From Phoronis australis (taxonomy: Eukaryota; Animalia; Phoronida), in NCBI GenBank assembly GCA_002633005.1, contig NMRA01000425.1, positions 220,805-284,804 on the forward strand: a stretch of DNA of 64,000 bases, read 5' to 3'. Shown piece after piece: positions 1 through 64,000 of this stretch. Positions within the stretch are counted from its first letter, which is position 1. Every line of letters starts with the position of its first letter. The position numbers were made by a program, and so were the translations under genes. The notes under the pieces were generated by a model, which was given only the letters and a program-made list of their open reading frames with translations, ran no database searches and was not told where the DNA came from.

Positions 1-934
1 GTGGGAGAAAAACGCTTGTTTTCAGAATTTTACGAGGAATTTGTTGATGAATCTTTTAAATGTTATTGAAAAAGGCGAAAATACAAACGCGCGAGTCATA
101 TTTCTTCAGGCAGCCCTTAGCGGCTTCACGGGCAATAAAATGTAATCGACCGAATAGATTCGTCGACCACAGATTTACCCTGTGGTTTTTCCGCTTGATC
201 CCAGACCGCCCCGAGTTGCTCCAGCATCCATCTCGGGGCGGTCTCTCACGAGGGTTTAGCGTTATGATGCTGACTAGCCATCATAAAAGTTTTCTGGGGC
301 TTAGGGAATCGGAGTGGTCACCAGTGTAAGCCAGAAATTCTCCACATGCAATGGTGCAAGACCACATCTGGGCTGTGACGGGACATGACATTAGACAAAA
401 TGGGCCCCCACCGTGTTCCTTGAAGGCACAATACCAATTTCCGTTCTCCCTGCAGCTGCCAGTTGTGACATAAAATATCCTCAAGCACCATGTTTATTCC
501 TACATTTGTATCTGATTTTGGATCCATTAAAACCGCAATTTCCTGTCCGTTTCAATGGTTTTTGTATCAGAGGTTGTGATTTGGTGTCGACTGATGTTTT
601 TCTGATAGTTTCCAATTGGAACTGTTAATGTTTCCTCTTACAGGTCAAGTGGTCAGTGATTAAGTAATTGGGCCACTGGGTTTTCAATCAGTCTGGCCTG
701 ACTGCTCACATAAGTCACTGTAGTCTCATCAATACTGGTGCAATGATAATGACCGGTGATGGATGGACAGTTAGTAAATCTAAATTCCTCTAGCAGCATA
801 TCTAAAACTTAAAACGTTTATGAAGCCATGTTAAAGAAATAAAATTACTTTCGATTTAGGCCTCTTGCTGGTGCTCTAGTCTCAACTTTACTAGGATGGG
901 AGTTGATATTTGGTCTATAGTGAGTCTCTTATCA

Positions 935-1090
935 AGGCCCGCAACCCCTCGATTTTGGGGCCGAACTTCGGTCCCATTCCCTTATGAAAAATATTAAAAA
1001 TCACTCTAAATTCCCCTTTGATGCCCAAAAATTGCCCTCAAGTGATTGAAAAAAAATCCCCTTGAGGTTCAAATCACTTGTAACTCACAC
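935..1090. repeat. Dispersed repeat fragment, also present at ~37545-37677 and weakly at ~3745-3800
   Basis: Shared cctcgattttgggg...cccattccctt...atgcccaaaaatt...aatcacttgta blocks. Confidence 0.65.
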
Positions 1091-1935
1091 ATGCAGGCGA
1101 CTATGCACCATACCGTTTGTGTTTCCAAGACGATAAACCTTAATCTGGTGGAAATAATATCAGAGGAAGTGCTCTCTAACCACAATTATCTTGGGCAGGT
1201 TTTTATGAATAGGCTTGAGTTGCTGCAGGCTAGGATAATGCACCTTGCCTAGCCTTAAGTCTTAGTTAGCAAGGTAGATGTAAAGGTTATTCTCAGGCAT
1301 GAACGAAAACTCCTCATGAATATTTTTAACTGAGGAACTATTTGAGACAGATTTCATAACATTCAGTGAATGCTCTTAATTAAAGTTTGTTTCTGTGTTG
1401 GAAGTCATGTTTATTGGCGCTTGGTCTTTCTCTGGTCTCATCTACCATTACTGTGTTCAAGTTCAAGATGCTATGTCTCACTAAAACCAGAAATATTTAA
1501 ATTCGGAGCAAGCACCACCTAGTGTCACATCTTGGAGAACTGTATGTTCACGTATAATCAGGAAAAGAAACAAGTATTAAAAAATTATGGTTTTAAAGAA
1601 AACACTGCAACTGATACACATAAAAACAAATATGAACATATAAAAAACCCTAGTAATTCCAAATATTATGCAATTGTTATTTGATAGTGTAATAAACAAA
1701 TAGTCTTGTGAAAGATTTTCGCGAGATTGTAATGGTAACTCAGTTTCTCAGATGTTTTCCACCACAGTGGAGAACACGGGGTTGTTTGTAAATTAATACA
1801 TTATTTGCATATTCACAATTTAATGAGACTATATATTCGAGGTATTTTGTGCTACCTAGTGGCCATTTTTACCGTTTTTGAATCCGTCTCTCTGTCAACC
1901 AAACCACTCTAAGGATGATTGTGAAAATTGGCATA

Positions 1936-3429
1936 CGGTATTCGCCCTAACACGCGCCCATGCCCCTGTAAGCACCCCCCCACATGTTTTCAGACTTTGC
2001 TAAAATAAGCTCCCAGTCCATGAACACCATGTACATGCAAAAAATGTCTTACCTACAGTTCTAAAATTCTACAGTAACGTCTTCAATTTATCAATAAGAT
2101 CCGACAGTCCTGAAAAAAATTATTGTGTGCGGACTTTGTAGACCACGAGCCTCGCTGCTATGTCGGTATTTAGTTGCGACTATACACTTCAAACTTCCGC
2201 CGTGCTTCAAAAAGAACACAAAAGTTTTGCTGATCTTGCAAGGGACGTGTCCTATTATGGTCTGGCCTTTCAGAACAAACGCAGCGTACTTGTCAAAGGG
2301 ATTGTATTGTATCTTTCCCGTACAGATCTTCTCCCTCAACAGGAATCCAAAGTTCTTTGCACATACGTGAAAACCGCGAATCGAAGACTAGTAAAAACTT
2401 GACCTTTGTTAAAAGCATGTGGCCAGGAAGCGCGCCACATTCAAGTACCTGTCATTCAAGTACTGGTCTTCTGGAATAATCTATTAGTGAAACCGGTTGC
2501 ATAGCATTGGCAAGAAATAAATACTGGCACTGATCTCCGAAAGTTTCTAATGCCGAAAAAGACGTTTGCGTTATTTCTAGGAGGAATTATTAAATTAGTT
2601 GTAATTGGTGTTTTTAAAGTCAAAATGACCCACTGATACACCCCCTGAATCTCCCGAAAATGAAATAACTGTTAGACTGTCACGCATCCAGTCACCCCGC
2701 GACTCAATGACATCGGCTTCAACCGAGACAATTCTCGAACGTTTTTTAACAGATGAGATCAACAAGTGCTAAATAAAACATGTTCTGCTTTATACTGTTT
2801 GTGTTAATTTCCTTAGTTACAATGCACACCTTAAGATTGTTACATCACGTTTGCTCTGCCAGATGAACTCTGATGACATGCACGCGCTCGCTCGCTCACT
2901 CACACACGCTGGCGAACTTCAAAACAAACATCACGTGACAACAACATGTGTGTTAGGCCAGAGATTTTTCTTGTGTTGCGGAGTATGATCTAGTGCAGAT
3001 TTGGACTTAATATGCAGTTAATCCTAACTCGATAGGAACTTAAAAATCTTAGGGACGCTATTTTGAAAACTTAAAGAGGACCTGAGGTAATTTGTTGAGT
3101 CAAAACTATATTTTTACCCAAGAATTCAAGTTGACCTATAGGCGATCGTCACGACGCATCAGTCGGAGAGTTTTAGCTCTGGGATTTCATTACAATTTTC
3201 TGAAAAATTATCGTACATATAATTGAACAACGAAGCTTGATAGCAGTGCACCACAATTTTGTAGAAAGTCTGTCATAGGTTACAAATACGTCACAGAGTG
3301 TAAATTTGATGAATCCTAGCTCAAGATTTCACCCATGTCGTAGACCGGGTTTCAACTGCCTTAGGCTGTAATAAGCCCTCCGGAAACAATTTTTTCAAAG
3401 TGCCCTGGGTGCTTATTATGGGAATACGG
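1936..3429. mobile_element. Degenerate TIR DNA transposon with CCGTA...TACGG-type ends and TA flanks (Tc1/mariner-pogo-like), carrying a decayed HIRAN-like ORF
   Basis: Left end ta|cggtattcgccctaacacgcgccc and right end gggtgcttattatgggaatacgg|ta form an imperfect inverted pair. The element interrupts another repeat whose uninterrupted copy lies at ~25580-25680. Confidence 0.65.
2091..2390 (-). pseudogene. Frameshifted HIRAN-domain-like ORF remnant
   Basis: SSIRGFHV, WIPVEGEDL (alternate frame), NPFDKYA, IIGHVP, FFLKHGG and GLQSP occur in the order typical of transposon-associated HIRAN domains. Confidence 0.65.
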
Positions 3430-6400
3430 TAGTTCTTGTTTGCTTTTGTGTACTGAATTCCTGGCCATTACCTGATGGACTTATTGCATTCCATCACTTC
3501 ATTTTTGATTGCTTTGGCATTTACTATATTGCCATCAGAGAACTTCTCAGATTAGATTGCCAGAATGGTTGATGGGGGTATTTCTTTGGCATTCTTGAAA
3601 TAGGTCAATTACTAAGGGTTCACCTGGAACATTACGGTGTATCGCCAAGGGGCTGATATAATAAACTTCATTTTTTGGTTACCACCTGAAGAATATTCTA
3701 CAAGTATCTCTATATAAAAGTGTTACACGCCCTGTCAGACCTTCGCCTGAAATTGGGTCCAAATAGAGGACCCATTCCCTGCTTCAAATTTCTTTGAAAT
3801 CACAAAATTCCCACCGGAGGATGAAAATTTTCACCTATGAAATAAAAATTCTCCCTCTTGCAAGGTAAAAATGCCGACTGCATTTTGTTCCGTGACAAGG
3901 TTAAAAATTCAGAATTATGTTCAAAAACATAAGAATAAGTTTATCAGTAAAATTTTTTTATTTCTTCATTTCAACAATAACTTTACATAATCATCAGGGA
4001 GATCGATTATCAAAATCGTGTTTTCACTATATGAAGAGTTGCAAAAAAATTCCTCTTTCCCAGAAAACTCCTTGGATATCTCCTCCCTCCANCCTCCCTC
4101 CCCCCCTCCCCCCCTCCCCGGTAGGCACAGGCACCACACAATTGTAACCTAGAGAGGACGCTGAGAGATGAAGCTTTGTGGTATCAGCTCTGAAGCATAC
4201 AGATAAAAACCAGTGTCGTTGGCAATCACTGCCCTGACATCTAGGGGAGACAGACAGGACTTTAAGTTCAGCCTTCAGTCATGTTGGGATATACTGGTGT
4301 CATATCTAGCACAGAAAAGGAGGATACAGTGTTGGTGCCACTTATCAAAAATAACTTAATGATTACGGTCACAGTGACATCAAAATAGTGAACTGAAAAT
4401 ACAGATAAGCAAACAATAGTTGAATTTCTTCCTGTGGTAATAAATTTTGTTTCTATCTCGGCTATTGTTTCTCACAATGTGCTTTAGGTTTCATTAAAGC
4501 TATGTGGGACCATAGAAATTTGGTTAACTTCGGAACATCTCAGAAATGGTAGATTGTATTTATACAAGGCTTTCAGATATATACATGTCAAACTTCATGT
4601 GTTTTTATATGGGTGACTGTTATTAGCTGAGGTTGCTGTTCCGAGAAATATATTTTCATGAGATCGAAAGTAGGGCAATGCACTACAATGCAATGTTAAT
4701 TTATATTGCCCGTATTACGTATTAAGAGGTTTATCTTGTATTAAGTTTAGTACATGATGACACTATTTTGTAATAATTCTTTATTCCCTCTGAGCCTGGA
4801 AATAATTAGCACACCTGTAAAAATAGGCGTTTGCTACATGAAAAACCAGTTACCCTGTGGGTCAGAAAGTGAAGCATATGGCCATATTCATCTGGCTGAT
4901 AGGACACCACCAGGACTGAGTGACTAAACAATTTAGTCCATACAGTCCCTAAAAACGCATGAATGTTAAGCCCTGTCTATAAAAAAATCATATCTGAAGG
5001 TATGGACTTTTGGAACTAAAGAAACAAACTTTAAGAGTTTGTAGACTGTGACTGGGCCAGAAGTCATGTATAGGAAGAGTGTGTTTACTGACTGGGCCAG
5101 AAGTTATGTATAGGAAGTAATTCATTAAGAAATACAAAAAACCCGCAAAAATCTAATGAAGGTGCTCTGAAGATCGACACTTAGTGAAATAAATAAAAAA
5201 TTTAAAGGTGAGATTGACAAGGAAACCTAGAACATAAACAACCATAATGAGCCCAATGCTTGATATACTATTAGCTAGCCAGTATTAGGAGGAGATGAAC
5301 TGCGCTCACCAGAAGCTGTTTTGAGACCTCTGTTTTTATTTAAAGCTAGATGTTTTGAATTACACGCCTACAATACATGTGGTGATTTGACTGTGAATTA
5401 GGCACAGTTATGGAAGGGTTGTCGTTTGCAACCTTGTACCTGTGGTGCTGAGGCCTCTTAAGGTTGTTATAGGAACAATCTGTTTTTATTGTTTAAGCTG
5501 TTTTTAATTGCTTGCAGTTGCATGCAGTGTGTTAATAGCTTTGGAATTTTGCCCCAATATGTTGTTACATGCACTCTAGAAAGTTTGAGCTGTGTTTTGA
5601 CAGACTATTGACCGTTACAGAACAGTAGACATTCTCATGTTTTTGATTTATGATTCTCAAAGCTTTCCTTGAATGAGTTATTGTTATTCTAAATGTTTTT
5701 ATTTCAGTGGTCATTGCGTGGTTAAGTTCCTCAAGAAAACTTATTGTAAAAACTATTGATGTCAGTCATATACTACTTCCAACTTTACTTTTCACTTCAT
5801 CTTGCTGAACTGCAAGAACATGGAAGAAACTACAAAGAAAACAGTCATCAAGTATTTGCATTAGTTTATGAGTCTTGTGAGAAGGAGCTTGAATGTTTGT
5901 TATGGAGAACTTTTAACTGTATTGCCACATTTGGCCTTAGGGTGTCTGTGTGCAACTAATAGCTTTCTTCCCAGAAGATATATTGACTTGTCTTTATGTT
6001 TATTTTCTGTTTTACTACAGTCTGGTTATTATTAATGACTACACCTGTATGCGATGGGCCTATGTAAGGGATATTACCTGGGCTTAGGTGTGAAAATTAG
6101 GCGCATGAGCCAATATGTGAAGAACATGGGTAAAAAGAAGGTCCCGAAAAAGGTATTATTTTGGATATGGATTTGACATATTTTTGTGCCACATAGTAAC
6201 TATTTTAACTATTTTGGCTCAAAACTGGTGAAAGAGTCACTATGAAAGTGAACAGATGTGTTTGCATTGAGAGGGATGCTTCATTTTTAGATGGTTTGAC
6301 TGCTGTGGCACACCCTAATGACCAATTTTGTTTTGAGCTCCTGTTACCCTTCATGCTAACTCCTGTCTTTGGAATCCAGGTGGCACTGCATCACATTCTC

Positions 6401-9400
6401 CAATCGGTCATGGGGGCCAGTGATATAGTTCTTTCAGTGTTGATGCTCTCATGTGCTGCAACATTGTCTTTAGGTACTAGACATTGCTGTACTAATGAGT
6501 TTAGTACATCAGTAAGGCTTTGACATCAGTGGCAATGAAAAAAAGGGGTGGTTGAAGTATTGTATACCACCATTGAAGTTCTATGGCATTCAACTCGCTC
6601 TACAAGAATAGATTACCTACCTAGGTGTCACTCTCCACCAACACCTTTCTTGGACACAACATGTGATGGATGAAATCACCAAGATGCAGTAGATTATAAA
6701 TCATGACTGTGGTGCTTGCTTTTCTGAAAATGACTGCCCCACATGGCAGACGCTTCCCGGCTCCTTCTACTGGGGATTGATGACTGTCTGGTTCCTGGCA
6801 AAGTTTCATCTTCCTCTACTGGTGTTCATTGACAATGACCAAGGCCCTGAACCATGAGTCAGATAGTTCATGTCTGACATCTTTGTGTCTATAGGGAGGG
6901 GGGGGGGGGGTTCTTANGGGGTTCTTATCTCTTTAAGCCAGACAGCCTCTCTGACACCTTGTTCAGGCCAAGAACTTTTGTCCAAGTACCCTCACGTCTT
7001 CTGTCTCAAAAGTGTGCCAGGTTACAGTGGTCATCTGCCCAACTTGTTGGTGTGCTATACAACTGAACAAGTTGGACTCGATGGGAGAACGTCATGTGCC
7101 ACTGAAATGAGTAGGGTTTTCGCCCATTTTAATATCGAAGTGGGTTTGTTATGTTTAACTTTTAAGCTGATTTGGGTCTTGTAATAGAAAATGTTTTTCA
7201 TTACTTTCTGATTATTATAAGCTAGACTATTTTACTTACAAGAAGCATGTTTGTTGATGTCATACGTTTTAACCCTCAGTCTATGGGTGTTGTTCCTTGG
7301 CTGAATTTTGCTGCATCAGATCGACCTGGATGTATTTAGCATGAAAAATAATTGCAGGCTGCATGTGGGCCCACTGCACTGATCACCTGGAACCATTTTT
7401 ATGCTTTATTAATATATAGTTGAAGCTAGCTGAGGACATAGAATTACCTGACTCAAGGGTTTTAGCAGTGTGGCCCATTGGGATTTGAATCCATGTCCTC
7501 TAGTCAAGAAATCGTGCACCTGACTAGCCTTCTCGGGTGTAAGATTTAAGCTCATACTGGAGTTTTCTGCTTAAATACACATCTTTAGAAGTGCTCTGAG
7601 TGGTTATACATTTGCAACAGGGTTCATTGCTTAACATTACATCAACTTCCCAAATGTGACTTTTCAATAAATACTTTTAAGATAGCCAAACCGGAATTGA
7701 TGTCATCATATTTAAAGCCTCCATTGATTTTTCGTTAGCGAGAATTTTGGCATTGGTATTGTGAAGAGTAAGTCGGTCCTTTTTAAGGACTTAAAATGTG
7801 TGTTCACACTGACACCTGTGTGTTCCTGGATCCTGTACCACCCTGAGGGGGGTTAGGTTCCCCCAGTGCAGTAAGAGCTAGGGTTCTTGTTGTGTGACAA
7901 CTATATGACACATGAAGTGACAACTTGTCATTAGTGGCAGGCTCCATAGGAATTGAACCAGAGCTTATCCCAGATGGTGTTGATTAGTTTGAAGTAGGTT
8001 TTAGCCTCTGTCATTTGATGATCCCTGTCAGTTGCTCTGAAAAGCATAAATAGATCAGTTTTTTAATCATGTGTTGAATTGTGCATGTGTACATTTCAAT
8101 ATTCTGCTATAATGATTTGAATGCAAGTGGATGAGAAAGCATGCAGTATTTATCCCGGAGTATCCAGCGAAGTCCTCTGCACATCAAATGCTCAATGGCG
8201 TCATCACGGATTGAAGTGGGTTAGTCATTGCTCATGGGCTTGACTGACAATGTGCTGGGTGAAATAATTGTGTTCGTAAGCTAACGCTTTAGTTTACAAG
8301 TTTCAAAGTCTAAAATTAATAATGAGTATGGCAAATGACCAAGTTGAACATGATTGTTTTTAAAATTGAAAAATAGACAGTAGCTGTCTTTGAATTTATA
8401 AAATGGATGCATTATAAGAGAAATCAGCAAATAGGTTTTCTTCAGTATTGTGACTTTATTAGCCATGAGCATTACATAATTTTTGAATGATTAGGACAGG
8501 TTGGGCACAGTCTGGCTTGGACTTCCTTAGGCGCTGGGCAACAAACCTCCAAATGTTAGTTTAGGAGTTGTCTCATGCATGTCTACATGTTGGTTAATGG
8601 CTCCTATTGACTGGAAATGCTGGTTCCAAGAAGGCTGCCTTGAGTGACTCTTCCATGTTATGCAACATCCTCCAACATGGAGTTAAAGGAGAATGCCACC
8701 CAAAAACAACCTATTTTATATCAATTTAGATCTAGTAGTTCCACTCGATAACAGCAAGTTCAGTTGTTTCACCTGACACGTAACGATAGATGAAGGTGTT
8801 GAAATTAACCAATGACGTAATCGGTTTGAATGCAGTCTGTTCAACTGTTCACAACACGCTTACTCAGGTGTCAACTTATCGTTTGAATGCGTTGTTTTTC
8901 ACCAATAAATCATCAGAATTTGATGTAAATCCCTTACAAATACATCGAGTTGTTGAACAAATGTATTGTTTTATTTCAGTGTTACGGATTTATTGGTACT
9001 TGAACAAACCGTAGACTACAGAGTTACCATGGTCGATCTCGGGAGTTTGGGTCTGTTTGGTGATAAATTCGAATCATTCTTCCGTGAAATACAGACGGAG
9101 GAACATAGCTTTGTGTTGTACTTTGAGACTTGCGACATTTTCAGTTCTCAACACACAAAGCGCTTGTTTAAACTCCCCACCAGTGGCTCGGAACCCGATC
9201 TGAGGCCCGTGGCGGCCGCCGGGACTGGACATCATGAACATAAACCAGCTTAAGTTGGAAACTAAACCTACTGTCACGAAAAGACTATAATAGTGAGCCA
9301 AAGAAATAATGTGCATGTAATTATTGAGGTGAATTAGCCACGAAACTGAAAATCTACTTAGTTGTCGGGCCGCAAAGCAGTCAGGTTCCTCTTCCACAGA

Positions 9401-10461
9401 ATCGTCAGGGAAAAGGTTGTACAGTAACAATGATTTGAATAATGTATTTGTATATCTTAAGTCCCATTTAGACATCAACTTTTGGCCGGGCGCTACTGAC
9501 ACGGAGCAAATTGACCCGTGTCAAGCGGCAGTTTACACACACAACTCACTAACCGTGGCAAGACAGAAATTAAAGGCTGGTGAGACTGGATCGCACATGC
9601 GCTGGTTTACAAATGACGACAGTTGCAGAAACAAAGAACCCGTACGTAGGTCATTGCACAAGCGCAGTAGAGATGATCCTTTCTGCCTTACTCCAGTTTC
9701 ACGTTAAGACTTATAATGGACACAGCGCAAGATGTTCGGGCGCAAATTACTCTACCTCACAAACGGGTGGCAAAAATTTGCCACAGGGGTGTCAATTTGC
9801 GCCATGTCAGTCCGTTTACACACTGGAACAACTTGTTCCATGTCAGCTGATCCATGTCAACTTTGTAAGTGTAAACGGCACTTAAATAAAGATTCCTTAT
9901 CATGTGACCATAGCATATAAAATCAAGTTATTGTTTCACAACAGCTTTCTGTCAGCAAACACTGAATTAGGATGCGCTCACACGGCCTCGGTGCCCGGTC
10001 AATTACCTTCATTGCATCTAAAGCCGACCGGGTAACGCAGTGGTTTATTCATTGCGCGCTAATGTCAAAATATTTGCACTCACAAAACTCCAAAGGCATT
10101 ACAAATTGTATCTAATGAGACAGACTTTGTTTCATTTTTATATTAGGGTGAGAACAATTCACTTTGAAACAGAACGCAGAATAATAAACAATAAACGTCT
10201 ACATGGCAACTCGCCCGGCAACATTAATTTAATCCCGACTCAGTTGTCGAGAGTTCATCTGACGAAGACTTCACGGGTCGGTTCATTAGGTTTCACAGGC
10301 TATCAGCTCGAACCGCAATACACTGACCAAAAATACTAGAGTCTGGTGCCTTGAACAGGCACTGGGAACGGAATGTATGGATAGTTCTTTGGTAAGCCGG
10401 AATTCGTCGGAGAAATCACATGAGACACGGAGATGTTTCACGGCCTCGTACTTGCTATTAA

Positions 10462-11860
10462 GGTTATCTCCAACCTTATTTAGTGGCCCCCATTCTAACT
10501 TGGATATCAAAAAACTAAGCTTTGTCAACTAGTAAAAGTATATATTTTTGTGAAAAAACAAAGACCAGGAAATGTATACTTTTTGTATTTATGTGCCATT
10601 ATTATTTGTACGTAAAGACCTTTTTTAAGTCAAAATTTCATTTTTAAGAAAGGTACATTCATAGCAAAATAACCCCTCGGCCTATTTTAATGAACCCTTT
10701 TTTAAATGAAAACTTCACCAGTTACGTCAAAAACGCTGTTAGGAATTTTCGATCAGTCTGTTCATTTGGTTTCTATGTCAAATCAAATAGCAAAACATAA
10801 GGTATTTTTGTAAAAAAAATTGAAGTCGTATTGGTTTTTGTCACATTACGCAAAAACTAGGCCTTTCAAAAATTCTAACTGCGTTTTTGAGATTAATGAC
10901 TAAATATTAAGTTTGGAAAGTTTTATCGAAATCCATCAAGCCGTTTTCGAGAACTAGTGTTCTTAATTTCAAATAAAGTCAATTTGTCGAAGCCGAGAAA
11001 AAGCCGATTAAACTGGGACAAGTGAAAGTCTCAAAGTTTTCGGTTAATTATTTGGTGAAAACTTTTCGGTACACATAACCTATACAATCCTAAACTATGT
11101 TAGCTATTTCAACGTTCACTCGCAATGTCAACTGATTTTGCAGTGCATAACTAACTTAATAATCATTAAAACCTCATTAGACATATTGTTCCCAACCAAC
11201 TTTTACTGTTGTTTGCGCCCTACTTTCTAAGTAGGTCACAGTTCATAGCCTGTACACGTCATGTGCTGGGAGACTGATACGAAACCAAGTAAGAAATGGA
11301 TTACAAAAATCGAATCGGTGGTTAAAGTTAATGTCCTTAGCATGAGATCGAAACATCGAAATGTCAACTTTTTAATTGAATTAAGGAATTACGGTGAGGA
11401 TTTATCTCTTTTCACAACTTTCTGAGCATGACCACAGAGGCCTGAGGCGACTTGTAGCATTCGTTTTCAACGCCAACGGTCGTATGCATGTAGACGCACA
11501 TAACTCCCTTAGGATCAAAACTATGTTTTGTCTTCGTTTTCCCTGGCACCATTCTATCATAAGAACACCTCGTTGGTTCAATGCTATGGCGACTTTGAGA
11601 ATGAAAGGACTGAGGGTATACGAAGCTGTTCTGTACCTGATTTAATTGAAAGCCTTTTAACCTTTGACCTTGAATAAATAGTAAACAAATATCCACGCGG
11701 TTGTGCGGTTCTAAGGTGGTTCTGCAAATCTTTTTTTTCTCACTTCGCGGTATATATTTTGTATTTGAAGTTCCCAGAGAATGAAGATAAGGGATTTTGC
11801 TAGACACAAGTGAAATATTGTAAAAATGGCTTATTTTTGTGAATAAGGTTGGAGATAACC
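10462..11860. mobile_element. Non-autonomous TTAA-targeting DNA transposon (Kolobok-like)
   Basis: Perfect 19-bp TIR GGTTATCTCCAACCTTATT...AATAAGGTTGGAGATAACC, flanked by TTAA at 10458-10461 and 11861-11864. GG..CC termini fit Kolobok rather than piggyBac (CC..GG). Confidence 0.8.
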
Positions 11861-12448
11861 TTAACAGCGTACATTCTTCAGTTCCGCGAGCCACTTCCTT
11901 AAAGCATTTCGGGCTCTCAAGGAAGTCGAAAAAACGAAGTACCCGCTCTCTTCGCAGCTTCATAGTAGTTCGGACAAGTGGGATACACCGCAATATAGCA
12001 GCATTCACTCAGCAGATGAACCACTGACATTGTTGTGTTGTTTCTCACCTTCCTTACAGGTTAACGTGACACCTCTCGGCAGTTAGTGGGGTCGACCTTA
12101 TAAGAGGCGATATGGATATAGACCGATTAAGACGGTAAAAAAGGCTAATTAAAGCCTATCGTAAACGATAACACCTGTATATTTGGTTCCTACAGTATGT
12201 TAAGAGCATCGCCCTGAGCCCACTTAAGTGCCATAAATTGCCAAATGTAACGAACTGTTAGGCATATTGGCTTGCTTTTGTGTAAGTCACCGCAAGAATC
12301 ACCTTTTAATTCAAACAGCTGCCAATAACACCCACATGCAATGGTGTTCTATTCGGACCCCTATTCAATACAACCTTTTTTGTTTGTGCTGGGATCTCAC
12401 GGTGACGAAACAAGGCATGAAAAGACAACTTCACTTATCATTTGACGC

Positions 12449-12791
12449 GTCACTTTATGTCACCAGACAGGTCACTTTATGTCACTAGACAGGTCACTTT
12501 ATATCACCAGACAGGTCACATTATGTCACCTGATAGTTCACTTTATGTCACTAGACAGGTCACTATGTCACCAGACAGGTCACTTTATGTCACTAGACAG
12601 GTGTCGCTTTATGTCACCAGACAGGTCACTTTATGTCACCAGACAGGTCGCTTCATGTCACTAGACAGGTCCTTTATGTCACCAGACAGGTCGCTTTATG
12701 TCACCAGACAGGTCACTTTATGTCACCAGACAGGTCACTTTATGTCACTTAGACAGGTCACTTTATGTTACCAGACAGGTCACTTTATGTA
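12449..12791. repeat. Minisatellite, ~22-bp unit gtcactttatgtcaccagacag
   Basis: About 15 tandem copies are visible. They explain the repetitive ORFs at 12267-12792. Confidence 0.95.
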
Positions 12792-13523
12792 ACCATCTCT
12801 AAGTGATAATGTTGTCTCACTGTACTTTGTGAAACGAGGAAAGAAGGGGGAGGGGCTGATTTGAGCTGTTGTCCAATCCCATTGCTGATTGCTTATGTTT
12901 GAAGTCTCTTACTTAAGGAGGTATGTTGCTCATCCCCTGGACTGGTGTCTTAGAACTCAATTTGGAGCTTGATACTGGTACATTCACTTTGAGTTTGGTA
13001 AAGGTACAAAGTTAATGAAGCTTGTGTGATCATGTGCTTGGAATGTGGTGTGTGCATTGCGATATCTTGTCAAGTCTTGCATGATCTTGCATTTTTGTGA
13101 AGTTCTTGCGTCTTATGGGAGTCCTTGCCAGGAATAACGTGTATGCTATTTTGAGGTTAACTAATCAAATTTCAAGGACACAATTTCTCACCTCAAATGT
13201 TTTGTCCCTGGACTAAAGAGTGCATAATTATGCACCAGTTGACAATTATGTATTGTAAACATTATGAGATAAAATTGACAGAATTGTAACTGTGGTGTTG
13301 TGTATTATTGAATAAAAATGTGATCATTTGGACCCAAGTTTTTGACATATGCCCCCCTAACTAAATTAGCTGTTTGTGGGCAATTTTCTGGTGATGGTGT
13401 TGGCGTGGTCTTTTGCTATTGTTTTTTCACATTTGACTGACTTTTTTTCTTTTGCAGGCAGCACAGCTATGGTGATTGACACATGAGGCGTCTGTTGTAT
13501 AACTGTCCATCAGGCGGCGACTG

Positions 13524-14318
13524 ATGGCACGTCACAGAGCATCACGTGTCTCTATGAGAACCTGTCTTGTCATTCTGTCTGGGGTTCTGTTTGGGTTCTT
13601 CGTCACTTCTTGGTGGAAACGAACGATCTTACCATGTGGTACGACAGTCGATAAGGACCTAGATGACTTGGACGAACTCTTTGAAAAGGCCCTTGAGTCT
13701 ACACGGAGGCCACCTGTGCTGGTAAAAAAACCTAACATCATATCTAGATCAGAAAACTTGGTTCTGATTGGTGTGATGACGGCTCAGATCTATTTAGATT
13801 CCCGTGCACTTGCGGTCCACCAAACTTGGCAGAATTTCATTCCTGGTCATGTTCGGTATTTTTCACGGTTCAACTCAACTAGTAAACATAACTTGCCGGT
13901 TGTCGGGCTGGAGGGAGTCGATGACTCATACCCCCCTCAGAAGAAGTCCTTCATGATGCTCAAATATATGCATGACCACTATATCGACCAGTACGAATGG
14001 TTTATGCGTGCCGACGATGACGTATACATCAAACCGCATCGTCTTGCAAAGTTCTTGCGGTCACTGAACAGTTCCAAACCTCAGTTCATTGGCCAGGCTG
14101 GGCTCGGTACCAAAGACGAGTTTGGGCAACTCTCACTGGACTTGGACGAGAATTTCTGTATGGGGGGCCCTGGCGTTTTGATCAGTCGAGCGACACTGAA
14201 GCTGCTGGTGCCACACATAAGCTACTGCCTGAAGAACCTGTACTCCACACACGAGGACGTGGAGGTGGGCAGGTGCGTGAGAAGAGCTGCAGGGATCCCG
14301 TGTACCTGGGCATTTGAG
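13524..14318 (+). CDS. CHSY1: Chondroitin sulfate synthase 1-like, N-terminal coding exon A (canonical variant): type II signal anchor, stem and GT31/fringe-like domain
   Basis: The ORF carries CHSY1 motifs GVMTA, DDSYPPQKKSFMMLKYMHDHY, EWFMRADDDVY (DxD), FIGQAGLG, NFCMGGPG and HEDVEVGRC. Acceptor ttttcttttgcag ends at 13457. Phase-0 donor TTTGAG|GTGAGT follows 14318 (265 codons). Joined to the constant exon it reads CTWAFE|MQHLFY, like vertebrate CHSY1 CVWSYE|MQQLFY as recalled, and gives an 801-aa protein. Confidence 0.95.
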
Positions 14319-14359
14319 GTGAGTGTTGAATCATTTTACACTGCAGGGTAATACAGTGC

Positions 14360-14480
14360 CTATGTGGCTGAGTGGTTATAGTAGCGGGCCCTCAACCTGA
14401 AGGTGGCGAGTTCATCTCTTAAGGCATCTGTAAGTTGTAGTCATTGCTGCTGTGCCTTCAGCAAGGCACGTAAACCCGGG
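14360..14480 (+). mobile_element. Degenerate tRNA-derived SINE head
   Basis: A-box-like tggctgagtgg and B-box-like gagttcatctc, followed by gtgccttcagcaaggcacgtaaacc, which resembles a common SINE body motif. Confidence 0.45.
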
Positions 14481-17400
14481 TGGGGGGGGGTACGTGCCAC
14501 AAATTGGACAGTCTGGAAATAGTTATGGGTGATTTATCCAGACATGGTTGTTTTGAATTGTAAATCTCAAAATACTGTGGTTCCATGCTTACCCAATTAT
14601 GTGGGTGATTAACTTGAGCCAAACAGTCACCAGGGCCACTTGCTACCTTCAAAATTGATGTCCACTGTAAGTGAGACCACAGAAGTTAAAACAGCACCCT
14701 TCTTACCTATTAGCAAAGTATGTACCTTGAAATGTAGACATCCATTTTTCTAAAATATACTGCGAGTACTGTCTTATAACTTGTGGGTTGTATTCCATGT
14801 TTCAACATTCCAACCTGGCGATGACCACCATTTTGTTAGGATCTGCTGGTAAGCTCTGGAGCGTGTTTAGGAAACATGCAATTTTGTATAGTTTGGATTC
14901 ATGTCGCCTTTTTGGGAGAGTCTTACACTGAGGAAATGCAGCCAGGAGTGAAGTATTCATAAGTCTATTGACCACTGAACATATATACACTCTGACATGA
15001 GGTGGCTCATTGTTACTAGTGGTAGGGTGTTGTAGTTGGGCTGATGTACAACTCAGGGTCAGACAATTGACAAATTGTGATCTGTATCATATGTAGTGAT
15101 GTGAGCAGGGAATGATAGTGCTATTACTGATCTGGTTAGTGGTGCGCCATGTGGTGCAGGCACATTGGGTTGACAAGCTTGAGCTCCAAGTGGCTGCTGT
15201 TAAGTCTCCCCACTATTAGTCTGCTTCAGCTTCCACTGCTTGGCACTTTGTCTATCTTGCCTTTGTCTCATTAGCCAATCCTGACTATCACATCCTGTTA
15301 ATGAGACCTTCAGACAAATATCTGATAGGTCATCCAATTTATGTGTCAATCTAGAATATGGTGGGAGTTTGTGGACAGTCTTGTGATATTTTGTATCAAC
15401 CAACATGACCACATTTCTGTCTAGTCAAACTGACATTATAGCTCTTGGTGGGTGTTTGTGGACAGTCGTATGGTATTTCGTTTTAACCAACATTTCTGTC
15501 TAGTCAAATCAACATTCTAGCTCTAGTAGTCTTTAAAAAAGAAGGGTTCCAAAGTGCTGTGTGAATTAACATGAGAAATCATTGAGTACAGTGGATAGTT
15601 CCTCTTAGGAAGGCTGTAATATGTCGGACTACAAATTTTATTTTCTCATTTTTTGCAACAGATTTATGGAGCACCATCAAATCAAGGCATTACTGTTGTC
15701 AATTTTTTTTAAATATTATCGTAGCTATCATCAAACGATGTTTTGAAAAGTTGTGGATATTTATGGCAATGATATAGGTCCTTTAAAATGAAAATGGGCA
15801 ATTTATTGAATTATTTTTGCAGCAAATTGGTGAAATTTTACCAAATGGTGATTCTCAAGAAAAACCGGAGCAATTATAGATAATAAAAGTTACATGTCTT
15901 GATGTCCTCTGGTGAAATTGTTTCATTTTTTGTAAAGTCATTTTTAAAATTTTCTATAAAAACATTTCAGTTGATAACATTAAGATCTTCAGTTCTTGTC
16001 CCCCAACCTCTGAACATTGCCACTTAAGGTCAGGAAAAGGCATTCTGACGAGCAACCATCGTTAAAAGGTGAATTGCTTTCTCCCACTTTTTCCCACTTT
16101 TAATGAGACTATTTGTTTTAAGCAAGTTTTTGGTATCGTTTCAAAATTCGTAGCATCTCTAGAATATACTGAATTTCAATGTGTATTTGGAGAATAAGGC
16201 TAAGCCTGGATTTTGCAGTTACGGTAAATTCAAGAGCGCAGTGTATGAATATTGACTCCAATCTTTGATTCGTGAATAGCCAATTATAACAATGTTTTAT
16301 CGTTGCTTTTCATTAATGCGTTTTCTTCATGTTTTAAACTTAATTTGTCGAGAAAACAGAAATGTGCAAATACAAGGTGTGGAATGAAACTATGTGTGTT
16401 ATAGGGATACAGATTAAATCCGTTGCAATTGTTGTTGACGATAAATAAAAATCAGTCTTCCATTTAAATCTTGAACGACATGCAGTTGATGTGATTAAAA
16501 TCAAGATACTTAAAAGTTGATGATTTTACAGTTCAATATTTTTAATGAGTGTTGTCTTTGTAGCAACAAAACTGTGTTTCATGTTTTTGTTAGAAGTCAG
16601 TGAAAGCATGCGTAATAATTCAATCTTGTTTTCCACATTTTGTTGCCTGTATGGACTAAAAGATCTCATCTTTATGATTTTATCTGTAATTCAAGGGCAA
16701 AATATATCTTTGAAGCTACAAATTGATTTATTTTTATGTTGGAATGTGGTAAACATGCCATCACCATTCCCAATTTTTCTTATTAGATGTCTCTCATATT
16801 AGCCCGGCTCCATCACTGCTGAGTTTGTTTTGGCAGTGACTGTGTATGTATGAAAAACATGTGAAATGTTATTCTGATTCTGACAACTAATGTCAGTGTT
16901 ATTGCCTTGATGATACACATGAAACAAATTTGGATCTGTCGCCACTAGGTGTCAGCCCGTGTCACTGTAACGGTTTGTTGTCCTAAGAGGGATGAGATGT
17001 GATGAAACACAGGGTTAGTTCACAACGGAAATTCATTCGTGTTCACCATATGGACAAGAATGAATTTTTAAATGCTCAGCTGTGACATTTTCCACATTTC
17101 CTTCAGGTCACATTCAAGTTATAATGCTCAGCTCCATTCTCCCAAATTATTTGTACTTCGTTTCAAGTCTTCATATGATCTGTAGGGCTTGGAATTATCT
17201 TCTTTTAAGATGATTTCCTCTTTTATTTTGACTTAATTGATGCAAAAACATTTATTTCAGTTGAATTTTACAACAATATTGCTATCGCTCAAGCCTACTT
17301 ATTTGTGGAATGATACATCACCTGGAAATTTTTCCACTTTTTGTCACTGATCATTCTGAGATCTAGCATAAGATTCCAGTAAGTTTGATATCCTGATTAT

Positions 17401-18250
17401 CCCATTGTTCTGAACACAAATAGGTGAATGTAACTTGAGTTGATTGTTACTAAATTCAACCTCAAGACTGGTAAATATAATGTCGTGGGATAATTATTGG
17501 ATTTCATGTATTCTTTGATGTTTGACTTAGTAATGATTTAAGTGTTTTGAACCTTTTCTTTATTAGCGATTAAAGAAAATTCAAATGTAACGTGACTACA
17601 CAAATTAGGTTTAATTTTCTTCCATTAATTTTCACTCTGTTTTGCTCAGAGGGTCATTAAATGTGAAGCTAGAATTGCTACATTTCATGATAGAATGCTT
17701 TAAGGTCATAGGTACCACGATTTATAATCTCATTTATTTTATACCTGGTATTCTCAGAAGTTTACTTACAGTACATGACAAAATTAGACATAGTGCTGTT
17801 TTCCTGAAATGCCGGCTAATTCTGTTAACAGCAAAAATTGTCGCTAACAAAGATTAATGTAGCAAATTTTTAATGTCAAAATGATGCAGTCAACTCACTA
17901 ACTTTCTTGTTAATTCCCTTTCCTTCTCAGTCACGAGGGGAGACAACTCTGATGATGAATTCAGCTTCCGCCCAGCTGTCATGACAAATTTCAGATCATT
18001 TTGTCTGAATACTTGTGTCTTGCACTGTATACAGTTGACAGTTTTCGTTGTGTTGAATCTTGCATCACTTTGTTCCTGCGTTTTTGCAACTGTGTCACCT
18101 TATTTACCTTCAACCATCATGAGCTAATGGAGTAAACTCTCTGTTTTCACCTGTCAGCTTTTGTTGGTTTCAGAGGACCACAGAAATTTCATTATAAATT
18201 GAGAATTAATGTCTGCTGGGTGGGTGGATGGACGATACAACCGTCTAGAN

Positions 18251-18428
18251 GACACACATAGATATTGGAGCAGAGCAAACAATGTGCTATAAGGGACACA
18301 CATAGATATTGGAGAAGAGCAAACAATGTGCTATAAGGGACACACATAGATATTGGAGCAGAGCAAACAATGTGCTATAAGGGACACACATAGAAATTGG
18401 AGCAGAGCAAACGATATGCTATAAGGGA
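18251..18428. repeat. Tandem repeat, 44-bp unit x4, bracketed by a ~107-bp direct duplication (18142-18249 / 18449-18556)
   Basis: Unit gacacacatagatattggagcagagcaaacaatgtgctataagg; single N at 18250. Confidence 0.9.
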
Positions 18429-21400
18429 CGTCCATTAAATTCACGTCATGTTTTCACCTGTCAGCTTTTGTTGGTTTTGAGGACCACAGAAATTTCATTA
18501 TAAATTGAGAATTAATGTCTGCTGGGTGGGTGGATGGACGATACAACCGTCTAGACGACAATGTATTTTTCTTAGAGGGGATTACCTTACTCCTGTACAA
18601 AACTCAATTGTTTTGACTGAGAGTCAAAAATCATCTGGTATATCTTATGTAGACCCAGTAGTGGAAAGATGACATTTCATTTGATGAAAGTCCCTGGCAA
18701 AACTGACAAGAGGTGTACCTCGATTGTTTGTTTGTAGAAGGGTCATAAAGCTTGTACTATTTGCGTTTATTGAGGTGGTTGATTTGAGCCACATGTTAGT
18801 AATGGAAGCTCCATGCTTAATTCCTGTTCTTGGTTCCTTGACACAGTGTGGTGCCGCCCACTGCCTTGATATGGTTACTTGAGTTCAATGAGGTCCTGTA
18901 CTCATTGTTTACTGGTAGTTTGTGGTCACAGAGTGGAAACAGTGAGAAGCGACAGGGAAACTCCAGCAAGTTTTCTTGATTCTGGAATTTGGGACGAGGG
19001 TGATTTTTGGCATTTTTTTAGTTCTCAAAGTTCGCATGCCTCGAACTATAGCATGACACTTGGCTTACCTCAAAATCCAACTCTGCCTGGTGGTAATTGG
19101 CTCAACTATGTTGCACCTCCCTCCCCGCATAATTAATGAGGAGTATTGTATTGTTACATAACACAAATGTTTTTAGACTGTATAACTCACATTCCTTCTC
19201 CAATTTTCAAAATTCATCAACCTAATCATGTGTACTTTTCATGACTATTCAAATTTGTTACTTAAAAACTTTCAAAACGAAAATTTAAAAATGCTATTGT
19301 TGTAGGCAAACTGCCCGAGTTGCCGAGTCTCTACCGATGAGATTGGCAACATAGGATTCTTTTCATAGGGATAATGTTTTGTTGTGTTGTTTTCAGCGTA
19401 TAGAGCGGGTAATTCTGCTGTCTTTTCAGTGGTTCTTGAAATTGGGACAGCATGTCTCTTTGACCCAACTTTTTCTAGAATTTGGGACAAAGAAGCTCCG
19501 ACCTTGAGCAAAGTAATTAATTAGACATCATCCCAAATTCGAGAAGTTTTACCCTATTTAAAGCTGCACATCACAACATTTTGTAGGCGAAAATCAAAAA
19601 TTAAGTTTTTTACTCTTATAAAATCGGTCTCTTATGGAATCTATCTCATAACAGTTCCTTAACCATGACAATTATTGTGTTTCCTTGACTGTCGAAAGCA
19701 TGAGAAGTATTATGAAAATACCCCAGTTTAGTTCAAAGTTAAAAATGATGCATGTACTCATTTGCCTATGACTTGAGTGTCGGGTTCTTTGGCAACAATT
19801 CAAGGTCTATTAGCATGGTAATAATTTTTGAAACCCCAAAGTGTTTCAGTTATGAATTCAGCATTGACTAGCTAACAGCGGCAAAATGCACCTTTATTGC
19901 TATTAATGGCCTTTCTAAAATAATGCATTGACAACTCTAATAATACTGATAGTTTGAAGAATAACTGCAATAATTAGACAAGTAATGGTTTTTATGAAAT
20001 ATGTTCACTATAATGTGTGTGTAACACAAAGATTAATTGATTAAACTCTTGAACCGAGTAATTGCTCAGTGACAGGTGTGTTTACCCAGAATTTGCTCTT
20101 AATCAAGCATTTTAAAACACCATTATGCTAGACTATTAAAACATTATAGCTTTTATGATGTTTTTGTTAGCAGAAATGCCAGTCTAACAGAAGTGCAGCA
20201 ATAGATGGATTCACTCAAGTATAAATTAAAATATTTTAGTTAAAATGTTCCTAGTTAAAATGGTTTAGCTTCGAAACTTGATTTCGTCAAAATTTTTAAT
20301 GGAATCGAACACCAGCTGCAGCTGTTGATTTTTGTACGAAACTGTTATTTACCACCGTACTGTNTTTTATGTGATTAAACAACACTGCAACACTAGTGAT
20401 GTTTCCTTTTCTGTAAAAAAGCTGTCCTGTAGTTGTGTGTGACATTTCAAAATGTTCTGGTTAAAACATCAAAATGCATTTAAAGCATGCGATTTTGTGG
20501 AACGTTTTATGTTATAACTATTCTAGCTTTAACAGTTTAAAATGCATGCACTGATAGAACTTTAACTGTGTCATTCATTTCAGTTTCATAGTCAAAATTC
20601 AACCTATAGTGATTAAAAAAATGAATGTTTGTGTTCCTTAAAATTACTTTGATCAAAAACAAGATTACTGTGTTCTGTTGGTGAAAACTGTAAGTCACAA
20701 CAAAGCAGATTTAAAGCCAGAACATGACGGGAAGGCGGGTGGGGGGGGTGGGAGTGCATCTAAAGTAGAAGATTCATCTGGACCTTTGTAATAGGGAGTG
20801 TATTAGTGCTCCTGTCCTTATAATGTGTAGGGTTCCTGTACAGTCTTCCATGTCTTGTAAGCAGTAGTACTGTTCAAGGTTGATGAAAAAGTTGGTTGAA
20901 ATTATGAAACCTGTCCCAGGTTACACAGCAACACTTGAATTTTGCTGTATTTACCCACAATGCCGTAAACATCCGTCTGGCACATTAGCTGCCTCACTGG
21001 CGCGCCATTGGAGTTTTGCGTGTTAGTTGTTGTTGTCTTATTATTTATAATTTTTTTCTCTGCTGCTTTAGTCTATTTGTCCTTCCAATGCTAATAAAGT
21101 ATTACTGAGCTGTGCTGTAGGCTGCTGTGAGAAAGTTTAATAAACTGGACAAATACCTGTGGATGCGTGATGTGAAATTCTTCACCTTCCCAACGTCAAT
21201 GAGAGACATGAAAATGTGCCCGATTTCCAAAACGAGGTCTTGCGCTTACTTATCTCCGGGACATTAAGGAGAGTCCTGTCGCCGTGCCATCTGGGGTGGC
21301 CCTATTGGTTGGAAAGTTAACATTCTGATATTCCTATTGGTTGAAAGTTAAGAAATGCCTTTATGCACGTGACAGCAATAACTACACATGACTCATGCAC

Positions 21401-21610
21401 TCCCCACACGTTAATATTTCGCGACTCGTTCAGGATAACAAAGGTGTCTATTAAAGCATATAATGACTCACTATACCTTCTGATTTTCTTTCCTCTTCAA
21501 ACGTCATAACTGGGCCAATTGCCCACACTGAATCATAATTGTAAAAACACCATCCTCGCACTTTGCCACTCTTCCGTAGGTGGCGCTGTGAAAGAGTATA
21601 ACACTAAAAT

Positions 21611-22573
21611 TACGAGGAGCGGAAAGGGCAAAAATTGTGAAAAAAAGAAAATCAGCTCTTTTTTGTAAATTCAATTGTATTTAATGAATTCAATGCTATT
21701 TAAATATAATTAAATCCTGTTTCCTAAATTCAAATCTATTCTATTAATTCAACCCAATTTAAAATAAAAATCCAACCTGTTCGATAATTCATCTTAGTTT
21801 GAAAATTCAATTAAATCTAATAAAATCCATCCTGTGTAGAAGATCCCGTTGCTTTTATAAAGTCAGATGGTGTTTTAAATATTCAAGCTACAGCCATTTA
21901 TTCAGTCCCTTTCTGGAGATTCAGTCAACATTCGTAAACTGAGTGTGTAAAATTGATTGTGTTTAAATAAAAAATTATCCTGTTTTGGAAATTCTATTTT
22001 GCAAATCCTGGTGGTGGGAAGCAAAACTAGTTTGTCACGTGACTGAAAATGGTGTAGCTCACTCTGGTGCTCTTTGTTAATGAGATTAAAAATATTAAAG
22101 TTCAGATTCTTGCAGGCAATTTTTTTGGTGGAAATGTATACACTGTACACGCTTGAGCATTCGTTGCGAAGACTTTTTGATCTGACTAACTTAGAAGGAT
22201 CGACGTTAATACTGATACGGGCTTCAGCCTTTCATAGCGGGATTAATATCGGGAATCGCTGACAGGATTGAAGACTCTAATAAAACACGATCGATTTTTA
22301 TAACGGGGTTAGTTTTGTAAATTGCCAAAAGGATTGACAAAACAGGGCCGATTTTATAAAACATGCTCGATTCTCCGAAACAGGTTCGCTTCCAAACAGG
22401 GTTGTTTTCCATAGAATTGAATTTAGAAAACAGGAATGATTTTTAAGTAGGATTAAATTTACAAAATAGAATGTAATGATATTTTAAGCAAGGTGAATTT
22501 ATTAAATAGAGTTGAATTTACAAAGCAGGGTTGCTTTTCGTTTTCACAATTTTTGCCCTTTCCATCCTTCCTA
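21611..22573. mobile_element. Non-autonomous foldback-like TIR element with 6-bp TSD (IS3EU-like)
   Basis: Left end tacgaggagcggaaagggcaaaaattgtgaaaa pairs with right end ttttcacaatttttgccctttccatccttccta. TAAAAT is duplicated at 21605-21610 and 22574-22579. Internal AT-rich short repeats run in opposite orientations. Confidence 0.7.
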
Positions 22574-24614
22574 TAAAATGACATCAATTAAAAGTATTTG
22601 ATATCACATCCAAGTACATTTTAAATGTGACTGATGTGTTGAACATGTTCTTGATTATTTTGATTATTTGGAATCAAAATTTCATTTTTCAAATTCAGAT
22701 AATAATAGAATTTTGAGTTAATATTCCATGTTTCAAAGTTCAATTTCAATTTGAAAATTGAACTGGAATCCATCACAGGGACCGTCATGATTCCCCACCT
22801 CCTTGGGCGTTGACCCCTTTAAGTAAGGTAGTGTCCTGCAGTGTCCTGCTGTGTGATAGCATTCCCTAATGAAGCATTAACAATCAATCAGTGGTCACAT
22901 TACTTGACAGACTAAACAATTTAAATGCAGGATCTACAGTAACCACTTTAAATTACAAAAGCCACATGTTTTAAAGATGTAATTTTCTTTTAAGTATTTG
23001 TTAGAAACTGTGCTTATTTTTGTTTTTACTCCAAGGAAGCAAGTGTCTTGGGGCAACTAAGTATCTACACCAACTGCATGCTTCTTAAAGAATTTGCTAT
23101 TATAAGTTACAGTCTTTAACCCTAACGTTGTCCTCACAGGAAGTGAGATGCATTATTCCTGTAGGAGTCAACAAGGTGGAGATGATTTAGCCAAATTATT
23201 GGCTTCAGACCTAGGTTTCACAGGGCCTTCATCTGCATAATGTGGTCAGGCCTGCATGTCAATCTTATTCTAAATCAATGAACTTCAACTATCCTAATAT
23301 ATCGGGTTTATCTAGAGGGTTTCTACTTTCAACAATTTTGAAAGAGTACTTTTAAAACTTGGAATTCTGAAACAAAATTTGGTGCATTCTTGACAACTAG
23401 ATTCATTAGTGCCATCTAATGGATGGTTTCTCAGTCCGGCATATCTAAACTATTTAATAATAGCTACTTAACTCTACATGTATTTGAAACGGAGCAACTT
23501 GCTCTTAAAAGCCATTTTTACTCAAGAAACAATTGTGACTGCATGAGCTGCTGGGCTTATTAGTTGCATTTAGGTACATGACTCCAGATTGCAAATTGGA
23601 TCAACATGAGTCATCACACTAAGACTGTCCACGTGTGCTCACATAAAGAATAGAGATTGTCCAAAACCCGCGGAATGCCATTGGATCACCTGCATAAACC
23701 TTATGCCACAAGCGTAACAGGGGTGCTCCCTTCCGCTTTCTCCCAGTTTGTGTTTGGACATGTAGTGGAGCGACTGATCGATCGAGTAAAACTTGATCTG
23801 CTTCTGAAACTGGTGTCAGAAGTGGTCACTACCGTGTCAACTTGCTACAGTGTTGATTCGCTGTTCCGTGTCGGCTGCTCCTTGTCAAAAGTTCCTTGTA
23901 TAAATACAAATTATAAATTAATGAATTTCCGGTTGTTTTCTAATCACTTCTTCTGAAATATTGGGAGCAATTTGATTCCTGGGTTGTAGCGGAAAGTTAG
24001 GTTTTAGCCATGCGTTAACTGTCAATTAAAAAAATCCTCAATGAATATTCATATTTTGATGTAAAATATTGTTCCAGTTCGGTTCGTGACACTTGTAAAA
24101 AAGAAAATTAGTTGAGACAACTGTAAAAATAATTTGTGTTGTTCTGCGATCTCAGCTGTGACAAACTTATAGTTAGCTTTAAGGTCAGTGGTCTTCACAA
24201 CCTGTTGCTTGAAGTGATGAAAGTCTGTTTTAGAAGTCACACACAGACTAAACAAACAAGTGTCCTGAGATATGATACTTTGGAGTGTTTGTTTTTAAAT
24301 CCAATGTTGGTAAATGTTTAGTGTTTAGAGAGAGATATCTCCACTGGTTGTTGTGTTTACCATTTTGTTTATATCATTTCTTAAAAACACTTTCTGTGCA
24401 TTAGATTACGTGATAAGTTGTTCTAGGTGAAAATAGCGAAGTTTGGGACGGGTCTCCAAAATTTGGGACAACGAAATTTGAGTGGAGTTAAATTTTTTGA
24501 TCGTGAAGATTGGGCCGTGGGTTCTGTCATTTTTCTCAAGTATCTGACACTACCCGAAATAATGTTTAGTTCATTGTTGTACACAGTTGCTGTTTTTACA
24601 GGAGTAACAGTAAT

Positions 24615-24683
24615 GTCACAGTGAGAGTTGTCACGGTGAGAGTTGTCACGGTGAGAGTTGTCACGGTGAGAGTTGTCACGGTG
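24615..24683. repeat. Tandem repeat, 15-bp unit gtcacggtgagagtt
   Basis: About 4.5 copies. Confidence 0.9.
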
Positions 24684-24885
24684 CGTGCGAAAAATGCTCC
24701 ACTGAAATCACATTTACTCTATATTAAGATCGCTAACTAGATGACCATGAGTCATTTACACAAAGATTGTATGGACATGCTGGACCAAACAATACCAAAT
24801 GTGTGAAATGCTAGTGAATCACCCAAAAATATGCTGTTGTGCAAGCGCATTGAGAGTTGATCTCTTTCCGCCCTGTCCCAAGTTG

Positions 24886-24972
24886 TGTTTAGATTATTTG
24901 TGCTACTCACTCTATGTTTAGATTATTTGTGCTACTCACTCTATGTTTAGATTATTTGTGCTACTCACGCTA
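24886..24972. repeat. Tandem repeat, 29-bp unit x3 (tgtttagattatttgtgctactcactcta)
   Basis: Seen directly in the sequence. Confidence 0.9.
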
Positions 24973-25260
24973 TCAAACCAGTGTCCAAAATGGCCGCCGC
25001 TACGGTGTCAGCTTGTTCCGTGTCGGCCGTGTTAACATGCGCACACTTGCGCCCAATCAGCTGTTTCGTGTTACTGGCTCCGCACAAATGCAGCTAATTA
25101 TGTATACTACGTACATTACAAAAAGTTACATAATTATGTACATCGGATTCTTCTTATACCACGAGCGACTATAAAATACTTAAATTTAAGTTATCACACT
25201 TGAGCGCATGACATTTTCTAAGGTAACATCACACTTTAAATGTTTACATCTTGAATATTG

Positions 25261-25995
25261 TTTTTATGCGCCCACATATTTATATGTGAACGCATTATGC
25301 CGTCATCTGCGTCTGTCCGTCCAGCGTCTGCTGCTCTACCACCAAAACGGTTTGACGTATGCTCATGAAATTTTGCATATGTGTTCCTTTCATTGATGAG
25401 ACAGCATCAGCGAACTTTTGGATGGATCCGAATATCGGTATGCCCCCTAGTGGCAATTTTAGTTTTTTACGTTTACCTCTGTATCTTCAAAGGTCCTCAT
25501 CGTATTTTCATAAAATTTGGTATATAGGCATCTGTTAGAAAGACGACGACATCCTCCCATTTTCGGATGGATTCGATGTAGTTTGCGCTACCTTGTGGCC
25601 ATTTTTACTGTTTTCAAGTCCACCCCTCTATCAACCAAACCGCTCTAAGTATGATTGTGAAAATTGGCATGTATGTTCTTACTATGACGAGGACGGTTGA
25701 CGCTGAATTTTTCTTGACTTTGATTACTGTGGCGCCTCCTAGTGGCAGTTTTTTTTTGCGCCCATGGCTGTATCTCCCAAACCGTTTGCAGNTGAGTATA
25801 TCATTGTCCATACATTCTTAACTGAGAAATGTATGCCATGGTAAGTTAGACACTACTCGTATTTTTTTTCTTCATTTAAAATCCACTTTTTGTAGTTTTT
25901 AAATTGTCGCCTTTTTGAAAATTTTGCATTTGTTGAAAGAAATTAAAAAATTTTAAGGTGAGATCGACGATGAAACCAAGAGCATAAACAATCAT
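25261..25995. mobile_element. Dispersed repeat resembling DINE-1/Helentron-associated (HINE) elements
   Basis: T-run start, gtctgtccgtcc microsatellite, internal repeated aaatttgg/gccccctagtggc units. Fragments of the same family lie at ~1840-1935 and ~5195-5250. Confidence 0.5.
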
Positions 25996-26654
25996 GGCCC
26001 TATGCTGATTCGATAAGAATTGTGATTTGTAGCTGGCGAACAAAAACAAACTAAAAAATTACAAAAGTGCAGCAATAAGTCAACAAAGGAACAGCGTCAT
26101 CAGAAAATCCTGAATAAAAAAGATGTCCTAGTAATCATCTTCTGAAAGCTTGTTCAAAACTCTATCAAGCAGAGGGTAGTTTTACAAAGTTTTTGAAAAA
26201 TTTCAAGTTTTGTGTTTTTTGGAAATTGAAAGTCAAATAACTCAAAAATAGTAAGTAAGTTCATTTGAAAGAGTACACCTTAAAGAATCTACATGCAAAT
26301 ATTTACCTCATATGTTCTTCCTGCTCGATGCAGCACCCCAACACGATTGAAAAATGATTAAAATGCGTTAGGTCTGCCATTTTGAAAACAACTTCTGATT
26401 TAAGTAGCTTATAACACATGAAAAATTTCAAAGCAATTGGTTCTAAAGTAGGACAAAGCAATTGGTTCTACAATGGGTCCTATACAGGACATATAGCCTG
26501 TGTTAACAAGTTGTACAGGTCAGCTGATACCCGCTTGTTATGATAATAATTACTATTATAGATTTGTTCACCTGGGTAACTGAGTTGCTCACAACACCTG
26601 TATATTTTCTGAAGTATGTCACTGTTTCTGTACAGGAGTTTGGGCCTTTGATAC

Positions 26655-27368
26655 ATGTGCGTACTGCTTGTTGACATGAAAGGTAAACGCATTCTTTTGT
26701 ACGCGTGCTTGGGTTTCTTGATTGGCGTATATCTCGGAGAACTATGGAAGTGGTTATGTGGAAATTTCCAGGAGATGGCAAACACACATCAGGTGTTCAA
26801 GCGACGACAGCTTCTTCTGATCGGCGTGATGACTACTAAAAAATTTATTAACACTAGGTCCCTTGCTGTCCACAGTATTTGGGTGAAGAATTTCAAGCAC
26901 GCTGACGTGTTGTACTTCTCCAGTGAGAATAGTACAAGCCTTAATCACTTACCTGTCATCGCTTTACCAACTATCACTGATGACTATCCTCCTCAGAGGA
27001 AATCATTTGCTATGCTGCAGCATTTCCACGATCATTTTATCGATCGTTACGAATGGTTTATGCGAGTGGACGATGATCTGTATGTTGATACCCGAAGGCT
27101 TGAAAGGTTTCTTCGTTCTATGAACAGCAGTGGTGTCCACTATATAGGCTCAAGTGACCAGACAGCTGGCTCGTCACAGAGTCGCCTGTTCATGAAGGGG
27201 ACTGAGCATTACTGCATGGGTGGTCCCGGTGTGCTCTTCAGTGCTGCCACCTTGCGAGAAGTTACACCGCACTTAGAGTATTGTCTAGGTCACTTGAGGA
27301 CCAAACATGAAGATGTGGAGATCGGACGTTGTGTGCGCAAGGCAACGGGCAAGTCATGTATCCCATAT
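26655..27368 (+). CDS. CHSY1: CHSY1-like alternative N-terminal exon B (divergent GT31 domain with own signal anchor)
   Basis: Intact frame with MKGKRILLYACLGFLIGVYLG (anchor; ATG at 26655 or 26676), GVMTT, YPPQRKSFAML, EWFMRVDDDLY, HYCMGGPG and HEDVEIGRC. Acceptor gtttctgtacag ends at 26635. Consensus phase-0 donor CCATAT|GTAAGT follows 27368, exactly where homology ends. Confidence 0.85.
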
Positions 27369-29029
27369 GTAAGTCACCACTTGCTAAAATTCGGAAAGAC
27401 GCGATACAATCTGTGTATAATTTGTACTGTTTTGAAGAGTTTAGCATGGTGCCATGGAAATAAATACGTGTGTCATTGTTATCTAAATGGATATTTTGTG
27501 ATTGGCGCTTTAATATCACAACACAATTAATACCTTCCGCAGATGATATCTGAGATAGAAAAATACCTGTCTAAGATGGTATCTGAGAAGACAAAGCATT
27601 CTTCGCTAGTGCTCCTGTCCTCTAAGGAGAGGGGCATAGTGCTCCTGTCCTCTGAGGGGAGGGGGCATAGTGCTCTTGTCCTCTGAGGGGAGGGGCATAA
27701 GTTCATGACATACAGAACCTGTTGCATGCCACCACTGAGGACTGTTTCATATAAGTCACTTACGTAGTTTTATGCTCCCCGGCCCACAACTATTTCTGAA
27801 AAATTTGCTCAAAGTCGTAGGTTGTACCAAATTTTGGTTATCTAAAATTAAAGTATTAGCTTCAATGACAAAATGATCATTTTTCTCAGTGTTACAGACT
27901 ATTAGGATGCATGAAAAAGGTTGCCAGCTGCTTTTGACAATTTTATGAACTGCGAGTCTATTTTCAGTCTCTGTCGATGCAAATTTAAGGAGCATAATGA
28001 ATGCCAACAAAATTGACGATGCCAAAGTCTATGGAATCAGGGAAAATCAATGTATGCTTGAATGTATGTGTCCCAGTTGAGAGACTGGCTGAACTCAAGA
28101 ATTGATTAGAGTAACTGCTGCGTATACTGGGTTGTGAAGGGAGGATGAGGGTTCAATGTTTCAATGCTTTGTATATTTCTGCCCAACTTAATTATTATTG
28201 TTGCTATAGTGGCAAGGAAAATAATGGTTCATTGAATCCATGAGTTTTGACAATCTAAGAAAATCATGGTACAGTGATTTGTTTGGTTGATAAATTTCAA
28301 ATAATGATTCTATGATTCAGTTGGTATCGAAGTGAATAGTTGTGCATTGCCTTTACACCAACTTTTTGCCATATAAATATTCTGAAAGTTCAAAGTTGGA
28401 TCATTGACTTTATGTTGAGTATTTGCTCTGATTGCACTCTCACAGTGCTATGCCTAATTAATGCTGTCAAACATGATTGCACGGGGCCCCTCATTGATAA
28501 AACCTGGTTAATGACACATTGTTCGGATTAAATGCTTCAACAATTTCTTAATCAATGGTGGCTCATGGCTGCAGAAACAACGGCAGATTATAATGATGTA
28601 TTCTGTTAAATTACATGTTCCATGCTCACTTAACACTACAACAAGACAGTTTACTTTGGTCATCATGCCCAAATGCATGATGTTTTATTTTGTCTTAGTG
28701 TCATTGACTTCAAGAAACTACCAGCATATGTGCATTACCTGTATGTGGGCCTATAATAAAAACACTCTCTCTGAAAATCTGTACCAAATTGAGCAGTAAC
28801 ATAGTGTAATGATTTGATCTTTTCTGTTATCAAATTAGAAACATTGAGCACAATTTTGTACATCTGCCCAGATCAGAAAATTGTTGATAATAACTTTCCA
28901 TTTCTATGACCTTAGTTCCAGAACTAATCCTGAGTAACAGCCAATAATTGTTGTCTTTGAAAACGTATTGATATCATCTGAGCTCTCTTGTCATTTGTGT
29001 TGTTGATACTTTTTATATGGGAACAGCTC

Positions 29030-29393
29030 ACTAATCCGAAGATGCAGTTAAGGTCCAAAGATGCAGTTAAGGTCCGAAGATGCAGTTAAGGTCCGAATGT
29101 GCACTGAATCTGATGGTTCACTAGTCTGAAGGTTCACTAGTCTGAAGGTTCACTAGTCTGAAGGTGCACTAGTCCGAAGGTTCACTAGTCCGAGGGTTCA
29201 CTAGTNCTGGTCCGAAGGTGCACTGGTCCGAAGGTGCACTGGTCCGAAGGTTCACTGGTCCGAAGGTTCACTGGTCCGAAGGTTCACTGGTCCGAAGGTG
29301 CACTGGTCCGAAGGTTCACTGGTCCGAAGGTTCACTGGTCCGAAGGTGCACTGGTCTGAAGCACACTAGTCTTAAGGTGCACTAGTCTGAAGG
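29030..29393. repeat. Minisatellite, mostly 16-bp unit ggttcactggtccgaa; possibly the terminal array of a foldback element
   Basis: About 20 copies, with an inverted remnant ccttcggacttaactgc at ~30201-30217. Confidence 0.9.
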
Positions 29394-30032
29394 TCTACTA
29401 ATAAGGTGTTGCTAAGCGATAAAACATTTTAAATGCAATTTTTGTTATACGAAACTCACTCCGGCAGATGCGCCCGGTAACCATCGGGAGAATCAAGTCA
29501 GTGACTGCTCTTTATTTACTTTGCGGGGTTTGCTATAAGACATTTGATTGGTTTATGGGTGTAGAAGTTGTCACCAGCAACCAGTCGAATGTCTCTGCTG
29601 GTTGGAGGAGTGAATCAAATGTAGCCAGGGATTTTAAAGAATGAAAACGTATAAAGGCACAGAATACCATGAGATTCTGTTAGAAAACTTCCTCGAATTG
29701 AGATTTTTGGCGAACGCCCAAATTCATGCCTGTATGTCATCCTTTTTGTCTCAAGGTTTGTGCAAGATTTATGATCAATAACTCACAGTCAACAATGAAT
29801 TGTTTCACTTTGTATTCATTCATTAACGACAGTGTGTGGCAGCACAAAGTATCATCTTCGATGTCGCACGAATGCATTACAGCAACATTTTTGAAAACGT
29901 TTGGAAATTGTTTTTCACATCTATTCAGTGACGCACCGAAGAGTCATATACAGGCATGACTGCCACTGCATATTATTACATGTAGAAAAATACGAAAAAT
30001 TCACTTGAGTATGAAATGTTCTATTTCATCGT

Positions 30033-30186
30033 CAGTGGCGGATTTAGAGGGGGACCAAGGGGGGTGCTCCCCCCTAAAACTCCCAAATTCCATTTGGCAG
30101 TTTGGGGGTGCTCATGTCTGACGGACGAAATCTTGACTAATACTCTGCCCTGGCCCCCCTAACTAAAAATCCTGGATCTGCCCCCG
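30033..30186. mobile_element. Small hAT-like MITE
   Basis: Ends cagtggcggatttag and ctggatctgcccccg form an imperfect inverted pair. No clean TSD. Confidence 0.5.
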
Positions 30187-31356
30187 ATCCTATAAGTACA
30201 CCTTCGGACTTAACTGCCATGTAATCTTTGTACAAAGTTGATTATCTGCTGTCCAATTTTGCTTTCTGGTTCTTTTCATATGATGCGCAGTGTTCAATGT
30301 AAAATTAAGCTGATTGTGAATACATCGCATCTCCCGCNNNNNNNNNNNNNNNNNNNNNNNNNNNNNNNNNNNNNNNNNNNNNNNNNNNNNNNNNNNNNNN
30401 NNNNNNNNNNNNNNNNNNNNNNNNNNNNNNNNNNNNNNNNNNNNNNNNNNNNNNNNNNNNNNNNNNNNNNNNNNNNNNNNNNNNNNNNNNNNNNNNNNNN
30501 NNNNNNNNNNNNNNNNNNNNNNNNNNNNNNNNNNNNNNNNNNNNNNNNNNNNNNGTAACCATTTTTGTGATTTTGTAATATCTTAAAATGTCATCAAACC
30601 TGCATTTTCCACATTTTAGGCTGTAATTATGCAAATGTTAGAGAAAACCAATTATTTGGGTGTAATAACATCCACCAATTCTGAGAAAGTAGTGCTAGAT
30701 TACGTTTCCACTTCATTAGCTTGAACACAAAGTGCGTGCTGAATAGGCATTATAAAAGTTGTCTGAGGGCAACCAGAAGAGTGTAAGCTGGAAATGCTCC
30801 ACATGGAAACGAGTTAAAACTTAAGACCATGTCAACATCTTGATGCAAGTCATAGGCTGTCAGTAGAAACACAATTTTAATGTTGAAATGTGGCAAGATA
30901 AACCCTTCTGTGTTTTAGCTCGGGCTTGTCTGTGGGTGTGAATGATTTGTGCCACGTACTCCTGCTACTAGGGTGGTCGATATGTATTATACGTAATTTT
31001 TCACAGTAACCCTAAACAGTAGTTTACTGTCAAATATGGAAGTTTCAAGAAATTGTGCTGTAAGTGAAGTTATTGAGAAGAATTTAGCACAACGACAGCA
31101 ACTCTGTATTTCAACAGCAACTGTTCTTATGATGGTAACTTTGGTAACGAAGATGTGGAATGCAAATGCCTATATTCGTACTTAGTCGTGGGGGCACTTT
31201 ACCTGGTTTTGGATGACAGTCTCCTGCCATTAATTTGAATGTAACTGCCCTACCATTACACCCTTTATAAGCCTGTTTGGCTTATGGATCACTTTGCGTT
31301 TTATGCTCAAAACTTGACATTTTGCTGTACATTGACGTATACCCCTAATAGATGTA

Positions 31357-32635
31357 CCGTAAACGTTCGGGTTAACGCCCATGCTCAGTTAACCGTCCAC
31401 CCCCTACTTTAGGTGGATTTTCGATTTAACCGCCCACTGCTCGGTTAAGCGCCCCCCTGCGATTTTTGAAGATTTCCAGTTAAGTGCCCACCTCTCGGTT
31501 AAGCGCCCATCCCCGACTTTTAAAGANNNNNNNNNNNNNNNNNNNNNNNNNNNNNNNNNNNNNNNNNNNNNNNNNNNNNNNNNNNNNNNNNNNNNNNNNN
31601 NNNACGACGCCGGGCCTCCGAGACGGTGGTTTAGCAATGTGAATTGCAATTATACAAGTAACGAGTTATTGTCTTGGGTATGAACTCACTTCAAAATATT
31701 ATACTTGAACGTTTTTGTCACTTTATTTTCTTCCCATGTTTGCAAAGTTTAAGAACGCCGCCGGCGTCAAAACCTCCGCTTTCAGCGACTTTGTCTGCCG
31801 CGCTGAGTTTTCGTCTGCAGTGTACTTGATAAAACTTATTCGAAAAAATCAGGCCAGAGAAATGAGACAATGGAAGTATATAATCACGCCCGTTTCTGTT
31901 ACTTAGGACTGTCGCTATTCTCTTTTGATGTGTGACTTGTAGTGGTGCACGCGCGCAAGTTCCCACACTTCAGAGTGCATGTTACCGTGACACCAACATG
32001 TGATTGACAGGTGACTCGCACGTAGGCCCTACGCGCGTGCTGAATCCCTCCGCTATCTTTGGCCATAAAAAACGAGATGCATATTGAAAGAGGTCGTTAT
32101 ATTACTTGACGGCATTTCCAAGTCACGATTGTCAGCCGACTGAGACATTGCGCGCTAACAACGGGACCGAACAGTGCCGCAGTGCGATATTGCAAGTGNG
32201 ATCGTGTTTTGTGAGTCCGTTCCCGTGTTTGTGAGTCAGTGGACGGTGTTTGCAGGTCCGTGAGTCGTGTTAATGAGTCCGTTGACCGTGTAGTTTAGGT
32301 ACCTTGACTAATCTGAGGGCATGATGACCTTTGTTAGGATCATCCGCTGTTATGACATTTTTCCTGTCATGTGACGACGTGACGATAACGCTCTTTGAAA
32401 AGTGCTACGTGTTCCAGTAGGCCTACGTGTGTGGTGTGGGTACTTAGATCACGAGGTAAGATTAACCGCCCAGGGCGCTAATGCCTGTCGTAATAAGCGC
32501 CCATGTTCGGTTAACCGCCCACCCTGGATTTTTTGAAGTTTCACGTTTAAGCGCTTATGTCTGGTTAACCGCCCACCCCCGATTTTTTGGGTTTGCCAAT
32601 TTAACCGCCCAGGGCGTTAACCCGAACGTTTACGG
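31357..32635. mobile_element. Non-autonomous TA-targeting TIR transposon (Tc1/mariner-pogo-like), spans a small N gap
   Basis: Perfect 24-bp TIR CCGTAAACGTTCGGGTTAACGCCC, TA on both flanks, and many subterminal TTAACCGCCC/TTAAGCGCCC motifs. Confidence 0.85.
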
Positions 32636-33294
32636 TATGTACATTACCTGTATGCATTACCTCAGCCCTGGTCAATAATGAAAACGCTCTCTTTAGCAAA
32701 CATAATTTTAAAATGTTATGACCAATATAGTAATTATGTGGGTGTAAAAGCATTATGTGGTATATCAATGCGTGTTGCGGCCAACAGATGGCGCGCTCGT
32801 GGTAGTAAATCAAAGAACACACGAATGCTTTAACAATAGAATACGTCTATTAATTTGCAGCGTTGTGAATTACAAACAATAGATTACATCGAGTTGTGAG
32901 ACTGACGACTGTTCGAATGAAACGATATATCGTTACAGGTGAAGTATTAATCTACAGTGCCACCAGTTACCCGTAACTACCGCACACGTTAATGCAATAC
33001 AAGTCGCAACATGAACTGACCCGTTAGAACAATCACTAGACTGGTTCAAATTGACTAACAGGCTGAGACCAACGCCTGTATTAAGTGTCTATACCTCGGC
33101 TCCTGGACTTGACGTTAAGTTGAACTGGTTTCCTCGCCTTCGCTGTCGGCTTCTTTTGGAGACGATGTCGTGGTTTATGGTCTTTTGCGATCTGATGTCG
33201 TGGTCTGATTTTCCTCGATGGCCAATGCCTTAAATACTATTCCAGCTGGCATCACATGATGGGCCCATCTCTTGACGGTGCGCGTGACACTTGC

Positions 33295-33683
33295 ATAAGT
33301 ATTTATTAATCTGAATGAAGTTTGCTCAGCACAACCAAATCGGCTGACTATTGGAACAATTCTTGCATAACACCTGGGATAAGTTCTACTTCAGTTAAAG
33401 ATTTGATTGTGATGCGCTTTTAAATTTCGCAATAAGTATTTATTAATCTGAATGAAGTTTGCTCAGCACAACCAAATCGGCTGACTATTGGAACAATTCT
33501 TGCATAACACCTGTGATAAGTTCTACTTTATGCGCTTTTAAATTTCGCAATAAGTATTAATTAATCTAAATGGAGTTTGATCAGCACAATCAAATCGGCT
33601 GACTATTTGAACAATTCTTGCATAACACCTGTAATAAGTTCTCCTACAGCAAAGGTATGATTGCAATGTACTTTTAAATTTTC
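33295..33683. repeat. Triplicated ~118-137-bp unit directly upstream of CHSY exon C
   Basis: Copies begin ataagtatt at 33295, 33432 and 33550. Confidence 0.9.
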
Positions 33684-33771
33684 GGAAACCTCAATTAAAT
33701 GCAGAGGGCCTGGCCTCATTATATTACAATTAGTAGAATCCTCTTCAAGATAGCAACCAAATAAAAGTATT

Positions 33772-34515
33772 ATGTTCATGCTGTATATCGCGTCAGTCGG
33801 TGATATGTTTGGCCTTAGAAACTGGAGGCTGATTCTTTTTGTGGGTGCTTTTATTGTCTCCCATTTTCTGACAACTAGACTTGTCAGTTTTTTCAAGAGT
33901 CGACCCTGTCGATTCACAGGTGCTACTGAGCAGGAAGTAGCGCAGGTATTGGGCAAGAGGAAGCTTATGTTTATCGGCGTAATGACAACCAAGGAATTTA
34001 TTCATACGCGAGCTCTGGCTGGATATCGAACTTGGGCAAAGAGTTTCTTGGGCGATATATTGTATTTCTCGAGCATGGGTACTAAAAGTAGTGTAGTACC
34101 TGTGGTTGCTCTCAATGGTGTTGACGATCATTACCCCCCACAAAGGAAGTCTTTTGCAATGCTGAAGTATATGCATGATCATTTCATCATGCAGTACGAA
34201 TGGTTCATGAGAGCAGACGACGATTTATATATCAGACCATCTGAGCTTGTCCACTTCCTGTCATCCTTGAACAGCAGTCGTGATCACTATATTGGTGCCG
34301 CTGATCGGAAGGCTGGTGAATGTCAAGCAAGGAATTTTGAACACGGCGATGAGCACTATTGTTGGGGTGGTCCTGGTATAATTTTTAGTGCGTCCACGTT
34401 GCTGAAGACTGTTCCTCTCATCGATGACTGCTTGAATAATCTGTTAACTGTCCATGAAGATGTAGAGGTTGGCCGCTGCGTTCGTTTGGCTTTGAACATG
34501 TCATGTGCACCTAAT
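33772..34515 (+). CDS. CHSY1: CHSY1-like alternative N-terminal exon C (divergent GT31 domain with own signal anchor)
   Basis: Intact frame with MFGLRNWRLILFVGAFIVSHF (anchor; ATG at 33772 or more likely 33805), GVMTT, YPPQRKSFAMLKYMHDHF, EWFMRADDDLY, HYCWGGPG and HEDVEVGRC. Phase-0 donor CCTAAT|GTAGGT follows 34515, at the same aligned position as the exon B donor. Confidence 0.85.
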
Positions 34516-36769
34516 GTAGGTCATGATGATCACTTGTTCATCAAAGTGTTTTGAAACTGCTGAACTAAATGGTTTATGAGTAAGCTAAATCACTCATTGT
34601 TATGCTAAAACATTCATTTTTAAGCTAAATGTGGTAATTCTCCTCTCAGGTTTTGCACAGAATAAATTATTTTTTCCCAAAAATCAGGGTGTCTCAAATC
34701 AAACATACCATATACACCTACTGAGATTAGCCTAGAACGATGGTTATTGATTAATGCCACAGCATCCTAATTTGGCGACCTCCAGCTTGTGATATGCAAC
34801 CTCAGATTGACGGTGGCAACTTCATATAAATTAGATCAGCAGTCGCCAAATGCACCCTCAAGATTGAAGATTTTGCTAGATTTTTAATAAATTTGTCGAC
34901 AAGTTTGACTTTTCTGCATATTTAGGTACCAAAATACGAAATAGAGTGGCAAATGAATGTGAGCCTAATACTGCTGTGTACTATTATTTGTTCTAGTTAT
35001 AAAAAATATTGAATAAAAGCGAGTAAAAAATGTGTTAGCTCAATAATTTAAGGGGCATTAATTAATAGAAAGTTAGAGGTCTGAAAACATGTTTTTGATG
35101 ATTACTGCTGGCACAATTATTGTTGGTGGCTGTAAACTGATGTTTATCATGGGATGTTTTAGTTGATATTGCCTGTCAGCAATAGTCTGTAATTTCAGGT
35201 TCACTGATTTGCAATTACACCACACCATATGTCTGTCTTCTTTCAACTGCACTGCCTTGCCATTTCATCACACCATACCTCTGTCCTCATTTCTGGGCTG
35301 AGTACATGGAACCCAACTGTTACACGAAGCCTGACAAGTCCAGACCAGACAGTCTGCTCTATTTTAACCCAGATGAACCTCAAACAGTCTCTCATCTCCA
35401 CCTGACACTGTGTAGTGAGATTATTTTACCTTGGGCTCTGTTTGAACTTTTTGAGCACACTTTCAAAACATGTTCCGATAAAATCTCACAAGTTGGGACA
35501 CAATATGGCCGACAAATGGAATCTTGTTTGCTCATTATTTCATAAAAGTTATATAGCATCAAATTATTGCTTTACTAATTCTGTAACTTCTGTACTCCAG
35601 CTACCATCAGCAAATATTTTGAAAAATTGTGGACATTCACAGCAATGTTAGATGACTTGGATGAAAAATGAAAGTTATGGCATTTGTCCAAAATTGGTGA
35701 GAGAACTTTACCGTAGCTCAGAATGGTAAATTATCGCAATTTATTGCAGGTTGTGGTCAGAAATTGTCAATATTTGTCCAACATCAAGCATATTCTCTAT
35801 TCTTGCACATATAGTTTTCTGCCTGTATAATGACTCTAGTTACACGACTTCAAAAATAATTACCTTTAGTCTAGACCAGTCTAGTCATTTTTTGTACTTC
35901 TTTCCTGGGGTTTTGTCTCCAGATATCTGTAAATCTTACTTTGACAAAAGATGACAAAAATGTGTGTCACTCCGAAGAGTCACAGTATCATTTCAGGACC
36001 CTAGAAATAATAATTTTCCCGATTTAGGTCACTTCATAACAACACATCTCAGAAATGTCTGATTGTATTCAAATGAAAGTGCTCTATATTGTTAGGAATG
36101 GTTTTTCGTTTTTGCATGAGAACCAATCAAAGACTTCTTGAAAAAATTAAGTTGCATAAACGAAAAGGAAATGATAATTTAGAAAAGTGAAACTTTTAAG
36201 ATTTTGTGTAGTAAAACATTTCATGTGGACAAAGTTAGGTCATGTTATTCAGGTGCTATTGGTTTGCGATGAATGAGCACTCTTCTTATATGCTATAAGA
36301 CATGGTCACCTGATCCAATCACTGGCAGCTTGGTATAAAATCAGAAATTTAAATCTATGTACCTTTTTAACTTAAAATTTAAATTTTAGACACTTCAAAG
36401 GCTGTAAATTAGAAACTATAATCCTGGAGCTCGATAGCTAGCCTATCAAAAGAGCAAAAAACAAATGTCTAGATTCATTGGATAACTATTGTCTTGACAC
36501 AGCTTAAGTTCAAGATTGTAATTGCACATCTCTACTGAACAAATACTTGCAGTTTGCTCATATTATTCTACAGTAGTAAGTGGTGTAGTGGCAACTCGGG
36601 ATTGTCTGTTACGACGAAACTGCGGTATGATAAGTGCTTCCGTTTTGTCAAAAAAATTTCTTTAGGGACATTCAGAACGCTAAGATCAGTTGTTCTAATT
36701 ATTGAATTATTTATGTTATAGTTGTGCCTGATGCTGAGGTGGAGTGAGCAAAGGGCATCGTTGCCCTTT

Positions 36770-36987
36770 TCGAACAATATCCCCACTTAACCCTTTATGT
36801 TGTAGAGCCCAGTAAGGCCACCATATTGCCCATTTGGAAGAATATCCCCATTTAACCCTTTCTGTTTGAGAACCCAAAGGCCACCATAGCGTGTTTGGAA
36901 CAATATCCCCACTCAACCCTTTCTGTTAGAGAACCCAAAGGCCACCATTACCCATTTGGACAAACAAATTCCCCACTCAACCCTTTC
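36770..36987. repeat. Degenerate ~62-bp tandem repeat, about 3.5 copies
   Basis: Recurrent aatatccccacttaaccctt...aaggccaccat. Confidence 0.8.
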
Positions 36988-38276
36988 CAAAGCAGGTTTG
37001 AGTTTTTATTAACATCTTGAAAGGTCTTCTGCAACTGATTTGCACTGCTTGACTATACACCTGACTTGTGCTTTCTGTGTTTTCTCAAGTGTGGCTTAGT
37101 GTTGTCATAGTGACTAAGGTTTCATTTTTCTCATTCTATGTGTGTGGCCACCTGAAAAAGGGAAGTTGATCATTTCACTAATTGATTTGTTGGTGGGAAC
37201 ATGAGCAAGAAACTAAAATTTGTTGAATATTTAGAATCAGCGGTTAATGCCAACATCTGGACATCAAGACAACGATTGAAGTCTGAAGTGTACTTATAAA
37301 AAATCTGCTTAGGCTTCACTTTGAATTGCTTATGTTGTCTTTACCTGTAACTTGCAATAAAAAGTGCACTTGCGGCCGCTTTAGAAGCAGTTAAGTTTCT
37401 GAAGTTGACATTTCAATGATTGAACTCTTCCATTTATTCATTGTAGCATGATACCAACGAATGTCCATGTTTTGCACCAATATTCATTCTGTACAGACTG
37501 TTATAGCCAATGTCTCACTGTAATGTGGTGCCCTCTCCAGTCCAGAGCCCTCAATTCCTCGATTTTGGGGCTGAATATCGGCCCCATTCCCTTCTGAAAG
37601 TATTGAAATATCACGCGACATTCCTCTCACAATGCCCAAAAATTCCCCTCAAGTTCGAATCACTTGTATTTCACACAGTTGACAATTTGAAAGAGCACAA
37701 AATGTTAGTTTTGGTTACAAGAGGCAGAGCCTACGAGGGCTTGCAACAGGTTGGGGGTGCTATTGATGGTGACCAGGAGGTAGAATTTCCCCTCACCCCA
37801 AAATACTCCNTCTGTCATCCATTTTATGCCAGTTGTCTTAACTTGTCAGATACCCCACATGGGATTTACCTGTTTGCGGGATGCCATACATTAATAGGAT
37901 GAAAATTGTATACTTTTTACAAACTGTATAGTTTTGTATTTAAGTGCTGCTTGTGACATTACTACCAATATTTTGTTTGCAGCTAGTGTAAATGTCATTT
38001 TGACATTCATCATACTTTTAGCTTAGGTGATCAATGAATGGACTTAATAGCCTCTTAATTGCTCATAATTGCTATAGAAAGTTAACATTAACTACAGAAG
38101 GTAATTTTAATTTGTCTACAGTTTTGTGTAAGTGCTTTGGACTTGCCAGAGTTTGAGTCTCGTATTGGCCTGCAGAGAGTTCGAGTCTCGTATAATGGCC
38201 TGCAGACTTATTGAGCATTGATCTCTTAACTTTTGTGTTTGGCGTTGAGTATGTGAAACGGAAAGAATGTGTTGTA

Positions 38277-38437
38277 CCATAAACTCACAGGTTAAAGCCC
38301 ATGTCCAGGTAATCGTCCACCCTCGACTTTTGTGGCAAATTTCGATGTAAGCACCTTCTGATCTGGTAATCACCCTCCCTGACTTATGCCAATCTTCGAT
38401 TTAAGCGCCTTCTGGGTGTTAACCCGCAAGTTTACGG
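38277..38437. mobile_element. Short MITE related to the 31357-32635 element
   Basis: Ends ta|ccataaactcacaggttaaagccc and gggtgttaacccgcaagtttacgg|ta. Confidence 0.6.
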
Positions 38438-39129
38438 TAAACACATACAGATTCAGTGATCAGAATGATCCGATTAACGTCACCTAAGCTGTCACATTAT
38501 TTACCTGGCTAAAACACAAACATCAATTTTGGCCTTCTATTCTCATAAAGTTGGTTTCTTAATATTCCTTACTGTGACGGGATTCTAAACCATTACCTAG
38601 AGGAACATCGCAAACGTCAGTGACTCAAGAAAACTCGTCAGAGTTTTATTGTGGTTGCATGGCCAACTCTAAAATTGTGAATTCAAAAATGTCACTCGTA
38701 TGCATTGTTTGTAACTTGACTCATTTGGCATCAATTTAAGATCGGTTGAGTGTTAAATGTTTTTAAATCCCAAAGCACATCTGTTAAAAATTCAACATTG
38801 ACAAAAAACAGGGGCAAGTGCTCCTTTGCAATAAAATAATTTTCAAAAAAATGAGTAATGTGCTAGTGGACATTTTTCTCTTGCACTTAAGACCGTGGGT
38901 CAAGCTAATGAAAATCATGGGTGTCTGGATAGACAACTCTTCGATTTCACTCTGAATTACTTCACATTAGACTCATGTTTATAAGGTACTATCCGCTGGA
39001 GATTAAACGTGATCGCAGTTTGGCAAAGATGTCTGCCAGACAACTTCTAGACGCAGGACACCATCAAGTAGCACCATTGTAAACTCGTGTCCATCAATGT
39101 TGATATTGACAGTTTTCCTCTGTTTGCAG

Positions 39130-40740
39130 ATGCAGCACCTATTTTACCACAACTATCGCAAGAACACCTCATACCTCCCCCTGCTTAAGTCGAAGGAGGT
39201 ACAGAGAGCCATCACCCTGCACCCAGTCAAGAACCCTGCCGATCTCTACACATTGCACGCCTCCATATTGGACCGTAAGAGCCTGGAACTCAGGCACAAG
39301 ATATTACTGCACCAGCGGGAAATTGCTAAATTCAGCGACCTTATTTCACCTGTCCAGAAAACCACGACAACTGCGGAGCATGGCAAGATTGCTCAGCGTC
39401 CATCTTTGATGAATTTTATTCCCGAGTCGACATCAGAGGTGTTGCCATGGGAGTTCATCACAAAGAGCACTGTTTATTCTGAAAAACTGCTGAACCCCAA
39501 AGTGGGCTATGATGTCATGACCAGGTCAAGCCTGGATGACATCATCGTACAGGTGATGCGTATGATCAACAAAAACTCGCGTCAGAAGGGTCGCACAATA
39601 GACTTTAAGGAGGTGTTGTATGGCTACCGCCGATTTAACCCCCTCTACGGTGTTGACTACATTTTAGACATACTGTTGACGTACAGGAAACACAAAGGCC
39701 GCAAGATGACAATACCTGTACGAAAACACGCTTATTTGCAGCAAATGTTTGCAGAGGTAGAGTTCTTAGAGGACTCCATATTGCAGGTGCCAGATGACTC
39801 AACTAGGCTGCTGAATCAGCGGCCGTCGGCTCTGATGCAGTTATTCCAGAAGAGTTTTAACTATGTTTCACTAAAATCTGCTCATAGGACTAAACGGAGT
39901 TCACCTGCTGTCAGCTCACGAGCCATGGTGCATATGATTCTGCCACTGGCTGGACGCCAGAAAATATTCAACAGGTTTCTGCTGAACTTTGAGCAGGTGT
40001 GTCTAGAGGAAGATGACGCCGTCAGCCTCACTGTCATTCTCTTTCCTAGTCAAGACTCTGACAACCGCCGCTCATTGGAGTTGATAATCTCACTCAGTAA
40101 AAAATATCCCCATCGCAGTATTAGAGTGGATCAGACGAAGGAGCCATTCTCGAGGGCACTTGCCTTACAAAAAGGGGCGTCCAAGCACGATGCTAACTCT
40201 CTCCTGCTTTTTATTGATGTTGACATTTACTTTGACCATGCTGCCATCAATAGAGTACGATTGAACACAAGACAATATAGTACACTATATTTTCCCATAG
40301 TGTTCAGCCATTATAACCCTCAATATGGCTGTGCCATCAGCAACTCATGTCCACAATCTCCATTTGTCTTCCACAGTGACATGGGCTACTGGCGCCTGTT
40401 CGGTTTCGGTATTGCAGCCATGTACAAATCTGACATGGAGATGGTCGGTGGCTATGACGTCACCATCAAGGGGTGGGGGAAAGAAGATGTACAGTTCTAC
40501 ACTAACGTCCTCAAGAGCAATCTGACGGTGTTCCGTGCTGTGGAGCCTGGAATGGTGCACATATACCACCCAATCAGCTGTGATTCCAACCTCGACCCAG
40601 CTCAGTACGACATGTGTATAGGCAGCATGGCATCCACATTAGCTAACCAGCAAAGATTGGCTGAAATAGCCTATCAGTCACCAGAGATCTTGGAACATCC
40701 CTTAGCTGTTGGTAATGACAGCCAAGATGCTGAGAAGTGA
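39130..40740 (+). CDS. CHSY1: CHSY1-like constant (last) exon: end of the GT31 fold (AITLHP), middle region and C-terminal GT7-type GalNAc-transferase domain
   Basis: Acceptor ttttcctctgtttgcag ends at 39129, phase 0. The 536 aa include MQHLFYHNY, AITLHPVKNP, TIDFKEVLYGYRRFNPLYGVDYILD, RKHAYLQQMF, FSRALAL, FIDVD (DxD), YFPIVFSHY, GYWRLFGFGI, GWGKEDV, HIYHPISCD and QYDMC. Stop TGA ends at 40740. Confidence 0.96.
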   Translation: MQHLFYHNYRKNTSYLPLLKSKEVQRAITLHPVKNPADLYTLHASILDRKSLELRHKILLHQREIAKFSDLISPVQKTTTTAEHGKIAQRPSLMNFIPESTSEVLPWEFITKSTVYSEKLLNPKVGYDVMTRSSLDDIIVQVMRMINKNSRQKGRTIDFKEVLYGYRRFNPLYGVDYILDILLTYRKHKGRKMTIPVRKHAYLQQMFAEVEFLEDSILQVPDDSTRLLNQRPSALMQLFQKSFNYVSLKSAHRTKRSSPAVSSRAMVHMILPLAGRQKIFNRFLLNFEQVCLEEDDAVSLTVILFPSQDSDNRRSLELIISLSKKYPHRSIRVDQTKEPFSRALALQKGASKHDANSLLLFIDVDIYFDHAAINRVRLNTRQYSTLYFPIVFSHYNPQYGCAISNSCPQSPFVFHSDMGYWRLFGFGIAAMYKSDMEMVGGYDVTIKGWGKEDVQFYTNVLKSNLTVFRAVEPGMVHIYHPISCDSNLDPAQYDMCIGSMASTLANQQRLAEIAYQSPEILEHPLAVGNDSQDAEK

Positions 40741-43597
40741 TCTGATGTTTCCTTGTGTGGTGAACTTAAGCTGTGTAATTTCTGATGCCTGAAAAGTAAT
40801 ATGTTAAGCTCATGACAAAGGTTTGTCCTTGGTCCTTGTTATGTACTAGCATGCAAATTATTTTCCTACTCTAACGGTTTAGACACCTACCGTAGTATGG
40901 CAAGAATCAACTGGGAGGTTTTATTTCATTGTTAGCATGACTTATGCTGTAGATGATTGTCACCAAAAATCAATTAGTATTTGGAGCAATTTCAGAAACT
41001 AGTTTTGTCAAGAATTGAAGAATCATTTTAACTGCAGATAGAAGTCATTGTAATTATGTAAAGTTTGGTTTCTGTGCAGCCTCACAGTATGCTGGTACAG
41101 GTAGCCTGCAGTCTTAACCCAACTACAAATGTTCTAGTACACTTCAGGTCACGCCAGGCTACATGGGTCTAGTCCCCTTGGCTGCTACTGCTTGTTACCA
41201 AACATTAGCTGGGGTTTTTATTCATTAATGGAAGTCCTGCCTCCTGCCCAAGAGTTAATTGCCAGCAGCACATTGTGCAAGAACTTTCTGGTTTAATGCC
41301 GAGTTGATTAGCTCTGAGTGAACATCCTGTTATGTGGCAATGCAAACTGACTTCCAGTAGGACCTTAAATTTCCTTATCTGATCAAATTGCCTATTGAAT
41401 TCAAACAATGCCCCCTCCCAGACTATTTCCTTTCTGTTACATAAGTTAGGCTTATCCTCACACATGCTGTCCCAAGTATAGTGACTCATCTGTCAGTAAA
41501 TCTTGACAATGATTTCTGTATATTGCTACTCTACTTGCACACCAGCCATGTTCCGTACTGTAGAGTTGCAAAAGTTTGATCTTATTTCGCTCTACCAGTT
41601 TTTAAGGTTTGTGAGCCTGTATGACCAAGCAAGATGCATTCTCACAACTACTGCCACATTGCCGCAAATACAACGCATGTCTCATGTTGAAACGGCTTAA
41701 AACTTGCCATGATGGACCACACATTGAGACCAATCTCAAGTAATAGTGAATTGTCAGTTATTTCCTAGCCTAGGAATCATCGCCAGTCTTTGTAAAGAAC
41801 ATGTCAAGACCAGTTTTTAATTATTGAAAGTTATTCTGGTGATGTAAGGTGGGTGTTTTGCCACTTAAAATGTATGTAAAGGTCACAAGTCAAGATTGTA
41901 TGGCGAGAATCTGTGCCAAAGGTGACAAATGTCAGTCTTGAATGTAAGGTGCATCATTGTTTGGAAATGTTGTTAGCTTAATTGTTGCCTTAGACTTTCT
42001 CAGGTATAGTGGCAGTAAATGTCTCGCCGATTTGTAGCAAGTGCAATCTCGGATGGTGCTCTGTAGTTTAAGAGAAAGAGGTGACATCTGGCAATAGTCT
42101 ATGTGGCCAAGATAGACAAGATTTTAATTTAAATTAATAAGAGCTAAGAAGAGTAAAAGTTCAAAAAAACTGAAGGGCCATTGGTTTCGTCTCCTGAATT
42201 AATAAACCCAGTCAAAGTTAACCTTTCATCTCCAATGACATATTTTAAAAATCCACATTTCTTAAACCTGCCCTCCATAACTATTGATTTAGACCACTTA
42301 TGGTTATGAAATTGATCTCGTATGTTTCTTGCGCACATCAGAGGTGCTCTCTGGTCTTAAAGGGAACTGACAGTGTGTTACTGCTTAGGACCAGGTACCG
42401 CGACTTTGCGCAGTTGGGGCATGTAGTTCATTTTGTGCGCGGAGCGTGGTCTTAAGCAATAATGAACTGCCAGTTCTAGAGATGTCTTGTCTGGGTAAAT
42501 TAAGATAGGTTTTGTTATAGGGACACACGAGTTTAAATCTCAAGTTTATTTCTTTGATTGAAGGAGCATTGATAGCACTTTACAATTATTGAGGATATCA
42601 CGTTTCAAGAACTACGTACGACTTAATGTCGCTCTCATGATGCTTAAAGGGAAACTAAAATCAACACACAAATGAAATACTAGTAACTGCCTAGCTGTCT
42701 GTCAGTATTATGTGATCTGCAAATTGCTTGTTTTTATTGAAATAGTGCATCGGTTCTGGTGTAAGCCATTGGTAAGCTCTAGTACGCTTGCACCAATGTC
42801 TGCTGTACGAGATGATAGATAGGCTTGTCCATTAGAGCATGGGTTTGTACGACACATTCGTTGCACGTGCACATGTTGTCTAGGCTGCTTTGCGCCAGGC
42901 CACCTGGTGGGGGTTATGTGTAATGGACTGAGATCGGACAGTCTTACATTTAGACACTAGGAAAATTGTGGGTGGGCTTATGTGCAAAGACAAGCCGTTC
43001 GGTGGGCTTATACCAGAGCAGTTATGGTAGAAGTTTGTTAGGGCCGTGTTGTATTGTATTGTCATACTTGGTACTCTATGACCTTATTAGTTCTTTGTTG
43101 TTTTGGGAATGTAGTGCTCTGAAACTAACTGTGGGATCACATGTATTTAGTTAGGGTTAGAGTTTTATTTTATTGCAATTTGTGTATTAAGAGATCGCTG
43201 AATGCAAAAATCAGTATTTTGTGATGGATCGGGGGGTGCTCTTAGTCATTTTTAATTTGTATATATTGATGTCATTTGTCATCAACAAGTGTTTTATTTT
43301 TGTAGTTGTGTAGAACAATCGAGAGCAGTGTGATGCGTAGATTTATCAACTCTTTTCCGTAATTGCTATAAGATGTTGTAGAATGAAGGACAGTGACTAG
43401 CAGGTAGAGATTGTCAATCAGGGTGCATGCTCCTATTTATCCACACAGATAGTCATGAACAAGCATTACGTTAATATTGTCATTTCATTGTGTAAATTGA
43501 CTAGATGAAACTCGCTATTTCACTGCAGATGTATTTGTCATAATCCATCATGGGTGACAGTTTCATTGTGTAAATATCGCCATCGTTAGAGGTATTT

Positions 43598-43603
43598 AAT
43601 AAA
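43598..43603 (+). promoter_or_regulatory. Candidate CHSY1 polyadenylation signal (implies a ~2.9-kb 3' UTR)
   Basis: AATAAA at the end of a long GT-rich, repeat-poor + strand tract, followed by T-rich sequence. Another AATAAA lies near 42201. Confidence 0.35.
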
Positions 43604-45002
43604 TGACATTGGAATTTTTCCCTATTATTTTAAAAGGAAACCGGCTTTAGCCAAGGGCTAATATACAGCATGGTCCTCCTCTACAGGTTTTCATTCACTC
43701 CCTTGCACACATTCACAAGTAAGACCGAGCTCAGAGGAATAGGAGACATCTTTGTGCAATGCTTGAATGTTGCAATGCTTGAATGTTGCAATGCTTGAAT
43801 GTCAGCCAGTGAAGCCATGATTTGTAGCACGAATATAAGGGTCTTCAAGGGCAAACTTGAACTAGAAACTCCTATGCATAAACTATAATGTATTTGAGCA
43901 CACTCTGGTAACCAATTATCTTAAGTTCGTAAAAAAGGAGCAGAGAAATTGCCAAAAATAGTTTCGAGTTCCTTTCGAGTACAAAGATTAGAGACCGGGC
44001 CCAGGTCTCTCGTGTGGGAGTCTGGAGCACTAACCATTGAGCCACATTGTCTCCTGTTGTTTTCTTGTAATCGAACTCTGTTTAACTGAAAACAGTGTTA
44101 TTCCAGCACGTTTAAAGGAGATGTTACTCGTTGTATACCACAGGTTAGAATCAATACTTCCAAGAACATTAGGATGGGAAAATGTTGAGATGCCACTGTC
44201 GATGGCGACTCCAGCTTTTTCAATAGGGTTAGCCCAAGTAAAACGATATGTTTGTGAAGAGAATTCTGTATAAAGAGTAGAAATCAGGTATTGACATTTA
44301 GTGCCATGCACTCAACGGACAGTGGAAATAATAGAAAATAGATATATGTCAAGTGATTTTTATTTGGTAAATGATATTTTATGATCTTTTGATGATGTAC
44401 TTGTGTAGCATTTGAATTTTTTTACAAAACTTGGATCACTTCAAAACATCTCTGGACAAGACCCGAGTCAATACTGAAAAAAGATCCAGAAAATGGTGCG
44501 ATGAAGTACAGGTTGTAGCAATGCAAGCAGTCAACTTAACAAGCTTCATTTTGCCCTGTTGAGCTGTCTACAAAACCAAAATCTAACGACCTTTTATTCT
44601 CTTAAAGTAGGCAACATTCCTTGCTCTTCCATTTCTGCTTCAAACTAAGCCCCCCCCTCTCCCATAATGCGAATTTACGCCATTTTCAAATTTTCAAAAT
44701 GTAAAGGTTGGCCAATAATAATAAACTCAATAGAATCCTATCGAGGCAAAAATATTGGACTAATATGAGTGAAAGTCCTAATTCAATTTCTGTTTTTTAT
44801 CCAACTAAACGGCGGAATGCAGTTTTAGTAAAGAATTTCAAAATCTGACATCTTTGATGACTACTGTTTTATTGCGAGTCAGTTTTCCTCATATCAACAA
44901 CATTTTTGGATCTTCGCACCTTTAAACTCATTCAGAACACGAATAAATTCGTAATGTGGCGAGACTCTATATCAATATCACTACCATGGGCTACAATAAA
45001 AT

Positions 45003-45191
45003 CTATTTCTTCTTTGATAATGTTCTTTGCTTCTCAGCATACTCGACAATCTTCTCATTAACTCCCAAACCTTTCCTTCTGCGGACAACGTTCATGTATT
45101 TCCGTGCTTGGTTTTCCGAGTCCGCTTTCTCGCCGAAGTGCATGTACTCTTCCTCAGTGGAAGGTTCCCAGAATGGGTCCAAATCAACGAC
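45003..45191 (-). CDS. EFL1: EFL1 terminal coding exon ([62 protein letters not shown])
   Basis: Translated by hand on the - strand. Acceptor ttgttctcag; TAG at 45003-45005. Confidence 0.94.
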
Positions 45192-48100
45192 CTGAGAACA
45201 AAGTTGATAGTGACAATAAATTGATATCAGCTATGGTCAAACGTCGATACAACAAGACGCTTCACTATGAGGTAGAACAAAGAAAATGGACATTATCGTT
45301 TTTATGGCTGAAAATGCATTACTGAGATTCTTGTTCGATGGGGTAAACTTTTTCAAGTTATTAGCTTTGGTCAGAGCTATGAAGCAACTAAATAAATTGC
45401 TCTAGTGATTTTATTTAAAATTGCCTGTTCTCATCGTTGTCTGCCAGACATTCACTGAAATCAAGGCTGGTGACGGCACCAATTAAATACAGTTGAAATA
45501 TTCTTGTCACTTATCGAGTGTGAAATAGCTCTTTAGCAGAGCGTTTTGGCTGGGAATGCGAACGTTCCCAGTTCGAATGCAGGCTGGAGCTGAGTTGAGA
45601 AATCATAACCTTTCTTGCCAGTAATGTTACTTTAAATACATGGAAAAATAAACTTTTTCAAACACAATTCGCAGCATGTGCAACTCTGAATTCTACTGAT
45701 TCTTAATTTTTGGTAGAAATTAAGCGAGAAAAACACCAAAGTTCCGGAAACGACTGCTTTATATCACTCTTCAACTAGAATTGCCAACGAACAGCCAGTC
45801 GCTACACCCTATAGCTACATAAAAACGTTAAGAGTTACATCAACTGGAGGGGTCAACCACCGCCACATATGCCCTGTTATCTCAAGGTTCTCTGTTAAAC
45901 ACTAGTGTTGAAACAGCTGTAAACTCATCTTGCATAGTCACTAAAATCAAATTTTGACTTTGACCACTTTGACTTAGCGTTATCAAATATGTTCCTCAGA
46001 CAGACTAGAGGTCATTTCAGGGCTTGACAAGAACCGACAATTTATTGTTTGAGAACAGGCTCCTCAAGACGACATGTCAATGTGACTCATTGTATGCACT
46101 GAGCATCGTATCAAACGATAACGAACTGTCATTTTTTTCAGGCTCCGAAACCACTCGTCATCCGAGTTTGGAGCAATGAGTGGTCTGTGTCAAACGTTTT
46201 GACGCAACGTGGGTTTATTGGCGCTTTTAGTTCTGCCACATCACGTGCAGAAGACCGTAAACAAATCACCCAATAAATATTGTGTGGTTTCATTTACACA
46301 CACTCGCGTGCACATGCACAGTGCACGTGTATATGCACAGTGCACGTGTATATGCACACACGTTTATTCATAATCAACTAACACTCAGAATTGTGGATAC
46401 TATACTTCAAATTAACTACTGCGCCAGCGTCAAGTAATTTTAACCACAACATTAACGGAAAGGAAACCCCAAAACTGCAAATGATCACGTTCATGTTAAC
46501 GTAATGTACAACTGTAAGATATATGGCACAACATCACTAGAGCATCATTAGTAATTTATACAACCAACAGACGGTTAACAGTCAACAAGGATATCACGGC
46601 TGCATTGTTTCACAACACATGATTTGATATTTCAGTATTACAAAATAGAAGCATGAAAATAAAAACTGGAGCATGATTGCTTTCCTGTGCGACAGATTTT
46701 TCCTTTCAGTATCTCAATCTTACTTTGGCTAAAACATAGTTTCATACCATCATTATTTCTGATGCTTGTTTAATATTAAAACGTGCTACCGGTATCTGTT
46801 GTGCGAACTTAAATCCAAGGTATACAAAGTTGTTTATGAAGGATCGCAGTGGGTAAGAAGGGCTGACCACAGAGCAGAAATCTCACAGACGCAGACCACC
46901 AAACAAATCTCACAACCAGAGACCACCAAACAAATCTCACAGACGCAGACCACCAAACAAATCTCACAACCAGAGACCACCAAACAAATCTCACAGCCGC
47001 AGACCACCAAACAAATCTCACAGCCGGAGACCACCAAACTAAGAAATGATCAATCATTTCAAAACGTGAAAATGGAATTTATTATCAAAGAGTGCCATGT
47101 CACAGGTAAAGTTTTGTGTTTCGGATCTAGAACCCTTGCATAAGTAGATGCATTTTAGGGTAAACGTAACCACAGAAACAGTCAATGTATGTACATTATT
47201 CGACCTAGCGTGCTATTGTGGACCAACAACTTTTACTGTGAAAAAACACTTTGAAATTTCTTTCCACAAGCTGTTAAGAAACATTTTTTATTAAACCACA
47301 GAGTTGCATGTTCCTTAAGTTGAGAGTGCACAACTCTATAATTTATGTATTAATCAAATTTCAAAGGAAACACACTATACATAAATAAAAATGCAATCCA
47401 TTATGATATAAAATAAAACTCACCTCCCAATGGCTAAACTTTAGCTGAGGACTCGCCAGTCCACTAGTTTTCTTGCGAAACTCCTCAGCAAATCCGAAAC
47501 TTTCCACTACAGGCAGCGCGGCTGTGATAACGAAGATTTGTGACCCTTCGCGCATGTCTTCGTACAGTATGCGACCACTGCGCTTCCCCAGGACGGCGTA
47601 AACCTTACCTGAGTAAAGACGAAGCACAATTGAATACAAAAGAGATACAGTTGCCAGGGTGGGTAAAGACATAAGAACAAAAGGCATAGTTGGATGTAGT
47701 CTGTTTTTTGAAAATCAAACCAAAAGAGTGCAGCAGGTGGTCTGACAAAAACCAAGCTGGTGGTGCGATATTTTTTTTCATAACTCAACTTCAAAACGAA
47801 GATCCACCTGAGAACAAAAAGAATGCACAATTTGCTTTTACTTTCACTCATCGCATGGGACCTCGTAGCATTTCAAACTTTGCTCGTTCACATGAATTTC
47901 TCCAGCTTTTCAAAAAAATATACAATACCTCGAAGGCATTGTTGGAGGGCTACATCCTGCAATGGATGGACAATGCCAAGGTACAAGGTACAAGGTACAT
48001 ACAATACCTTGTCTGAAACTGACGCCGGCCAACATTTTGTTAGTTGCTGAACCCAAGTCTCAGAATGAGTCGTGGGAAGACTAGAACCAACTATGCTTTT

Positions 48101-51100
48101 TTGGCCAAAACTGCCGAAATAATCTCAAAAAGTCCGGTATTTGTGAATAATTGTTCTATATGTCGTTTCCAAAAATAAATTGTTTGCAGCCAACTTCACA
48201 ACAAAGCTCAATGTTTTTGGAAGAAGTAACATTTGATGTAAAGTTCGTTTGTTGGTTATCCGTCAAATGATTAGTCGGTCCAATTTTGTGAAATAAGACT
48301 GTGCAGACTTTGTAAGGAAGCTCGTCACTTTTGAGAAGTATTGTTAGGCGACTTCTCAAAGCTCAGATATCTTCAGTGAAATAATCGTTGCCCATTCTGG
48401 CACCCAAACAGTACTTCATGAAGTTGATTTTTTGAGAATTGTTTGATCATGATCCAATGCGTAGCAAGAAATTTAGCAAAAATGAGAAATGTGAAGTCAC
48501 TCCAACATTTAAGTAATATATTTCTGCTATCCCTGTCATTCCATATTTTATGCCTTCCTAAACTTACTGCAAAGTAATCAGTTGAAAAACCTACAGAAGG
48601 TCATCATTCAACCAAATCTGCTGAAGACATTTAGTTAAACCAGGGATGCAAAGATCTCAGTGCAGAAACTTTCAGCTCATTCAAGTCCCCACATTCCCAG
48701 TACGTTTGCCGTCCCCTCATTCAACCCCCCCTCACATTCTACTCACCCAGTACATCTGTCGTCTCCTCATTCAAGTACCCCCACATTCTACTCATCCAGT
48801 GCATTTGCAGTCGCCTCATTCATGTCCCCCTACATTTTAGTCACCCAGTACGTTTGCCGTCCCCTCATTCAAGTCTCCCCACATTCTACTCACCCAGTAC
48901 ATTTGCCGTCCCCTCACATTCTACTCACCCAGTGNNNNNNNNNNNNNNNNNNNNNNNNNNNNNNNNNNNNNNNNNNNNNNNNNNNNNNNNNNNNNNNNNN
49001 NNNNNNNNNNNNNNNNNNNNNNNNNNNNNNNNNNNNNNNNNNNNNNNNNNNNNNNNNNNNNNNNNNNNNNNNNNNNNNNNNNNNNNNNNNNNNNNNNNNN
49101 NNNNNNNNNNNNNNNNNNNNNNNNNNNNNNNNNNNNNNNNNNNNNNNNNNNNNNNNNNNNNNNNNNNNNNNNNNNNNNNNNNNNNNNNNNNNNNNNNNNN
49201 NNNNNNNNNNNNNNNNNNNNNNNNNNNNNNNNNNNNNNNNNNNNNNNNNNNNNNNNNNNNNNNNNNNNNNNNNNNNNNNNNNNNNNNNNNNNNNNNNNNN
49301 NNNNNNNNNNNNNNNNNNNNNNNTCCCCTCATTCAAGTCCCCCCACATTCTACTCACCCAGTACGTCAGCCGTCCCCTCATTCAAGTCCCCCCACATTCT
49401 ACTCACCCAGTACGTCAGCCGTCGCCTGGACAACACACTCATACATGGCTACCATCAGTCTCTGCGGCTGAGACTGGAATGCTTTCCAGCATGCCTCCTT
49501 AACACATGACATTATCTGTCCAGACATCGGTCCATACGCTTGTTGTTTCTGCTTGCAATCTGCCACTTCCTCATTCGAGCCCTCTGATATTTCAGAGCCA
49601 CCACTGAGCAATCGATCTCTTGAAAGTTCTGAAGGAATATCATGAATGTGGCTATCGTCTTTAATGCTTAAGCACTCAACCAGCCCAGGAATGCTTCCAT
49701 TTTCAAAATCTCCATTTTGGGTAACAATACTCGCATGATTATCATTATTTTCCAAATTTCTAATTTTCACTGAATTTCTGTCCATGTCAGCATCCTTTAA
49801 TGAAGCAGTTTCCTCTGAAAAAGTTGAGAGCTGCATATCCCATGATTCCATTATAAAGGCCACGCCCATCATGGGCTCAGCACACAAGGGTCCAGATAAG
49901 GTCGCCAACTGAAACCCACTGACAATGCAGTGATCAAACTGACGTGAGTTCAACACAATCTGGGATTTTTTCTCGAGGGCTGACCACACAGAAGTTCGAT
50001 CATATCCTTTGATTTTATTTATCAACAAATTCGGTCCATACCGACGAGGGCCAAAGGACCATATGCACTCCACAACCCCTTCCCACAAGTCACTATTTTC
50101 CCCATCGAAAGCTGACTGCAAGTCAAGTTTGAGCTGTTGCAGTTTTGACTTAGTATCTTTGCTCATCTTAGAGCCCACAGCTAAATCAGATCTTCCAAAT
50201 ATCTTCAGACTGGCATAATCATCTAGGGTCTTTATCAGTTGAGGATTCTTGTCCAATAAATTAGTAACCTGGAAAAAAGATAAATATAACAACATATTAA
50301 AGCCATCACGATACTTTAAGTTTATGTACGACCTAATCGACTTGTGAGTGCATTAAATAGCCACACATCTGCAAAACTACGTATTTCAACTCGGTAAAAG
50401 TGCAATTGTTTTCTGATAGTATAAAACCTGAAGAATTTTATTTCGACTTCATATCCATCTGCTTTTAACTGGGTCACATGACCATGCATTTTTAGTAAAA
50501 TTCAGCAGAAGAGAGAGGTACATTCACAACAAAACAACGATATCAACAACATGACTAAACTTTGTTCAATATAAATGTTCAAAATGGAATCTCAAAAATG
50601 CTGTTACAGTTTTTGCAATTATCATTTCATCTTCATGCAATGTGTTTTCATAAAAACAATAAAAGTCCTGTTTATTCATAGCCCCTTGTGCAAAAGTGAA
50701 ATTGTTTACAATTCCTAAGGGTTTTAGAAAACACTGTATAAATCATGATACCTGAAAGTTACATAATGAATCCAATTGGCCATTGCGAAGATATCATGTT
50801 CCAAAGTTGGCCATATTTGGCCATTTTTCGAGGGTTCTACATATTAACCTTAAATTACCACAAGAAAGTGTTTCAAATTACATTACCCTTGTTCATTGGT
50901 GAACACGTATCGTTGCAGCAGTGCTAAAGTAAATTTATTTACATAACCTTGTTCATTGGTGTGTGTGTATTGTAGCAGCAGGGTTCAAGGCTTAGCATAA
51001 CTCACCAACATTTCCAGGTCATCAAATGGGAAATAATTACACACTGTATGCAAGGGTGGGAAAGTAACAACTCACACAAACGATACATAGCTGACTACAG

Positions 51101-54100
51101 TGGAAAACGACAAGGCAGTGGATATCCGAGTTAAAGAACCGGCGGACTGAGCAATTTTCCATTGCAACACCATGGAAGCATTCTTTTTTAAAATCGAATG
51201 GATACTTAGGAACACTTACTATGCTGTGTTATCTTCCTTCTGTATTTTGAGTATATGCTCAGTTGTGTTCACGAAGAAATCTGAGGTCGCATTGATAACC
51301 CGCAGGTCACCAAATAGAACCTTGCGGGGATTGTTGTGAAACTGTTTCCTAATTAAGTAATTAAACTTTTAACTATGGTACTGGCTTACGCATTCTATTC
51401 ACCAACTGGCACAGAGGCATGTATTCTGTTTTTCATCTTCTAAGCTAATCTATCTAAACAAGATCAGTTGCATCTACAAGTTAGTTGTTGCAACATCAAA
51501 CTTCCATTTCCAACTCAGTCTGTAATGAACTTGGTTTGTAGTAGCAGTAACAGCTTACATATCACTTCTCAAAAAAACAAACAATTTCAGACCTAATTTT
51601 CATGAACTAAATCTTTGATTGGCCTGTGTAACACACCAAAACATCCCACTTTGACATTTAAGCGTGTAAACACCCCTCAGTAGTACATATACGTGACCAC
51701 TGCCATCTACTGGAAGAATCAAAAAAATCCAAGGCACCAACCGACTGAGGTAGTGGCAGGCATCGTATCCTCATCCTACACTGTCCGTTGGGTGTGGTGA
51801 CCTCGACCAATCCCTGCTCAATCACTCCACCACCATCTTCGTCTTCATCCTTACTGTTCGCATTATCTAGCCTCTTTCTCAGCACTACATTTTCACCCTC
51901 AATAGCCTCATTGACCATGTCTACCTTCCGTGGTGGTACAACAGTTTCACGAAAGGGCACGATCAGAGATGAGACGTTGATATCAATCTTTGCATATCTG
52001 GGATAAAATCAATAGTGAACAAGACCAATGCCTCGTGAATACAATAAATGCTTTCAACGAACAGAGAAACATTTTTAACATTTCTTTATGTATCATTATT
52101 CTAGAAATATAATATTTATTATCGTTGGCAGAATTGGCAAAGCAATGCAGAGGAATAGAGGTGGAAAGCCCACACTTTTGCGTTAATTCTTACTGAAACT
52201 ACAAGACCCCTCTTAACACATTTCAGCTGTAATTACTATTTCCCAGTATCTTACTAACTATGCATGCAACAACAGTGAGTTGACCTAGTCAGTTACTAAC
52301 TACGCGTGCAACAACAGTGAGTTGACCTAGTCAGTAACTAACTATGCATGCAACAACAGTGAGTTGACCTAGTCAGTTACTAACTATGCATGCAACAGTG
52401 AGTTGACCTAGTCAGTTACTAACTATGCGTGCAACAACAGTGAGCTGACCTAGTCAGTTACTAACTATGCGTGCAACAACAGTGAGCTAACCTAGTCAGC
52501 CCAACAATGAAATTCCTATATACTGCATTTTGCACTTACTTTCATTGAGCGCACACAATGTCCAACTAAGAAATGAACACGCTTATTGTGTTGGCTCAAC
52601 AAATGTAAATGCTGAAACAGGGTGCAGTGAAACTCATCATTGGGCCAATGATGTCACATTACTGTTGCTGCATGCACAGTTACTAACAAACCGAGCAACA
52701 GTAAATATAGCTGAAACATGTCTCTAGTATAAGGCCAGAGAAAATAGGATAATTGGATCTGGTAAGAGCCAGATTCATTTTGAAACATGTACCTCACTGT
52801 TTAAAGAAAAATACAATCACCAGTCTCATTTTTCATGATTAGAATTTTTTCAAATTAAAGCTACACACACATAGAAACGCCAGTTTTATTGGCTTCGCAA
52901 CTCAGTGACAATCACCTCTTTCATAACATTACTTGAAAATAAGAACAAGTGTTGAAAGGTAAATAACATTGTATTCCGACCCATTTCAGCTGGCATTAGG
53001 TGACTTTGTTCTCGAAAGTTCATCACTGCTTCAATTTTCAAAAAATCCAGAGACCAGAACCAATTTGGCTTTTTGGACAAAGCAAGATATTGTATTTTCA
53101 GACAAGACAACTCTAAGCAAATAGGTTTTCCACTTTGAAGCAGTCACGTTTGCACTCTTCGTAACAGCGTACCTCTCCCGCAGGTCCTTACAGCACCTCT
53201 GGAGGTGCACCTCCCCAGCGGCGATGACAACGTGTTCGCCCGTCTCCTGAACCAACACCTGAACACACGAGTCAGCCTGGTTCAGTAACCTCATGCCGAG
53301 AATCAGCTTGGAGATATCACCTGTCGGAGGACAATCGTGACAAGAACAATGGCCACACAAAAGCCAAAGCAAGACATCGCACGCAAACTACAAATGACCT
53401 TAAGTTACTAAAAGCCTATTAGTAATTCCATTTTTATTGCTTAGCCAGACAACCAGGAGAAAATGCAGCTTCAATGAACCTGAGAGGAAGACCAGTATTT
53501 GTAGAGATGCCATTCCTAACTATGACGCCATTAACATTGGATTAAGATGAGTTCAACACTTGATTAAAAGTACCCAGCATACTAGGCTGCATAATGATTC
53601 GCATTTGCCCGTTGGTTTTGCCTCCCCGATTCTATCACTTTGATACCAATCTTGCTAGTTTCTGAATCCACACACTCACATTTCTTTATCATTAATGTCA
53701 TTTTGTTAAAGACAGTATCACTATTTAGGCTGTATATAAATCAGTGACTTCCTTAATAAGACCACGAGTTATTAGCTATCGCATCTGTATTGATTTGTAT
53801 GCATATAAACTGTACAGTTGGTGGCACAGAAAAAGATGATCTTGCATTAATACAAAATGGCAGGTTTGAACAACAACGTTGTCTTAGGGAAAGTTGACCT
53901 AAACTTTCCTGCCCCTGACATTTTCAGACAGTAATTTTCAAGTGCACATGAGGCGATTCTTTGACAAACGATTATGCAACAGCTGAGTAAGAAATAAGCG
54001 CTGCACGCTTAAGTTCATTCTTCACTTATTTGTACAAAAATGACATAATGGTCATTTTTCTATTTTTCAAAGGCCAACTACCTTGTTGCAAATTCAACAA

Positions 54101-57100
54101 ATTTTCCAAAATAACGTTGTTTTGTGACACTTGCACAATACAAACCAAGAAAATAACGGACGTTCTCTCAATATCTTTTTTCACAAAAACTTCACTTTGC
54201 TACATTGTGTGCTAAACAGATGAAGAATTACAGCAGTCACAGAGTTACTAACACCCAGTCACAGAGTTACCAACACCCAGTCACAGAGTTACTAACACCC
54301 AGTCACAGAGTTACTAACACCCAGTCACAGAGTTACTAACACCCAGTCACAGAGTTACTAAAACCCAGTCACAAGAGTTACTAACACCCAAAACTGATTT
54401 GAGCACCTCTTAGCTGCTTACTCAACTCACCTGCATTGACTGGCTCTATGGCAACCCTGACAATGGGAGAAGCCTCGAAGTACATGTCCGTGAAGGCTGG
54501 ACAGGCCACAGTGCTAGAGAGAGTGGCCGACTTGAGCACGTGGTCATCTAGGCCTCGGATACCTACCAATAGGGGGTAGGTTTCACATAGAGTTCACTAG
54601 TTTACTATGATCTTATTTCAGTGTTTTGGACCCAGCCAAATCAAATAAAAATGCCAAATTATTAATAATTTGACCAGATTTACGCAGCACTGTAAATTAC
54701 TGAGCACTTGACAGAATTCTGAGAACAACTGAGCGAACATTTTTCATGTCTTCAAAACGTACTCAATTACAGAATATTGTTCTACTCACAAAGTGCAACC
54801 AAGCTAGTTTTGACCTCCTAATCACATAGAACACATTTCCAAACGAGAAATTTTGGAGTGCTTGACCCTGCATAGTCGAACAGTTTAGCAACTTGAGAAG
54901 CATTTAAAACAGGGTTTTGTCTTAAAGGCACACTCTTAAGGTTAATTACTCAGAACTTATAAGCACTTGGGAAGTTGTACGCATTAAAAAAGAACTTCTT
55001 AAGACCAGTGCAAAAGGTGACCATCAGCACATTCTACAAATAGATGCTCTCAACACATCCTGTGACATCATTCTCAGACAGTCAAAACATGCTGTAAGAT
55101 AATCTGCATGTAGTAGTTCAGTTGTCAGTAATTGACCATTGAACAATGGCAATAGTCAATATATCAAGGTTAGTGAATTTCTCCGTCATATTTGTTTTGT
55201 GTATAACTAAGTAAATGACCTATCGCAAGCTCCGCCCCCTTTGCGAAAAGTCGTGTGACACACGACAAACAAAAAAGTTTTACCCGAAAATTTGTTGTTT
55301 GTCAGGAAAAATGGCGGCTTGGAAACGAATGTGTGTCAAGAATGCTGTTGATGAGCCGTCACTCAAAATCCTGGAGACAGGTCAATTCAGGAATTGAGAT
55401 AGATACTCAGTTGTCTGTGAATGATATCAGTTTAACCCATATACCACAATGTTGAAGCCCAGTTGTTTAAATATAATAGATTTGATCTGATAAGACAATA
55501 AGTGCAGACTGGAGGTCAACTTGCCTAATACATAGCAGTGTAGTCAGGCAGTGCAGACAGGCAGTGTAGTCAGGCAGTGTAGTCAGACAGTGTAGTCAGG
55601 CAGTGTAGTCAGACAGTGTAGTCAGGCAGTGTAGTCAGACAGTGTAGTCAGGCAGTGTAGCCAGGCANATATCAAGGTTAGTGAATTTGTCCGTCATATT
55701 TGTTTTGTGTATAACTAAGTAATTGACCTATCGCAAGCTCCGCCTCCTTGCGAAAAGTCGCGTGACACACGACAAACAAAAAGTTTTACTCGAAAATTTG
55801 TTGTTTGTCGGGTAAAATGGCGGCTTGGAAACGAATGTGTGTCAAGAATGCTGTTGTTAAGCAGTCACTCAAAATCCTGGAGACAGGTCAATTCAGGAAT
55901 TTTTGACATAGATACTCAGTTGTCTGTGAATGATATGTGTTTAACCCATATACCAGAAAGTTAAAGCCCAGTTGTTTAAATTTAATAGATTTGATCTGAT
56001 AAGACAATAAGTGCAGACTGGAGGTCAACTTGCCTAATACATAGCAGTGTAGTCAGGCAGTGTAGCCAGGCAGTGTAGTCAGGCAGTGTAGTCAGACAGT
56101 GTAGTCAGGCAGTGTAGTCAGGCAGTGTAGCCCTAATAGATGTTTACTCAGAGCAGACACTAGGTTCTTGCGTAATATGTTTCTGGAGCCAATACCTCTC
56201 CTCAGGCAGAACTTTCACACACTATGTCTAAGAATGCTGTCAGCATCAACTCCCTGTATTTCCATACAGAGTTCACAGAAACTGTGACCGAATGTACGGA
56301 TTTCGCTTTCTTCTCATTCAAAGTTTTATCTTGATAGAGACCCACAAATTTGGTAAATATTGGGTAGCATCCATTTAAACATAATCACATTATAGTAGTC
56401 TGCAGAAAGTTCACAACTAAAAATTGACCAAGTCTTACCCAGAACATTTCCAGCTGGTACATGGTCTAACTCCTCCAACTCTCGCCCCATGAACAGGTAC
56501 ATGTCCTGTACTACCACAGTGGTGATATGCTGGACACTGGTCAGACTGGACACAGTGAGGGAAGGGTCAATCGTGTGACCATCATGGACCTGGAGAGATG
56601 GAGTGGACATTGATGTTTACAAATAGGAGCGACAGAGGCTGTTCTAACCAATCGCATTTTCAATGATTTGACAAAACAATATGATAACAAACATAAAATG
56701 GGTGAAAGACAAAGAAAAATAAAAGAAAGAATCTACAGTACCGTATATATGAAACAAAATCAAAAAGCCATAATGAGGACAGTATTTAAGAGTTTCAAAA
56801 TTTAATTTGAACAACTTCTTTTTTTAACTAGAACTAACGTCAATTGTATTTCAAATTAATTACTATATCGACTTACGTTGAACTGGTGATAATAAGTTCA
56901 AATTTTACTTACAAGAGATTCTCTGAACAGTGACTTTCTAAGACCACTCTGAGGTGATGGCATGTTACAACTATTGTTAAAATCTCTTGGTCTATTTACA
57001 CTGACCTCTTGTCTATTTACAAGAGGTCGGTGTAAATAGACCAAGAGATTTTAATAATAATCCTCACAACAACACATGTAATACTGCTGAGATTATTCAG

Positions 57101-60100
57101 CATGAACACGTTGAGAAAGCACACCTGTTTTAGGGCTACTGCAGGGTCATGTTTCGGTCCCAAGACATAGACTCTCTGCCCCTTGCGCAGGGTTCCACTG
57201 TAAATTCGGGCGAAAGCCACGAAAACGTGATCCTTGTCCTCCTCTCCACTAACGTGTTCATCGTCTCTTCCCGAGTCAATAGGGACGATCGCTTGATTGC
57301 CTACAAAAAAGTATTTGATTGGTTAACCAAAGGAAAGCGCAGCTACATACATTGTGTAAACCAATAGACAGAAAATGCCAAAAGAGGGAGACCATGTCAA
57401 TGCCACATACATTTCCGTGTTTTAAATCCATCCAAATCAACAGAAAGGCTCAAGAGTAGACATTCAAGCACAAGCAAACATTTGTTTGAAAATTTACTCA
57501 ATGCAAAACCAGGGATCATGTTTAGCAACGCGCATTCCTAAAAAAATCATTTTCAGCCAAGGAGTGCATTTAATCAGAGAAAAATCTGTTGTGTGCAAAG
57601 TTGAAACAAGATTTGTTCCAATTCTTGTAAGAAATGTAAGCCATTGGTTAATACAGATGTACAACAAAATTGGACGACTCAAATAAAATATGAAGAAAAG
57701 CTGTCAGTAGTACAAAACAGAAAACCTTGGTCACTTTGCACTGACTGAGCAAGGTATCCAAGATGTATTACATGCACTACATATCGTATTACTGAATCAC
57801 TCTGTAATCACCATGTGATTATCTTGTTAAACAATATTCCCCCAAAAATTAGAATCCGTAATGCCGTTCTCATCACAAAAGTAGTTGGATTTAGTTCAAA
57901 ATTGTCTAGCTTCATCAAATTTTGATGAAAATCCAAAAGGCAAACAAATGAAAAATAACAGTAAACTGCTTGGAAATTCACCAAAATGCGTTGCTTCGAA
58001 ATCTTGTCCATTTTCGACGAGAGGGATTTTGTGGACTGTGTAACAATCCTAACCATTCGCCTATGGAATGTGGTGTCACCTACCATCATCAGCAGTTGGT
58101 TTAGCGGCCATTAGGTTGGCATGTCTCTCCCGTGCAATCTCACGGCGATGAGCTAGGTCTTCAACCGTCAGTGGCCTACGAATGAAACCAAATAACTTCT
58201 GATATTCTCCTGTCGTTCAAATGTTGAAAACCAGTGAAAGACGTGGACATGCAAAATTACACAGCTACAAAAACTTACATTAGGTGAAGGATGACTGCGA
58301 TTTCATTTCCCAGAATTCCCCCAAGTACCAACATGCAATACGGACATGCACAGAGCAAACCATTCTTTAAAGCCCTAGTGCGGTCAAGAAAAGTACAAGC
58401 ACCCTAGAGGAATTCCGGGAATACATAAAGACAGTCATCCTTCACTTATAGTAAGATCTGTGGAATTTTATTCCTTTTCCCAGAATTCCCCCTAGTACCA
58501 ACATGAGATACGGAAATGCGCAGAGTACACAATTAATATATGGACATTTTTTCCAGTGGGAAGACATGAGAGATGTGGACATGCACAGATCAAACCATTA
58601 CACGGATATTCTTTCTAGGGGGAAGTCGTGTTTTTCTATGCTCATCCTTGTGCCTATCATCAACTTTATGCATTAATTACTTGCTTGCCAATGTGCCTTC
58701 TGAGCTCAACTTTCAAGTCCCACATTGGTACTTGGGGGAATTCTGGGAAGGGATACTACTAAAGAAGTATTAAAGCAATTTAATTCGAGTCACTAGAGCC
58801 ACTGTTATTACCATTTCTAAGCTAAAGCCATTACATTTACAACACAAGAATGCCATTCTAGTTACAAAATAATTCATAACATTACATCTAGTTTTCCTCA
58901 ATTGCTCTTAACATTGGTGTCCATTCCTGCAAAAAAATACTCGGCCTAATATATCCAGGCGATACCTTTGTTTATTCTGAGGGAGCATCTTCCGATCGAC
59001 AGCAACCATCTTAGACACAAACACAATGACTGGGCTTTCCTCTGAAGGGTTACAAGCCAGGAAATCTGAAATTGAAGCACACAATCTGTATAACAATATA
59101 GACAGAATGAAAATAAAGACCCGAGACAGTGTTACGTGTTGCGGGAATATACTGTCGTTCTTACTGAAATTCAATAATAAGATGACAGTATGTTCCCGTG
59201 TTATGCATTTGTTCAGCAGAGTAGTTGCCAGTCTCAAGCGAGACGAAGTACAAGACAAATTTATTGTTCATATAACAATGTCATGTGACTTGAAAGCAAT
59301 ATTTATTATTATTCACTTTTGTTTATTTTTCTTACTACTATTATTTTCAGAAGACGATACTTAAACTGATCTGACTGACAAATTTGATGGAATGCTTGTA
59401 ACTTTAAGCCATTTACAATGGACAAAAATAAAAAAACGCCTACGATTAGCATGAAAAATCAGAAAGGCAATATTAATTATAACAGAAGCAAATAGACTAT
59501 CAAAAGAGCGAGAACTTCAACACCATTTTAAACTGACTAAAACAAACAAAATTATTCCCCATCACGACGGATCGGCGGAAGCAGAATTCATCGTCGGAGT
59601 AAGCGTCCCTCGGCAACAGAGAAGAGTAACTTAACAGGAAAGTTAGTAATGTGACTGAACCATTTCATAGTAGGAACTTTGTCTACATAATAGTCATTAG
59701 GGCTGTTCCAGTAAAATCCGTGTGGGAGGGGGGGGGGGACGGCAGTAGAAATAAAAATTCATGGGNNNNNNNNNNNNNNNNNNNNNNNNNNNNNNNNNNN
59801 NNNNNNNNNNNNNNNNNNNNNNNNNNNNNNNNNNNNNNNNNNNNNNNNNNNNNNNNNNNNNNNNNNNNNNNNNNNNNNNNNNNNNNNNNNNNNNNNNNNN
59901 NNNNNNNNNNNNNNNNNNNNNNNNNNNNNNNNNNNNNNNNNNNNNNNNNNNNNNNNNNNNNNNNNNNNNNNNNNNNNNNNNNNNNNNNNNNNNNNNNNNN
60001 NNNNNNNNNNNNNNNNNNNNNNNNNNNNNNNNNNNNNNNNNNNNNNNNNNNNNNCTCTGTGATCGACTGCACATCAACGTCTCGATACGTTCGGGGACCA

Positions 60101-63100
60101 TTTGCAGAGGAGAGGGAAGATGGTGGACCACCATGGCTGAGGCAGAGAAGATGTAGTAACTATATGTCAATTAACAATGTAATGTTCTAAAAGGAAGTTT
60201 AAAAGCAATCCCAGTATTTTGTGTTGGCTTAAGAACAGGTGATTCTTGGAATTACACAGGAAAGAGATCTGTAAATGGTCCAAGTACTGTTTACTTGCTG
60301 TACCTGAATGTATTTTTGGAAACGCACACACAGCTCGGCCATAAATAACCATTCATGTTTAATTAAAAGTGCACCATACAATTTGCGCCTCCATTTAATT
60401 AACCTTAATGAATGTTAAAACATTTCCTTCCATTTATTGGCTCATGATTCAGTTTAATGCTCTCTTTATGCTACTTAGTGTAATTTTATTTTGTTTTCAC
60501 TGAAACGTTTCCATCCAATAATTCATGTAGAAAGAACAACATCAGTCACTGTTAGCCTTTGAAAACGGCGATTACGTATTCAATATGAATTCTTCTAGCG
60601 ACACCAAAAATTTTGCAAACCAGAAGTTTTAAGTCCAACAAAGACTTTTCACATGATAAGTAACAAAATGCAATTCTGTTCCACTTCCTGTGGTGCCACG
60701 GTGCTAACCCGATACTGGACAGGTGAAATTCACCTCCGGTTTGTAGATCCACGCTGGTGCAGCATGTGCACAGTTTTTGACCTTAAGCAAGCTTATCCAA
60801 CAGGATGACGATTTTGTCCCACTTTTTTGCTTTTTTTTGCTATGTTTGAAAACCCGCAAGTAGACTATTTGAAACACTTCTCAATCCACGAACACAAACT
60901 GGTCACGTGATGCAAAGACACGTATGAGCCCGAAACACAGCTGAGGGTATTACCTAGGACAGCTTTCGATAGGGGGAGCCACTGACTGCACATGGCCTGT
61001 AGTTGAACTCGGCCATCGGCGTGTCGAGCATCGCGACTATTAATCTTAATGCTGAGCGATGACAGAATCTTTTCAGTTTTCTCCTTGTCCCTTTAACAAT
61101 ATGCAACATTATAGGTAGACAGGAATATGCACAATTCAAAACATTTGGACAGCACGGAGCATATGACAAACTTTGCCCTTTATTGACTGCACTGGACAGC
61201 ATTCTTATAAACGGCTTTTTCTCATAAAGAACAATACTTCTGTAATCAATTTCTCACGTGCTGCAAATTCGTTCTTTAAAGCAGACGTCTTTCCCCATGA
61301 ACAACCTATAACTTTGCTCTATGATCAGCAGGCATATATATGTATATGTATATGTAAATATATATATAAATGTATTTGTATATATGCATACATATAGTAA
61401 TTAAATATATATACACACATATACACACATACAGAGCATGTGTTTGACCCTATGTAGGATACACTTGGTACAATATAATATCACACCAGTGACAATGCTA
61501 CAGCTGAGTGTAACTGAAGTTGATGATGAAAGAAGCATCATCAAAACAACACAAGTGTCGTACGTGGAAATAAAGCTGGTGAGAATGTATTCAGAACAAA
61601 GCACTGTTAGTGAGACTGTCTTATATCTAACGATTCATGAGGAAGGAAGATTGTCCACTATCATTTTCAAACCAGGGGGTTTGAGACTATGACCGATAAC
61701 TCCGTTTATAAGAAAATTAATGCAAAATGTCATTGACAATGTAACATTTGACAAGACTGTGAGGTGGATTGGGAAGTTAAATCCCGCAAGGTCCAAGCTG
61801 CATCCCATAGTTTTACATTTGCAACTTCAACAGGTTTAGCAGAGGTCAGGCCACATGCAGATTTTTCACAAGGGAGCCATGGAAATCTAATTACTGGCAC
61901 CAATCACTGAATTATCATGACCAAAATGTAATGAATCAGACATATATGAACTGGACTATCTTGTGCACTCGAAATCATCTGATATGTCACCAACACACTC
62001 AAACCACGTCATTATGTTGCGACACTCAACAAGTAAAACCCCCATTATAAGTGCTGAAGAACAGAAGCATTTGTGCAGAGGATTTAATAATTTATACAGA
62101 TGATTTAGTGCTCAGAAATGATTTTCCTCGCTTTACTACCATAATGCATTCTACTGACATGACCTGATGTTTGCATTGACGATTTATGTTTGAGTATATG
62201 ATGCTGCCGATCTAAGAAAGACTCAACTGTTCAATCAAATGACTTCATGCATCTGGCTGTCTAGTAACTTTGAATTTCCGTTACCATGATGACAATTCTA
62301 ATTATAAACATAGGCCTCACCTGTACAGGTACATGGCATCATAGACGGACCAGAGATTCTCCAGAATAAACTGGACAAACAATGGCTTCTTAGCTTTTGA
62401 CTGTAAAGCAGACACAATGGAAATGAGGATTAGTGACGACCGATGGAGTAGGGGTTCTGTTATCTGCGGAATGGTCATTGCTTAGAGAAGACATTATAAA
62501 TCAGTATTTATCTCACGATATCTATTAAGCGATACTTGCTTTAAGGGTTGCACAAAGAAAAACCACAGGGTAGGTTCCTGTAAATCTTGGCAGTCTGCAC
62601 ATATTACGGATGAGAAACAAAAGTGTTATATTTCGAATTCTCACAAATGCGCATTCTACTTTCTCTTAACACCACACAATATCCATAAGTAAAAAAACTC
62701 TTTAAGGTATACTACTATCATCTGCACAACACACACGTTTACATGATGTGTTGCTATTGGCAACACGCCACACTTGTCATTTCCTCCAATACCTGTGCTC
62801 CTTTCATAATCCTCTTTGTCTTTGTGTTAAGATAGTAATCGCCCCAAAGGGTCTTCAGAAGAACTGCCTCACTCAATCCAAGTTTGCTGGCATACAGTTT
62901 GGCAAAGTGGTCGATGCTGAAAATTATGGTGTACAGAATGATAGTCACCACAAGACATAAGAAAGCCCACTGAGTGGCACAGAAACATTTATACTGAAGA
63001 TTTATAAAGATTCAGCAAAATTATAGCCTAGTGGTTAGCACAGCTAACCATGTTGAGAGCTTCGAACAACCACAACTAACTTTTCCAGGAGTAACGGTTG

Positions 63101-63839
63101 TGTCCTACTTTGATTTAAATTCACATTAATCGCATCAAAAATTCCTCACCATTCATATTGCATTTGAAGAATTATTTTTAAGTGTAGATTAAGTTTAGCA
63201 ATACCCTTATGTAGTCATTTTACATTTCCCTGGTTAGATTCAGCCACAACGGAAAAAGTCGAGGAAACTCAACGATTGCTAATTCGATCCTCACAAAATA
63301 TTGTTGACAGCATTGCTTTACACCACCAGAACAAACCAACAATCGCTTGAGTTTATATTGAAATTATTCACATGCTAGCATACCTAAAGCCCCATCCATC
63401 AATGGAACTGGCAAAGACCACATTACCCAGGTCAGGTGAAAAGTACAGATGTTCGTCCTCAGCCTCCTCGATACCTGTGCTCCAGTCATACACCTGATCT
63501 GAGCACTTGAGCTCATCCTGGATACTGTTGCTAGGCGGTGGGTCACCTGAGAGGTCACCGACAGTCTCCTGCACAGAAATATCATAGCAAGACTTCACAT
63601 AATATATATTCTGAATATTTTCCCAAAATTGTACAATGAGACCAATAAGAAGACATGATGTTACTACCTGATTAATCATATAATTTAATTTATTGCAAAA
63701 GGCCACGAGACATGTTTAATGGTATGAATCAATCCATGTTCAGCACCTAGTAGGAAATCATATGGCTCAAATAAATACTTACACCAGAAAACTTTTCCAT
63801 GAAGTCAGAAGTAAACAGCTCTCCTGTGATTGCATTTAT
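45003..63839 (-). CDS. EFL1: Elongation factor-like GTPase 1 (EFL1/EFTUD1/Ria1), multi-exon gene, 5' part outside the window
   Basis: Fifteen exons with GT-AG boundaries and compatible phases were traced by hand; one runs into the gap at 59766-60054. The translation is collinear with EFL1 and ends in [30 protein letters not shown]...[10 protein letters not shown]. Confidence 0.96.
45525..45590 (+). pseudogene. Degenerate tRNA-like sequence (SINE head or tRNA pseudogene)
   Basis: tagctc...agagcg D-arm-like and gttcgaatgc T-loop-like blocks at tRNA spacing, but the arms pair poorly. Confidence 0.35.
46878..47038. repeat. Minisatellite, 27-bp unit x6, in the last EFL1 intron
   Basis: Unit gaccaccaaacaaatctcacagacgca; explains the repetitive ORFs at 46766-47143. 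Confidence 0.93.
47424..47608 (-). CDS. EFL1: EFL1 exon ([14 protein letters not shown]...[31 protein letters not shown])
   Basis: Domain V LPV-ESFGF and TSG-ASPQL-FSHWE motifs with cag/gtgagt boundaries. Confidence 0.95.
48676..49423. repeat. Minisatellite, ~49-bp unit that includes the EFL1 exon end and splice donor; spans an N gap
   Basis: Unit tcccctcattcaagtccccccacattctactcacccagtacgtcagccg. Confidence 0.9.
49407..50268 (-). CDS. EFL1: EFL1 large exon (VTNLLDKN...[14 protein letters not shown]...[20 protein letters not shown]...YGPMSGQIM...[19 protein letters not shown])
   Basis: Domain IV motifs with ttttttccag/gtgagt boundaries. Confidence 0.95.
51742..51997 (-). CDS. EFL1: EFL1 exon ([22 protein letters not shown]...RCLPLPQS)
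   Basis: IVPFRET motif with ccag/gttggt boundaries; phases compatible. Confidence 0.9.
52251..52499. repeat. Minisatellite, 42-bp unit x6
   Basis: Unit ttactaactatgcatgcaacaacagtgagttgacctagtcag. Confidence 0.93.
53173..53320 (-). CDS. EFL1: EFL1 exon ([48 protein letters not shown])
   Basis: Domain [24 protein letters not shown] motifs, AG/GT boundaries. Confidence 0.94.
54234..54390. repeat. Minisatellite, 22-bp unit x7
   Basis: Unit cagtcacagagttactaacacc. Confidence 0.93.
54431..54562 (-). CDS. EFL1: EFL1 exon ([43 protein letters not shown])
   Basis: VLKSATL and PIVRVAIEP motifs with tag/gtgagt boundaries. Confidence 0.93.
55160..56131. repeat. ~500-bp tandem duplication, each copy ending in a 14-bp cagtgtagtcagg array
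   Basis: Copies at ~55160-55667 and ~55669-56131 are joined by a single N at 55668. Confidence 0.88.
56439..56589 (-). CDS. EFL1: EFL1 exon (VHDGH...[21 protein letters not shown])
   Basis: YL-MGRELE-L--VP-GNV motif with cag/gtaaga boundaries. Confidence 0.92.
56972..57059. repeat. 88-nt near-perfect palindrome (41-bp arms, 6-nt loop)
   Basis: tattgttaaaatctcttggtctatttacactgacctcttgt-ctattt-acaagaggtcggtgtaaatagaccaagagattttaataata, with two mismatches. Confidence 0.9.
57125..57300 (-). CDS. EFL1: EFL1 exon (NQAIVP...[33 protein letters not shown])
   Basis: AFARIYSG and VLGPK motifs with ttttttgtag/gtgtgc boundaries. Confidence 0.92.
58084..58175 (-). CDS. EFL1: EFL1 exon ([30 protein letters not shown])
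   Basis: Resembles the EFL1-specific domain II insertion (PLT-EE---RRE-AR-RHA), with tag/gtaggt boundaries. Confidence 0.85.
58966..59065 (-). CDS. EFL1: EFL1 exon ([32 protein letters not shown])
   Basis: PVIVFVSKM motif at the start of domain II, AG/GT boundaries. Confidence 0.9.
60055..60136 (-). CDS. EFL1: EFL1 exon, 3' end lost in the assembly gap ([27 protein letters not shown])
   Basis: LPSP motif, acceptor ttctctgcctcag, runs into the N gap. Confidence 0.88.
60954..61090 (-). CDS. EFL1: EFL1 exon ([45 protein letters not shown])
   Basis: SQWLP motif with aag/gtaata boundaries; translated by hand. Confidence 0.9.
61334..61432. repeat. TA/TG/CA low-complexity microsatellite
   Basis: Seen directly in the sequence. 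Confidence 0.85.
62321..62400 (-). CDS. EFL1: EFL1 exon ([26 protein letters not shown])
   Basis: KPLFVQ-ILEN-W motif with cag/gtgagg boundaries. Not in the ORF track; translated by hand. Confidence 0.9.
62793..62916 (-). CDS. EFL1: EFL1 exon ([41 protein letters not shown])
   Basis: LWGDYY motif, AG/GT boundaries, phases match neighbouring exons. Confidence 0.92.
63384..63568 (-). CDS. EFL1: EFL1 exon (ETVGD...[37 protein letters not shown])
   Basis: Conserved YFSP-GNVVF-S-IDGWGF motif with cag/gtatgc boundaries. Confidence 0.92.
63783..63839 (-). CDS. EFL1: EFL1 exon ([19 protein letters not shown])
   Basis: ttttcag acceptor and gtaagt donor, 57 nt, phase 0-0. Resembles the EFL1 G-domain segment INALTGTLFTS. 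Confidence 0.85.
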
Positions 63840-64000
63840 CTGAAAAGTACAAAAACCGATGTTTTGAACACAACAACGCTGCGTCACAAATAGCAAGCTG
63901 CAAGGGTTGTCAATACTCCCATAACAGAATTATAGAACTTAAAGCTGCAGTTCGCCCAGTTTAGCTGACTGAGAATAAAAATCGAATTAACCCCTTCGCT

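Follow-up and report, generated by a model that had tools for sequence, protein, structure and literature searches.

The window, a 64,000-nt stretch of the Phoronis australis genome (contig NMRA01000425.1), contains three intact paralogous GT31 exons (A, B, and C) ahead of one constant exon (K), all reproduced at the coordinates reported in an earlier note on this DNA.

13458..14318, + strand: exon A, the canonical CHSY GT31 exon, with an acceptor at 13458, an ATG at 13524, and a phase-0 donor after 14318; seen in RNA
13524-14318, + strand: coding part of exon A, 265 aa, donor GAG/GTGAGT
14319..39129, + strand: intron of the A>K transcript, 24.8 kb, containing B, C, and several repeats, with six single-N joins and two sized gaps (30338-30554 and 31527-31603)
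26636 and 26676, + strand: candidate acceptor and second ATG at the 5' end of exon B
26655..27368, + strand: coding part of exon B (TM anchor and GT31 core), 238 aa, phase-0 donor TAT/GTAAGT, putatively spliced to K
33750, 33754, and 33797, + strand: candidate acceptors at the 5' end of exon C, with a second ATG at 33805
33772..34515, + strand: coding part of exon C (TM anchor and GT31 core), 248 aa, phase-0 donor AAT/GTAGGT, putatively spliced to K
39130..40740, + strand: constant exon K, 536 aa plus stop, preceded by a pyrimidine-rich CAG

Each GT31 exon possesses its own ATG, an N-terminal hydrophobic anchor (Kyte-Doolittle 19-mer maximum of 1.8-2.0), a DDD metal motif of the DxD type, and a HEDVExGRC motif, as the earlier note had described. 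All three match Pfam Fringe (E about 1e-16 to 1e-18) and CHGN positions 1 to 31-35, with K matching CHGN 36-512 and GT7C. K comprises the end of GT31 with its C-terminal His (K residue 31), a helix/cystatin-like linker, and the GT7 domain, a layout assigned from PMC12748766 and PMC13389171. Protein identity over the core is 51% for A/B, 52% for A/C, and 56% for B/C, which rules out haplotype duplicates as the source of B and C. These are the only GT31 exons in the window, and K is their single candidate partner downstream: tblastn and profiles locate one K-like segment in the window, with the next-best match at E 0.26 (profile of 122 K N-termini) or 0.058 (profile of 121 whole K halves). The predicted product lengths of 801 aa (A), 767-774 aa (B), and 773-784 aa (C) are reproduced. 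Phase-0 GT donors are present on all three exons, but their boundaries are not exactly homologous as had been stated, with B and C ending two codons before A (Cys+3 rather than Cys+5). The GTAAGT donor of B and the GTAGGT donor of C occupy the same codon in K's phase; GTRRGT is present 27 times along 24.6 kb of the intron + strand (0.0011 per position). No tRNA or Rfam matches were found. A, B, C, and K are each on a different contig piece, four in all, with N joins in between, a point absent from the earlier note.

The RNA data comprise four runs, three of them (X1-X3) as raw reads, of which ~19% were used. Four reads of run X3 stop at 14318 with a loose end identical to K's first 30 nt (agreement 1), revealing the expected 14318>39130 junction in one of the three raw-read runs. 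This splice places B and C in the 24.8-kb intron of an expressed gene, the canonical one, as previously suggested. Sense RNA depth is 1.1-3.3 on A and 1.0-8.0 on K (three of three raw-read runs), and transcription of the 3' UTR extends to 41700 or beyond. A is an internal exon: one contig carries 89 foreign letters joined exactly at its AG acceptor (13458), and this upstream sequence is not in the window (best local score 24, against 20-30 for shuffles). The description of the variable exons as first exons thus fails for A.

The GT31 domain of CHSY3 spans L173-P395, with H394 coordinating Mn (PMC12748766). By alignment, H394 and K397 both map into K, where the GT7 DxD and xED motifs are also located, and no second segment in the window carries a counterpart of either GT31 residue. 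Because the Mn-binding His and K397 are encoded by K, an exon swap would cut inside the GT31 domain, contrary to the claim that a whole beta-1,3-transferase half is exchanged. As judged from this alignment, B and C can only be complete as enzymes with the first ~35 residues of K. The C-terminal GT31 His and GT7 lie on one chain in A+K and would do so in B and C given the predicted splice. B and C retain eight of eight known donor, metal, and catalytic residues (R187, D231, Y233, K238, D261, D262, D263, and D342). The B/C-K junction would leave six residues from the last Cys to the conserved hydrophobic motif, a spacing that equals eight in 113 of 138 full-length homologues and is shorter in none of the 122 that could be matched (16 unmatched). 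Being two residues shorter than in every parsed homologue, this spacing counts against splicing of B and C to K.

The divergence of B and C is concentrated in the loop between motif III and the G-loop (residues 288-307). With the loop picked post hoc and p values nominal, B alters seven of eight conserved columns there versus 9 of 54 elsewhere (Fisher p 2e-4), and C alters all eight versus 6 of 54 (Fisher p 9e-7). B and C share 10 of the 20 loop residues with each other, and only two and three, respectively, with A. Trp359, positioned after the last Cys and retained in 98% of 133 canonical sequences, is absent from both exons, as is the canonical loop, and in C a Trp replaces the G-loop Met just before GGPG. 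A retains 61 of 62 conserved columns, including the loop and Trp359. By sequence, B and C are derived from CHSY but non-canonical. The CHSY loop aligns with the Drosophila C1GalT1 stretch containing Y213 and Y218, which bind the acceptor according to PMC9065035. This analogy suggests a role for loop 288-307 and Trp359 in acceptor binding of CHSY, and the rebuilding of the loop suggests a changed specificity of B and C.

Both exons have been under purifying selection long after duplication. Identity at fourfold sites among A, B, and C pairs is at the random level (9/36, 8/39, and 12/40), whereas second codon positions are 71-75% identical. Maximum-likelihood dN/dS is 0.02-0.09, a rough value because dS is saturated, and for the same reason NG86, LWL85, and YN00 gave no dS estimate. 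In simulations, an ORF of B/C size stays intact in 1-2% of 2,000 runs after 0.2 neutral substitutions per site and in 27-29% after 0.05. The substitution pattern and these simulations rule out neutral pseudo-exons since duplication, and the maintenance of open frames and phase-0 donors despite synonymous saturation gives strong, if indirect, support to B and C as functional alternative exons.

Phylogenetically, the two exons pair as sisters (SH-aLRT 97). In the unconstrained tree they sit on long branches away from A; an A+B+C clade is compatible with the data (p-AU 0.44). Compared with Lingula and Owenia, K shows 48% identity, A 71%, and B 42-45%; among 1,679 homologue pairs whose N halves are 40-50% identical, identity in K never exceeds 41.6%. 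The divergence of K therefore fits that of A, not B, which rules out a whole-gene triplication with K derived from C's copy. No orthologue of B or C was found in the 338 proteins parsed out of 423 (where the top identities are 53.8% and 55.0%), among 40 of 568 candidates, the best 120 listed (451 of 2,565), and the best 150 of 2,191 matches, or in 97 stretches, where the one locus found is closer to A; the collections include no close relative of P. australis (best K identity 48%). P0159, the top match among the matches listed, is an incomplete gene model from a psyllid in which one segment is repeated; it is closer to A. A constant half shared between differing GT31 halves occurs in none of 8,610 pairs from 137 two-half homologues (largest excess two points), a comparison in which clustering could hide isoforms. 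Two apparent parallels were rejected: the GT31 exon is missing entirely from Haliotis isoform X2, and a 1422-aa Lingula record results from fusion to an adjacent gene model.

We favour, as the probable explanation, a chondroitin synthase locus of variable/constant design, specific to its lineage and operating in the manner of GCNT2 or UGT1A. The large GT31 exon of one CHSY gene would have duplicated twice within its own intron, the first duplication yielding a B/C ancestor in which the loop was rebuilt and the Trp lost, and the second yielding B and C. Both would be joined to K in transcripts less common than A>K and probably confined to certain tissues or stages. The resulting GT31 active site would be a hybrid, to which the variable exon contributes the DxD, G-loop, and xED, and K the Mn-binding His and the pyrophosphate Lys. 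Such enzymes would still bind UDP-sugar and Mn, most likely UDP-GlcA, and may prefer other acceptors (e.g. differently sulfated or branched chains, or linkers), with the GT7 GalNAc transferase and the CHPF-binding linker constant across forms.

Of the three polymerases claimed earlier for this locus, the A>K splice is observed, while the 27368>39130 and 34515>39130 junctions are not seen in this shallow RNA (~30 reads on A). No B>K or C>K junction occurs among the 15 of 65 joints and 24 of 1,426 loose ends listed for 21801-41700, where repeats dominate. The main bin of C has zero RNA depth in four of four runs, and the two bins of B hold 259, 27, and 0 bases in X1-X3 versus about 4,400 on A, at most ~2 reads' worth, for which flanking repeats may be the source. 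These counts would suit B and C, or C alone, being former alternative exons recently silenced, e.g. by a 5' repeat insertion, with only A>K made today. Repeats adjoin both exons directly upstream (a transcribed one ends about 44 nt before C's first ATG), their candidate acceptors are weak, at background level (pyrimidine fraction 0.60, about the 75th percentile of 1,266 intronic AGs), and more than one-quarter of simulated ORFs survive the lower neutral divergence. The frames, donors, and catalytic residues are nevertheless intact in both exons, so two recent silencings would be needed, and the RNA test is weak: with ~30 reads (~15 fragments, tissues unknown) on A, an isoform at up to roughly one-fifth of A's level could be present. 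We regard silencing as rather unlikely.

An assembly effect, which we consider improbable, would make B and C the opening coding exons of additional tandem genes, each with a constant exon of its own that lies in a gap, is collapsed into K, or was placed elsewhere by mis-scaffolding of small contigs. Every exon does occupy its own contig piece, and the six single-N joins and the gaps of 217 and 77 N fall between A and K. Molluscs and annelids have divergent CHSY-like paralogues that are whole genes, C-terminal half included. Against this, the sized gaps are far under 1.6 kb, overlap at the single-N joins leaves little missing DNA, no K remnant is found anywhere in the window, K evolves at A's rate, and A>K is a real splice; scaffolding moreover ignores protein homology, which would make the misplacement of two paralogues between A and K unlikely. 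Least probable of all, and slight in our estimate, is that donor read-through and intronic poly(A) sites make B and C short stand-alone membrane proteins, either inactive decoys or partners like CHPF, a known inactive GT31 partner (PMC12748766, PMC13389171): the frames continue 54 (B) and 12 (C) codons past the donors, with AATAAA 91 and 146 nt beyond them, but AATAAA occurs 0.69 times per kb of intron, the read-through tails are unrelated to one another and to K, A itself reads on for 10 codons yet splices, CHPF-type partners lose the catalytic residues that B and C retain, and the donors of B and C are conserved.

Within the favoured variable/constant reading, exon choice could operate through a shared upstream leader with mutually exclusive choice or through separate promoters for B and C, two options that we weigh about equally. 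B as an exon of 733 nt puts A+B out of frame, and C shifts the frame from two of its three candidate acceptors. No docking complement rises above random intron pieces, and one of nine comparisons for shared promoter, flank, or docking motifs reaches 0.01 (A/C downstream). A bolder version, doubtful though conceivable, is a modular polymerase in which exchanging a single exon equips a fixed GalNAc transferase with a beta-1,3 transferase whose acceptor pocket, and perhaps donor, is new; one gene would then produce chondroitin and one or two undescribed glycosaminoglycan-like backbones.

CHSY1 and CHSY3, composed of GT31, a cystatin-like linker, and GT7, form obligate heterodimers with CHPF (PDB 9q8z, 9o4g), the complex in which GlcA-beta1,3 and GalNAc-beta1,4 transfer takes place. 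A+K resembles them in domains, catalytic residues, and the intron position at the GT31 exon end, and their type II anchor, GT31 DxD, G-loop, and xED also occur in A, B, and C. Vertebrates and molluscs diversify these enzymes via whole-gene paralogues, unlike the exon array here. Chondroitin backbone synthesis has so far been treated as invariant, and substrate contacts are near-identical across all four human complexes (PMC13389171). If the favoured reading is true, a set of three GT31 heads that vary chiefly in a single loop and share one body would constitute a natural experiment on CHSY acceptor specificity and could point to new invertebrate glycans.

According to PMC1885805, the Golgi glycosyltransferase GCNT2 (IGnT) has three tandem, highly similar variable exons that are joined by splicing to the same constant exons, every one of them a first exon under its own promoter and encoding a TM segment; UGT1A assigns acceptor recognition to the variable exon and the rest to constant exons, with birth-and-death duplication; and this organisation of UGT1, GCNT2, and UGT2A is described as vertebrate-specific. 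The present locus shares with GCNT2 the tandem paralogous TM-bearing exons before one constant region (here within the window, across N joins). It differs in family, in the upstream exon of A, in copies that are 51-56% alike with a rebuilt substrate loop, and in a constant part that carries a second, complete transferase. UGT1A adopts a GT-B fold with a clean acceptor/donor domain split, whereas the cut here falls inside a single GT-A domain and would yield a hybrid active site, unlike that of UGT1A. A functional array would extend the variable/constant design to a spiralian and to a bifunctional polymerase; a literature search, made without most subscription papers, found no report of a variable/constant CHSY locus.

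In Dscam-type mutually exclusive clusters, homologous exons stand in tandem with one exon upstream and a constant one downstream. A search for flanks or docking elements common to the exons found none here. A+B would likewise shift the frame, an upstream exon is seen for A only, and the present exons are distinguished by their great size (about 720-860 nt) and by bearing a start codon and a TM anchor.

The four exons, with the intact frames and phase-0 sites reported in an earlier note, were reproduced on the window sequence:

13524-14318, + strand: exon A, variable GT31 exon
26655-27368, + strand: exon B, variable GT31 exon
33772-34515, + strand: exon C, variable GT31 exon
39130-40740, + strand: exon K, constant exon with the end of the GT31 domain, linker and GT7 domain

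A, B and C share 51-56% identity, and each matches the Fringe/GT31 profile as well as the start of Pfam CHGN (its first 31-35 positions), with K matching the remainder of CHGN plus GT7C. B and C stop at Cys+3 (CIPY, CAPN) and A at Cys+5 (CTWAFE); the stem from anchor to domain measures 24-29 residues in B and C versus 54 in A. A GT31 N-half profile (97 N-halves) detects only A, B and C in the window, and six-frame tblastn and profiles with 121-122 homologues reveal one K and no remnants there, confirming a single downstream partner exon. The exon A 5' UTR carries two short upstream ORFs (13469-13486 and 13483-13524), the terminal TGA of the second overlapping the main ATG, with a possible role in translational control. 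A tRNA-like A-box/B-box stretch, recognized by eye at 14360-14430 just 3' of the A donor, is perhaps a SINE; ARAGORN and Rfam gave no match to it.

According to the available text of PMC12748766, the GT31 domain of human CHSY3 spans L173-P395, with Mn held by D261, D263 and H394, UDP bound by D231, K238, D262, R187, Y233 and K397, and D342 as the base. Mapping via chain 9o4g_A (offset +31) places the H394 and K397 equivalents within the TLHP motif (K residue 31); the variable exon encodes the remaining eight, every one of them kept in B and C. The proposed swap would exchange only part of the GT31 half, H394 and K397 being encoded by K and the cut falling inside the domain. With a full catalytic set under selection yet lacking the metal histidine, B and C need a phase-0 partner exon, a role for which the window offers K alone. 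This forms the main argument from which we infer splicing of B and C to K. Against it, the B/C-K join would be two residues shorter than the standard spacing (113 of 138 full-length homologues), and a Cys-to-motif spacing below the standard occurs in none of 122 matched homologues.

Fourfold-degenerate sites are identical in 9/36, 8/39 and 12/40 cases for the three pairs, equal to the random level; second codon positions agree at 71-75%, and ML estimates of dN/dS come to 0.02-0.09 at a saturated dS. In 2000 substitution-only simulations of frames of B/C size, neutral ORFs survive in 9-10% at 0.1 substitutions per site and 1-2% at 0.2. The B and C donors are both GTRRGT at the same codon, a motif occurring at 0.0011 per position in the intron. 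Together, saturated silent sites, intact frames and kept donors indicate that B and C encoded protein and used their donors until at least recently, from which present use does not follow.

RNA data comprised three raw-read runs (X1-X3), about 19% of each being read, and one contig set (X4). Sense-strand transcription of K has a depth of 1.0-8.0 and runs into the 3' UTR, and A has mean depths of 1.1, 1.2 and 3.3 in the raw-read runs, with coverage ending at its donor. In four X3 reads the sequence passes from 14318 directly into the first 30 nt of K; the expressed gene is therefore A-K, with B and C inside its intron, bearing out their placement inside the intron of the canonical gene. Of the three predicted junctions only this one appears, B-K and C-K being absent among the 15 of 65 joints and 24 of 1426 loose ends listed. 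The main bin of C has zero depth in 4/4 runs, and the two bins of B, repeats included, hold 259, 27 and 0 bases in X1, X2 and X3. At about 30 reads on A, minor or tissue-restricted B and C isoforms are neither supported nor excluded. A 385-nt X4 contig, its RNA status guessed, starts at 13458 after 89 foreign letters, the break coinciding exactly with a strong acceptor (pyrimidine fraction 0.76); 30 of these letters were searched in the window and not found. This exact joint makes A, on one contig, an internal exon rather than the variable first exon of the earlier note.

A dispersed repeat at 25121-26448, partly present also at 1835-1934, lies just 5' of B and has a sense RNA depth of 480-630 in one bin. 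Another repeat (33295-33728, 118-nt tandem unit) ends about 44 nt before the first ATG of C, its sense-biased depth of about 10-12 in 3/3 raw-read runs falling to zero in C, and could supply or disrupt a promoter.

Probably K is combined with A, B or C in alternative transcripts, those with A being the common ones. Every product would keep the GT7 GalNAc transferase and the linker binding CHPF, the partner of CHSY, with the B and C heads bringing a putatively changed acceptor pocket. Exon choice could rest on separate promoters or on mutually exclusive splicing of one exon to a common leader; in the latter case, adding B (733 nt) or two of three candidate C lengths to A would shift the frame. 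The B and C acceptors are weak and no shared flanks or docking complements were found around A, B and C, observations that favour neither route.

Recent silencing of B and C agrees with the empty C bin and sits less easily with their intact frames and donors; we consider it unlikely. The window is a gapped scaffold, interrupted between A and K by six single-N joins and two gaps (217 and 77 N), so that A, B, C and K all occupy separate contig pieces; an assembly effect behind the B/C arrangement is nonetheless improbable, the spliced reads linking the outermost two pieces. Least credible are truncated stand-alone B and C products.

A 464-nt direct duplication (55161-56130, 94.6%) spanning a single N at 55668 probably represents two joined haplotype contig ends, a sign of short-read assembly from a polymorphic animal. 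Within exon A (13498-14282), RNA reads and the contig mismatch the window at 18 listed places, which points to either a highly polymorphic species or a divergent population.

The 133 canonical sequences define 62 columns with at least 90% conservation; 61 of these are kept in A, 46 in B and 48 in C. The lost columns are enriched in loop 288-307, at 7/8 columns in B and 8/8 in C versus 9/54 and 6/54 elsewhere (nominal p 2e-4 and 9e-7, the loop being picked post hoc), and at Trp359/Glu362. B and C have 10 of the 20 loop residues in common and only 2 and 3 with A, which marks their loop as a new motif, fixed and then kept. It aligns with the Drosophila C1GalT1 stretch containing Y213, Y218 and S220, which touch the acceptor, Y218A being inactive (PMC9065035, available text). 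In GT-A enzymes generally, variable loops set acceptor specificity, as stated in the accessible part of bioRxiv 2019.12.31.891697. Divergent whole-gene CHSY-like paralogues in gastropods and an annelid (P0027, P0031-P0036, P0038-P0040) also lack Trp after the last Cys, some being truncated before the GT7 domain, and point to repeated diversification of the CHSY enzyme in spiralians.

B and C form a sister pair in both trees (FastTree 0.979, 162 homologues; SH-aLRT 97, 50-row subset). The free tree sets them apart from A on long branches, and an A+B+C clade is not rejected (p-AU 0.44). Among 338 of 423 proteins (85 lacking a parsed segment), a single one prefers B or C over A, the margin being 3 bits. 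The databases contain no near relative of this animal: K best matches Lingula and Owenia (48%) and groups with Lingula (SH-aLRT 90, unstarred; quick tree, 42 rows), a spiralian affinity being likely. K has diverged at the pace of A, not B, which favours duplication of an exon within the intron; the same pace speaks against a remnant of whole-gene triplication. A shared constant half with differing GT31 halves occurs in 0 of 8610 pairs (137 of 308 proteins), where clustering could hide isoforms.

The array would work like GCNT2 and UGT1A (PMC1885805, available text), combining variable exons with a constant part, except that A is not a first exon and that the exon boundary cuts within one GT-A domain. 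No such CHSY arrangement appears in the accessible part of the GT31 family survey PMC8022947, and the listings from our literature search contain no description of one for a chondroitin synthase, in line with the earlier note. The locus is real and well preserved, apparently without previous description for CHSY, its general design being known and its B-K and C-K junctions predicted. On the minus strand, 47361-63715 holds a multi-exon EFL1 (elongation factor-like GTPase 1) tail to tail with CHSY, Pfam EFL1 and EFG_C exceeding the cut-off in 2 of 8 fragments. Human CHSY1 and EFL1 both lie on 15q.
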